Shown here piece after piece: positions 1 to 64,000 of a stretch of DNA of 64,000 bases (position 1 is the stretch's first letter; each line of letters starts with the position of its first letter). Under the pieces are notes generated by a model, which was given only the letters and a program-made list of their open reading frames with translations, ran no database searches and was not told the DNA's origin. A program made the translations under genes and the position numbers. Source of the DNA: Chiloscyllium plagiosum (Eukaryota); assembly GCF_004010195.1 (NCBI RefSeq), contig NC_057719.1:44309054-44373053 (forward strand). The letters are read 5' to 3'.

Positions 1-1065
1 GGGGGAAAAAATATACCCAATGCCACCCTCACCCTGATGGCCACCTTTGTGTGTGGCTGCATCAAGCTGTGTGTGGATCCCCGGTACGCAAACACCAAGT
101 GTCACTACGTACTGAGGGTTCTACCTGTCCCCGGTGTTGCGAAGGATGGGCTTGGCCTCGCTGCCGCGGAACGCTCCGAGTAGTTGGACTGTTCCGTATC
201 ACCTGTCCTTCGTGGAGAAATTTATGAAGAAAAACATCTTTGACCACAAGTCCATCAGGAAGTGGTCAGCACGAAGTGTCCTTGAGACCCTTCTGGAAAA
301 GGAGAGGGCGGATCCTATCGAGCGGTTCCCTGAGCAGACTGTCAAAGCCATTTGGCAGAATGCCTCATCGCCAGAACTTTCCAACAACCACCAAGACATG
401 GCTTGGGCTGGTGGTGAGAAGGGCTCTGCTTGTGAGATCCTTTATGCACGCCCGGACTCTCTGCCACACCACACGTGCCCTCGAAGCGGCTGCGTGGGGG
501 ACGAGACTGTCACACACCTTCTTCTGGAATGTGCCTATGCAGAGGAAGTCTGGAGAGGAATGCAGTGTTTGTCGAGGTTCGTCCCGAGCAGCGCCGTGAC
601 GCGGGACTCCGTGCTCTACGGCCTGTTCCCTGGGACGCACATCGAGATGAACATCAACTGCGCCTGGAGGATCATCAACTCGGTGAAGGACACTCTCTGG
701 GCTGTCCGAAACCTATTGATCTTCCAGCTGAAGGAGTTGACCCCGACTGAGTGTTGCTGACTGGCACATTCCAAGGTCCAGGACTACGTGTTGAGGGATG
801 CGCTGTAGCATGGGGTAGCTGCCGCCAAGGTGCGGTTGGGAAAGACCACCGTGTAACATCTGCCTGCCTAAGAAGAACAGGGGGCCCATGCAGTCATTTG
901 GGCTCTGCTGGCGCCTTAGCTAAAAATGTAATCATACCGACCTGTAAATAGGAATGATTACTCTGTTTTGGTATGCAAAGAAGTGGAATGTTTACATATG
1001 TATGGCATGTCCAGTTGTATAGATCATCAAAGTATTTATGAATAAAGTATATTTTTGAAAAAAAA
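1..1065 (+). mobile_element. 3' end of Tx1/L1-clade non-LTR retrotransposon (ORF2 C-terminus, frameshifted)
   Basis: GC-rich. ORF 134-760 contains a zf-RVT-like motif (CPRSGCVGDETVTHLLLECAYAEEVW) followed by LW..RN..IF. Ends in AATAAA and an A-run at about 1041-1065. Confidence 0.85.
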
Positions 1066-1799
1066 TTTAGTGTTGTGCTATGCATCAGTCAAACAATGCT
1101 AGCCAGGAATATTCCTTCTATGATTATAGGAAAAGCCCTTTACAGTAGATGTAATGAGAAGGAGACAAAGAAGGAAAGCTTCTGAGAACACAATAGTGAC
1201 ACTTTGGGGAAAATTCAGCCCGTTGTCTTTCTGTTGACAATAAGTGGTCATGGAAACTTCAATCCTGTGATTACAAAAACGTTAAGTCTGTGAAACTAAT
1301 CATGAATAATGAACTAGGTTATAATACATTTGAGAAGACAATGAAAAATGAAGGATATTATTTAATCCAAAAACCTGCCTGCCACCCATCTTTGATCTTC
1401 TGATTGAAAATCCCATATTCATATCTTATACCATACCCATAAGCAGCCAAGCCCAGTGTTGCCATGGAATCAAGGAAACAGGCTGTTGGAAGAGTAAAAG
1501 CAAAAAATCAATTCATATCACTTATAAATGGTAATGATTAGATCAGTAAAAAATCACATATGAAAGCCTTGCCCCAATTAAATTGTAAGCATTAACTTCA
1601 AATCTTTTCTGTCATGCCTCTATGGTTACTTATTTAAATATGGTATTGTTAATTTACTGATGAAACTAGCACTCATGAACATAAAGTGTTTTCAGATTAC
1701 AAAACAACACTACAGAGTTCCATAGTTCATGTTAATCAGATACTTACAGCATCAGCCACACATAATGTAAAAGGAAATAATTTGTCATTTTCTTAAAAT

Positions 1800-1889
1800 C
1801 TGATTAAGGGCTTATGCCCGAAACGTCGATTCTCCTGTTCCCTGGATGCTGCCTGACCTGCTGCGCTTTTCCAGCAACACATTTTCAGC
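1800..1889 (+). mobile_element. Short hammerhead-bearing repeat, family A (degenerate core)
   Basis: CTGATTA-A-GGGC ttat GCCC-GAAA-CG-TC, then a GATGCTGCCTGACCTGCTG tail shared with copies at 7866, 37426 and 52175. Confidence 0.75.
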
Positions 1890-3119
1890 AAATGGCATGG
1901 CCAGCTAATGCAGTCGGGGAAATGTCAGTTAGGGATCTGGGCACTTTTTATCCAGGGATGTCTAATTAGTTCACTCAAGGGAGTGGACCACAGTCTGTTG
2001 GCTATGTCTGTAAAAACTAAGGTGAAAGGAAGGGCAAATGGGGTTAATGCTGGAGGAATGAACCTCACTAGTTGTTCTTTAGGACTGGGGACTGCAGGCT
2101 GGGGGTGATGATAATCATGATGTAAGGGGCAGCAGTATCTGCATGGAGGAGGGTAACAGTAAAGCATGAAAAGGAACAGAGTCATGCAGGCGTGGAGCTA
2201 ATTCATGGTCCAGAGTATTATGATTTCAAGGGAAGATACCGTGAATGACCACACTTGGCATGGTCAACTCATACAGGCTGGGTGGAAAAGATGGCTAGTT
2301 GCAGACTCATGTAGAATCTTGGGTGGGGACCTGGGGAGGTGTGAAGTCTCTTGCATTTACAAGAAGAGTTACCAGGAAAGGGATTTGGATGTTTGGGGGC
2401 TCACTGAAATGCTGAAGCAGTGGCTGCAAGATTCTGACCGAGGAGTACTTACTGACTGTTGCTAACCAGCTGGAATCAAAAGTGTGTAATAGTGAAGGAA
2501 ATGGCTAATACTACACTTAGGTCAGGGTAAGTGACCCAACCTGTGAAGCAGGGGGCCTTCATGTTAGGGCTAATTAATGTTAGAGCTTTTAATGGGAAAT
2601 ATTATTGCTTACAATCCCATGTACTTCACAGGACATAGAACTATGACACCCCTAATACCTGGCTATCCTAATGCACAGTTCTTGGCTTTGTGTTGTACCT
2701 CCCTGCCACAGACATTGCTGAACAATACATTCACATTTAAATTTTTGATATGAAGGCTGTAAAAAATAGGAATGTTGTACAAGGAAGGCAGGGAGATGAA
2801 CAACCAGATGTAAGGTGGAATCAGTGAAATTGATCTTTAAAAGTGCAAAATTATGCACATTGTTATACATGCCACTAAAGTAGCTTCAATAAGCCTTCTT
2901 TTTCCTTGCCCTTCCTCTATGTCTTAGTCACTTCCTGGTTCCACAGCTGGGATAGCCAACTTGTCCATGGAGGTAGCCAGATAGCTACATGATTTGCTAC
3001 ATTACTGTAGTTTCTGGGCAATGAGTGCCACTGGGTCGCACATACTTGTATTCCAGTTTATTTCACTCTACGCATGTCAATGAAGTTGCTGACTGCCAAC
3101 ACCATAAGCTCTCCCTGTT

Positions 3120-3325
3120 TCATTGGTCTTCATATGGCACTGCTGGCCCCTCCTGCAGAATTTGGATATGGCACTGACCCAGGTAGTGACCTCAGAACAG
3201 GCTTCCAGAGGTTGGTGGTGTGGCCTCCTTTGCTGTTGTTGCCTCCTTCTGGAATGAGGACTGTTCTCCTCTGAACCATCCCCTCAAACAAAAGCTTCAG
3301 ATCTGTCTGACAATTATGGTGCCAT
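3120..3325 (-). pseudogene. Decayed Myb/SANT-like DNA-binding ORF (probably Harbinger/PIF-associated)
   Basis: Manual translation across frameshifts: MAP*..DLKLLFEGMVQRRTVLIP..RRPHHQPLEACSEVTTWVSAISKFCRRGQQCHMKTNE. Paralogous to the relic at 7712-8067. Confidence 0.6.
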
Positions 3326-5527
3326 TTTGAGCTTCTTCAACATGTTTAGACCTTTGACTAAGCAGGGCAGGTTTGGAATGCTTGTGCTCGTCTGAGTGGC
3401 CTTTTAAAAACGGCAGGGGTGCAAGAAATGATGGTCTTTGGTGGATATCTGCTGAATGTTGAGCTATTCTGGGAACAGTGTGTGGTAAAGTGGGGCTGAA
3501 ATTAGACATGCTGGATGCCATGAGGCAGACTATAATAAGGTGAACTGGCAGGATAATGCAAGATAATCCATGAAGCTTCATGGTAGAAATCCCTTCAAAA
3601 AACTGGAAGCAACTTGACTTAGCCAAATACACATAAGATTCAGCTCTTTGTGACTCCCAAGCTGCAGTATATTTTTCTAGGGTGTGATGTCTTACCTGCA
3701 AGCCTTCCTAAACCTCCATTACCAAGCCCAGCATCATCTTCAATTTCCTCCAGTTCTTCAATATCTAAGCCCAGCTGATGTAAACAGAATGCAATAAAAT
3801 TAAAATTGTTTCCAATTCAAGTTTTATATTTCAAACTGCATGTTAGTTAACTCTAGCCATGAAATATAAATTACTGGTCTCCCTTCTTTTCATTCTTTAT
3901 GTTGGATACTCACTTTCAGAATTTTTTCCTTCAAAGATCCAGTTTTTATTTCTACCTTCATGGTATGTAACTTTCCCAGTTTAGACTTAGTTGAAACTTT
4001 CAAATAATTCACTGTTATGTCTTTTGCTCCACGTACCTGTTTCTTTGAAAGAGACCTAGAATCTTTTAAATTCAATGAATTCAAATCCATACGAGTGTTT
4101 ACTTATTATGATGAAACTACTGGATAAATCAGATGCCAGAGCAAAACTTGGATTGATTGATTTTTAAAAATTTTTAATGAACATAGTGGGCAGTTACTGA
4201 ATCACAGTCACATGAACCTAACAGTTTTTATTTTAAACAAAAGAACAAAAGTTTATTACACAAGGGTTAATTTGAGAAAAAAAGGCGAGGAAGAAAAGGA
4301 AAAAGAAAAGAAAAAAAGCAGAGAATGAGGACAAACCCGGGCACAGGAACCTGGACACTGCCTACTCCGCCGCTGTCGTTATAGACAACTGTAACCTCCA
4401 GTGGCGACCATGCTGCCTATAGAGGGATAGCAGGTAAAGATCCCCCAAGGGAGCATACTGAATTACCAGACTCTGAATCCACCAGCTTCACTGTTATTAT
4501 CTACAGCTCTTAGAAACAAAATGCAGGCATGGACTAAGAATACCCCAAATCATCATCACTGAATGTGTCATCTGCTGGAGCAAGACTAGTGTTCAGAAGG
4601 AATGACAAAGGGTCCTGGATACAGAGGAAATTGGGGATAGACAGCAATCACTGAGAATGAAAATCAGAACATTGGAGGGAAATCCAAGAAACTATGATAG
4701 ACCTATGCATCATTAAGCATGAGAGGCCAGACAGCACCTAATTGAAACTGGCTTCCAACACAAATGAGACATATTTGGATTTATTTTTGTCAATTTATTT
4801 TCTGTTGGTTATATGGTGAGCCTCCTCTGCTCAAACTACAGAACATGTGGGCATCCTTATTTCTGCACTCCTTGAACTTTTCTGCTAGTGAATACTTTAT
4901 TTATTTAGTTTATTTATTCATATGAATGTATGGGTGGTAACTTTGGCTAATTCTACCTTAAAGTATTACAGGTCCTCTTCCATGCAAGAGAAAGCAGCAG
5001 TCAGTGTGACAGGGCAGTAACATCACATGGCATTTAGTTTATGTGGCTTTTAAGGATTCACTCAGAATGTGAGATCAAAGTATAGTACAGTGCACTCCTT
5101 CAAGATAGACAGTAGGTTGGAAGCAATCCTGAGGTGCTTCCTTTTCACCCATCCATCTTCAGTTAACCTTTAACATTTCAGAGGGCACACAGACTGCTGA
5201 ATTACCCAGAAATGCTTAAGCATCCTTACCCTGAGAGGGTCAAAACTTTTGCAGCCTCTCTCAACAGGTCACTGAGCAATGAGAAAGAATAGAGATGTGA
5301 ACTTCCCACTGTACATGTCCCAGCCTTGAATGGCTGTGTGCTTCCTTGAAAAGCTGAAAGGGAGAATAAAATGTTACCGCTGGAAATGAGTTGAATCATC
5401 ACTGATGCTGTGCCCTCATTCACAGGCTAGGTGTAAGTCTGAATGACCCTACATAGGGCAGGGCCCTACCTCAATCCCTGCACATTGATTTTAGTGTCAG
5501 TGGTGTCCACATTAATGTACAATACCT

Positions 5528-6005
5528 TGAATGCTGTTGTGAAACTTGAAAGGGTTCAGAAAATATTTACAAGAGTGTTGCCAGGGTTGGAGGATTTGAG
5601 CTATAGGGAGAGGTTGAATAGGCTGGGGCTGTTTTCCCTGGAACATCGGAGGCTGAGGCTTATAAAATCATGAGGGGCATGGATAGGGCGAATAGACAAT
5701 GTCTTTTCCTTGGGGTGGGGGAGTGCAGAACTAGAGGGCATAGGTTTAGGGTGAGAGGAAAAAGGTAAAAGAGACCTAAGGGACAATTTTTTCATGCAGA
5801 AGGTGGTGTGTGTATGGAATGGGCTGCCAGAGGAAGTGATGGAGGCAACATTTAAAAAGCATCAGGATGGGTATATGAATAGGGAGGGTTTAGAGGGATA
5901 TGGGCTGGGTGCTGGCAGGTGGGATGAGATTAGGTTGGGATATCTGATCAGCATGGACGGGTTGGACTGAAGGGTCTGTTTCCATGCTGTATGTCTCTAT
6001 GACTG
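5528..6005 (+). mobile_element. CR1-type LINE 3' fragment
   Basis: VKLERVQKIFTRVLPGLEDLSYRERLNRLGLFSLE; ends in a CTCTATGACT tail. Confidence 0.9.
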
Positions 6006-6379
6006 TAACTATGTGCTCATTCAAGGATCAATGACATTCAAGTCTGAGGTCAAACACCCAGTTGCTTGTGTGAGAGGATCAATGCCTGGCCATTAAACGT
6101 CTTTCATCCTTGGCATGTAAAAAGTGGATAACCATCTCTCAATGACAAAGATACTATTGTAGACATTTTAACAGTGTAAGTGAAGATATATTTACAAAAA
6201 GAAATTGCTGACAATGTCACTTGTGTCACTATGTGTACTGAGCAGATTTTTTTCTTCTTTCTGCATCTAAGTGCAGTCTCAGCTTCTGTTACATGGGTTG
6301 ACAAACCCTGCTCTGTAGTTGGTCCTGTTAACCTGGAAGACTTGACCTGAGTAGTTTGGGCCTAGAGGTTCCAGGCCTG

Positions 6380-6453
6380 CTGGGAATGTCCTGCCCTGAT
6401 ACAGATTTACCATTCCTACTGGGAATGTCCTGCCAGATACAAGTTTACCATTC
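6380..6453. repeat. Tandem duplication, about 39-bp period
   Basis: CTGGGAATGTCCTGCC..GATACA..TTTACCATTC occurs at 6380 and 6419. Confidence 0.85.
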
Positions 6454-6486
6454 TTGGCTTGAACTTGTGCAGGTTTTAAACATCAC

Positions 6487-6552
6487 AGGCAGGGGTGAAG
6501 TGGAGTGTCCCAAGAGGAAGCTTATTGCAGTTCTGTATATGGCTCTTCCTCC
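6487..6552 (+). repeat. 66-bp exact duplicate of 7425-7490
   Basis: AGGCAGGGGTGAAGTGG...GGCTCTTCCTCC is identical at both positions. Confidence 0.9.
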
Positions 6553-7711
6553 TTCTCAGCAGCTAACATCTACTAAGCACCACCAACTGGAGTGATGGAG
6601 TACAAGTTTATGCATATTTCTGGAAGACATTGCATATGCTGGACCAAGGTCTTCATGGTGTTGGTCAGCCTGTCCATGGAGGCAACCACTGCATGATTGC
6701 CAAGCCAGCACAGCATTGATAGTGCTGGTGAACTTCTCCATCTGTTGAATCTGACGAATCTGCCTAAGGCTCTTGAGACTCTGTGCTCTGACAAAGTCAT
6801 TTAATGGTCAAGACCATGGAATAGTCTGTGCATGCATTGCCTGATCTTTGGCAGCCTGCTAAGTGTCAGAGACTTGAGCATTTCTTCCTTGACTACCTGT
6901 AGAAACATGCCAGTGATTGGCTCAACAGATTATATTCCCAATTCTAACACAGAAACAGCACTCACTGAGCAGAAAGTCTGATCTGATGGAGGGTGCAGAA
7001 CCTTGCTGATACATCCTCTAAGGGTTGAGTGTCTTCCTCCTCAGACATGGAAGTGGAGCTAAGGGTTTCCAGTGCTGGCTTCACTCTCATGGTGGTTATC
7101 TGGGTCTTACTACTGTCTGCAAAATGGTAGAGAGGGAATTAGTTATGTAAAATGGCTGAAAGCTGACCGGGACAAGAATGAGTTGTACTGGCGAGGTCAG
7201 TGAAGCATAGCGCCACAAAGTTTACTCATTTGTTTGCTCATGGAGATTTTGTTGCTTCAAAATGAATGCTCAACCACTTCTCCAGCCAGCTGCAGAATGT
7301 TTCTTCATATAAGGCAGTGAGTTTACTGTTTGTTACCCTGCTGCCGATCTTTGCTGTTTCTGCTTGATTATGACACTTTTTTTTCTGGAATGAGACAGAG
7401 GGAAGACTGATTATGTTAGAAGTGAGGCAGGGGTGAAGTGGAGTGTCCCAAGAGGAAGCTTATTGCAGTTCTGTATATGGCTCTTCCTCCATGGGGGAGG
7501 CTTTAGTGGTGGTGCAGGGGTAAGAGTAACGAGGAAGCTTAGAGGGCAGGAAGGGCTAATATTTTGGGAGGATGAGGTGGCTGAGAGTTGATGAATGTGA
7601 AGGTTGCAATTCTATGAGCCTTGGTGAGAGATGTTTGCAGTGGCAAAGTTCAAGTGAGTAGTGGTGATCCTGTGAGTATGAAGCAGCAGAGAGACGATAA
7701 CAGTATGTAAC

Positions 7712-8067
7712 CTTGTGCGGTGCAGAATGTCATTCATCTTCTTCCCTCACTGCTGGACATTTGTTTTAACCTTAGCAACTGACTGTCCTGGGCTTCCACC
7801 TCAGACCAGACTGGCTGTGTCCAGTGGTGTGGCCTCCTTTGCCAGCTAGCAGGAGAACAACTAGGAGAAAGTGAGGACTGCAGATCAGAGTTGAGAGTGT
7901 GGTGCTGGAAAAGCACAGTAGGTTAGGCAGCATCCGAGGAGCAGAAGAATCGATGTTTTGGGCATAAGCCCTTCATCAGGAACTGCCTTTCTTAAAGCCA
8001 TCCTGTGTATGAACACCTCCTGGTGCCTGTCATTAAGTCGAAGAGGTAACTTGCCTTTCTGGGCTAT
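7712..8067 (-). pseudogene. Decayed Myb/SANT-like ORF split by a hammerhead-bearing repeat
   Basis: IAQKGKLPLRLNDRHQEVFIHRMALRKAV | insertion 7866-7982 | WQRRPHHWTQPVWSEVEAQ..NVQQ*GKKMNDILHRT, ending at a GT at 7710-7711. Confidence 0.6.
7866..7982 (-). mobile_element. Short hammerhead-bearing repeat, family A
   Basis: Minus strand reads TTC-CTGATGA-A-GGGC ttat GCCC-AAAA-CA-TC; GAAA and CG have decayed in a CpG-type pattern. Confidence 0.75.
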
Positions 8068-8487
8068 GTTATTTGGGATATGAGTGCAGGACTGGAGCAG
8101 TAAAAACAGCTCATGGATTGCAGCATCTGAAGTGCTGTGCAGCTGGGGTTTAAATATGGTGCTCGTGGTAAGAACATCACAAAGTGCCAGCACTTCTGCC
8201 TCTTCTTCCACATAATCCACAAGCACTGTAGAGGCTGAATGCCCAAAAGTAATGAAAGTCAAAAGTGAAGGATTACATGAAAAAGTCAACATGGGCCATT
8301 GTAGGATGTCTGTCGTGAAACTCACCAAAAACGAACAGGCAAAAAATGGAAACATGCAGGCTATTGTCTTGAACCAACAACTCAACAGCACGTTTCATCT
8401 TCTCCTAAAGTACATGGACAATCCCAATGCAGTATAAATTTGACATAGCTGATGTGATCACCTGATGTACAAGCTGCAACTCAAAAT

Positions 8488-8987
8488 NNNNNNNNNNNNN
8501 NNNNNNNNNNNNNNNNNNNNNNNNNNNNNNNNNNNNNNNNNNNNNNNNNNNNNNNNNNNNNNNNNNNNNNNNNNNNNNNNNNNNNNNNNNNNNNNNNNNN
8601 NNNNNNNNNNNNNNNNNNNNNNNNNNNNNNNNNNNNNNNNNNNNNNNNNNNNNNNNNNNNNNNNNNNNNNNNNNNNNNNNNNNNNNNNNNNNNNNNNNNN
8701 NNNNNNNNNNNNNNNNNNNNNNNNNNNNNNNNNNNNNNNNNNNNNNNNNNNNNNNNNNNNNNNNNNNNNNNNNNNNNNNNNNNNNNNNNNNNNNNNNNNN
8801 NNNNNNNNNNNNNNNNNNNNNNNNNNNNNNNNNNNNNNNNNNNNNNNNNNNNNNNNNNNNNNNNNNNNNNNNNNNNNNNNNNNNNNNNNNNNNNNNNNNN
8901 NNNNNNNNNNNNNNNNNNNNNNNNNNNNNNNNNNNNNNNNNNNNNNNNNNNNNNNNNNNNNNNNNNNNNNNNNNNNNNNNNNNNNNN
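8488..8987. other. Assembly gap (500 N)
   Basis: Run of N. Confidence 1.
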
Positions 8988-9713
8988 GAAAAAGACCTTG
9001 GCTATTCACTTACCTATGGCCCTCAAAATTCAAACCTTTATTAGGCCATCTTTCAATCTCCTACAATCCAGTGATAAAAGTTCCCACCAATGCAGCCTGT
9101 CTTTATAACTCCATACCTCCAGATAACATCCTGGTAAATATTTTCTGCACCCTCTCCAATTTAATAATATCCTTCCTATAGCAGGGCAACCAAAACAGTA
9201 CACAGTACTCGAAAAATGGCCTCACCAATGTCCTGTACAACCACATGACATCCTAACTCCAATACACAAATATCTGAGCAATGAATGCAAACGTGCGAAA
9301 CGCCTTCTTAACCCATCCTGTCTACCTGTGACACAAACTTCAAAGAATTACATAACTGAACCCTAGGTCCCTCTATTCTGCAAAACTACTTTAATTGTAT
9401 AAGTGCTACTTTAATTGCCCTACCTCAATTGTACAAGTGCTATCTTTGTTTGTATTCTCATATACAATCACTCACATTTATCCAAATTAAATGCTATCTG
9501 CCACTCCTCAGCCCACTGACCCAAATGATCAAAATCTCTTTATAACCTTAAATAACTTTCTTCACTGTCACCAAATTCATCAATGTTGATGTCATCTGCA
9601 AACTAACTAATCATACCTCCTATATGCTCATTCAAATCATTTATATAAATGACAAACAGGCCTCCAATCCAAAATAAAACCTCCCACTACCACTCTCTGT
9701 CTCCTTGCATCAA

Positions 9714-9926
9714 GATTTGGAGATGACGGTGTTGGACTGGGGTGTACAAAGTTAAAAATCACAGAACACCAGGTTATAGTCCAACAGGTTTAATTGGAAG
9801 CACTAGCTTTTGGAGTGGTGCTCCTTCATCAGGTGGCTCTACAACCACTTGATGAAGGAGCAGCGCTCCGAAAGTTAGTGCTTCCAATTAAATCTGTTGG
9901 GACTATAACCTGGTGTTGTGTGATTT
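9714..9926. mobile_element. Palindromic Penelope-type mini-element with two opposed hammerhead motifs, family B
   Basis: Arms 9756-9836 and 9845-9926 are inverted copies. Imperfect TSD CCTTGCATCAA (9703-9713) / CCTACCATCAA (9927-9937). Confidence 0.8.
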
Positions 9927-9953
9927 CCTACCATCAACTCAATTTTGTAACCA

Positions 9954-10216
9954 CATTTGGAGTACTGTGTGCAGTTCTGGTCGCCTCACTTTAGGAAAGA
10001 GGTGGAAGCTTTGGAGAGGGTGCAGAGAAGATTTACCAGGATGTTGCGTGGTGGGGGCATGGAATGCGCTGCCTGTGGGAGTGGCAGAGTCAGAATCTTT
10101 GGTAACCTTTAAGCGGCAATTGGATAGGTACATGGATGGGTGCTTAAGCTAGGACAAATGTTCGGCACAACATCGTGGGCCGAAGGGCCTGTTCTGTGCT
10201 GTATTGTTCTATGTTC
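9954..10216 (+). mobile_element. Internally deleted CR1 3' end
   Basis: Encodes [14 protein letters not shown] sequence and ends in a GTTCTATGTTC tail; TAACCA flanks both sides. Confidence 0.75.
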
Positions 10217-10419
10217 TAACCAATTGGCAAGCTGTCCCTGAATCCCACGTGATCTAACTTTACTGACCAGTCGACCATGCGGAATCTTGCCAAAGGCCTT
10301 ACTAATGCTAGGCTAAAAGCAGCTATCTAGTCTAACCCCATCTCCTTGTAGGTAAGGACATCTCAAATATACATTAAAATATTTTAAAAAATGTTTTCTG
10401 TGTCAGCTTCTGTCAACCT

Positions 10420-11050
10420 TTCGTGCAATGAATTCTGACCCCAGAACTTTTTGGATGAAAATAACGCAACTCTCTTCAAATACTTCCACCAATTACTTTA
10501 AAAGAAGCTCCTGCTTAATGACTACTCTGCAAACAGAAATAAGTTTCTTTCGATCCATTCTAGTCAAGCTGCTCAAAAATATATGCATCTCAATTAAACT
10601 TCTTCTCAGCCTCTGCTGTTTCAAAGAAAATCCTGCCTATCCCATATTTCTTCATGATGAAAATTCTTAATTCTAGGCAAATCTTCATAGGCCTGTTAAG
10701 TATTCACTATGTGGTCACATTCTGCCTATATTGTAGAATATGCAATACTCCAGCTGTAGTTTACCAGTGTATTATATAATTCTAATGTAACTTCCCTGTT
10801 CTTTAAGCTAGGCCTCAGCCAATAAAAGAAAATATCCATATAACTTCTTGACTATTTATCTACCTGTCCTTGTATGTATACTTGCAAAGTCCCACTACAC
10901 TGCACAGAATGCTACCACCTTTAGTTTTTCCCTCACTTTGTTTGCCATTCAAAAATACATTATCATACTTTTCTGGATTAAATCCCATTTGCCACTTTGC
11001 TGCCTACTTTACCAGTCCATTGGTATCTTTCAGCAGTATACAGCTTTCTT
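10420..11050 (-). mobile_element. Old CR1 fragment
   Basis: Degenerate reverse-complement similarity to the CR1 3' region seen elsewhere in the window. Confidence 0.55.
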
Positions 11051-11629
11051 CTTGTTTTTTTTTAATATTCGTGTCATATGGGCACAACAAAGTTGTTGTC
11101 AGGAAGAGTGTTCCAGGATTTTGAGTCAAAGACTGAAAGTATTACAATAAATGTACAAGTCAGCATAGTGTGCAACTTGAAGATGCGGTGATCACATGCA
11201 TTTTCTGCTCTTCTCTTCTCGGTGCTAGAAGTCATTGGTGTGGACAGACTTGTCAAAAGGTCACTTAGTGACAAGTTGCAGTGTATCTTGTAGATGGAAC
11301 ACATTGCTACAAGTACATGTGGAAGAAGTGAATGTTTATGATAGTCAACTGCATGCCAATCCAATGGGTTGTTTTATCCTGAATAGTGCTGAATGTCTTT
11401 AGTGTTGTTACAGCTGCACTCATCCAGGCACAAAACTATTCCATTACAGTCCCCTGGTTTGTGGTTTGTAGATGGTGGAAAGGCTGTGCAGAATCAGGGA
11501 GTTACTTTATGCAAAATTCTTAGACCATGATTTGCTCTTGCAGCCACAATGCAAATAAATGGTTGGTGTAGTTAAGTTTTTGGTCAGTCGTAACCCACAA
11601 ATTGTTGACTGTGAGGGATTCAGTAATGA

Positions 11630-13620
11630 CAGATACGAACATATAAATCAGAAGCAAAAGATCATTCAGGCCCTCACGCGTACTCTGCCTTTCAGTAAAT
11701 CAAGATGTTCTGACTGTAACTTCAAAACCACATTCCCACCACCCCCGATAACTTTACAATTCCATGCTTAATGAGAATCTATCAACTTCTGCCTTAAAAA
11801 TATTCAAGGACGGCATCCACCACTTTTTCACAGACTGTTCCAAAGACTCAGCCCTTAATTTGTTTTTGACTAATTTGTGTTAAATGGGATTTCTAAATCT
11901 AAATATTCTTTATTGTCACATGCACTCCATTGTAAGAGTACAGTGAAAAGCTTTTACAATGTCTGCCTTCTGATAGCGATACCTTAGGTACAAGTACATA
12001 GGTACAATTCTTGGATACAGCAGAGGAAGAAAAGGAATTGTATTAGTTTACAGAGTCAAAAAGTGTTAAAAATAGGACATCATTAAAAGGTTGACGTTAC
12101 AATAAAATTGGAAATTTCAAATAAACATTACATTGTAGCAATTCAGCCTAGGACTTCTACAAGTTGTCTGACCGCCAGCGCCAGACCACAGTCCAAGAGC
12201 CATCCGTGCTCTGCTCCAAGTCTGCACTCAGCTGCTCAAGCTAAGTGCCAGGGCTGCCTCCCCTGTGCCGGTCTCTGCCTGGGACTTGCTGCCCATGCGC
12301 CGTTCCCCCGGGTGCACAGCCCTATCGCTGCTCCAGGACTTGCAGCTCTGGGGATTTGGTGCTGGCACCTGCCGTTGCTCAAGTATTCGCTATCAGCGCT
12401 GTTTATTAAAAGGAAATAATTGTTCCAGAGTTCCAGATTCTCCAGAAGTGGAAACATCCTCTCCACATTTATCATTTCAAGACAATTCAGGATTTTAAAT
12501 GTTTTGATTAAGGTACCTCTTAACTCTCTGAACTCCTCTGGCTACAAGCCTGCCCATCCTTTTCTTATAAAACAATACCTTTCCAGGTATTAGTCTGCTA
12601 AACCTTATTTGAATTGTCTCTAAAACATTTACATTGCTTTCTATGGTGTGGTGTTCTCATATCTGAATATAGTTTCTAGGGTTAAAGGAAGAATATGGAG
12701 CAAAAGTGGGAAGAAGGTACTAAGTTGGAAAATCAGTCATGATTATACAAAATAGTGGAACAGGGACAAAGGGCTGAAGACATTCACCTGTCCTTATTTT
12801 CCATTGTTCACACCATTGCCCAGTACAACTGAAGCATAACCTCCCTACTTCTGTATACAATTCATCTCACAATAATATTCTATTATTAGCCTTCTTACTT
12901 ACTTGCTGTACGTACATACTAACCTTTTGTGATTTATGCATGAGAATAGCCAGATCCCTCTCCATCCCAAAATTCTGCAATCTCAAACCATGTCAATAGT
13001 GCTTCCATTTTATTCTTTCTACCAAAATGGACAACTTCACATTTTTCACACATTGTACTCCATTTGCCCTATCTTTGCCCACTCACTTAACTAATCAATA
13101 CATTTTTGTAACCTCATGTCCTTTGCACAGCTTATTTTCCTGTCTATCTTAGTCTCATCAGCACATTTGGCAACCACACCTTCTATCTCTTCATCTAAGT
13201 ATTTTACAAAAATTATAAACATTTCAGGCTCTAATCCCTGTTGCACCATACTTGTTCCATCTTGTCACCCTGAAAAAGATCCATTTACCCTTACACTATT
13301 TCCTGTTAGTCAACCAAACTTCTATTCATGTTAAATGCTAACTTCCACACCACAAATATATTTTTCCAAAGTAATCTTTATCATATGCATTCAGAAAATC
13401 TCAATACAGTACATCCATCATTTCCCTTTATCCACAGCATATGTTACCTCCTCAACAACTGTGATAAGATTGGTCAAACATGATTTCCTTTACAGAAAAT
13501 CATATTGACTCTGCCTCATTACCTTAGCACCCAATTATAACTTCTTTAATAATACCCAACATCTTCCCTACCTTAGATGTTAAGCTAACTAGCCTACAAT
13601 TTATTGCTTTCTATTCCCAA
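11630..13620 (-). mobile_element. Old CR1 fragments interrupted by other repeats
   Basis: Reverse-complement CR1 3' end and RT segments (e.g. GTCTCATCAGCACATTT, ATCCATCATTTCCC). Confidence 0.6.
11900..12417. repeat. Unclassified interspersed repeat (second copy at about 19075-19500)
   Basis: Shared blocks CTTAGGTAC..AGTAC.TAGGTACAA and AAATTTCAAATAAA..TTACATTG..GTCTGACCGCC..CCAGACCACAG. Confidence 0.65.
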
Positions 13621-14542
13621 TTCTTTTATCTCCTTTCACTTCCACAGCAGTACGGAGTTAAAATTGAAGTCATTTTGCCTCATTCAATAAATAAAAGTTG
13701 CAATTTGCTTTTAAACCTATTATTTGTTGTTTTTTAGTAGCTGGCTCTCTTCCCATTCTGACTGTCTGCATACTTTCAGTTACACATTCCTTAATGTCTT
13801 TTTCCCACTTCTTCAGCTCTGAAAAAGCCCATATTTTCAGCGGTATCATTCCTGACACCATGTTTCAACTGGTCACTTGTTAAAGCTCCCACATACTGCA
13901 TACTTACTGCAGAGGTATAAGTTGATTACTACAGCAAACCACCCAGAAAATTTAACATAATTTCATCAGCCACACTGGATATTGTTTTCAAGTTGTAGAA
14001 CTCAATCAAGGGCAAATCCCCATTTACCTGGTTTCTCTTTTTGGTGATGTGGAACTGTTTGCAGTAAGGCTCATCACCACTATTGTCACCCATTGCTATA
14101 TTTTAAACTTCCATACAGTACTAATAGTTACTGGCAGCCCTTTACATTTCTCCCCAAGATTACGCTCATAATATAAGGAGGATCCCTATCCATTTTTACC
14201 TTGAAGCCCCTTCTGATAATAATAAAGAATAATCCCTACTATTTATAACAGGACCTGGTCAAAACAGTGGTCACTGACATTGGTTTTTACCTTGGGATCC
14301 CATTAAAATGATTAAATCTTATTAAAAGAATGGAAGGGAAAAAGGATATGCACTGAGTATCATGTTGGGCTCTTGCTCGTGAGATTAGTCGTGAGAGCTT
14401 TCCCATTTATGTACTGACCCTCTGCCCTGGGCAAAACAACCACGAACCCTCAGTTTTGGGGAAGCTCCTGTTTACAAAGCTTTTGAAGGTTGTTTGTTTA
14501 ACTTCGGGATGCATGTGCCGTAACGTTATGTCCCCAATCTAC

Positions 14543-14794
14543 CTTGGGGTCCTTATCGTAATAGTACTGCTGGGTTCGTATCCAGCGGCCCACCAGATGA
14601 TCACGCACAATGTGTGCTAGCGCCAAATAATAATCCCTCATGGTAGCCACATTACGGTCTTTCACCAGAGTGAAGTGCAGGTGCCGATTAAATCCTAACT
14701 TTAACCCCGGAACATTTTCTAAACCGACCAATCCGCCTAAACCACGAATAGTGATCTGTTTCTTTCGCTCGCTTGCTAAGACTTGTTTTGCCAT
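14543..14794 (-). CDS. PYGL: Glycogen phosphorylase (liver form by synteny), coding exon 1
   Basis: ATG at 14794; [84 protein letters not shown]; 252 nt; phase-0 donor AAG|GTAGAT at the conserved exon-1 boundary. The isoform call rests on adjacency to TRIM9. Confidence 0.9.
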
Positions 14795-14865
14795 GTTGCT
14801 GCTCAGATCACCGGGGGCTCGAGCTCTTTCCGTTTGGCCGTTTTCTTCAAACTGCTTCGCTTGGT

Positions 14866-14921
14866 CCCGCCCCTTTCTGCTGCACCCAATCATTTCAAAG
14901 CACGTTTTGACCTCACCCAAT
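14866..14921 (-). promoter_or_regulatory. Putative TATA-less PYGL promoter: GC box plus two CCAAT boxes
   Basis: CCCGCCCC at 14866-14873; CCAAT at 14886-14890 and 14917-14921 (31-bp spacing); locally CpG-enriched; 70-130 bp upstream of the ATG. Confidence 0.55.
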
Positions 14922-15119
14922 CACCACAGCTTTCCTCGCACCCAGTTATTTTGATAATCGCTGTCCTGTTTGAGTGCTCCTGCCTCTGCAGCTCATTAAA
15001 TAACATTCTCCTATTTTTCCCAAACATTTTTGATCTTCTTTTCCTTTGAGGCTCGAGATCAGGTTTGCGATTCTTCCCTACATTCTCTCCATGATTTCAT
15101 TATTTACTTTTAGACATTT

Positions 15120-16150
15120 TAGAGCCACAGAGATGCACAGCACGGAAACAGACCCTTCGGTCCAACTCATCCATGCCAATTAGATATCTGAACCGAATTT
15201 AGTCCGATTTGCCAGCACTTGGCCCATAACCCTCGAAACCCTTCCTATTTAAATACCAGCCAGATGCCTTTTAAATATTGTACCACCCTCCACCACTTCC
15301 TCTGGCAGCTCATTCTATACACTCACCACTTGCTGAGTGAAAAAGTTACCCCTTAGGTCCCTTTTAATTTTTTCCCCTCTTCCCCTACACAAGAGAAAAT
15401 ATCTTGTCTATTTCCCTATCCATGCCTTTCATGATTTTATAAACCTCTCAGGTCACCCCTGCAGCCTCCAATGCTCCTGGGAAAACAACCCCAGCCTATT
15501 CAGCTTCATCTTTGTAATTTTTTTCTGAACACTTTCAATTTTCACAACACCCTTCCACTAGGAGGGAGACCCAGAATTGCACATAACATTCCAAAAGCAG
15601 CCTAACCAATGCCCTGTACAGTTGCAACATGACCTCCCAACTCCTTTACTCAATGCTCTGACCAATAAAGGAAAGCATACCAAACATATTCACTATCCTA
15701 TGTACCTGTGACTCCACTTTCAAGGAACTATGAACCTACGCTCCCCAGGATCTTACCATTAAGTGGATAAGTTCTGCTCTGATTTGCCTTTCCAAAATGT
15801 AGCATCTCACATTTATCTAAATTAAACTCCATCTGGTACTCCTCGACCCATTGGCCCATCTGATCAAGATCCTGTTATACACTGAGTTAACTTTCTTCGC
15901 TGTCTACCACACCACCGATTTTGATGTCATCTGCAAACTGACTAACTATACCTCCTATGTTCACATTAAATCATTTATATAAATGACAAAAAGCAGTGGA
16001 CCCAGCACCGATCCTTATGGCACACCACAGGTCACAGGCCTCCAATTTAAAATGCAACTCTCCACCACATCCTCTGTTTTCTACCTTTGAGTCAGTTCTG
16101 TATCTCTGCCTGTATTCTATGAGATCTCACCTTGCTGACACAGCCTGAAT
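15120..16150 (-). mobile_element. CR1 LINE 3' portion
   Basis: Reverse complement of the same RT/3'UTR family as 18061-19068. Confidence 0.9.
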
Positions 16151-16249
16151 GGGGCACTGTGCAATTTTGCTCTGCCATTTTCAAATTATATCAAATTGTT
16201 TACTCAAAAAAACATCATTCACAGGATGACTTGACAAGTGTCCATATTA

Positions 16250-16885
16250 CAGTCAGAAATAACACAACAGCAGAAATCACAAGTTTTCAGAGCGTAGCCC
16301 CTTCATCAGACCACAGAATTTATGGCCAAAGAGATCAAGGGCAGAGAGATCAAAAGATCATATAAATGGTGTGAGTGGAGTGTCAAATAATAAGTCTCTG
16401 CAGGAGACCAAGGGTGTTAGATGGTGTGAGTAAAGTCAATAGCTAAATAACAACTGAAGGGATGACCTATAATCCAATTAAATGAGGCAGAGAGAGGTAA
16501 TTACAAAAAATTAAAAATAAGGTGGTGCCGGAGATAAAGCAATTGATTGGAATAACATGGAACAAAAACAGAAGCTGCTAGAAAAGCCCAGGAGGTCCAG
16601 TACATCTGTAAAGAAAAACCAGAGGAAGGGTCACTGGACCCAAAACATTAACTCTGAATTTTTCTTCACAGATGTCACCAGACCCACTGAGCCCCTCAGC
16701 AACCCCTATCTCCGATTTACAGCATCCGCAGTTCTTTCAGTTTTTATTTGACAGGAATAACCTGATAGGTATAAGAGTTGATATGTCGAGGTGATGTGTC
16801 AAAACAGGACAGTAAGGAAGATTTTACAGATACTGTACACAAGTGTGGTGGGGTCACACGTAGTGTGACATGAAACCAAGATCAT
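16250..16885 (-). mobile_element. Penelope-like element 3' end with hammerhead motif
   Basis: Minus strand encodes the ORF terminus DLGFMSHY (about 16860-16883). Downstream at about 16280-16309 it reads CTGATGA-A-GGGGC tac GCTCT-GAAA-AC-TT. Confidence 0.7.
16560..16753 (+). mobile_element. Inverted-repeat mini-element with decayed hammerhead, family C, nested in Penelope
   Basis: CAGAGGA-A-GGGTC actg GACCC-AAAA-CA-TT; TSD GGAATAACATG (16549-16559) / GGAATAACCTG (16754-16764). Confidence 0.65.
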
Positions 16886-16889
16886 GTGA

Positions 16890-17885
16890 ATTTTGGACTG
16901 GAGGCCTGTGACCAGCGGTGTGTCAGAAGGATTGATGCTAGGTCCACTGCTTTTCATCATTTATATAAATAATTTGCTCGTGAATATAGGTGGAATAGTT
17001 ACGAAGTTTGCAGATGACACCAAAATTGGTGATGTAGTGGATAGATAGTAAAAAGGTTATTTCAGAGTACAATGGGATCTTGATCAGGTGCGCTGAAGGG
17101 CCGAAGAGTGGCAGATGGATGTTAATTTAGGTAATTGTGAGGTGTTGCATTTTGACAAGGCAAATCAGAGCAGGATTTATACACTTAATGGTAGGGTCCT
17201 GGGGAGTGTTGCTGAATAAAGAGACATTGGAATTGAGGTTCATAGCTGCTTGAAGCTGAAGTTACAGGTCGTCAGGGTAGTGAAGAAGACATTTGGTACA
17301 CTTGCCTTTATTGGTCAGTGCATTGAGTATGGGAGTTGGGATGTCATGTTGCAAATGCACAGGTTAGGCCACTTTTGAAATACTGCATTCAATTCTGGTC
17401 TCCCTTCTTGAGGAAAGATGTTGTTAAACTTGATAGGGTGCAGAAAAGATTTACAATGGGTTGGAAGGTTTGAGTAATAAGAAGAAGCTGAATAGGCTGG
17501 GGCTATTTTCTCTGGAGCATTGGAGGCAGAGAGATGATCTTACAGAGGTTCAAAAAATCATGAGGGGCATGGATAAAGCCAAGGTCTTTTTCCTAGGTTA
17601 GGGGAGTCCAAAACCAGCAGGCAAAGGTTTAAGGTGAGAGGGGATAAAAGGGACCAAAGGCGTAACATTTTCATGCAGAGGGTGGTGCATGTATGGAAAT
17701 GAGCTGCCAGATGAAGTGGTGGAGATTGGTACAATTACAACATTTAAAAGGCATCTGAAAGGGTTTAGAGGGATATGGGCCAATTGCTGGCAAATGGGAC
17801 TAGGTTAATTTAGGATATCTACTTGGCATCTACAAGCTGGACTGAAGGGTCTGTTTCTGTGCTGGACAACTCTATGATTCTATGT
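16890..17885 (+). mobile_element. CR1 LINE 3' portion
   Basis: KFADDTK-encoding segment at about 17004-17024, typical 3'UTR and CTCTATGATTCTAT tail. Confidence 0.9.
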
Positions 17886-18060
17886 GAGCATCAAAAGTTA
17901 GGCCAACAATTTTTGCACATTCCTGATTGCCCTTGAGAAGGTAGCCTGAGCTGTACTTGAATCGCTGCAGCCCATGTGGTGTAGGCAGAACCATAAAACC
18001 ATTAGGGAGGGAATTCCAGGCATTTAATCAGGCTACAGTGAAAGAATGGCAAGATATTTC

Positions 18061-19068
18061 CAGTGGAGTGCCGCAAGGATCAGTGCTGGGTCCTCTAATT
18101 TCTTGTCATTTACATAAGTGATTTGGATGCAAGCATAAGAGGTACAGTTAGTAAGTTTGCAGATGACACCAAAATTGGAAGTGTAGTGGACAGCAAAGAG
18201 GGTTACCTCAGATTACAACAGGATCTTGATCAGATTGGCCAATGGGCTGAAAAGTGGCAGATGGAGTTTAATTCAGATAAATGCGAGGTACTGCATTTTG
18301 GGAAAGCAAATCTTAGCAGGACTTATACACTTAATGGTAAGGTCCTAGGGAGTGTTGCTGAACAAAGAGGCCTTGGAGTACAGGTTCATAGCTCCTTGAA
18401 AGTGGAGTCGCAGGTAGATAGGATAGTGAAGTATGCGTTTGGTATGCTTTCCTTTATTGGTCAGAGTATTGAGTACAGGAGTTGGGAGGTCATGTTGCGG
18501 CTGTACAGGACATTGGTTAGGCCACTGTTGGAATATTGCATGCAATTCTGGTCTCCTTCCTATCAGAAAGATGTTGTGAAACCTGAAAGGATTCAGAAAA
18601 GATTTACAAGGATGTTGCCAGGGTTGGAGGATTTGATAGGGAGAGGCTGAACAGGCTGGGGCTGTTTTCCCTGGAGTGTCTGAGGCTGAGGGGTGACCTT
18701 ATAGAGGTTTACAAAATAATGAGGGGCATGGATAGGATAAATAGACAAAGACTTTTCCCTGGGTTCGGGGAGTCCAGTACTAGAGGGCATAGGTTTAGGG
18801 TGAGAGGGGAAAGACATAAAAGAGACCTAAGGGGCAACTTTTTCACACAGAGGGTGGTACGTGGATGGAATGAGCTGCCAGAGGATGTGGTGGAGGCTGG
18901 TACAATTGCAACATTTAAGAAGCATTTGGATGGGTATATGAATAGGAAGGGTTTGGAGGGATATGGGCCAGGTGCTGGCAGGTGGGACTAGATTGGGTTG
19001 GGATATCTGGTCGGCATGGACAGGTTGGACCGAAGGGTCTATTTCCATGCTGTACATCTCTATGACTC
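18061..19068 (+). mobile_element. Young CR1 LINE 3' portion (RT C-terminus)
   Basis: ORF 18123-18650 (SKFADDTKIG...LEYCMQFWSP), one frameshift, ORF 18719-18991 and CTCTATGACTCT tail. Confidence 0.95.
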
Positions 19069-19074
19069 TCAGTC

Positions 19075-19500
19075 AGGATGTTGCCTGTTATGGTGTCAGC
19101 TTAGGTACGAAGTACCTAGGTACAAATCTTAGATACAAAAAAGGGTTTAAAACAAAGTTGTATTACTTTACAATGGTTCATAGTATAAGATGGAAAAAAT
19201 TAAAAAAATAATACAACATCAGGTTATAGTCCGACAGGTTTATTTGAAAGCACTAGCTTTCTGAACGCTGCTCCTTTATTAGGTGGTTGTGGGGAAGTAA
19301 GACATGGTTAAAAGAATAAATATTACAGTCAGATAAGTAAATTTCAAATAAAAATTACATTGCAGTAGCTCAGCGCAGGGCTTCTACGTGTGGTCTGACC
19401 GCCCTTACCAGACCACAGTTCAACAACCATCTCTGCTTTGCTGCAAGCCTCCAGTTGGCTCCGCACCAGCTCTCAGCTTGCTCCAAGGTAAGTTTTCCCA
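19075..19500. repeat. Unclassified repeat (copy 2) containing a family-B hammerhead fragment at about 19212-19292
   Basis: Similar to 11900-12417. The insert reads CTAATAA-A-GGAGC agc GTTCA-GAAA-GC-TA on the minus strand. Confidence 0.6.
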
Positions 19501-19934
19501 GGAATTAGTTCCCCACGCTGGCCTCCACTTGGGGATTCCTTCCCTTTGCCAGCCTTGGAGGGGAACTTGCAGGTAATGCTATTCCCATAAATCTGTCATT
19601 ATCTTCTAGATGGTAGTGGTCACAGGTTTCGAAGGTATTGTGGAAGGAGCCTTGGTGAATATTTCCAGTGCATCTTGTAGATAGCACACACTGTTGCCAC
19701 TGAGTAGGTGGTGGAGGGAGTAAACGTTCTTGGCTGTGGTGCCAATCAAAGAGGCTGCTTTGTCCCGAATAATGTCATGATTCATGAGTGTTATCCAGGC
19801 AAGCGGGGAATATTACATTACATTTCTGACTTAAGCCTTGTAGATTGCAAACAGAATTTGAGTCAGGAGGTGAGAAACATGTTGCAAGATTCCTAGCCTC
19901 TGACCTGCTCTTGTAGTCACAGTACTTATATGAC

Positions 19935-20345
19935 TAAAACAAAAACAGAAATTGCTGAAGAATCTTAGCAGGTCTGGCATCATCTGTGAAAAGAAAGCAA
20001 AAATCAATGTTTCAGGTCTCCTGACCCTTCTTCATAATGGTGGCATATATGCTGAAGACAGGTGCTGAGGGGGAGGGTGTAAATGATAACTGGAGATAGA
20101 GCCCAGAGAGAACAACAATTCGGCAAAGAGATGGATAATGGTGAGCTGGGGAGAAAGAAAAGCTGGTAATAGGGACTTTTGATGGGTGAAATTGGGTTGG
20201 CGGTGACAAGAACAACCCATGTGATGACAAGACTAAGGGTGTGAAGATGGGTAAAGTACATGGAAGGAGGGGTTCAAACTCTAAAATTATTGAACTCAAT
20301 ATTAAGTCCTGAAGGCAACAGGTTCCCAAGTGGAAAATGAAATGC
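19935..20345 (-). mobile_element. Penelope-like 3' relic with decayed family-C hammerhead
   Basis: Minus strand reads ATGAAGA-A-GGGTC agga GACCT-GAAA-CA-TT at about 20006-20035, followed by a GATGATGCCAGACCTGCT tail. Confidence 0.55.
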
Positions 20346-21639
20346 TGAGTGGCATATGTGTTGAAGACCTATGCGAATAGTCCAGTTCAGTTTCTAGTAA
20401 TTGACAACTCCTCGGATATTGATGCAGGGGGATTCAGTGATAGGTATGCCATTGGATATCAAGGGGTGATGGTTAGATTCTTTTTTGTTGGAAATGGTCA
20501 TTGTCTGGTACTTGAGCAGCACACGGATGTTATTTGCCACTTGTCAGCCTGAACATTATCTCAATCTTGCTGCATTGGGCATGGACTACATCAGTAGCTA
20601 AGGAACCCTGAACATTGTGTAGGCATCAGCAAGCATCCCCACTTCTGACCTTATGATGGAGCTAATTCCAATAGATGTGAACAGAGAGCAGTGATCGCTC
20701 ATTGACAGTAAAATTGTTGTTGGTCAAAAGCTTCTGTGTGTTCCCAGCGCTTATTTCTGTTTTTTTTTTACCTTTGCTTTTGCTGTTGCTGAATAAAACA
20801 GAATGATTTGAACCACTTTAAAGCTTTCCTGTATGTTATGCTCCGACATTGAATAATGAGAAGCTATTGAACACTGGGGAAGCAGTAGCACTCCCTTTGA
20901 CAGGATTCTAAGATAAGATGAGGTTAAGTTTGGGTAAGCTATGTTGCTCATATCTTAAATACTAATAGATGTCTGAATGTGAACTTGTCAGTGTAATGAT
21001 GTTTTAGCCATGTCACCTATGTGTCCTGAGAAACATTTGTTTTTGGTTGCCTCCCACTGTCTATCTGTGAAGGGCAGCTCTGGAGGGACAATGCTCGGCT
21101 ACGTGCATGACCAAGCTTTAAAGATGGTATGAAGCCAGGAATCCTTGGATATCCCAGCAATTGTAAGTATTTCTGCCTAAAGTGAGTGGGATGCCATAGG
21201 GATATGGTACATTGGTAAGACAGCATGACAAAACCTGCCAGGCATCATAGAGGGAAACCATTCATGAAACTTGCTAAAATTAACACTAGACAATTGCTGA
21301 CAAAATTCAGCCTGCAATCTTTGTTCAGGGTCTCCTCTGCCTTACATCACTGAAATCAGGATCATTATATTGGAAGATACAGTGGAAAAATGATATTCTA
21401 CTTTAATATAAGGTGCAGCACATTACAGAACCACTATGCTGTGCTGCTGCCCTATGAGAAATGTGTGATCATACTTTTTAATATTGTAGTGTCATACTTC
21501 TTCAATTGTCATACAGTTCAATATTTTAACCACCCTAAAAATAAAGCTTTTTAAAATTTATTTCCCTTCTTCTGATTAGATTTTTGAGCAAAGAAAGAAA
21601 ACACATTGAATCAGACACAATAATCATGCATGAACTTTA

Positions 21640-21720
21640 GGGCTCTTGTGATGCAGGGCGAATGCCCCTACCTTTGGGCCAGAGATCCAGGTCCAATTCT
21701 CACCTGCTCAAGAGGTGTGA
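21640..21720 (+). mobile_element. tRNA-derived SINE head (degenerate)
   Basis: B-box-like GGTCCAATTC; related copy at 56820-56908 on the minus strand. Confidence 0.5.
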
Positions 21721-24009
21721 AAAAAATCCCATGAACTTCATATGGACTAGGCTTGATAATCCATCATGGTCTTTGTTCACTAAACTTTATTTCATTTGAA
21801 ATGTATTCATTCATCCATATATCTGCATTTAAACTGTTAAGTAATCACTAATACCTTTATATCACATATTAATACCATACAAAAAAACATAAAACTTGCA
21901 CATATGTGGTGTCTTTCACAACCTCAATTTACTGTTATTTGCAAGAAGATTCCTCTGAATGCTGCATTGCAGTTTTAGCCTAGATTTTGGGATTAAATGT
22001 CTGAAGTGGAATTTAAATACCACCTTCTGCGTTAGGGTAGAATGCTGCCACTAAATAAAAATAAACACCACTGTGTCCTCAGTTAATGTCTGCCCTTGAA
22101 TTGTTCACTTTCTCCAAAGGGTTTTGAAATTCGCTATTAACTAGCCCCTTTTGTGGTAACAATCTGTTATAGCCAATTGAAATACAGTTTACTGATCCAA
22201 GTCTCAGAGTTTCCATGCTATGCCCAAGCAAAGATCAGGAATTTAGCTTAAGTTACAGACTTACTTATGGGACTGCTATGTTTGAGATAAGCCCTAAAAC
22301 CTACACTTCACCATACACAAGAAAGCTCACAACTTAAAGGGACATGCCTATTAATACTGTGTTGAAGATGGGGAATGAAGTTGTTTGTCCCAAATGAAAT
22401 GTAGATGATTAGAAAGGATAATCCTTTGGCCATCTGTTTCTGAGGAGTTGATGAAAAAAAATCTGCAACTGTCAACCTATTTAGTGCCCAACAATATAAT
22501 TTCTCTTCCTGCAATAGAAGAATTCAGCTTTGTTATGTAACAATCACCACAGTTAAAGGGCTGATTATATTTGCTATAATTTTTGATAGTAGTGTTAAAC
22601 TGTGGCTTATTTGAATTTTAGTTGGATTATTTAAAAAATTGCACAAAAACTTGCATTTCTGTTGCAATGGAATAAAAAGTCCCTGTGTGTTTCAAAGATC
22701 GTTAGCTAAGGAAGTATACAGCTTGTGTTATGGCTAGTATTTTCTTTGTTAATCAACAACCCCACAATCTGATCACCTTCATAACCCTTGCTGCTTGTGG
22801 AAATTTGTGAGCAAATTTAATTTTGCTTCCAGGTAAATAAGAATATTTGTGGCTATTTTGCTGCTTCTCTAAGGCATCAACTGCCTCAGGTACTGTAAGC
22901 TCTCCAGGATCTTGCCAAGATGCCATTGACAGCAGAGCTCCTGAATTTGGTTTAAACTGATTATCTCTGATATCATCTCTTTTAAGTCCGTTTAAGAAAA
23001 CCAGTGATATATCAAGTGAACTTTCCTTTTCACTGCCCTTGTGGCAGAAAAGTACAATTGATATATTGCTCAATATATATTTTATTGCTTTATTGTTCAA
23101 TACTTTATTTGATTCAAAAAAAGAGGACTTGAACCTGGTCCTTTGTATATGTTGTAGATTGGCTAGTGTCAGGATTATCAAGAAAACTGGCTACTGAATA
23201 CTGACAACCCCAATTTTTTCTGCTCTTACATCTTTGAAATGAATCATTATTTTTGTCACTTATGGTTTTCATTCCAGAACCACAATCACATTAGACATCA
23301 TCATGTCATTCTTCCTCTCTATGGAATGCAATACTGTCTTTCTACAATCACCTGGCTGTCAAAAGATGTGCACTCAGCCATTCACTTCACCTAGTCCGAC
23401 TGTTGCAACATGTTCCTCCTATTAAATATACTAAAGTGTCAGCTTAGACTGAGCTCCTCATACATTATTACCACCATACCAGATGATCTGAGTTGAAGTG
23501 ATGCACTCAGAAACAAATTTAGTTGTTGCCTCTGATTGGGATATATTTTTCAGTGACCTAAGTCTTACCTTCTTCAGTATATGAATGATCGCAATAGAGT
23601 TTAAAAACAGTAGCATGTTACTACCTTGTAGTGTTTATACCGAGATCATCTATCTTCTTCTAAAAAGACACTGGATCAAATCTAGAAGTTAAATCCAGAT
23701 TGAAAATTAAATAGTTAAATATATTCAACTTTCACCCAATCCCTCCATGCACTTACAATAGAGTAGTTACCATTATGCACTTTTGGTCTTGTTATGCCAA
23801 AATGATATTAACAAGAAGATTGCACCTTCTCACCATAACACTTCCACAGGGTATCTGCTCAAATCTAACTCACGCAATACGACACAAATTTTTCCTTTCC
23901 TGCTTAATCTTAACTCAAGGCTCAGGAATACTCTCAAACCCCAATGATCAATGTATAGTTACTAAAATACACAAAGCTATGCAAGTTCTCAGAATGGATG
24001 AATAAAGAT

Positions 24010-24885
24010 ACTGAGGTTCAAGTCAAGAATAAAAAAGAATCATGTATTAGATAAAGACAACTGGGATCATCTGAATCTCTTGAAGAGTATAAAGAGTACA
24101 GGGGCATTTGTAAGAAGGAAATCAAGAAAGCAGAGGGAATATGAGATAGCCTTGGAGATAAGGTTAAAGATATTCCAAAAAGTTTCATCATATACATTAA
24201 GAGCAACAGAGCAATTAGAGAGAGAGTAGGACCCCTTAAAAATAACAAGGTCATCTTTGTACTGAACCTCAGGAGATGGGAGACATATTAAGTGAATATT
24301 TTGTGTCTTTTTTTTACTATTGAGAAAGAAATGGAAGCTAAAGAACTCAGGGAAATAAAAATTGATGTTTTGAAAACAGTTCACATTACAGAAGACGAAG
24401 TGGTGGAAGTCTTAGAAAACAAAGTTGATAAATCTTCAGGATCTGATCAAGTATATCCCAGGACATTGTGGGGAAGTTAGGGAGAAAATTGCGGGGCACC
24501 TGAGCAGAAATACTTGTGTCCTCTATAAACACAGGTGAAGTACTGGAGGGTGGCTAGTGTTGTGCCATTATTTAAGAAAGGCTGTAAGAAGCTTGGAAAC
24601 TATAGACCTGCGAGTCTGACATCAATGGTGGGTAAGTTGTTGGAGGTGAATTTGAAAGATAGGATTTATATGCATTTGGAGAGGCAAGAATTGATTGAGA
24701 AAGTCAGCATGGTTTTATATGAGGAAAATTGTGTCTCACAAACTTGATTGAGTTTTGAAAATAAAGTAAGCAAAGAGATTGATGAGGGAAAAGCAGTAGA
24801 CATTGTTTACTTGGACTTTAGTAAAGCCTGACAAGATTCCACATGGTAGGCTAATTAGTAAAGTTAGATCACATGGGAGTCAGGA
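24010..24885 (+). mobile_element. CR1 ORF2 fragment (RT N-terminus)
   Basis: WRVASVVPLFKKG..GNYRPASLTSMVGKLLE and YLDFSKA motifs. Confidence 0.85.
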
Positions 24886-24904
24886 TTAAGTTGGCTGTCC
24901 CTCC

Positions 24905-25862
24905 CCCGACTACACAGCAGGTACTCGTGTGACATGGCCAACGTTGTCTATCTTATACACTGCAGGCAAGGATGCCCTGGGGCATGGTACATTGGCAAGA
25001 CTAAGCAGACTCTACGACAATGGACACCCAGCAAAATTGCCAGACAGGGATGTTCCGTCCCAGTTGGGGAACACTTCAGCGGGCAGGGATATCTAGCATC
25101 CGTTCTTTGGGTGACCGTCCTGCAAGGTGGACTTTGGGATATGCAGTAAACGCAGAGTAGCCGAGCAGAGGCTGATGCCAAATTTGGTAGCCATGAGTGT
25201 GGCCTTAACCAGGACCTTGCGTTCATGCCACACTACAGGTGGTCCCACTACACTTTACACTCATACACACACACACACTCCTTCATGCTCACACATTCAT
25301 GCAGACCTTCTCTCATACATATAGACCCCACACCTTCTCTCATGCGTATACCCACTCACAGGCTTAGACTCCATTACACTCACACACACTCATGTAGACC
25401 CTCTCTCATGCATATGCTGTCTCTCAGACAAGGGCATATACATCCCACATCCTCTCACAGGCTTATACTCTGTCACAATCATGCGCACACACACTCACAC
25501 ATAAATCGATAGGGTGAATTAGCATTTGCAGAATTGTATTTGCAGATAAATCCTTTGTTTTGAAAAAGCACACACTCCGCAGGCAATCAATCCATGTGAC
25601 ATTTTATAAATTCCTACTTTGGAAATAGAACCAGTCTGACTCAAGATTGGCATACGACAGACTCTAAACTTACATCTTTAATGCATTGTCTGAGCTGAGA
25701 TGTCACCTTTTTATATATAAAACCTTAAGTTATCTCAGGAATGTGGCTTAAAAGAAGTTCTAGAATTTACATATGAATGAATCATTACCTTCAACCCATT
25801 CTAAAAGATGAAAGACTAAACAGCAATCTAGGTTTGCTCAATATAAGGTATCAGTTGCAAGA
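24905..25862 (+). mobile_element. Penelope-like element: GIY-YIG endonuclease relic plus 3' region
   Basis: NVVYLIHCRQGCPGAWYIGKTKQTLRQ, VGEHFS, RRVAEQRL, GLNQDLAFMPHY, then a CA-rich UTR. Lies between CR1 5' and 3' pieces. Confidence 0.85.
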
Positions 25863-26002
25863 CGTTTGGATAAGTTCATGAATAGTAAAGGTTTGGAGAA
25901 GTATGGGCCAAGCACAGGCAGGTGGGACTAGTTTAGTTTGTGAATATGGTGGGCATAGACTGGTTGGACCGAAGGGTTGTTTCCATGTTGTATGACACTA
26001 TC
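25863..26002 (+). mobile_element. CR1 3' terminus
   Basis: Typical TTGGATAAGTTCATGAATAG...TGTATGACACTAT end. Confidence 0.75.
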
Positions 26003-29000
26003 TAAATGCAAACATCATGTAAACTACCCATATATCACAATCCAAGGAAGGGTATATTTTGCTGATCAATACAAATAACTTTAAATGAATTAGTGCAAGC
26101 AACAAGTTGTACAATTGTATCTTAGCATGTTCTGATTGTGGTCACACGTTGTAGGATTTATAGCAGACATATATTTGGTTAAAGTAGCTAGCTTCTACTC
26201 ACAGATTTCCATTTACTAATTTTTTTATTGTTATTCTTTTTCTCATCTATATGCTCCAGGTTCATAGTGTAATCCATTTTCCACAAAGTAGACACATTGT
26301 GTTCAATCTTAGATTTTTTGGCTAAGGCCAAGTTGGGCAAGTTTTTTGGAAGGTTTGTCGCTGTAAGGACTAGCAAGTTCACTCATTGTATATTGCTGTA
26401 CTCACCTCATTAATAACTTACCACCCCATAGCATCTCTCAGGTCTGATTTCACCCCATCTTACCATGCACTGTTCCAAGATCAACTCGCCACTCAGCAGA
26501 TATCTCAGAAGTCTGGCATGCCATGCAGCTGCACCATCTTTAAAAAACTGCTGTGCACCTGGATAAACATTGTCAGTCTGTAGCTGCATTGTATGGTTCT
26601 TGACATTTGTCCCAGATATGAAAGACAGGAAGAAATCAGGATTTGTGGGCAGGATTCAGGTGGTCCTACTGGATGGAATGATACACACGCAGGACTTCCA
26701 CTTCCCCCTGAATGAGCAACAAGCCAGCGAGTTTGAGATTGAGACCCAGGTTAAAGCAATCTCAGGCACCTGGAGAAATGCCAAGTACAATAGGAGTAAG
26801 CTCAATGTCCTTCTCCAGTCTGCTAATGTAATTTCCACCACCTTTTCTCCGATACCTCATGCTCACTCTAGCTCTGCTGCTGTAACCCACCTCCCACAAA
26901 GGCTCATATTTCACCTTGCTTTCTGTTGTCTGCAATATCTTCCCTTCTCACTCACCCTAACTCCTAACACTAATGATCCTGCATAGCCTTTGCACTGTCT
27001 ACTCATTTTCTCAGGACAGCTTTCCACCTCCATTAATAGTAATCACTGTGTCACCCACTTCCAACTTCTGTAATACCTGCTTCTGTCATTCCAGGATTGC
27101 ACCCACAACACAGCAGAAAGAGTCAAGATGGGTGGTCTGCTTCTCATTCTTCAACTCCTCACCCCATTTGAGAAAAGGATCCTGATACTGACTACCTGAA
27201 GCAGGGCCTGGATTGATGTTCGAAGCTGCCTTTAACTTACTGTGTGGAATACACTGAGCGAAGCCTATTTTTGTTTCTTATATGCAAAGTACTCTTACAC
27301 ACAAGTGACCACTTTTTTTTCCATTACCAAATCCCTAAGTGAAATCTATCCCCTTGATTTAACTGAGATTGACTGATAACTGTGATAAGATTCCTAGCTT
27401 TCTGTCTGTGCTAAACGGCACAGCAAAGCAGCAGTAATGAGAGTTTGGTATCTGTGGCTGAGGGGTCGATGTACAAAAAAAAGCAATGCAAGGCACGGAT
27501 GCCTTGAGAATTGATATAGGCTCAGAATGGGTAGGTTCTAAGAAGGCCCAGTCCAGTCCATGAGCTGGAAAGTATCCCTGAGCACAAAGTGTCCTTGCTG
27601 TAGCATTACAACGATAGTTGCTAATGCAGCTCAAGGTGTGTCATTGAATATTCTGCTAGTGGATCGAAGATGTAAAATCAGTGCTCTTAGAGGCTGTCAC
27701 ATCAGATGCCAATGATTGTGCTCATGGAGTGTGTGTGGTCAATGTGCATGGAATGTGTCCTCAGATGTTGGTGCTCTGTGTCCAACATGGAGGTTATTTG
27801 GAGCCAGCGGTGAGCCAAGTCTGACAGGTACTCACTGGTTCCCTTGTGAAGCTTTTCCAATGTTGAGCTTATTTGGCAAGTTTGGGAGGATGGGAGGTTG
27901 AAAATTAATGGGGTGAGTTGAGCTTTGTAAAACAATAATCAATGTCAATTGGCAAAGCTCCACTGCCTAGTCAGAATCTCATCTTGCTGTTTGTGAAAAG
28001 CAAAAAAGATGGCACAAGTCGGTCCTGAAGTTCAGATGGGCCTCACTGCACTTTGTCACTCGTTTCTGTCAAGCATCTTGCCAAAGTCTATGTTGTTCAG
28101 ACCCCATTAGAGCCTGTCCATGAATTAACTCTGAATTATTGAAGTTTGTTCAAGTTTAGCCCAACCAACTTTTGGAAAAGAAGACTCTTTAAGTGTACAA
28201 AAATATGACTTTTTTAAAACTTTATGTACCTTACATCCAAAATCCAGTTATGCAATTTAAATGGAATGGCACAATAACTTATAAAAGTTTATTAGAACAG
28301 CAAACATTAGCAATTTCATCATTATCCACAACAGTAAGCAACATAATCAGCTTGCTGTACGGTCATGGGCTCCATATTACAATATACTACAAATCTAACA
28401 AGCTTGATGAGCACTATATTGGCCACCAATATCATCACTGTGAAAAGTGGGAAATTTGTGGTCCAGCCACTTCAAACTGCTGAATTAGACTGACGTTGCT
28501 CAGCAAAAGTATCAATGAACTTTAGTGATGATCTTAAATGAATCAAAATAAATGTAATTAGCAAATAAATTAAGTCAAAATTTCAGAATTTGGCAAAGTT
28601 GAACAAATATAACATTCAAAATTATATTGAACACTAAAGTTTCACATATTTTCAGTTTCTTTTAGTTAGCACAGTTTTAATGAAGTGATGCTATGACCTC
28701 ATGTATTGATTTTAAATTCCTGCCCTCCTACAAATAGCTCAAGATTGGCACGTCAAGGATTTTAGCAACTAAACTCATCACCATTTTGTCTATAAAGTCT
28801 TTTAAGACAGATAAAAATTAACTACTTAAAATTGTATCATGCAGCATGCATATGTCATCAACACTTTGATACAAGACTGATTATAATCAAAGTTAAGGTT
28901 CTGAAGGTTAAACACAGTGTTGCATTGTCCTTTTAAATTGATACCTAGTTGTTTGAATTACCAACAAGTCGACCTGCACCTTTAAAGACTCACTTACTAA

Positions 29001-32000
29001 CACTGTATCGGTAATGATTTGGAATTTCCTGAGCAGATGAGTTGAGTATTTCTTTTAAAAGAAGATGCAATGCAAATCAGCCACTATTATTCATACAAAG
29101 TTATAAAGGAAATTTAGGCTTGTAATTAACCAGGAGAGTGAGCATGAATGAAGCTTGGTATCATTTGAACCCTGAGATTAGAATATTTGAAAAAGGCATT
29201 GTCAAAGCAAAATGGTGTAGGACATATAACGTTTTCATTGTCAGATGTCTTCTCAATGACAATAAGAAACTGATTAAGTTTAAAGTCTGAAAACAACATT
29301 GTAAACTTTGTACTATAGCAGATAGTGTACACTTCTACTACATTGCTGTTAGTGGCCAATCTTATAGAGTATGCCATAAAATAGTAATATGAAAAAATGC
29401 TGTTTCGGAAACTAGGCCTTTCTGAAAGTTTCTCATCAAACCGCCATCATTTTCACAGTCTATCTTTATTACAGCACTTATTCACCCTGTGAGCAGTGTG
29501 ATGACAGGCTGTAAGTCACAATGAATCATAGCTAGATTAGTTACATTGGTGTGGATCCTCACAAAAGCTATAGCTTAGATGGACAAATGAGGGATCTGTC
29601 CCTTATGTCTGGTGCCTTTGAAATATTGGACAGAATCATATTCTTTTGATAAGTACAAGCCACATTGCATTTGATGGAGCAAGACTAGCCATGAGACCTA
29701 GTGAGTTTTCTTGCTGTACCTTTACCAAACTCACCACGTTAATTTCTGACCCAATGGCAGGTATTACCTTATATCTCTGTCCCATCCTATCATACCCCAT
29801 TCCCAGAAGAACGCACTACTCACTGAACATCCATCATAAGACAAGCATTCCTTATGGCTGTGTTGTCTTTAAGTACCCACAGTGCATCTGAAATAGTAGT
29901 AGTATTAAAATACAGACATTTGCTCGGTGGTCAGTGTGCTGCACCAAGCACTGCCTCTAACCATTGGCTGTGGTGCCTTATGCCTTTTTATGTTACAGCT
30001 GCAACTAGAGTTGAGTACAGTAGCCAAGACCATCATCTCCCCTGGAGGAGATCACCTTATGGCTGGGGGAAGAAACTGTTCAGGTTGTGGAGGAAACATT
30101 GGCAAGGCTGCCCACTGCTCACCTCTAACAACCACCCCCACCATCAGCAGCAACATCGCATAGGTGAACAGAATGTGGGTTGGGGAACTGCTAAAGACCT
30201 CACAGCTACAGTTGCACAGATGGGTGAGGGAGAAACACCCCAGGCCACTGACATTCAAGGAGTACTGACAACTAGGCACCTGCTCATCCCATGGCAGGAG
30301 GAGATGCTGTGGTCCTGTCGATGAGAAACTTCATGGACATGTTCAGAAATAATCAAAATTGGGAAGCATGTGTTCAGGAAGTTTTGGAGGTGCTATTGCT
30401 CCTACGGAGAAAAAGGACTGACTGTGATCATTCACTGAATCATAATTTGCAAAACCAACCCAGTCCAATGCCTGTCTGTGGTGATGATTGGGACTGGTGT
30501 GGAAAGTTGCGATTAACTAACTGTTGCTAACATCCCTGACTGATGGGTGCCCTTACAGAACTGAGTGCAGACCACTGTCCAAAAACCTTCGGGCATGTGC
30601 CAGTGCTTGCTGCAGTTGCCCCGAGTTTGGTGTAAGTGCTGCTGCCACGTGGTATAGATAGTAGCCTGATGTTGCTCACTGACATTCGCGATGTAGTAGA
30701 TGCCCTTTAATGAGCACTGCTTACAGCATGGTGACCTGTCTGGTTATGTGTCAAGGCATGGCATCACAACACATGGCAGGCTAAGGGCTCCATGCTATGG
30801 GCATGTTTGCAGGCACCAGGTGAATGTGCGCTGAGAGACTGTCAACCTGGCGTCTCTCCCTTAGTGGCTACTGTGTACTTCAGGTTGCCAGTCATGCACT
30901 GCTTCACACGTGTTGGATTGTAGGATGCAATGCAAGGGCACTTCATTGATGCCAGGATAGTTCAATGGCTCCCTGAAAGTTGGGTGCTACTGCCATTGGT
31001 GAAAGGGTGCAAGTGGCTGCTGCTCGTGGGTTACGCCCTGTACTGCAGTTTGACTGTGGGTAACGTGAAAGTCATTTGGAGTATGTAGCATGTTAAACAC
31101 TCTAGGTACCCACTTGGATTTCTCTGTTGAGTTTTCCTGGCAGCTAGTTTGTGTTGCTTATTTGGTAAGATTGCAACCTGTGGCAAGTTGACCTGTTAGC
31201 AAGCAATAAAGAGCATTAATCAGGAACAATCTTTCCAAATTCTTGTGCGAGAATCCCACCATATCATCTGAGCAAAGCAGGGAAGTTGACTTAAGATGAT
31301 ATTAAAATTGAGACAACAATCTCGCCTGTCTGCCACACATCTCACGACAGCCCATACCTTCAGTTGCTTATTAAATTCTATCTGTTGTTTTAATTTGGCA
31401 AAGGCAGTTTCTTATTAGGTTGGTAAATTATTTGTACTTTGTTCTTTTTTCTCAAGGCCTAATTATTGTGACTATTAGGATTCATACAATGAAAGAAAGT
31501 AGTGTTTTAAGTGGTGCTTTTAATTTTATGAATTGTCCCAAGGCACTTTAGAAATAGTCATAATAAATATAGATGTGCACTTAGGGAGAAAGTAATTTGT
31601 ATGGGTATTAAACTTTCTCAAAACTCATTTACATTTTTAAAAGGATTGACCTAGGAAAGGGTTAAAAAAAAACCACATTATGCCTGTTATTTCTGCTATT
31701 GCTTGTACAGATGGTTAGAGTTGGAAGAATAGATTATTGAAGATGGAAGAAATTAGAGATAGGAAGAATAAGGCTATGAAGGGCTTTATAAATAAGGATA
31801 AGTATTTTAAATAAATTGTATGGAACCATAGAGCCAATGTAAAATAGCATGAATGAGGTTGACAACATCATGGTGGGAAGAATTGACCTAGCTTTAGATG
31901 CCTTGAAGAACATTGCACCCTCCAGACAAAGGGCCAAGAAATATTAAAACTCTGGAGGTACACAAATATTTTATATTCGGAAGGAAGCTGAGGTAGGAAT

Positions 32001-35000
32001 GGAATAGTTAGTTGGGCCAATATTGGAGAGGTGAAAGTAAGTGTGTGTGATTGGTTGTAAGAATACAGAAAGATGGTTAAAGATCAGCTCAAATCAAACG
32101 ATGTCAAAAATATTAATGCCCTGGTTCAGTTCTAGCACAAAGCCAGAAATTGTAAAAGAATTATGACCTAAAAATGTAGTTCAATGTAACGCACCAAAAA
32201 TAATGGCCTTTCTCTCCCTCAAGTTGAACTAGAAGAAGGGGACTCAACAATCAATCTAGTAGCACTGGCATTCAGAGTCAAGAAAAGTAGCAGAGGTAGA
32301 AACTTCTCCTCAGCCTGGCAAGACTGAACTGTAACATTTTAGGCTACCTTATTAAGCAATCATTGATGAGGAATCCTTTCCTTACCCAACTTCTCTCCAA
32401 ACTGTACAGGTTGAATTTTGGTTACCAGCTTACATTTGAAATTAGTTGTGAATACACCACAACCAAATTAAATCTTGTATTCCAAGGTGTAGTCTAATTA
32501 ATGCCTCAGTGTAACCTTCATTTTTGTTGTGTCCAATATTCAAAGAATTTCCAATTGTGATTCCTTTGCTCACAATATAATCTGTGCTCTGTTTAAAATG
32601 TAATGTTAATTCTTTTGTTAATGGACATGAAAGTGTAGACGCTGGGAGAATGCTTCCTCTGACTTGTGTCAAATTAGGGTGTCACAGTTTCAAAATAATG
32701 AGCTGGCCATTCAGGATTGAAGTTTGGAGAAATTTATTCACTCAAGGAGGTGTGAATCTTTATTATTCTGTATCTCAGAGCTGTGAATACTTAATCATTG
32801 AGTATATTCAAAGCAGAAATCAAAAGAAATTTGAATACTAAGTGAATCAAGGAATATGGAATAGTGTAGAAAATTAGAATTGAGGTATATGATCAGCTCT
32901 AAGTTTACTGTGTGGCAGATAGGCCAAAAGAAGTACTCCTGCTTGTATTTTTTACATGCAAAAATTTTATGTCATGTACTTTATTCATATCATAATCTGT
33001 TCAATGAGACAGATCTCAGTGGAAATAATATTTTTGATAAAAATACTAATTGTATGTTTATCCACAAAAATATACCAAAGCGTTTGACTCAAGGGAATCG
33101 CAGCTTGGTCCAAAATTCTAATTTTTAAAAAAATGATTTCAAGTTTGATTTGTTTTTCCAGGAGCAACTCTTAAAATTACGTCAAAAATAATAAGTAAGC
33201 AGTAAAGTCAAAAACCTGGCAACTAATTTCCACTGATCAGATATTCTATTTGATCCTAATTTATGTCAGAAATTAAAATTTCTCAGTTACTTGTTGGAAC
33301 TGTTAAATATGGCAGAGATTGCAGCATATGACTTAAGGGAAAAGACATTTCAAATGTTTGATTTAAAAGTTTGTAATTGTATTCAAAGCATGAGCATTCC
33401 TGAAGACTAATGACTTCCCATTTTATTGTGGAACTGGTTTAAAACAAATATCCAAAACAAGTGGGATACAGTATCTTGCATAAAATTTAATTAATTCTAA
33501 ATCCCAAATAAAAACATGCCTGCATACCTATTTACAAGTTTAATTTGCATTAACTGAGCCGAGAACATAAGTGCTACAATTTTCCAAAAAAGAATGAAAA
33601 ACAGGAAGCAAAAAAGAAAGAACTTAAGGAAGAGGGACACATGAAATTTAAATACAGAGTGAATGCAAAAAATTTTGTATTTTAAGTGGAAGACTAAACA
33701 GAGACAATCTAACCAGAATGGTACAATTTACAGGTCAGAAGAGTGGATGTTTATTAACAAAACCTTGAAAGTAGCAGGACAAGTTAATCAAGCACACAAT
33801 ATTCTGGGCTTGATAGGTAGAGGTAGAGGGCACAAAAACCAGTTCATGCTAACTTTATAAATTACTGCTTAGGCTTCAACTGAATTATTGGCTCCAATTT
33901 GCTTTTCTAGGTTGGGAGCACAGAGACAGGAACATTCCTCGCTCCACAAACTCAACCTTTAAAAATGGTGGCCTGCAATTTTCATTTTGGTGCACAGTGG
34001 TGGCCTGCTCTCCTTTTTCATCATTGGATGAATGTGAAAGCACTTCTCATTCAGAGGTAGCAAGTCTGACCAAGACCTCATCCTCACTTATTTGGATCTT
34101 CCACTCCACCATGTCATGCCGCATGCAGCATACAACAGTTATTTATGAACTGTTACAGCAGCATGTACTTCTGAGTGAGTATTTCTGAGCACCCAAGTCT
34201 CATTTTTTACAATGCCAATCGTCACTGTATCCTGTTTGTGGTGAAACTGCTGCTGTTCAGTTGCACTTTGCATTGGATTGTGGATTTCTAAAGGCTGTCA
34301 TCAGGCAAGATCTTTGTCCCCTCAAAACTAATCCTGATGTGCATTAGTTACTGAATTATATGAGGGACTTGAGAATTCATTCATATAAAGTAGTCATGGT
34401 AGCATGCATAAAGTGAACAAATACATTATTGTGATAACAGGGCCTTTATTGCAAAACGAGTGTAAATCAATAACATTCTGCAGCTGGGGGAGAGCTATAC
34501 TCAGACAAAACCTGTGGATCTCGGACTTTGAATGTCCAAAAAGAAATTAACGTACTACGTGATATGAGCAAACAGGGTTTACATAATATCCTTTGTGCTG
34601 CTGAGTGGGAAATAATAGCCAGATCATCTGATATGCTCTGGAAAGAGTCTATAGCACAGAAATGTATTGAGACGGTTAGCTTTACAGTCACTGTCAAGGT
34701 ATGGTGGTCAGAGGAGTGTGGTTCCATTTGGTGCTATACTATGTGATAATCTCTCTCAACTCTATTCAAACCTCCTGTGGCATGGGTTTTCCATCAGATT
34801 AAAATAGGATATTATACCTGTAGACTCTCTCCACAGGATAAAACTTGATTCGCCATCATTCTCCTAGTTCTTGGTGCTGATGGTGCAAACCCTCCTGATC
34901 TTCGGCCCTCTTTCTTCACTCCAACTACTCATAGTTAATTATTGAACTGGCCTGTATGTGAGACACAAGCCATACATATGTTCTATGCTCTCTTGTATGA

Positions 35001-35944
35001 AGTTCAATATGCCCTTCAAAAGGAAGAATATTTTCTTTGCACCTGGGTGCAACTGTTACGTAGGGACAAAAAATAATTGCCTTGGCAGACCATCCCAGCC
35101 TCACTCTTCATTCATTAGGTCACAATAATAGTGTGATTCAAGTTACTGACTTTCCTGATCAGTTAGTGCAAGTACCTCTATGGAATGCTCCAAAGTATAC
35201 GGTGGCTATCCAAAGGGAATCCACTGAAACAGACCTGCTCTGGTTTGTTCTGCACAGACCTGCTCTGGTTAGGTTTGACACAGCAGGGAAACCAAAACCT
35301 AGCTTAAGTGGAACAGGTTGAGTATTTAACTGTTCAGCAGTTTCCAGGAACTGTGGCATATCTGCCAAAATAAGAAGTGATCAGTTCTGGGGCAGGATTC
35401 TGATTAGCTGCAATCTCTTAACACTAAGGACAGGGTCTCTGATGCAGTGAAAATTTGGCTCATTATATCCAATTCTAGGTGTCATATTTTAAAACATAGG
35501 TTAAGACCATGGGAGGGCAAATATGCAGCTTTAGCAGATTGATAGGGATAACGGATTTCAGTGACGTAGAGAAACCAGAGATACTGGGATTATTTTCCTT
35601 ACAACAATTAAGGTTAAGGAGAGATTCAGTAACTGCTCAAAACTGTGAGAAATTTTAATATAAAACAATAGGGAGAAAACATTTCCTCTAGCTGCAATGT
35701 CTGTAAACAAAGGGCATTGATTTAGGATAACTGGTGAAAAAAATGCTGGCAGAGATCGAATACATTACCTCAAAAATAGATAACAGCACCTTTCAAAAGG
35801 GAATGATATATACTTGAAAAATCAAATATCTGCAGAGTTATGCATAGGCTCAATGGGCTAGAAAGCCTCCTGTTGTGCATTTCAATTCTATAATCTATCA
35901 TATCATTTTCCTATCAGGTAGGGTATCAGGCTTCATAATGGGCA

Positions 35945-35950
35945 TTTATT
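35945..35950 (-). promoter_or_regulatory. Candidate TRIM9 polyadenylation signal
   Basis: First AATAAA I found on the minus strand after the stop codon (about 1.2 kb of AT-rich 3'UTR). Confidence 0.4.
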
Positions 35951-37156
35951 TTGTTACACAAAACTATATTCAGATTTAAATAAAATGAAGCACGAAGAAA
36001 ACATTAAAAACTTTTAACTAATTGGTCAAGCAACAGAAAATCTACAAAGATTTTCAAAAATTCTTTGTAAGAATGTTGTGCTTCCAATAACATTTTCTTA
36101 ATCGCAAATTAAAACAATTCTTAAATCCTTATATCTCTTTCTAAATAATAACCTATTGTTCAATTTTTATCATAAATGTGCGTAAACTATGTTAAAATTT
36201 GAACTGTGTAAATCCTTCCAAAACTATTCTACCATACAACCAAAGAAACACATTCACATTTTTGGTTCGATATCAGATACTGCACATACATAGACAAATG
36301 CTGAATCAGTTATCTCACTAGTTTTGAGAATGCCTTGAAACTTCCCCAATTGCTTTTATAAAAGCACGAGATTTATCATCTGAGTCTAGGATTTTGTCAG
36401 CACAGACCTAATGGGCTAAACGGCCTTCTGCTCTGCTGTAAAGACTCTACAACATGTGTTGTAACACATCCCCACTCTTCTTTAGCTTTCATTAAGCCAG
36501 CATAGTGCCCAATATTTATACAGTCATTGAAACAAGATTAAACAGTACCTGACTGAGTATTTCCTAATTCTTGGGTGTTCCAGGTATGTTACTTATTGTA
36601 ATCTTTCCCTTTCAATGTCTGAACAGGAATCTTATCAGTTTAGTGAAGATGTGCAGATTACTTTTGGTAATTCAAATAGCTGATTTGGAATGGTGTTGAA
36701 TATAGATTCAAAGGCAACAGGAAAGAATAAATCCTGGAGGTTAATAGCAACTGTGAATACCTTGCAATGTAATTGATTAGAAATATAGCACTTTCTACAA
36801 TTACACTGCACTGCAGTTTTTCTTTCTGCGGCAGCTAAACCTGTATGCACGACAATTTTAGTAGCATAAAAAATAAATCAGTAAACAGAAAATATGCTTG
36901 ACATTAAATTACATTTCAGGCTGCATTGATACTTTTACAATTTTAGTTAGCACGAAGCGTCAAAACAAACACAAATGTTCTGATATCATGACTGTAGAAA
37001 CTTCAACTATTTTTGGTATTCCTCCAGTCATTAAGCACCAACTAGCAAACTTGTATCAAGAGATGTTGAATCTTTTAAGAATCTTAGCAGCAGGCAGGGA
37101 TTCCTGTCACTTGGATCCCAAAAGACAATACAGCAGGTTTTGTAGAATGACCTGGA

Positions 37157-37258
37157 TTAAGATGCTGTTGGGTCTCTTGCTGTAGCACAAGCAGCAGCAG
37201 CGGCGGCAGCAGCAGCAGGAGGTGTTTGAGGAATTTCCAAACCAGTGTGGAGTGTCAC
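37157..37258 (-). CDS. TRIM9: TRIM9 terminal coding exon
   Basis: Acceptor CTCTCTATAG|GTG; VTLHTGLEIPQTPPAAAAAAAAACATARDPTAS*; phase 0 matches the previous exon. Confidence 0.9.
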   Translation of the reverse strand: MTLHTGLEIPQTPPAAAAAAAAACATARDPTAS

Positions 37259-37425
37259 CTATAGAGAGGTCGAGAATATAACTGATGAAAAATAACTATT
37301 TTTCAGTTATTTCTAAGAACCAATTAACACTCAGTGCATCTTCAGTGACACTCAAATTTAGAAAAAAGGTAAATAAATTTGCACATCCCTATAATTCCTT
37401 ATACTTGATTCCTCATTCAACATTG

Positions 37426-37513
37426 CTGAAAATGTGTTGCTGAAAAAGTGCAGCAGGTCAGGCAGCATCCAAGAAGCAGGAGAATCGACATTTCGGGCAT
37501 GAGCCCTTCTTCA
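37426..37513 (-). mobile_element. Short hammerhead-bearing repeat, family A
   Basis: Minus strand reads TGAAGA-A-GGGC tcat GCCC-GAAA-TG-TC plus the family tail. Confidence 0.75.
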
Positions 37514-38115
37514 CGTATGCAAACTTGCCCAGCTATTGGAATTTCATGAACTATACATAATATTTCTCCACAGTGCCTCACTCCCACAATAGGTTTCTGG
37601 TAACTAGATTAAAGGGTCTTTCTGCTTGTGGTGCTACCTCAACTGAGTTTGTCTGGCTTTTGTTTGTGTGATCATAGCTCAAACCAACTATTGCAGGAAA
37701 TGTAACTGGTTGTCTTCAAGTTTAAACAGAGTTTATTTACTGTAGAGAATAGGTAGCTCCTGCTGGGGAGAACAATTACACACACTTCTGTGTCATTCTC
37801 TCTCCATTTGTCTGTGTGTCTGTAACCTATTTCCAGTTCCAACCTGCTCAGTTAGCTGAGAACCAAATCAGGTGCATTTGTTGAGAAAGTCTTAATTCCT
37901 CATTGGTTGCATATTGTAGGAACCTCTTGCTACAAAACCATAGTTCACAATCGATATCCTTGCTGACAAATTATGAAGCCTGTGTAGTAAATCTAATTTT
38001 TTTAAACTGTTTTTTTCTCATTACAATCCAGTTACTAATGACAAAAATTTAAAAACTTGATTCTTACAAAAGACTCACTTTCGAACTGCACAATAAAAAT
38101 GACATTATTTGGTCA

Positions 38116-38287
38116 CAGTCAAAAATCACAGAACACCAGGTTATAGTCCAACGGGTTTAAGACTAAAATCTGATGAAGGAGCAGCGCTCCGAAAGTTAGT
38201 ATTTTCAAATAAACCTGTTCGACTATAACTTGGTGTTGTGAGATTTTTGACCTTGTCCAACCCAGTCCAGCACCGGCACCTCCACAT
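38116..38287 (+). mobile_element. Inverted-repeat mini-element with near-intact hammerhead core, family B
   Basis: CTGATGA (38170-38176)-A-GGAGC agc GCTCC-GAAA-GT-TA; perfect 13-bp TSD CATTATTTGGTCA (38103-38115 / 38288-38300). Confidence 0.85.
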
Positions 38288-38339
38288 CATTATTTGGTCA
38301 TGACACAGAGAGAATAAAAAAGAATTCAGATTCAAATTA

Positions 38340-38630
<291 letters not shown>

Positions 38631-38859
38631 TCATTTGTTACATGTATAAAATAATAATCTTAATGTTACAATTTCACATTTTACAGACTACTGTATTTGC
38701 CAAACCAGGACCTTTGCTCCATAAGCCTTCAACTCCTTTGAGTTCACTTGATCAGCAAAACTTTTTATTAATTTTTCTCTTATGTACTTGACCAGAATCC
38801 ACTAAAAAAGTATTCCACTGCCAAATTGGTCCATCTTCACTTGAAGGAAGCACTTTGTT

Positions 38860-39530
38860 TTCAAGGGATATGGGTGTTGCTGACAAGGCCAGCGTTTGTT
38901 GCACATCTCGAATTACCCCTGAACTTAGTAGCTTGCAAGGCATTTCAGAACCTAGTTAAGGGTCAACCACATTGTATTAAGTCTGTAGTTACATGTAGGC
39001 CAGAATGGGTCTGGGTATTTTCTTGCCTTAAGGACATCAGTAAACCAGATAGGTTTTTAGTAATAATCAATACCAGCTTAATGAACACTATAACTAGTCT
39101 AGGTTTGCAATTCTAGATTTTTTTCTAATTTCAAATTCCACCAGCTGTCAAGCTAGAATCATAGAATCCTTACAGTGTTGAAGCAGGCCATTCAGCCCAT
39201 CAAATCCATACTGACCCTCTAAAGAGCATCTCAACCAGACACATCCTCCTACCCTATCTCTGTAACTCCCTATTTCCCATAGCCAATCCACATAACCTGA
39301 ACATTTTTGGACTGACAGAGGAAACCAGAGCACCTGGAGGAAACCCACACAGACATGGCCAGAATGTGCAACTCAACATAGTTGCCTGAAGAATCAAACC
39401 CAAGCTCCTGGTGCTATCAGGCATCAGTGCTAACCACTGAGCCATTGTGCCACTCCAGCTAGGATTTGACCCCATTTCCTCAGAACATTTGTAGGTCAAC
39501 TTGATTATTAGTCCAGCAACATCAATATTA
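38860..39530 (-). mobile_element. tRNA-derived SINE with a nested HE1-type SINE (about 39156-39452)
   Basis: Reverse complement of the same two families nested at 51240-51948. The inner element has A/B-box-like motifs and a CR1-like GATTCTATGATTCT tail. Confidence 0.7.
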
Positions 39531-41826
39531 CACTGATATTTTGATACATGCTAAAGATTAAACATAAAATACTGTAAATACTCAGTGGATCAAGTAGCAT
39601 CTGTGGAGAATGTTTCTAGTCAATAACTCTTCATTAGCACTGCATCAAGTGTCCTCCCAATAACAATTTATCTGCCCAGAAGCTGCCTGAAGTGTTGGAT
39701 TTTAAGATTGTACAGTTAACTCTGGTAAGATCACAATTCATAAATAGTGCTACATAATTAAAGGTTAGTTTAATAAGTGCCGAAAGGAAACCAACTATGT
39801 ATACATAGCACCAATGACCTAATGAAACATCTCACGGCACTTATTATAATTGCAGTGAAAATGGATCATCAATTAACTTTCACAATTGGACTTTAAAATA
39901 CCAGAAAATTTCGTGGACTTAAGTTTAAAAAGGACAAATCTTTAGCTAAAACAGATGCTGTAATCTCCTGAATAAATTGAGCCAAGCTCAGAAGCCCATC
40001 AATAAACAGGGGTACCCTGAAAAGAACATTGAAACTCAATGCATATCTTCCAGTTTATTCACATCTTTCTGGAAACTTTACATTGGGATGAAAGGTTATA
40101 TACAGAGTACTCAGCTTGGGAAAGCCAAGAACAGACTCAGGAAAATAAAGATGGACTGTTATCAAGTTTGAATGAGCATTTTCTTTCATTCAATAGCACC
40201 TTGGAATTGACTCTTCATTTTTGACCTGGATAACTAAGTTTAATTGAAGCTTGACAAGCTTTGTGCTAAAACTGGAAAATAACATTTTTGTTGCGACTGA
40301 TTACAATTGGATTCTCAGCAATAGAAGAGAGATAAGGAAGAAGAGATTTTTGAACAAGAACTGAAAGCCTCTCTTTAAACCTCAAGTTCAGACACTAGCT
40401 GATTAAAAAGAACTTGGGATAATAGCAATGATTCAATTAGGATAGGATTTTGAGACACCTGCAGTTTTATTATTATGGAGAAAATAAAATCACAGCTGAA
40501 TAGTTGGACTCAGGTCTTTTTATTCTTACCTCACAAAGACTCTAAACTAAATTGCAACTTCCCTTACCTGTTATCTGTACCAAATACCTGCCCCCATCAT
40601 GCCCATTACTTTGTAAACTGTGTTTTTGTGTTTGCTGTCACATTTTACCTTTGTCCTTTCAGGTAATAAAACTGCATTCTCTTTCTTCAATGATACCTTG
40701 GAAATGATTCCCATTCATTTTTGATCTGGCTCACTAAATTTAATTAAAGCGTGTTAGCTCTGTGCTAAAAGGGAAAAAAGAAGACATTTGTTGCAACTGA
40801 TTGCAATAGGATTTTGAAAAAAAAGACCAGCTGTGATCCCTCCTCAGCTGGTTGAACCATAGGAACATAATAAAACAAAATAGGAAACTGAACTACATCA
40901 GGCAGTTGGTCAGATGACGAAAAGCACAGATGTCATTGAATCGTAAAGGAGGACTTGTGTGTGTGTGTTTGGGGAGGTGGGGAGAGAAGAGCTGTAGGAA
41001 GGTTATTCCTAGCTTTGGAACTATGCAGCTGAATATCTCAGAAAGTTATGGGGCTAAAGGAGGCAATATAGATATACTGGAGCAAGATGGTGAAGGAATT
41101 TAAAATAATGATGAGAATTTTAAAATCAAGATATTGTTTTACTGGGACTTAGTGTAGAGGAATGATAAGGAAATAAGTCTCAGGCAGTTAAAATGATGCC
41201 CACAGAGATTTAGGTAGCCACAAGCTTACTGAGTGTAGACTGTGAAAGACCAGCCAGTAGGAGATTGGAAAAGTCCACTCTAGAGATTACAAAGGCATAA
41301 GAGGTTCAGAAGCAGACAAACTGAGACAGGGCCAAAGTAGGGCATGGTTACAGAAGTGGAAATAGGCAGACTTAGTGATGGCACAAATGTAAGGTCTGTA
41401 GCTAATCTTGCAATTATATGTGACAATCAGGAGCAGGGGTCAAAAGCAGCATCTTGAGCTGTCCCATTATTTAATTGGAGGATATTTCTGCTCATCTAGT
41501 TTTGATTGTTAGATAAGCAACCTGATAATTTAGCAACAATGTGGTGTCATGAGAGAAATAAATAAACTCAAGGTGGCTTTAGAATCCTCAACAAGTGGGT
41601 TGTAGCAGAACTTTACAAAATTGTGTTTTAATAGATAAATAATTTGAGTTATTCTTTTCATTTTTCCATTTCAACAGTTCAAGATCTTCCTAACCTCTTT
41701 TCTAATATACCCACTGTACCTCTGGAAAGAATTCAAAACAAATTTTTTGGAATGAGAAACATTTTGCAATGCCCTGAAGAGTAATGATGAGTATTGGGTA
41801 TTTTATATCATTAATAAAATACATGT

Positions 41827-42009
41827 TATTGCTGAAAAAAAGGCAAATATTGTTAAAGTTTTCATCTTGCACTGCTCATGACAATTCACAATCAGCACTG
41901 TCATCTCATACAGTATCAATGTTGTTTTTCCTTTAATTTAGCATTTATTATTTAGTCCTGATGCGTGCAAAACAAAACGCTTTGACAAATATATATTTCT
42001 TTAGCAATA
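41827..42009. mobile_element. Old inverted-repeat element with decayed hammerhead motifs, family D
   Basis: Arms about 41827-41884 and 41953-42009 are imperfect inverted copies. The right arm reads GTC-CTGATGC-GTGCAAAAC-AAAA..TT-GAC. Confidence 0.55.
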
Positions 42010-42673
42010 CTCAATTCTGAACTACTGGTCGACAATTTAAAATACGTAATTCAACATGTGTGCACAATGATTATATATATAATATTAAAGGAATGCGCTT
42101 CACTGGGCTGAATGATAATTTTTCGATCCTACTTTTCATATTTTTCTAGACAACTCTTAAACACATTAAAATACATTCTCAAGTTTGTGTACAGGAACTG
42201 AAATTCTCACTCTTAATCAGTATTGGAGGGAGGATATGTAGAAAAGATCCAAGAGGGACTGACAGTAGTGATTGCAATGGGTTCAGCCAGGTGGACCTCA
42301 TAGAACAGGACTTCCCTGACTGGACCAAATTAACAGCCTCAGTCAGGGAGCTCTGGCTGACAGAAACAAACATGAAAGTCAAAGGTTTTGTTCACTCTTG
42401 AGACGTGGCTCTGAGGAAGCTGGATTAGTGTCAAGGACTTTTCACACGTGAATAATGGGTGACTTGGTGACAGGATGCTGCCTCTATGGAATTATTTCAC
42501 GGACTCTTCAATTAGACTTGTTAAAAATCAACTGGAAAGAATGAGTATCTAATTTTTGCTTATATAGTGAAGTTTGGATAGGCCGGATAAATTATGCAGT
42601 TTTTCTGATGCAAACGAATTTCAATTGAGTCCAGCATTGAATAGTTTAACAATAATCATCATTTTTCACTTTA

Positions 42674-43018
<345 letters not shown>

Positions 43019-44240
43019 TCATATAGAATAAGACAAGAGACCTTTTGGTAAATTTGCATACAATCTGACAAAACAAAACAAGAATCTCACACTTCAAAAA
43101 GAAAATAAAAACCACCGAAAGACCAAGATTGAACCGTTCCTTTATGGAGGTAAATTTAGGCCATTTCTTATTACTAGGACGAAAGTGGTATCGCAAGAGC
43201 ACATCAAACCAGTATTATGGTAGTCTTTGTTCTAATTTTCCTAACAAATAATAAAAGCAACCACATAAATATTTTCATTACTTCACACACGTCTGATTTG
43301 GAATCATATTGCCAGTCTTTCATTCTTGAAGTGCAAAAATCCTGGCACTCTTCATAACAGCACTGTCCTTGTACTCACTGGTTTGCAGTGGTTATGGAGG
43401 TGGGAGAGATAGGGCCCAGTCAGACAGAATGACAGGAAGTCATAGGGATGAATAACAGTATGCTCAGGAGAAAAAAAAGAAAAGCTGATAAGGGCAATTA
43501 AAGCAACAAAGGTTGGTCTTGTTACTAACGTCCACATCCCAAAGAAGGTGGCATTCCAACCTGATTTCAAAACCATCAACTCAACAACTTATCTATTAGC
43601 TTTCTGTCCTTGCAATCTACCAGCTACTATCCCCATAGAAAGTTCTTGACCAAATTGTCAAAAATCTACTGTTATGTTCTTATTCTTTTTTGCACCCCCA
43701 ACTTCCTCCACGCAGAGCCCCTATCCCTCCAATCTAGGGTCTATATTTCTGTATCCTGCCACATGTCCAAACATCCTTCATTCTGACTTTCCCAACAGCC
43801 TCTTTCCTGCCTGACCTCTAATGTTTCAATCCCCACACCCTACCCCAGCCTTTCACTTTTCCTAATCCCCATTTAATAATCCTTCTCTTGTCATAACTCC
43901 TTCTGTTCCAAATGAATCTATTGTCACACTCCTGAATTCCAGTTTCCTACAATCTAGTCCACTGATCTGGTAGACGTCCACAGGAAGAATTCCCTGGCTG
44001 GGAAGTGTAGAAATGGGGTTATAAAAAGTATGGGTGCAAGCACCACCCACAATCACCAATAAAATTAATACAACTGTCCCCACTCAGCTCAGCAAGAACT
44101 TACTGGCAAGTTTGAACAAGTCTGTCAGTGAATTACAGACCTCAATATTGGCATCTCAGATCGCCAGAAGCTACAGGCCAATCAGAGTTTCTGGTTCCAA
44201 AAGTCCTCTGGCTGAGGCCTATTCCTCAGAGGATTAAGTT

Positions 44241-44402
44241 GAAAATCACACAACACCAGGTTATAGGTCCAACAGGTTTATTTGGACGAAGGAGCAGCGC
44301 TCCAAAGGCTTGTACTTCCAAAAAACCTGGTGTATTATAACTTGGTGTCATGAGATTTTTAACTTTATCCACCCCAGTCCAACGCGAGCACCTCCACATC
44401 AT
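44241..44402 (+). mobile_element. Family-B inverted-repeat mini-element (truncated hammerhead)
   Basis: Same arms and tail as 38116-38287; GACGA-A-GGAGC agc GCTCC-AAAG-GC-TT. Confidence 0.75.
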
Positions 44403-44404
44403 GG

Positions 44405-44722
44405 CAACCAGTTCTCTATCAATGTCAATACATTACCTCAGATATCATAGCTTTAATTTTCCTTACAAATTTCCTGTGTGGAACCTTGTCAAAAGCCTTT
44501 TGAAAGTCCAGATGCACAACATCTACTGATTCACCATTGTCTACTCTACTGGCCACATCCTCAAAAAAGTCCAGAAGATTTGTCAAGCGTAAAATCCCTT
44601 TAGTGAATCCATGCTGACTAGGACCAATTTTGTCACTGCTTTCCAAATACTTAGTTATTACATCCTTAATGACTGACTCCAGCATTTTCCCCACCACCGA
44701 TGTCAGGTTAACCAGCCTATAT
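44405..44722 (-). mobile_element. CR1 RT fragment
   Basis: YRLVNLTSVVGKMLESVIK..QHGF..LDFQKAFDKVPH. Confidence 0.9.
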
Positions 44723-44805
44723 TGTATCCCATCCCTGGTATGATTCTGAAACAGCTTTATCCAGAACCACAAAGGAGATCCTCTGTAACAAACACAAGAG
44801 GAACG

Positions 44806-44937
44806 CTGAAGAAAAGTCACAATGGACTCAAAACTATTAAGTTTTTTCCTCCACACATGCTGTCAGATCCACTGAGTTTCTCAAGTATTTTCTGAGTTTG
44901 TTTCAGATTTCTAGTATCTGCAGTATTTTGATTTTAT
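44806..44937 (+). mobile_element. Decayed family-C-like hammerhead repeat
   Basis: CTGAAGA-A-AAGTC acaatg GACTC-AAAA, plus an ATGCTGTCAGATCCACTGAG..TCTGCAGTATTTTG tail. Confidence 0.55.
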
Positions 44938-47111
44938 TCAAATCGCATCTTCTGTAGCTGGGATTGTGATGATATTTCCCTTCTTATCACCTCTGCAGCC
45001 TTTGACAAAGTCCACCATTCTATTCCAACATGTGTTCTCTGTTATACAGCTGCTGTCATTTAACTCCATTTTTACAGCCACAGGATTGCTAGCAAAAATA
45101 CATATTCTTATCTCTGCCCAATTTCCTCTATAATACCCCAAACAGTTATCCTTGACATTTTCCTCTTTGTACAAGTTTCTACAAGTTTCCTCTTCACAAA
45201 ATGTGATGAAATAGGGCAAAATGTTTACTGATTGGACCTGCATGGACGTTTCCCTGTATGGTGGAATTTCCAACTCCATTGCAGTGCCAATGATGACTTG
45301 ACAGTCACCTCAGCAGGTAACTATATGACAGGAATGTTAGTGCCAATGAGAATTAGGTATGGTTAGATCAGGGAAGATGATCACAAAGGAACATACTGTC
45401 TTCATTAAAAGACAGCCTTAGCTAAGATAAGTAAACGGAAAAAGAAAATTAAGAGCTCATAAAGCTAAGTTCTCACATTATGCTTAATAGGAAAATATGA
45501 CTAATACTTCACAATACACAGAATTATGATATTTCATGGAGATAATCCTTTACTAAAGACTGCATCAAGATATATACAATGTTTAAACTGAATATCACAA
45601 AATAAATATAATATGTACACTTTATGACCAGAGGTTGTCAAATATTTTACATATTTTCTTTAATTATTGGCTACCTCTTATAATTGACTTAGAATTATGA
45701 AGCAAAAACACCATTTTCTCCAGCAAACTACTTCCTTCAAGAGATTTTTTGGCTCGTCAAAGTGATTTTTGCTTATGACAATGACAAGATGATGAAGGAG
45801 AATATATTATGCTTTGTAAAGGGCAGATCGCATTTCCTTGTTGTAACAATTATAGATGTTATGATTAATTTTGGTGTTTTAGATCAGTATCATTTTGACC
45901 TTCCTTGTATTCTAAAACTGACATAACATGGAATGACAGGCCGTTTCCACAATTAGTATTATAAGTTTCAGCATACATCTCGCACTTGAATTAAATATTT
46001 GTAAAAACATGTGGAACACAAAACAGAAATCTGAAGCCCACAAACTAAAAACATATCAGTTTTGTACAAAAGGTGGCTAATTAGACTAATCCAGGAAATT
46101 GAAATGATACAAAGGCAGTATTTCTAGTGCGAGGGGGTAAAATAAGGCCATGTAATAGAATATAAATTAACTTAAAAATTAGATGTATCTTGAAAATCCC
46201 TAGAGATGTTACATTTCTTAACATGGAGAGAGAGAACAAAAAGTGAAAAGAATCACACATGGAACTCAGAATACCAGGAGTGTGGATGAGAATGGAGGAT
46301 ATTTCTTTCCTCAGCATTGGCATTTCCCCTCAATAAGCAAATTATCTACTTTTATGCGCAATAGAAAGTATAAAGTGCAACAACTTAGATTTTCATTACC
46401 CGTTTAATGTAGTAAAACATTCCAATGTGCTTAACAAGATCATTATCAATAAAAATATTTTTTAACCAAGCCACATGAGAACAAGGAATACTGAATACAT
46501 TTTTATGTATTCTCATTTTTCCTCACCACAAACTCTTACATTTTCCACAGCAAATAAATTAGTTGATCTCCCAATGTTGCTCTGTTTGGAATTAGCTTTT
46601 TTTATTCCCTAAGTACCAATCCATTAACTGTGATTCTCCTAATACCATGTAAATTACCGGTGTGAATCTGAAATCCTACTGATTCACCATAAAACACTAA
46701 TTTGTGTTGCGCTGCTGCATCTGTCTTACAGTTCTATGCTGAGATGCTTCCAGTTAGTTTATGTTTTAGACTCCAAAACAGTTATCTTAAGTTTTATGTC
46801 TCATTAAGCAAGTGACTGATCACAAATGTTATGCCACAAAAGATATGGATATTTAAGACTCACATTTCAGCTTAACAATTTAACATTTTTTTATTTGTTC
46901 ATGGAATGTAGGCTAAGCCAGCATTTATTGCCAATTCCTACTTAGGATTGAGAAAGTGGTGGTGAGCTTTTCCTGAACTGCTGCAGTCTTTGGGATGTGG
47001 GGACACCCTACAATACTGCTCAGAAGGAAGTTTAGGGTTTTGACCCAGTGACAGTGAAGGAACGGCAAGATAGTTCCAAGTCAGCTTGGAACTCAATTGT
47101 TAACAACACAG

Positions 47112-47652
47112 TGAGTTTTGAGAAGATTTATAGCTCAGGTTGAGGTTCTGGATGTAGGTTTGCTCGCTGAGCTGGAAGGTTCAATTTCAGACAATTTGTC
47201 ACCATACTAGGTAACATCATCAGTGCGCCCCCGGATGAAGCACTGTGGTATGGCCCACTTTTTATTTATGTGTTTAGGTTTCCTTGGGTTGGTGATGTCA
47301 TTTCCTGTGGCAACATCATTTCTTGTGGTGACATCATTTCCTGTTCTTTTTCTCAGGAGGCAGTAAATCCTAGGACAAGCCAAACAGAGACACACGCGAG
47401 AATTCCTTAAAACATGGCATTCCAACTGGAACTCTATCAACAAACATAATGACTTTGATCCCATTTACCGACCCTGAGAAAAAGAACAGGAAATGATGTC
47501 ACCACAAGAAATGACGTCACCAACCCAAGGAAACCTAAACACAAATAAAAAGTGGGCCATACCACCGCTGCTTCATCCAGAGGCTCACTGATGATGTTAC
47601 CTAGTATGGTGACAAATCGTCTGAAACCGAACCTTCCAGCTCAGCGAGCAAA
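47112..47652 (+). mobile_element. 5'-truncated Penelope insertion with inverted pseudo-LTRs, family E
   Basis: Arms 47159-47368 and 47463-47652. The spacer encodes ILGQAKQRHTREFLKTWHSNWNSINKHNDFDPIY (GIY-YIG C-terminus). Perfect 13-bp TSD GTTAACAACACAG (47099-47111 / 47653-47665). Confidence 0.9.
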
Positions 47653-48004
47653 GTTAACAACACAGCTAAAATTAGCCAACTTTAACTTAGAATTCTACTA
47701 ACTGAGTGGAATTAAAATAAATATTCACATAACTAAAATAATCATAATCAAATAAAATAATCATGGCATTGATGCTTGACATCACAAGTAGTTCCTTGGG
47801 TTTTAAGTCATATAGATACAAGGGCAAAGGACAACAAGCTGTACATTTTACAACCAGCTATCAGAATAAATTTAGCATCAGGTTTGAAAGATGTTCTGCT
47901 TTAACAGCAAAATCCACCCACTGATTAAATTTATAACAGAACACAATGCTTCTTTACTGATGTGACACCATCTGTAGAAATCTTGCCTGCAGGAAAAGTT
48001 TTAA

Positions 48005-49100
48005 TGAATATATAAAATGGAAAAGGTGGGCTAAAGTGGACGTAGGTTCCTTGCAGGATGAGTAAGGGTAATTAATATTGGCTAATGCTAAAATGGCTGA
48101 GGCCTTGAATAACTATTTTGTATCAGTCTTCACAATGGAAGATGTGTCTAACATGCCAAAGAATGATGTTAAGGATACGATGTGAGGTAAGGACCTCAAT
48201 TCAATTGTTATCACTAAAGGGGTAGTGTTGAGCAAACTTGAGGGGCTAAAGGTAGATAAATCCCCTGGTCCTGATGGAATGCACCCTAGGGTGTCTGTGC
48301 AGAGGACGTGGAGGGTTTGCAGAGAGATTTAGATAGGTTAAGTGAGTGAGCCAGGATCTGGAAGATGGGAGTACAATGTTGATAAATGTGAAGTTCTCTA
48401 CTTTGGAAGGAAAAATAGCAGGTCAGAGTATTATTTAAATGATGAAAGAATGCAGCATTCTGTTGTGCAGAGGGACTTAGGCGTGCTCGTTCATGGATCA
48501 CTAAAAGTTGATTTGCAGGTGAAACAGGTAATCAGGAAGGCAAACAGAACATTGGCTTTCATTGCTGGAGAGATTGAATATAAGAGCAGGGAGATTCTGC
48601 TGTAATTGTACAAGGTGTTGGTGAGGCCGCACCTGAAGTATTGTGCGCTGTTCTGGTCTCCTTACTTGAGGAAGGATATACTGGCTTTGGAGGTGATACA
48701 GAGGTGGTTCACCAGGTTGATTTTGGAGATGAAACATATAAAATTATGAAAGGGATAGGTAAGATAGAGGCAAGCAAGTTATTTCTGCTAGTGGTTGAGA
48801 CTAGGGCTAGGGGACATGGCTTCGAGCTTAAGGGGAGTAGATTTAGGATAGAGATGAGGAGGAAACAGCTTTTCCCAGAGAGTAGTGAATCTACGGAATT
48901 CTCTGCCCAAGGAAGCAGTAGAGGCAGCTTCACTAATATATTTAAGACAGAGTTGGATGGGGTTTTGCATATTAGGGGAATTTCATGTTATGAGGATAAT
49001 GCAGGCAGGATGCGCTGAGGCGATGGAGAGATCAGCCATAATCTTAATGAATTGCGGAGCAGGCTCAACAGGTCAAATAGACTACTCCTGTTTCTATTAC
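48005..49100 (+). mobile_element. CR1 LINE with internal deletions
   Basis: KSPGPDGMHPRV joined directly to LQRDLDRLSE; NVDKCEVLYFG; typical 3' end. Confidence 0.85.
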
Positions 49101-51239
49101 TATGAACAGATGAAATTTGGCAGATTACAAACCTCCCATCAGTACACTGGCTCAGAAAGACAAAGTAAATATTGTTCTTCAGGAATTGAATCCATAGTTA
49201 GTTTCTTTGTATACAGTGTAAAGGAGGCAGTTATTGGCAAGTTATGCAACTAGATTTTAGCTACGAGTTTTGTGGCAACTAAGGATCAACAATTTGCACA
49301 TTGTAGAGCTAAAAGACAAGAAGCCTCCAGAGTTTGTAGTGCTTAAACTGCTGCTCTGTCACAAGCCAATGCTAAAATTAGACATTAAACACAAATACAA
49401 TACAGATTATGAAGTCATGATTTAGTGCAGTCCAATTTCAAATTCAGCTATTTTGAAAAGCTTCTTCCTTCTTCTGTTGAATCATTAAATATTATTTTTT
49501 GCACCCAATGTTAATACCAACCAATTTTACATCAAACAAATTGGAGTAAAACATTCAAATATTGTATGATGAACCTCAAACTAACCTGAGAAAATCATAC
49601 AATTTTAATATTTCTAGTTCCCAATTTCTACCCTGATCAGAGAGAACAGCTAGGTGGTAGACAGTATGTACCAGAATTCAGAAAGACATGCAATACTGTC
49701 ACAAAACATTACACAGGATACTCCCATAGGATTAATGGCAAACAGTTAGGTAAGCCTGAACTGTTATTGGAATATTTCTTTGCTTCCATAATGTTTGTTT
49801 CTTGCATATCTCCAATTTTCATTGCTCCATCTTTCAGGGCCACGCCTTTAGCAGACAATGGTCTAAGCTCTGGAATTTTAAATATGATTTCTCCTCACGT
49901 TTACAGATTTGATAAGAACGATTGTATACATTATAGTGGCATAAAATGTTCTATTGTAACACTGCAGTAAAGGATATTCATTTTTACAATGTTCGAAGTT
50001 AGTTTCTTATGATTTATTTGACCAACAAACTACATTGATTAATTTTCAGATTTACTTACAGGTTGCAAATACATTTACACTTTCTTGACGGTTACATGCC
50101 GAAACACAAAACAAGTAATCAATCTTTCATTTTACTCACTTTTAGAAACAGAAACAGTTGAATTCATGCTTAGTCTCTTGGTGCAGCTACGTAAAAATAT
50201 ACTTAGTAGTTCTTTGTAAGGAACTCATCTAATACATAGCTTTTGTTTTATGAAGCCAATAGTAAAGAATAAATCATAACAACACCTTCATATGCAATAT
50301 ACACCATGACCACAGCTTTTACTTTACATAAGTACTATTCTTGAATAAAATAAGTCTTTTTTCAGAACAGTCTCTATAATCAAACAATGATATGAACTAG
50401 AAAAGTGACGGTAGATTACTGTTCAATAACAACTTAATAGCAACAACAACTGTCCATGCATTTTAAGAGTAATGATATTAAAAATATTTTAAACATCCTC
50501 ATACTACTCTAAAAAATTTAAACAAAAATTATTAAGCAATGAAAACATGTAATGATTTCACAAGTGAACACTGCAGAATGTAATTAAAACCTGCAGTTTC
50601 ACCTTATGATGCCTATTAATAATGTGACATAGTTTTGACAAAAATAAACAGCAAAACCTAAATGTAAAAATCATGAATAGTCTGTCTTCTATATCCTGAA
50701 ATTACTGCTTACCTTCTGGATTTAACGTAAGCATGAGAATCAATGCAAAACTTGAATTATTCTAGTACACGGCAGATAAATTTGGTATCCAAGAAAAGCC
50801 GAAACAAAATGCTATCTTTAAAAAAAAGAGCATAACATGTCAGAAAGTAAATGATATAAAATAAAAGATCCCCTTTTCAGGATATACTTTAGATTGACAG
50901 TGTTTTTCAGGTAATGCATTTATTGAGTGATGCTGCGTATGCCATTTTATATTTGGTCACAACATTACAAGTCAAACACATACAGGCAATAATACTATGG
51001 GATAATGTAAATGCCTAAGCATTTTTGGAAGTCATATGACATAATTTGCACTCCTAAAGCACAGGAGAATCAAAAACAAGGAATGTACAGTATTTTGTTT
51101 GCAATTTGTTCTTGGAATGTGAGTGGCTGGGCAGGTAGCATAGTTTGAAACAGCAAAGATCTAGAGATCAGATAAGGTAGGGATGGCAAATTTTGTGTGT
51201 GTTTGTTTGTTTATTTGTGTACGCACACATAGGGAGGGG

Positions 51240-51948
51240 ATGGTCTAGGGTTTGGTCGTTGGACTCTTAATCCAGAACTCAAGTAATGTTGTGGGTGCCT
51301 GGGTTCAAATCCTGCCATGATAAATGGTGGAATTTGAATTCAATTTTAAAAATCTGAAATTAAGAATTTAGTAATGATCCTGAAACCATTATCGAATGTC
51401 AGGAAAAACCCATCTGGTTCCATTAATGTCCTCTGGGGAAAGAAACTGTCATCTTTACCTGATCTTAACAATACCTTGGTGGCAAGGTGGCTCAATAGTT
51501 AGCACAGCTGCCTCATAGCCAGGGACCCGGGTTCAATTCTACCCTTGGGCGACTATATGGAGTTGCACATTCTCCCATGTCTACGTGGGTTTCCTCCAGG
51601 TGCTCCAGTTTCCTTCTCAGAATCCAAAAATGTGCAGATTGGGTCGTTTGACCATGCTAAATTGCCCATAGTATCTAGGGATGTGCAGGCTAGGTGGATT
51701 AGCCATAGGAAATACAGGGTTACAGGGATTGGGGAGTTGCCTTGTGGGTATCCTTGGAGGGTTGGTGTGGACTCGATGGGTTGGATGGCCTGCTTCCACA
51801 TTGTAGGGATTCTATTTCATGATTCTGCATGTGACTTCAGGACTACAGCAAGGTGGTTGACTCTTAACTACCCTCTGTGCAATTAGGGATGAGCAATTAA
51901 TGCTGGCCTAGCCAGCAAGACCCATATCATGCAAATTAATTTTTAAAA
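51240..51948 (+). mobile_element. tRNA-derived SINE interrupted by an HE1-type SINE (about 51478-51825)
   Basis: Outer B-box GGGTTCAAATCC at about 51301. Inner element GGTGGCTCAATAG..GGGTTCAATTC with a CR1-like tail. The outer element resumes at about 51826. Confidence 0.75.
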
Positions 51949-52174
51949 AGTTGGGTTTACAATCTTGGCTTTTGCTTTCTGACAATGCATGCTGGTCAGT
52001 CCATTTAAACATCCAAATCTCATTATTGTATTGCAATGCAATGCACAATAAATACTGTAGAGCCTACAATGGCTAGTTGTAGCCTTTCTTAGTAAAAGGA
52101 TTTTAATCTAACTTCTATTTTTAGGGTCTGTCATAGTTGTGTTTTAATCACTGGTTGTAGTAACTTGGATACAA

Positions 52175-52259
52175 AAGGGCTTATGTCTGAAACGTCAATT
52201 CTCCTGCTCCTCGGATGCTGCCTGACCTGTTGTGCTTTTCCAGCACCACACTCTCAACT
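52175..52259 (+). mobile_element. Family-A hammerhead repeat, 5'-truncated
   Basis: AGGGC ttat GTCT-GAAA-CG-TC plus the family tail. Confidence 0.75.
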
Positions 52260-52395
52260 ACATAGTGATCTGTTTGCTTCACAACATAGTTTTGTTCTTT
52301 TTGGCATAAAAGTGTTAAAAACCGTCTTATGTAGACTAGCACTCATAGTATCAACATAGTCCATGGCAGAACTTTCCATCTTACTTGGTTTCCAG

Positions 52396-53013
52396 TGTGA
52401 CAATACTATGGCTTTGAGAGGTGTATTTTGTCCTGTTCTTTTTTTTATTATGAAGTTGAGACAGAGATTATGAGTGGTCTGTTCCAAGCTAATAAACAAG
52501 CTTGGGGTTTTAGAAAAAGCTGGAACAATAGAAGCAGCTTGAATAGGTGAAATCAGGTTCCCACAGAACCAAGGTTTTAGTTCAGCTTTTAGAGGATGTT
52601 AGATGTTTTTGGAAGCTCATTGCCAAAGCTGCTACATCTGTCTCTCTTTGCTATAACTAAAAGCTGGAGTTCTGTGTTGCCAGAATTACATGTGAGACAA
52701 TCTCTTTTACTGAATTTGCCTTTGTCAAAAGGGGTGTTTATGGGATGTTACTACATTAGAACAGTTGCTGTTTAGTAGTTAAATAATCTATTATTCTGTT
52801 AAGGTTTCTAATAGAATTAAGATATTCCAAATTCTTCTTTGTTTTGTTTGCATTTTAATTAGAAGGTAAGAATAAACTATGTTTTGCTTAAAGCCACATA
52901 GTGCAATTAATCAAATTACATCTGGATATACAGCACCTTACACTTGCCTTTAAATAAACTAAATATTCGGGCCTAGGCTATCTCTTTGATGTATTTGAGG
53001 GGTGTCCATAACA
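52396..53013 (+). mobile_element. Solo LTR
   Basis: TGT...ACA termini, 618 bp, flanked by 4-bp TSD CCAG (52392-52395 / 53014-53017); internal AATAAA near 52872. Confidence 0.75.
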
Positions 53014-54314
53014 CCAGATGTTGTAAATTAGTTTTTCCTTTTTTATCACGAGGAAAAAAAAAACTAAAATCCATGTGGCAGTACCCTAGAGTAGTTACAC
53101 CATGTGGATATACTTTTGGAAAGCTTTGCATATGCAAAGATTATTTGACAGAATATTTATGAAAGTTGTCTTATTTCATTTCTTACTTCAAGTGTGTATG
53201 CTATTTTCAAGATGACACGAAGATACAGTCCACAAATGTCTCCACTGCCAATTAACTGACCAATGTCAACAAGCATTATTTTACATACAACTTGTGAAAA
53301 CACTTTCTCGAGAGGGGCAGAAGAGAGGCTTATTGGAAGTAAGGAATTGCCAGGCAGGTGAAGACCAAAATTTGCTGGTTTGTTATCTAACATCCTGTAG
53401 TCATAGTGTATAATAATTGGGTCCTGTTGATCAGATCAATCAAAGAATCTGCAGAGGACTTAAACATAAGTTGAGGAAAATCCCCAAGTGGTGGCAAGCT
53501 CTGGGAATCATATGTATAAAGTCATCTCTTTCTCGTATGTACATCATCATCTTGAACTTGAAATCAGTAGTTGTGCATCAAATTTAAAAAAATGTAATAC
53601 TCTACATACACAAGCAACTTAGATTTCTGTATGGACTCTGGAGGCAGGCCTCTCCAGAAAGCTTACTTTAATTTGAAAATTTCAACTTTTTTTGGACAAT
53701 CCATTTTTACATACATAAAATATGTACACAAAAAAACATGCTCCTACAATGATTGAGCTCATCCAATGAGTAGCTAAGCCATACAGACTAAGACACTCAT
53801 TTAAACTGCCACTCTGCAGTCAGCTCACAGCTAGCCAAAACCAGTCAGCCAGTCACCAGAAGCTAACAATCTGCCACGAGCCAAAATGCAGTCAGCCATC
53901 ATACACCACCAGTCAACGAAAGCCATAAATCAGACAGCTTGTAGCCAGCACCAGGAATTACCCAATCATTCTAGAAGCCAGTTAGTCATCTACCAGTAGT
54001 CATTTGCTACGCTACAGCCAGCAGCTAGTTAATCCATGATCAGACTCTTACTATTTTGCCTCAGGCATGGGGAATCACTGGAATTCAAGTGCCCATGTCA
54101 CTGAAGGACTGAGGAAGACTCACAACCAAAGATCTGAGTGCATTGCCAATTCTTGCATTTTATATATTGTCTTTCATAACATCAAGAAGTCCCTAAATAC
54201 TTGACAGTCAATGAAGTACTTTTGAAATTCAGTCAGTTTTAATGTGGAAAAAGCAGAACCACCAAATGCTGCCACATCCATTTTAAGTTCCCATCCAATC
54301 AACACTTTAGCACA

Positions 54315-54483
54315 AACCAAAAGAGAAAATGCTGGAAAATCAAAGCAGCTTTGACAAAGGGTCAGTTAGACTCGAAACGTCAGCTCTTTTCTCTCCTTAC
54401 AGATGCTGCCAGACCTGCTGAGATTTTCCAGCATTTTCTCTTTTGGTTCCAGATTCCAGCATCCGCAGTAATTTGCTTTTATC
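54315..54483 (+). mobile_element. Young inverted-repeat mini-element, family C
   Basis: Perfect 27-bp inverted repeat (54315-54341 / 54422-54448); perfect 15-bp TSD CAACACTTTAGCACA (54300-54314 / 54484-54498). Confidence 0.9.
54347..54385 (+). ncRNA. Minimal type-I hammerhead ribozyme motif, U3:A8 variant
   Basis: AGCU-[UUGACAA]-A-GGGUC aguua GACUC-[GAAA]-CG-[UC]-AGCU. Stems I and II pair; palindromic ACGU replaces stem III. Confidence 0.7.
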
Positions 54484-56819
54484 CAACACTTTAGCACATA
54501 TGAGCAATTTATTTGGTTAGCTTTGTTGTCCTCGTAGTCTAAATGGTTATCACACTTCTGAGAGGTTAATAGCTCTCTAATACTGGCAGTACCATTGGGA
54601 ATGGTCCAGTTCTGGCACTGCAGGGAGCCTGAGCTATAAGATGTCTGGCAGGCACATTGCAGTCAGTCAGTGAAGTCCTATTTATGGTTGGGGAAAAATT
54701 GTTAGTATTACGAACAGATGAGTCTCTTCACCAGTTTGCAGCACTTGCCTCCAAGGTTTTTCTATTAAGCATGGCTACCCTTGTAAGAGAGGGTCACCTC
54801 GTAAAAAGACCACAGGTATACCTGCTGGTTTCTCGCATGATAGTAGCTACATGCATACTGGGAATGGTAGAATGAGGCCCTTATGTGACCATTTATGGAC
54901 CTCAATTGGCTTTTAGGCAGGAAACCAGCCTTGATACTTCTAATTCTGGATTTAATCAGGGGAGTCACCACTCCACAGTTTTGTGCCTGATTAAACATCA
55001 ATTTTTTTGCTAAAGGCTCTAGAATAGGACTCAAAGCCCAGAACCTTCAGACCTCAAAGGGGGTAACAAAAATGCAAATGAAAACCAGGCTTTTCTGATT
55101 TTGCTTCAAAGCCAATCATCTCAGTTTCATTTTATCCGGCTGCGTTTGAAAACCTGTTCCTTGTTTCGGCTGCATTCAAACAGCATAAAATATGACATTT
55201 TAATCTGCTTGTTGCTTTCGCTGTGGTATAGCTTTTGGCCATAAAGTACTTAATTCCAGCACATTTGCATTTAATTCTTTTCATCACCCATTGCTGATGG
55301 TGGTATATGTGTTGAGCTTGGTTATAAATCTGTTGTCATACGTGGTGGGCTGCAGTCCTCTAGGGAAGATGCCTTGATCTGCAGAACAGGGCTAACCTCC
55401 GCAAATCCACCTTCTTCCCATCAATTAGTTGGTCAGGGTTTGCACCTCCATTGTGATTCTGCAGCACAGCTTTGTTTCTCTGAGTGGGGATCCTTTGACT
55501 TTCTTTTTATTGGAATTTTCTCCTTCTTCCCTTCCCTGTCTTGGCAAAGGTATACAAACATTTAAGAATAGTTTTGAAAGCATTTTAAGACAGTATTGTT
55601 TGTGTATGAGTTAGCATGCTACTTTAATTTAAAGGTGATGAAAAGAGCCAGTCTGCTGTTTAAATAAACATTTGGTTGGTTAACCTCAAACATTTATTTG
55701 CTCCCAAGAATACAAATGGAAAACAGATAGAGAACAGATGAAAGTCATAACTTAGACAACAGTCAAGAAAAAATTACTTTGGCAGACACTACTCCAGGAT
55801 AATGGTGTTGTTAACTTGCATTTTGAATGGTATTCTTCAGTTGTTAATATTATTTAGCTATGTTGTTTAGCATGGAATTAAATGCTTAGCAAATCTGGGA
55901 CTGGACTTATGAGTATTTGTTACTCAAATCTTGCTGTTGCAAGACCAATAAAGAAAGTTCAGTTTGGTGCTCACAAAAGGCTAGATGGCCCTATAACTGG
56001 CAGGACCAAAGTTGTGGTTGCAAGTTGGTTCCATAGGTAACAGTACCCATGTTAATTTTATATTGTGAAGCTTCTGTTCATATTGTTCTGAACAGATAAT
56101 TTAAACATCTTTAATTTCTCTAAATTTCAACTGGCGTTTTTGCAGCATGTGCTTTATGCAAATAGGAAACAGTATTATGTTTAGGAATATATATTTCTTC
56201 ATTATATTTAAAAATCTCATCTGCAAGTGCTTACATTTAATATTTTCTTCTCTGCTCCTTTGAGGACATCCTTGGTCCAAATAACAACAATCATTATATT
56301 TCAAAAGTACTTTATCACATTAAACATGGGCAAAATTTTGAACAATGTGTTAAGACAATTAATAAATGCAAGATGTGTATGCTTATGGATATTCATGAAC
56401 ATACTTAAAAAGAATTAGCTAGCTATTTAATTGCAAGGGCAATCTATAAAATCAAATTTTTCCTTACTTGATATCCACATGACTAGTTTCCAGTAAGGAT
56501 CATAAAACTGCAATTAAGAATAGAAATCCTGACTCAATTTCCTACTTCTTACTATTTCTTAATTGGAATACATTAAGAGTAACTGCACCATCCTTACTGC
56601 TGACCTGGCTGCAGCCAACTGAGTCAGCACGGATCACAGTCAAGCTTGAAACCCTTCAGCACAGTAACACCACTGAACTATCAGGAGTATTCCCACAGAA
56701 ACAACTTTCTCAATGCATTGTTAATTAAGATTATATTAACTCCATTCTCATCTTAGTTCTGATCACAAAAATGAGCAATCATTCCTGCATTTGAAAACTC
56801 GGCTAAAGATATTTTTAAT

Positions 56820-56908
56820 CATCCTATTCAGCCACACCTCTGGAGCAGGTGGGACTTGAACCCAGGAGTGTTGGCTCAGAGGTAGGGACATTACCACTGC
56901 TCCATAAA
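56820..56908 (-). mobile_element. tRNA-derived SINE head
   Basis: Minus strand reads TGGAGCAGTGG (A-box-like) and GGGTTCAAGTCCC (B box). Confidence 0.65.
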
Positions 56909-57768
56909 AGCTTTAAAACTTGGCTTATATGCTAACTACATAACATTTGATACATTTATTCTTAATGAGTCACAAGATGGCTTACAACATTTCTAGCTAC
57001 CTGCACAGTTTGGTCATAGAAAGCCTGCAAACAAAATGCTTAGTATAATCTAACAAGTTATTAACAAAGGAATGAAACACACAATTCAGGATCGCTATGC
57101 ACTTGCAAGCTCCAAAACAGTACAATCTTGGAATTATACAATATTTTATTTTTCTACTCCACTACACGTTTGGTTAACAATATTCCTATGTCCTTTTCAC
57201 ATTTAATACCTGCAATTACAATTCAACAGCAGACAAACAAACAAATAAGCAGTGACCAGGCCACTGAAGCAAGACATTTAGAATAGTGACTAACTTACAC
57301 TGATTGTATGGACAGGTGGTATCTGCAAAATACAACAGGGATTTCTTTAGAAAAAAGTCTTCCAACGCTTAGCAAATCAAATGCACGAGACTAATACATT
57401 TAGCTTTACAGAGAGTTTAAGAAAAGATGTTGTAATGTTAAGTGTCCGTAGCATAAAATACATAATGCAACTGGTTTCATTACACAGTTTAACTTTAAAA
57501 ATATTTAACATTTGCAAATACAATCAAACCTACAGGCTAACATTCCTTAAGTACAAGGCATTAACTTTCTAAAACTTTACAAAGCTTTCTATACAATCCA
57601 TGAATACCTGGGAAACTGTATATGATAATTTATCACAACCTATATTTTGCAAAGATGTGCAGTTTAATAATTTTATACATTAATATTTGACTTTATAAAA
57701 CACAGCTTCCTATTTATTTTAGAGTGCATGTGTCTACGAATAAAAACATAATGTTTAAGGTATTCTTA

Positions 57769-57954
<186 letters not shown>

Positions 57955-58424
57955 TTAATTTTGGCCTGTGTACAAAGAAAACTTATTTACCTATTGTGTG
58001 TGTCTAGTTCTCTGCCCATTATGTACAATGAGTAGATAAAGTTAGAAATATGTTTTTGAGAAATTTCAGTAACCCAATGCATATCATTAACTATGATTTT
58101 GAATTTTGTACCTATATCTGCTATATTCTTTCTCATACTGTCAGCAGCTTTATTCCGTGTACAAATAAGTAACAGTTCTACAATACAGACATATTTAAAT
58201 TCAAATGTTACATTTCAATGGATCCATTAAAGAAGAAAAACTGTCATAAGTTCAAGTACAACTTTCAATTGCCTTTGCCATCGTGATTTTAAAACCTTCC
58301 TAATACAAACGAAAGAGTAGAAATACAATATAAAGCAGTTCATATCCTAAAGATATTTGAGTGCATAAGCTCCAAATTAAAGTGAGATAACTTTTCAGAT
58401 AACCTGATCTCAATACGAACATTC

Positions 58425-59413
58425 AGTAGACTTTTGATAAGGTCCCACATAAGAAATTAATATGTAAAATTAAAGCACATGGGTTTGGGATAATGTACTG
58501 ACACAAGTAGAGAACCGGTTGACAGACAGGAAAGAGTAAGAATAAACTGGTCTTTTTCCCAATGGCAGACAGTGGCCAGTGAGGTACTGCAGTGGGCAGT
58601 GGTTAAATCCCAGCTATTCATAACATAATCATTTAGATAAGGGCAGTTAATGTAATATCTCCAAGTTTGCAGACGAGATGGAGGGGTGAGCGGTGTGCAG
58701 GATTCAGTATGATTTTGACAAATTGAGTAAGTGAGCAAATGCATGGCAGATGAAGTATGTGGATAAATGAGGTTTATCAATTTTGGTAGCAAAAACAGGA
58801 AGATAGATTATTATGTGTATGGCTGTAGATTGGGAAAGATGGCAATGCACTGAAATCTGGGTGTCCTTGTATACCAGTCTCTGAAAGCAAGTGGTGAAGA
58901 AGGCAAATGGCTTTCATAGTGAGAGAATTTGAGAGGAATTAGGGAAGTATTGCTGCAATTATACAGGGCCTTGGTGAGACCAAGCCTGAAATATTGCGTG
59001 TAGTTTGGTCCCATTATCTGAGGAAAGATGTTCTAGCTATGGACAGAGTGCAACAAAGGTTTATCAAACTGATTCCTGGGATGATCAAACTGAATTATGG
59101 AGAGATACTGGATCCTCTAGACTTTAGAAGAATGATTGGGGAATGTCATACAAGCCTATAAAATTCAAACAGGACTAGACAGGGTAAATACAGGAAGGAT
59201 GTCCCTGATGACCAGGGAGTCCAACACCCAGAGGTCACAGTTCAAGGGTATGGGTAGGCCATTTAGGACTGAGATAAAGAGAAATTCATTCACGCACAGA
59301 ATGGTGAGCCTGTGGAATAATCTGCTACAGAAAGCGGTTGAAGCCAAAGCATTGAATGTTTTGAAGAAAGGTTTTGAATGGCCCTTTGCCATTCCTAGTT
59401 TCTATGTTTCAAT
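58425..59413 (+). mobile_element. Old CR1 fragment
   Basis: FDKVPH, SKFADE and typical 3' motifs with many indels. Confidence 0.8.
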
Positions 59414-60482
59414 GTAATTTTTATGGTAAATGTTATCTGATCAGTTTTAATTGGTAATTAATGTCTCTTTAGTTACATCTAATTTCACATTAGTTGTAGT
59501 TATGGTATGAATATAAAATTACAATATGTTGGATTTTAATTCAGAAAATACCTTGCTTAGTATAACTATAGTATGGCATACATAGAGAATCTACCCATAG
59601 TCATTCCCAACAAAAAAGAAATTCAACCATTCAGAAATCGAAATGTCTGGACTTTTGCCGAACAAATAAACAAAATCAATAACTCAACAGTAATCGACTA
59701 TCTAAATGTTATAAGAAAATGATACATAAAAAATACAAATGAATAGAGAAATTATTTGCAACTGGTTGTAGAAAGCAATTACAGGTTTCAGTTCTGAGAT
59801 TGAAAAGTGGTTACATGTGGAATATAAAAAAAAAATCAGTGATTGCTGTTAAGACAAGGTTGTTTAAAAAAAAGACTGTTTCTCTCTCCTCAAAGTTTGC
59901 CAGATTTTCTGAGTATTTCAGGTAATTAGTTCTTTTTTCAAAAAACACCTTGCCTCTATTGCTATTCAATACCTAATTAAGAACTGTATTGATTTGTTGG
60001 CCTTTTAGAGAAAAGCAACTAAGACCATCATCTAGTAAAGTCTGCATACAAACCAAAGACTAAAGCTTTTATGAAAAATCTTCAGTTTGTCCCTGATTCC
60101 ATATTTCCCCTGTAACTTTTATTGCATGTGTTCTGCATTATAACAATTCACACAAACTCAAACAAGGACTGAGCATGGAGGTAAGATGAGAATGAAAGAT
60201 AGCCCAAAGCAAGTATAGTATGCAGTACTATACTGAATACACTGAAGCTACAAATCTTTACACAACCTTTCAACTGTATTATCTTACTGATCAATTAGTA
60301 TTCATTTAAAGCCTGAGAGATTGCCTTTTAACATAGTTTATTTAAATAAAATGCTGAACCAAGTCCTTTCTCAGCCATATTTTAATTTAGTAATGATTGC
60401 TGTTTGCATCACAAGAATTACTGAAGGACATATCCCTTTGAGTTTTGCATTTTTATTCAACAGGTACCTTTTCACAGAGGAG

Positions 60483-60824
60483 AATCATAGAATCCCTATA
60501 CTGTGGAAACAGACCCTTCGGCCCAGCAAGTCCACACCGAGCCTCCGAACAGTATCCCACCCAGATCCATTCCTCTATTACTGTACATTTACACCTGACT
60601 AATGCACCTAACCTACAGAACCCTGAACACTATGGGCAGTTTAGCATAGCCAATTCACCTAACCTGCACATCTTTGGAATGTGAGATAAAACTGGCGCAC
60701 CTGGAGGAAAGCCACGCAGACATGGGGAGAATGTGTAAACTCCACACAGACAGTCACCCAAGGCTGGGATCAAACCCAGGTCCCCGGCGCTGTGAGGCTG
60801 CAGTGCTAACCATTGTGCCGCCGT
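60483..60824 (-). mobile_element. HE1-type SINE
   Basis: Minus strand has a tRNA-like head (GGCGGCACAATGGTTAGCACTG..GGGTTTGATCCC) and a GATTCTATGATT tail. Confidence 0.85.
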
Positions 60825-61092
60825 GGTAGTATTTACATTGCACAGAACATATATGTGTTGTGTTAATGGAAAGAGTTTGGCATATTAATTTTGGAGAAAA
60901 TTGCATGCTTACTAAAAAGAAAAGCTTAAACACATTTACCTTGTTAAATTTAATTTATGCTTTGCATGCTTTTGGAGAAGGAGCATATTTAGTATGAATT
61001 CTGAAGAGATATTTAATCTTGATTAATTAATGAATGCAGCACTAGTTTGGCATTGCTGCTAATCTACAAAAATCACTGGTTATATTCTGATG

Positions 61093-62697
61093 TCATGAAG
61101 ATATACAGCAAGGAAATAGACAGTTTAGTCCAACTTGTCCATGCCAACCAGATATCCGAAATAAATCTAGCCATATTTGTCAGCATTTGGCCCATATCTC
61201 TCTAATCTCTTTGTATACCCATCCAGATGCCTCTTAAACGTTATGATTGTACCAGCCTTCACCACTTCCTCTGGCAGCTCATTCCATTCACTCACTACCC
61301 TCAGCATGAAAAAGGTGCTTCTTAGATCCCTTTTGAATCTTTCCCCATTCATTTAAACCCATGCCTGCTAGTTTTGGACTCCCCCACCCAAGGAACAGAC
61401 CTTGTCTATTTATTCTATCCATGCCCCTCATGATTGTATAAACATCTAAAAGGTCACCCCCTCAGTCTCTGACGCTCCAGGAAAAATGATCCCAGTCAAT
61501 TTAGACTCTCCCCAGCCCCAGCCTGCTCAGCCTCTCCCTATAGCTCAAACCCTCCAACCTTGGCAATATCCTTGTAAATCTTTTCTGAACCCTTTCAAGT
61601 TTCACAACATCTTTCCTATAGAAGAGCCACTAGAATTGTATGCAGTATTTTAAAAGTGGTATCACCAATGATCTGTACAGCTGCAATATGACATCCCAAC
61701 TCTTGTACTCAGTGCACTGACCAATGAAGGCAAGCATGCTAAACATTGCCCTCACTATTCTAACCAGCTGCAACTCCACTTTCAAGGAACTATGCCCCTG
61801 CACTCCAAGGTCTCTTTGTTCAGCAACACACCCCCAGAGCCTTACCACTAAGTGTATAAGTCCTGCCCTGATTTGCCTTTCCAAAATACAGCACCTCACA
61901 TTTATCTAAATTAAACCTCGTCTGCCACTTCTCAGCCCATTGGTCCATCTGATCAAGATCCCATTGTATTCTGAGATAACCTTCTTTGCTGTCTACTACA
62001 CCTCGAATTTTGGTGTTGTCTACAAACTTACTAACTATACCTCTTATGCTCACATCCAAATAATTTCTATAAATTACAAAAAGCAGTGGATCCTGCATCG
62101 AACCTTGTGTCACAGTGCTAGTTACAGGCCTCCAGTCTGAAAAGCAATCCTCCACCACCACCACCCTCTAACTTCTATATTCGAGCCAGTTCTGTATCCA
62201 AATAGCTAGTTGTTCCTTTATTCCATGGTGATCTAACTTTGCTAACCAGTCTACCATGAGGAACCTTGACAAACACCTTACTGAAGTCCATTTAGATCAT
62301 ATCCACTGCTCTGCCTTAATCAACCTTCTTTGTTACTTCTTCAAAAAACTCAAATCAAGTTTGTAAGACACAATTCCCCACACAAAAAACCATGTTGACT
62401 ATTCCTAATCAGTCCTTGCCTTTCCAAATGCATGTTAATCCTGTCCCTCAGGATTTCCCATCAACAACTTGCCCACCATAGAGTTCTAAAGTACACCAGA
62501 TCAGGTCCCAGGGATTTATCCACTTCTTTGCATTTTAAGACATCCAGCATGACCTCCACTGTAATATAGACATTTTTCAAGACGTTGCTATTTATTCTCC
62601 TATGTTCTCTATCTTCCATATCCTTCTCCACAGTAAACACTGATGCAAAATACTCATTTAGTATCTCCCCATCTCCTGCAGTTCCACACAGGTGGCC
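61093..62697 (-). mobile_element. CR1 LINE (RT plus 3' end)
   Basis: ORFs 61820-62164 (VSKFVDNTKI), 61630-61899 and 61167-61352. Confidence 0.9.
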
Positions 62698-62941
62698 TTA
62701 AGAAAAGCCGTAAATAATTACAGTCCAAATTCTTTGCTCGGCTTTAATTCAACAGTATCATTAGCAAAAGGCCTCAACATGTAACTTTATAATGACGAGG
62801 GCAAAGTGAAAATAGTTATTCACTGGAAGTACTACCTCACACTTAAACACAACTCCTCTGCAGACAGGTGGTCAGGAAAGCACTTTGACTTCTTCTAAAG
62901 AAAAAGGATATCACAAGCTTTTTGGTTCTTAATTACTTTCA

Positions 62942-63163
<222 letters not shown>

Positions 63164-63193
63164 CTACAATGTGCTTCTCAACTTAAAATCTAA

Positions 63194-63793
63194 ACGTAAT
63201 TGAGATAAGTGCACCAAGGCCAATATCCTGTCACCAAGTCACTCTTTATTTACTTGTGCACAATACACTGGCTCTCCTAGCCAGCTTGGAGAGTGTCCCC
63301 TGAACTGAGGAGATCTAATCTCCTGGTTATATTATCAGCCAGCGCTTTCCTAATCAATAACTCCAATCAAACAACCTCGTTTCAATCTGGTTTCAATCAC
63401 TATATCTCTTGCTCACCCCCCAGCCCCAAAGTCCAGGGATGTAGGCCTGGTCTTTGGCTTGTAGCTTTTTGCCCCAAGTCTGGTTCCTCTGATTCAGACT
63501 CTGGCACGGGCAGCATGTAACAGACCATAGCCTGGCTCTGGCGTTCAGAGCGTCTCAGGAGAATTTCCTTCTCTTCTTCCGGCGGTAATGGTATCGAGGC
63601 CGCATCCATCTCAGACTCTGAGGTTTGCTTGTCACTAAACAGAGAGGGAGAATCCAGGGTTTCTGGCAAGTCTTCTGGCTGTTCTGAGGGGCCAGGTATG
63701 TTTTGCTCCTGCCCTGTTTGCGAGGTAATAGTTTTCAGGTGACCCACGTTTGTTCAGAAGTGTATCACCTACCCGAACTTTGTAAATGACAGG
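63194..63793 (-). mobile_element. Gypsy-type LTR retrotransposon: pol C-terminus, PPT and 3' LTR
   Basis: PVIYKVRVGDTLLNK(H)VGHLK...LLRRSER, a purine-rich tract near 63405-63421, then LTR-like sequence with AATAAA. The left boundary is approximate. Confidence 0.7.
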
Positions 63794-64000
63794 TGTCACA
63801 AAGCTAGTACCTTTTTCTTCTAAAAGTTGTTCCTTGGCTCAAGGAGACTCTGTCCTTGATTTCTTTCAGAGGGGTAATAAACCGGGCCAGGCTCCGATCA
63901 GTCTGGTTTGGTACAGAGATGGAAAGGATCTTTAGAGGCCTTTTGTTTATATGTAAACAGATGAGACTTCAGGCCAAAGTGGTCATATTTTAGAAGTGAC
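63794..64000. mobile_element. Probable second LTR inserted into the Gypsy relic (runs off window)
   Basis: The pol reading frame stops abruptly at a TGTCACA terminus and non-coding sequence follows. Confidence 0.45.

What the first reader, a model, noticed from the sequence alone, without database searches (positions are those of the whole stretch)
1800..54483. Multi-family swarm of hammerhead-ribozyme mini-retroelements
Seen: at least 14 loci share one grammar, (C/U)UGANGA + one extra nucleotide + a short stem II + GAAA + two nucleotides + UH. The loci are near 1800, 7950, 9800/9850, 16290, 16620, 19260, 20010, 37490, 38170, 39620, 41960, 44290, 44810, 47190/47590, 52180 and 54350. They fall into at least five families with different stem II sequences (GGGC/GCCC, GGAGC/GCUCC, GGGUC/GACYC, GUUACC/GGUGAC, GU/AC), so structure covaries while the core is retained. 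Established: Penelope-like elements carry minimal hammerheads with a palindromic tetranucleotide in place of stem III and are thought to cleave as dimers. Inference: these are non-autonomous, retrozyme-like passengers of Penelope RT/GIY-YIG machinery (relics at 24905 and 47369). The density suggests a very large genome-wide ribozyme population. The phenomenon is known in outline; whether these families are described is unknown to me.
Basis: partly seen in the sequence, partly recalled or inferred. Interest (0 to 1): 0.85.

Follow-up and report, generated by a model that had tools for sequence, protein, structure and literature searches.

The report
Shark Penelope ends carrying hammerhead motifs
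The window is sprinkled with short, mostly decayed end-pieces of Penelope-like jumping genes that each carry a predicted minimal hammerhead ribozyme; this is a known kind of element, but this shark-like genome holds an estimated million copies, about 230,000 with the ribozyme core letters intact.

Summary
The loci are real. All 18 listed coordinates hit one of five repeat families (reversed control 0). Family sequences keep a minimal type-I hammerhead with compensatory stem changes and a U3-A8 core variant. Most window copies are broken: 2 pass a strict descriptor, and family E does not fit the stated grammar. The window is ordinary for this genome (about 323 copies/Mb in a 1.14-Mb sample; 236,091 intact-core pattern matches genome-wide against 2,155 control). 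The 'retrozyme-like passenger' reading is not supported for four of five families. They are the pseudo-LTRs of RT/GIY-YIG elements themselves (full pLTR-ORF-pLTR copy found), inserted as 5'-truncated solos or head-to-head hairpins, some with target-site duplications, with no excess of tandem units. Cores decay neutrally after insertion; conservation acts on the source elements. 5' ends pile up at the ribozyme's front edge, not at its cut site, about 30 bases below a TATA-like box, which suggests they mark the RNA start. The kind is published (Cervera and de la Pena 2014); I found no shark census in three searches. This scan reported the same elements before on other DNA of this genome. Cleavage untested.

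The parts
1799..1888 (+). Family A solo pLTR stub; hammerhead core at 1800 with G8 changed; ends at the first 3' stop point (+87)
7860..7983 (-). Family A solo stub with tail (-3 to +128); core at 7979, G12 lost
9708..9929 (.). Family B head-to-head pair (cores at 9832 minus, G12 lost; 9849 plus, U3 with G8); folds as one long hairpin
16273..16560 (-). Family B subfamily copy with long upstream region; core at 16309, C11.1 changed, 5' strand of stem I deleted
16556..16745 (.). Family C head-to-head unit; forward core near 16620 decayed
19187..19303 (-). Family B solo; core decayed
19934..20074 (-). Family C solo; core at 20035, C3 changed
24910..25863 (+). 5'-truncated family B element: GIY-YIG remnant (24910-25206), 3' region matching the family-B upstream profile (25769-25863); stops about 56 bases before the hammerhead position, followed by a CR1-like repeat
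37423..37520 (-). Family A solo; core at 37514, C3 changed
38105..38295 (.). Family B head-to-head unit with 13-bp target-site duplication (38103, 38288); forward core at 38170 intact, palindrome imperfect
39560..39638 (-). Old family C copy, core decayed
41827..42010 (.). Family E: inverted fragment plus forward copy (core near 41958, decayed); different hammerhead layout; no ORF link shown
44229..44413 (.). Family B head-to-head unit; forward copy starts inside the core
44804..44937 (+). Old family C solo, G12 lost
47105..47656 (.). One family D insertion: inverted pLTR (core 47223 minus), GIY-YIG end fragment 47367-47459, forward pLTR (core 47588); 13-bp target-site duplication (47099, 47653); both cores broken at the same letters
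52175..52259 (+). Family A solo that starts inside the core
54314..54482 (.). Family C unit with short inverted piece and 15-bp target-site duplication (54300, 54484); core at 54351 is the U3-A8 variant, intact, with palindrome, 5-bp stem II and 4-bp stem I

Best explanation
These are the hammerhead-bearing end repeats (pseudo-LTRs) of at least four Penelope-like retrotransposon families, lying in the genome as 5'-truncated solo or head-to-head copies, likely written in by the elements' own reverse transcriptase and GIY-YIG endonuclease. Shown: contiguity with RT/GIY-YIG ORFs, target-site duplications in some copies, two 3' end points about 35-40 bases apart, 5' ends clustered at the front edge of the ribozyme, neutral decay after insertion. 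Inferred: the protein nicks DNA and starts cDNA at one of two internal sites 85-130 bases downstream of the core (as shown in vitro for an anole element); an RNA that begins at the pLTR promoter just upstream of the hammerhead would then yield only a 90-130-base copy, often folded back into a hairpin, while read-through RNA would yield longer copies. The hammerhead is predicted to cleave only as a dimer through its ACGU/AGCU palindrome or with protein help, likely matters in the source elements, and is likely inert in most inserted copies.
For: L197 is pLTR-ATG-ORF(RT+GIY-YIG)-pLTR with family B ends; L212 runs from an inverted plus forward family A pair into ORF start, RT and EN; L210 is RT-EN-family A; L205 is EN-family C; L209 and L215 are RT/EN-family D. 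18 of 29 GIY-YIG loci (window copy left out) have a family B core 0.5-1.3 kb downstream on the same strand, 1 of 29 has family A there. EN lies upstream of 17 of 25 pattern-fetched D loci, 16 by a D-type query. Head-to-head 140 of 369 (null 7), tail-to-tail 2, head-to-tail 40 (null 41), 1 of 12 tandem arrays holds a copy. 3' ends: A 71 and 93 of 192 in two bins, B 27 and 30 of 64; 5' ends: A 98 of 192 within -12..+9 of C3, 6 of 192 at +28..+31. No shared upstream sequence among 70 short solos. TATA-like box at -36..-40 in 9 of 13 long B copies, at -46..-54 in 5 of 15 D copies, where 3 of 24 D copies start at -20. In head-to-head A pairs private changes hit core and non-core alike (17/228 vs 172/2356) but shared, template-borne changes avoid the core (0/228 vs 29/2356; with B 0/312 vs 31/3313, about 3 expected). 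G12, in a CpG, decays like other CpG G (34/161 vs 74/331). U3-A8 pattern 3,713 vs 1,796 control, mostly one subfamily among the 100 listed. Literature: PMC4209133, PMC8557442, PMC3846280, PMC11167929.
Against: The start-site step rests on spacing only; the family A box is non-canonical (14 of 39 copies, motif list chosen after looking) and C has 2 of 6. RNA reads showed no place where many molecules begin or end (polyA single-cell library, poorly suited). In random copies an EN is seen upstream in only 13 of 125 A, 2 of 42 B, 3 of 51 C, 9 of 15 D, so most copies give no direct link and promoter-bearing solos could be the real templates. Family E has no ORF link. The double-hammerhead fold is not the lowest-energy dimer for any of 9 copies. 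Both arms of the D insertion in the window share broken core letters, so a dead core may be copied (or arms converted). The shared-change test is underpowered.
Confidence: 0.8

Rival explanations
1. The short copies are independent non-autonomous elements (retrozyme- or SINE-like) with their own master loci, mobilised in trans by Penelope protein, possibly through circular RNA.
For: Most copies are 90-130 bases with sharp ends; solos that keep the TATA box could be transcribed; pLTR sequence was enough for in-trans integration in a rotifer (PMC3846280, passage); tandem retrozymes derive from pLTRs and occur in the one chondrichthyan sampled (10.64898/2026.07.22.740005); family E has no ORF link.
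Against: No excess of head-to-tail units; same subfamily variants in short and long copies; short copies lack the upstream promoter region and share no other upstream sequence; they keep the hammerhead at their 5' end instead of starting at the cut site.
Confidence: 0.13
2. The 5' pile-up comes from the reverse transcriptase stalling or folding back at the hammerhead's structure on a longer RNA, not from the RNA's start.
For: Stem II and stem I sit exactly there; 89 of 192 A copies have an inverted partner at that point; 35 of 192 stop inside the core region.
Against: The peak lies just beyond the hairpin (-4..-2), and in family D, where the TATA-like box lies further upstream, the few short copies start at -20, though n is 3.
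Confidence: 0.35
3. Inserted ribozymes are kept by the host to process its own transcripts.
For: About 1.2e5 copies are estimated to keep core, stem II, palindrome and stem I (27 in 769 kb); reads from a shark-labelled RNA run cover the motif on both strands.
Against: Post-insertion decay of the core is neutral; 22 of 24 window hits fail the strict descriptor; head-to-head copies fold into hairpins that bury the core.
Confidence: 0.05

Closest known systems
Minimal hammerheads (min-HHR) in pseudo-LTRs of metazoan Penelope-like elements (Cervera and de la Pena 2014, PMC4209133; Lunse et al. 2017, title seen only)
   Same: Type-I core without stem III, extra nucleotide before stem II, G10.1-C11.1, palindrome at 15.1-16.1, U3-A8 variant, many consensus families per genome, mostly solo copies, opposite-strand pairs.
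   Different: Sharks not named in the parts read; counts there were about 9,000 (X. tropicalis) and 4,000 (coelacanth) with a different descriptor, against about 234,000 above control here. Stems I are short (2-4 bp). Family E has a 2-bp stem II and six-base palindrome.
Insertion architecture of EN+ Penelope-like elements (Craig et al. 2021 PMC8557442; Arkhipova et al. 2013 PMC3846280; Frangieh et al. 2024 PMC11167929)
   Same: 5' truncation, adjacent inverted copy, 30-40-base optional tail, TSDs, putative TATA in the pLTR, pLTR overlapping the ORF start.
   Different: Here half or more of A, B and C copies are reduced to the 90-130 bases from the hammerhead to the tail, with a sharp 5' edge; I did not find that explained in the passages read.
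Non-LTR retrozymes of animals (Cervera and de la Pena 2020 PMC7229834; bioRxiv 10.64898/2026.07.22.740005)
   Same: Type-I hammerhead, pLTR ancestry, high copy number (axolotl up to 120,000 by section title).
   Different: Retrozymes are head-to-tail repeats that give circular RNAs; these copies are dispersed solos and head-to-head hairpins tied to ORF-bearing elements.

Membership tests
PLE minimal hammerhead (min-HHR) | Core C3-U4-G5-A6-N7-G8-A9, G12-A13-A14-A15.1, U16.1-H17 (or U3-A8) retained at family level | tested here: met
   Column counts; no subfamily-variable column in core or stem II, 0 of 17 against 14 of 62 elsewhere in A
PLE minimal hammerhead (min-HHR) | Extra nucleotide before stem II, G10.1-C11.1, palindrome replacing stem III | tested here: met
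   Families A-D: 35 of 46 strict hits palindromic. Family E differs
PLE minimal hammerhead (min-HHR) | Stems I and II pair with covariation | tested here: met
   C stem II A-U 17 / G-C 13, C stem I U-A 19 / C-G 5, D stem I U-A 9 / C-G 4 (8 mismatched); counts, no formal covariation statistic; A stem I only 2-4 bp with a U-U
PLE minimal hammerhead (min-HHR) | Self-cleavage as dimer or with protein | not testable with these tools
   Double-hammerhead fold can be drawn (-2 to -18 kcal/mol) but is not the minimum; no read-end pile-up
EN+ Penelope-like element | Single ORF with RT and C-terminal GIY-YIG between pLTRs | tested here: met
   L197; RVT_1 hit; homologues carry RVT_1 and, in many, PF01541. 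A, C, D linked by partial copies; E not linked
EN+ Penelope-like element | Inverted 5' copy, optional 30-40-base tail, TSD | tested here: met
   TSD clear in 3 of 16 window units
Neptune versus Poseidon clade | CX2-5CxxC linker before GIY-YIG (Neptune/Nematis) and RT phylogeny | tested here: inconclusive
   Linker seen in A and B proteins, not in D fragments; no tree with reference elements was built
Non-LTR retrozyme | Head-to-tail repeats with a hammerhead in each unit | tested here: not met
   40 of 369 against 41 expected; 1 of 12 tandem arrays holds one copy; sample is 1.14 Mb, rare arrays elsewhere not excluded
Non-LTR retrozyme | Independent of an ORF-bearing parent element | tested here: not met
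   A-D contiguous with ORFs and share variants with long copies; open for E
Non-LTR retrozyme | Circular RNA intermediates | not testable with these tools
   Only a polyA single-cell run and assembled contigs were laid
Rfam hammerhead families | Match to a curated covariance model | tested here: not met
   No hammerhead hit at E<=10 in the window or in 8 loci

The most novel reading that the evidence does not exclude
Because Penelope protein starts reverse transcription near the 5' end of its RNA, transcripts from the pLTR promoter are copied into 90-130-base ribozyme-headed minis as the default product; this has given a shark genome about a million hammerhead motifs, over 100,000 of them dimer-competent, the densest ribozyme population on record, with promoter-bearing solos (and family E) able to seed more in trans.
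Probability: 0.35. Interest if true: 0.65.

Novelty: new member of a known kind. Interest (0 to 1): 0.38.

Why it matters
The role of the Penelope hammerhead is still open: in vitro it was not needed for insertion (PMC11167929). This genome offers about a million natural insertion records. They show that uncut RNA is the main template (ends sit before the core, not at the cut site) while the core is conserved in source elements, which points to a function at another step. The motifs are invisible to Rfam and cover about 2.6% of sampled sequence, so they matter for shark genome annotation and as a source of hairpin RNA. The window itself is ordinary.

Tried and rejected
Rfam scans gave no hammerhead. 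Strict-scan hits at 9583 (inside a CR1-like repeat), 23577 (no other copy among held loci) and 38500 (in a TRIM9-like exon) were rejected as chance. Local clustering rejected. Tandem retrozyme organisation rejected in the sample. Cleavage-derived 5' ends: no peak at +28. I first suspected that U3-A8 at 54351 was CpG decay; rejected, since the A8 form dominates (against 6 G8 copies of that form). Core versus downstream rate (3.3% vs 6.2% in A) is confounded by minor subfamilies; the paired-arm test replaces it. Pfam missed the GIY-YIG relic; no solved structure matched the ORF. Family E: long upstream matches were inserted family A copies; no ORF found. No RNA holder listed for L197. Of two raw-read runs with a same-species label one laid nothing. 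Lunse et al. 2017 could not be read; Repbase and Dfam are not available, so whether these families are already deposited is open. Supplements of the 2026 preprint (its chondrichthyan families) could not be seen and may overlap. Searches for shark reports: (none relevant); for a TATA/start-site account (none).

Full report
Context. The window is G000:C10:44309054-44373053 in a 3.56-Gb assembly. It holds the first exon of a glycogen phosphorylase gene (about 14.5-14.8 kb, minus), TRIM9-like SPRY exons (38.3-43.0 kb, minus) and many CR1-like repeats (CR1 label recalled). The nearest named relatives of the element protein are from sharks (84-92% to bamboo and epaulette shark proteins, 77% to Heptranchias), so the host is a shark by inference.

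Observation. Profiles built from natural copies hit all 18 listed coordinates, 24 hits in all, none in reversed sequence. Exact family cores occur 1,305 (A), 2,601 (B), 15 (C, G8 form) and 487 (D) times, controls 0; E has 40 scored relatives at 73-87% identity and 3 exact cores. But only 38170 and 54351 pass a strict descriptor, and E has another layout: no extra base, 2-bp stem II, six-base palindrome, about 5-bp stem I. Rfam sees none of them.

Scale. A generic intact-core pattern matches 236,091 times against 2,155 for the reversed control (stems not checked by the pattern); the U3-A8 form adds 3,713 against 1,796. In 120 evenly spaced 10-kb stretches from large contigs (1,143,204 called bases) there are 369 profile hits (A 187, C 80, B 66, D 25, E 11), 323 per Mb, 2.6% of bases, which extrapolates to about 1.1 million, each arm of a pair counted. 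In the first 80 stretches 46 copies pass the strict descriptor (reversed null 2) and 27 also have stem II of 4 or more, the palindrome and stem I of 2 or more, about 1.2e5 genome-wide. The window's count is within the sample's range (P=0.26).

Structure is conserved in the sources. Subfamily variation avoids core and stem II (0 of 17 columns against 14 of 62 in A, p=0.03; 0 of 18 against 11 of 63 in B, p=0.11) and compensatory pairs occur in C and D. After insertion the core decays neutrally: G12 is lost as often as other CpG guanines, and in 43 head-to-head A pairs private changes are 7.5% in the core and 7.3% elsewhere, while shared changes are 0 of 228 against 29 of 2,356 (weak power). Of copies spanning the core, 66 of 109 A and 19 of 40 B are intact. 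Copies are old: median identity to column majority 0.89 (A), 0.91 (B), 0.81 (C, D).

They are pLTRs. L197 reads pLTR, ATG at the end of the family B unit, ORF with RT and GIY-YIG, second pLTR; L198 has the inverted 5' copy; L212 and L210 tie A to an ORF start, RT and EN; L205 ties C to an EN; L209 and L215 tie D to RT and EN. 18 of 29 GIY-YIG loci carry a B core downstream. In the window the relic at 47367 is inside the TSD-flanked D insertion, and the relic at 24910 continues into B 3' sequence. A and B proteins have the CX2-5CxxC linker that PMC8557442 assigns to Neptune/Nematis; D fragments lack it and have an ATG at the start of stem II as in the anole Poseidon element (PMC11167929); clade names are tentative without a tree. 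In random copies an EN is upstream of 13 of 125 A, 2 of 42 B, 3 of 51 C, 9 of 15 D. E has no ORF link.

Architecture. Head-to-head pairs 140 of 369 (null 7), tail-to-tail 2, head-to-tail at chance. 3' ends fall in two groups about 35-40 bases apart, the known tail. 5' ends cluster at the front of the hammerhead: A 98 of 192, B 25 of 64, C 34 of 85 within -12..+9; only 6 of 192 A copies start at the cut site; 19 of 24 D copies reach 60 or more bases upstream. Short solos share no upstream sequence (70 tested) and carry the same variants as long copies. A TATA-like box lies 36-40 bases before the core in 9 of 13 long B copies, less clearly in A (14 of 39), C (2 of 6) and D (5 of 15, at 46-54).

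Mechanism. From PMC11167929 (main text read): the protein cuts both DNA strands, starts cDNA at two internal RNA sites that define the tail, uses mainly uncut RNA, and assists the ribozyme. Applying this (inference): RNA starting at the pLTR promoter gives a 90-130-base cDNA ending at the hammerhead's front edge, often folded back; read-through RNA gives longer copies. The rival is stalling at the RNA structure. The double-hammerhead fold is possible but not the energy minimum, and head-to-head units form long hairpins. One polyA single-cell run with a same-species label gave 2,548 laid reads, mostly on the hammerhead-to-tail part, both strands, with no pile-up of ends; the second run gave none. 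This fits passive transcription inside other RNAs and does not test cleavage.

What is known. PMC4209133 (parts 1-2 of 4 read) describes this motif class, solo copies as truncated elements, opposite-strand pairs, the U3-A8 variant and weak dimer cleavage. PMC8557442, PMC3846280, PMC7229834, PMC6155905, PMC7761336 and 10.1101/443036 were seen as passages; the last notes expanded Penelope-like elements in whale shark introns. The 2026 preprint (parts 1-3 of 5, supplements closed) defines retrozymes as tandem units, includes one chondrichthyan, and found cleavage in 1 of 9 tested dimers. Lunse et al. 2017 was seen as a title only. Searches found no report of shark hammerheads; Repbase and Dfam were not available. 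Seven of eight earlier notes listed from this scan describe the same elements on other DNA of this genome.

Verdict. Real, very abundant, a new member of a known kind; not retrozymes in the defined sense. Interest 0.38, carried by the scale, the paired-arm evidence on where selection acts, and the testable start-site model.

Noticed in passing
window 14501-14830 (minus); 38337-38630 and 42671-43018 (minus): Host genes: glycogen phosphorylase first exon and TRIM9-like SPRY exons; the elements lie in their introns and between them.
   Followed up: partly
window 41827-42010; L217-L230: Family E is old, has CCAAT and TATA-like boxes, a 2-bp stem II and a six-base palindrome; shared sequence reaches only about 280 bases upstream; parent element not found.
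   Followed up: partly
window 47223 and 47588: Both arms of the family D insertion share the same two broken core letters: a dead-core template or conversion between arms.
   Followed up: partly
L025 and L052 (around the matched core): Chimeric units: an inverted arm of one family joined to a forward copy of another (A with B; B with C), suggesting template switching between families.
   Followed up: no
window 116-760 (plus): 3' end of a non-LTR element with a weak zf-RVT match, probably Tx1/L1-like (label recalled).
   Followed up: no
window 8488-8987: 500-base assembly gap (N).
   Followed up: no
L040/L041, L210, L214, L215: A few direct partial tandems of pLTRs 355-600 bases apart exist; these could allow dimer folding in cis.
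   Followed up: no
   Followed up: no

Follow-up and report, generated by a model that had tools for sequence, protein, structure and literature searches.

The question raised by this locus is whether a hammerhead core reading UUGACAA, with a U3:A8 pair in place of C3:G8, is a damaged copy or a variant kept by the retroelement that carries it. We looked at this core in a 64,000-nucleotide stretch of Chiloscyllium plagiosum DNA (contig NC_057719.1), hereafter called the window. Read directly, the plus strand holds a minimal type I hammerhead motif of 39 bases at 54347-54385 (Table 1). A previous sequence-only reading had described U3 and A8 in the core, stem I as AGCU/AGCU, GAAA, the ACGU palindrome and GUC; all are present, together with an unpaired A at 54358 that was absent from its description. 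Helix I is short, being limited to the 4-bp stem I, helix III is absent, G10.1-C11.1 is formed by G 54359 with C 54373, and cleavage is predicted from the sequence to occur after 54381 (C17). The window gave no match at the Rfam gathering threshold, hence the motif is not a canonical hammerhead as judged by helix III and score. Of the features given for Penelope minimal hammerheads in PMC4209133, the sequence shows a Watson-Crick 3-8 pair with the other core bases intact, an extra base between 9 and 10.1, G10.1-C11.1 and a palindrome at 15.1-16.1. The motif is real and above chance, since a 30-nt genome pattern leaving positions 7 and 8 free returned at least 1,178 exact matches and the reversed pattern, used as a control, returned 0.

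Table 1. Positions in the window of the insertion, its hammerhead motif and the surrounding TRIM9 exons
Feature	Position	Strand	Remark
TRIM9 exon	38340-38630	-	part of the minus-strand exon set
TRIM9 exon, PRY-SPRY	42674-43018	-	E 5e-63 (TRIM67 3e-55)
TRIM9 intronic stretch holding the insertion, approximate bounds	43019-57768	-	between FN3 and PRY-SPRY exon-bearing frames
Target-site duplication, left, 15 nt	54300-54314	+	100% identical to right copy
Inverted arm, reverse complement of element +76 to +102	54315-54341	-	begins at the upstream of the two priming sites
Inverted-arm end, reverse complement of element +2 to +6, joined head to head	54342-54346	-	from comparison with full arms
Hammerhead stem I, 5' strand AGCU	54347-54350	+	first base is the family 5' end and the inferred transcription start
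Core positions 3-9, UUGACAA	54351-54357	+	U3 at 54351, A8 at 54356
Unpaired A between position 9 and stem II	54358	+	from sequence; typical of Penelope minimal hammerheads as described in PMC4209133
Stem II and 5-nt loop	54359-54373	+	5 bp, one G.U; strands 54359-54363 / 54369-54373; G10.1-C11.1
GAAA (54374-54377), palindromic ACGU (54377-54380) replacing helix III, GUC triplet	54374-54381	+	from sequence
Stem I, 3' strand AGCU	54382-54385	+	from sequence and covariation alignment
Remainder of element 5' leader, to +137	54386-54483	+	ends at the downstream priming site, the Penelope 'tail'
Target-site duplication, right	54484-54498	+	100% identical to left copy
TRIM9 exon, FN3	57769-57954	-	E 6e-26
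TRIM9 exon, FN3	62942-63163	-	E 2e-26

The motif sits in an insert (54315-54483) flanked by identical 15-nt target-site duplications. Its perfect inverted repeat is 27 bp long (54315-54341 / 54422-54448), and compared with the full arms of loci L004, L010, L012 and L019, element positions +7 to +75 are missing from the inverted arm. Two priming sites lie at +97 to +106 and +133 to +137. Judged from these junctions, the inverted arm is likely a second cDNA that was attached head to head and lost an internal part. The perfect target-site duplication and inverted repeat reported earlier are both there, but the repeat is the usual inverted 5' piece of Penelope elements, a by-product of integration. 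Since TRIM9 exons flank the motif on the minus strand, the hammerhead is intronic and, as had been claimed, antisense to TRIM9. Downstream of TRIM9, we also found the first coding exon of a glycogen phosphorylase (14501-14920, minus strand; best match to the liver form, E 1e-33); PYGL adjoining TRIM9 is the human gene order. The leader holds an ORF of about 22 codons (54403-54471), starting 21 nt past the predicted cut and closing before the long ORF, and two acceptor-like pyrimidine-AG sites; as read from the sequence, these features are compatible with a possible upstream ORF or 5' intron.

Longer copies showed what kind of element the insert comes from. In these, a pseudo-LTR of about 410 nt with a TATA box and a pyrimidine run lies upstream of the hammerhead and is preceded by an ORF ending in GIY-YIG (loci L054, L094, L134 and L142 are examples of the motif lying in the pseudo-LTR of an RT/GIY-YIG element), while in other copies hammerhead and leader continue into the ORF. 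The parent unit thus runs from hammerhead to leader, to an ORF with RT and GIY-YIG, to the pseudo-LTR ending in its TATA box and to the next hammerhead. In the parent ORF, Pfam detected RVT_1 (E 1e-4) and GIY-YIG (E 8e-4), both under the cut-off, an atlas assigned the ORF to GIY-YIG clusters (0.97), and a PDB sequence search with the RT piece gave no match. A DKG motif is visible in the parent translations, and a CX4CX2C linker in those of loci L061, L074 and L079. As described in PMC8557442, a CX2-5CxxC linker between RT and EN defines Neptune/Nematis, and Penelope/Poseidon elements are without it. These motifs point to a parent of Neptune/Nematis type rather than Poseidon, and a Poseidon label is rejected because the linker is present. 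The features of EN+ Penelope-like elements were found: an RT followed by a C-terminal GIY-YIG, DKG, a tail of 30-40 nt and an inverted 5' piece. Copies have two preferred 3' ends, near +100 and near +136, with about 35 nt between them; PMC11167929 ties the Penelope tail to two internal priming sites. Complete inverted arms occur in other copies, and head-to-head joins are common. A non-LTR retrozyme, made of non-coding tandem units, does not fit, as the copies are dispersed, carry target-site duplications and derive from a coding element.

We then asked how widely U3:A8 is distributed in the family. All 100 of the matches listed from the 1,178 have A8, and position 3 is U in 24 of 30 loci checked among the listed matches; of the other six, three belong to the flank or the junction where a copy is truncated, three are point changes, and C3 with G8 occurs in none. 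A second sample was independent of the core, its loci (L061-L225) having been found by the upstream pseudo-LTR, by the ORF or arbitrarily. A filter of 86% identity and 86 nt left 102 copies, and among the 87 spanning positions 3 and 8, the pair was U:A in 84, A:A in two, U:C in one and C:G in none. UUGACAA is thus fixed in the subfamily, which was the check proposed by the sequence-only reading, and the case that it had set against itself, relatives reading CUGACGA, fails. For the same reason, a private double mutation or CpG decay in the window copy is ruled out. Arbitrarily chosen DNA totalling 600 kb contained five family arms, at three places, which suggests a rough copy number of about 10^4. 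Divergence within the family was 1.7% in the core, 2.7% at other non-CpG sites and 20% at CpG, meaning that copies decay about neutrally after insertion and that any selection acted on the masters.

Over 137 positions, the window copy shows a single departure from the column majority, a change common to 6 of 68 copies. With a mean divergence from that majority of 3.4% in the family, it is among the least diverged copies (6 of 102 are at 0.8% or below). The same insertion was detected in DNA contigs of two other organisms, in run X13 (organism D) and run X16 (organism A), where contigs continue from each unique flank through 25-26 nt of the insert; run X14 is nearly identical to the window, hence not independent. 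The flanks differ at 37 of 883 letters in X13 and 16 of 882 in X16, a divergence of about 2-4%, and no flank-to-flank joint was found among the X13 and X16 junctions listed. Being common to other organisms, the insertion predates those splits. This does not support the earlier view of a recent insertion, and the hammerhead is young relative to older families only, not in absolute terms.

Other hammerhead families of the same genome carry C3:G8. A descriptor scan over 1.3 Mb gave 232 matches, against 12 in a reversed control, with C3:G8 in 51 of 57 members of family C and 16 of 19 of family D. In the closest sister, family B, the pair was C:G in 28 of 30 copies, the query having included the family B core. 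We found no intermediate family with U:G or C:A. Nine copies of families A (the U3:A8 family), B and C, giving six distinct rows, were aligned (family D was misaligned and excluded). In this alignment, 91% of cells pair, compared with at most 45% in slid controls, and 5 of 10 pairs, 3-8 included, change on both sides. Outside the loop, A and B differ only by changes that compensate each other or fall at tolerated positions (a stem I pair, a stem II G.U for G-C, N7 and H17). The bases that do not vary across the four families coincide exactly with the catalytic ones, and no family majority has a G at H17. Downstream divergence between A and B is 18-24%, a figure inflated by copy decay; at 19%, the chance of no change at 11 core positions is about 10% for A versus B alone, so that this comparison makes a weak case for selection by itself and the four families together a stronger one. 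That the sister families retain C3:G8 while their stems covary makes it likely that the fold was under selection in master elements, which fits the earlier proposal of selection in the master element.

The window holds further relatives. Three family D motifs are of the C3:G8 type, with triplet CUA or decayed: two form a head-to-head pair at about 9832 (minus) and 9849 (plus), of which one has decayed to U3:G8; the third, at 38170 (plus), is antisense just past the last coding exon of TRIM9. Older decayed leader relatives of family B/C types, partial and with 76-90% identity, lie at 1845, 20029, 44844 and 52189, and the translation of 24868-25232, as judged by eye, shows the remains of a GIY-YIG-like ORF from another Penelope family.

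Where the copies begin tells which RNA was inserted. For this, we took 77 arms from loci not selected on the ribozyme, set aside five with native upstream sequence and counted 72. In 49 of them, the 5' end lies at +1 to +3. There was no excess at the cut site, as two of the 72 start at +35 to +38 and 1.5 were expected. Copies of family B likewise begin at stem I, and the modal distance of the TATA box is 31 nt upstream of stem I (25 of 52 matches, duplicates included). Of 25 ORF-anchored loci, 13 have a piece of the ORF fused to +1, often via extra bases, as expected of a polymerase running off the RNA 5' end and then jumping. As copies start at stem I and show no cut-site excess, the inserted templates would have been uncleaved. 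Going by these ends, transcription likely begins at stem I and the RNA is copied without prior cleavage, in line with in vitro results on the anole element. Uncut insertion templates do not show that the ribozyme is inactive, since cut RNA could be degraded or circularised. Both possible RNA 5' ends, the start and the cut site, open with the same four bases. Splicing was rejected as the source of the +1 boundary, which follows a pyrimidine run and AG: solo copies begin there after unrelated flanks, and ORF-to-+1 junctions have no common donor and often carry extra bases. The raw RNA run X19 gave 89 reads with no pile of ends, these being 3'-type single-cell data and too few for starts or cuts, and run X20 gave 0 reads. 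Of the 13 junctions that join the ORF to +1, six (L135, L139, L143, L145, L147 and L153) lie within about 35 nt of the ORF, where template jumps may have a preferred landing site or an RNA 3' end to start from. Arms starting at +36 and +38 were seen in two loci only, L155 (near 847 in the oriented sequence) and L177; these arms may derive from RNA that had been cut, or may have been truncated by chance at the four-base palindrome that occurs twice.

Folding was predicted with ViennaRNA, which has no model of the 3-8 tertiary pair. The gap between the native ensemble and the hammerhead 2D fold was 2.3, 2.8 and 2.3 kcal/mol for 39, 64 and 137 nt, and 5.5, 6.0 and 5.8 kcal/mol with C3:G8, about 3.3 kcal/mol worse, because with C3:G8 the bases at positions 3-8 form a 6-bp helix with the cleavage strand. 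Among 32 combinations at positions 3, 7, 8 and 17, C3/G8/C7/C17 was the worst at 39 and 137 nt, not at 64. In family B copies, U3:A8 also lowers the gap, so the gain is partly generic and due to the loss of a G-C pair; C7 may have arrived after the 3-8 swap rather than driving it. According to these models, U3:A8 may relieve a misfold that a C3:G8 core would make in the family context. The swapped dimer scored -15.1 kcal/mol versus -21.6 for an alternative co-fold. In the window's own context, the gap is 7.2 kcal/mol and the stem I probability 0.0, so this copy is predicted to be inert. A bolder proposal, which we put forward tentatively and find somewhat doubtful, is that U3:A8 would be a natural rescue from self-inhibition, giving in the context of C7, C17 and stem I a better ribozyme than C3:G8. 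Because the hammerhead begins at the first transcribed base, the motif would moreover act as a self-decapping switch sorting uncut RNA, for translation and insertion, from cut RNA, for decay or circles, and not as a monomer-releasing scissor.

Altogether, the most probable account is that a Penelope-like retroelement carries these 39 bases at its 5' end as a minimal type I hammerhead motif, with U3:A8 in the whole subfamily. Selection in masters for weak self-cleavage, assisted by a dimer or a protein, has likely maintained this pair, and the solo antisense copy is predicted to be inert. The pseudo-LTR promoter would, as far as DNA tells, start the RNA at stem I, and the element protein would prime cDNA synthesis about 100 or 137 nt downstream, using RNA that has not been cleaved. 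Reverse transcription running off the RNA 5' end would leave short solo copies, and two cDNAs joined head to head would give the window insertion. A fraction of transcripts would be cut after C17 when ACGU pairs with a second copy or a protein aids folding; this cut would remove a 35-nt capped piece, and the cut RNA would either not be inserted or first be ligated into circles. U3:A8 would keep the 3-8 pair while weakening the decoy helix between core and cleavage strand that C3:G8 completes.

The ribozyme could instead be dead in the subfamily, a CpG-type G8 to A change after C7 and a C3 to U change having been fixed by drift in a successful master and being compensatory by luck. Such a course would sit well with insertions derived from uncleaved RNA, with insertion in vitro that does not need cleavage (PMC11167929), with Naiad and most Chlamys elements that thrive without hammerheads as described in PMC8557442, and with CpG sites decaying by 20% against 2.7% elsewhere. 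We hold it unlikely, as all remaining differences from family B outside the loop either compensate one another or lie where change is tolerated, the master retained two decay-prone CpGs, at C11.1-G12 and in the palindrome, and the same double swap arose independently in Schistosoma elements. The exact match of the bases invariant over four families to the catalytic ones, with H17 never G in family majorities, speaks likewise against a fold kept for some non-catalytic job at the 5' end, such as protein binding, a promoter or leader role, or self-complementary cDNA ends aiding joins. The inferred transcription start at the first base of the motif would suit such a job, and so would the self-complementary first bases of the family, where U3:A8 extends a near-palindrome over +3 to +13, and the frequent head-to-head joins; the authors of PMC4209133 leave room for other functions. 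C3:G8 families, however, also insert head to head, and we give this account a low probability.

That the window copy itself has been kept for cutting an antisense transcript of the TRIM9 locus is highly improbable. It is nearly unmutated (1 of 137) and common to other organisms, but with about 2% divergence per lineage, one change or none over 137 nt is no surprise. Moreover, it is a lone minimal motif with neither partner nor promoter, its stem I is predicted to be unformed, and, in 2% of one RNA run, the depth over 53900-54900 lay entirely off the unique flanks.

Self-cleavage in the masters, the reading that we prefer, is close to published systems. The 3-8 pair has been confirmed (PMC3884650), and natural U3/A8 hammerheads were reported by Perreault et al. 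2011 (PMC3088659), who cite in vitro U3/A8 activity in other hammerheads. The 3-8 covariation is the same as here, but theirs are full hammerheads, whereas our motif is without helix III and loop I-II contacts. A close likeness is to the Cercyon elements of Schistosoma mansoni (Cervera and De la Pena 2014, PMC4209133), described with about 1,300 U3-A8 hits, the same type I minimal motif, pseudo-LTR and U3-A8 core, the same extra base before stem II, G10.1-C11.1, a palindrome for helix III and mostly solo copies. There, a single minimal motif was inactive as a monomer and dimers were weakly active. The sequence-only reading had mentioned neither this monomer inactivity nor the parent element, nor the predicted failure of stem I to form in the window copy. 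Host and element differ, stem II has 5 bp here against 7-8 in Cercyon, and here a homogeneous family (3.4%) stands beside C3:G8 sisters. Natural U3:A8 variants thus exist, as had been stated, but their rarity was overstated, since they are described for Penelope hammerheads in that paper, the only one that our search for U3-A8 by name found. The vertebrate rows examined in its supplement (pufferfish, cichlid, lamprey and coelacanth) are all C3-G8, and the words shark, Callorhinchus and milii were not found in the supplement PDF. A literature search for a U3:A8 Penelope hammerhead in cartilaginous fish returned nothing relevant, which does not establish absence from print, and one cartilaginous fish is sampled in bioRxiv 10.64898/2026.07.22.740005.

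With Poseidon of Anolis carolinensis (Frangieh et al. 2024, PMC11167929), the family shares two priming sites, a 30-40 nt tail, an uncut RNA substrate and the lack of RNA ends at the cut site; the anole hammerhead is described as protein-assisted, with uncut RNA as the insertion substrate. Poseidon differs in its C3:G8 core, in an ORF starting inside stem II (here, the first ATG is 21 nt past the cut) and in being without the CX4CX2C linker of our parent (PMC8557442). With the Neptune/Nematis EN+ elements of PMC8557442, the parent has in common RT and C-terminal GIY-YIG, DKG, the CX2-5CxxC linker, partial tandems, inverted 5'-truncated copies and the tail, a likeness drawn from motifs. The hammerhead role in Penelope-like elements is called unclear in the same paper.

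These results indicate that the finding is of a known kind, a clean vertebrate example of the published U3-A8 variant. A U3:A8 family and closely related C3:G8 families in one genome, with mappable 5' ends, form a natural experiment. The start at stem I and the lack of cut-site copies give genome-scale support for the uncut RNA substrate seen in vitro, and with the predicted decoy helix, epistasis between the 3-8 pair and the bases next to it could be tested cheaply. What deserves testing is this prediction, together with the 5'-end result.
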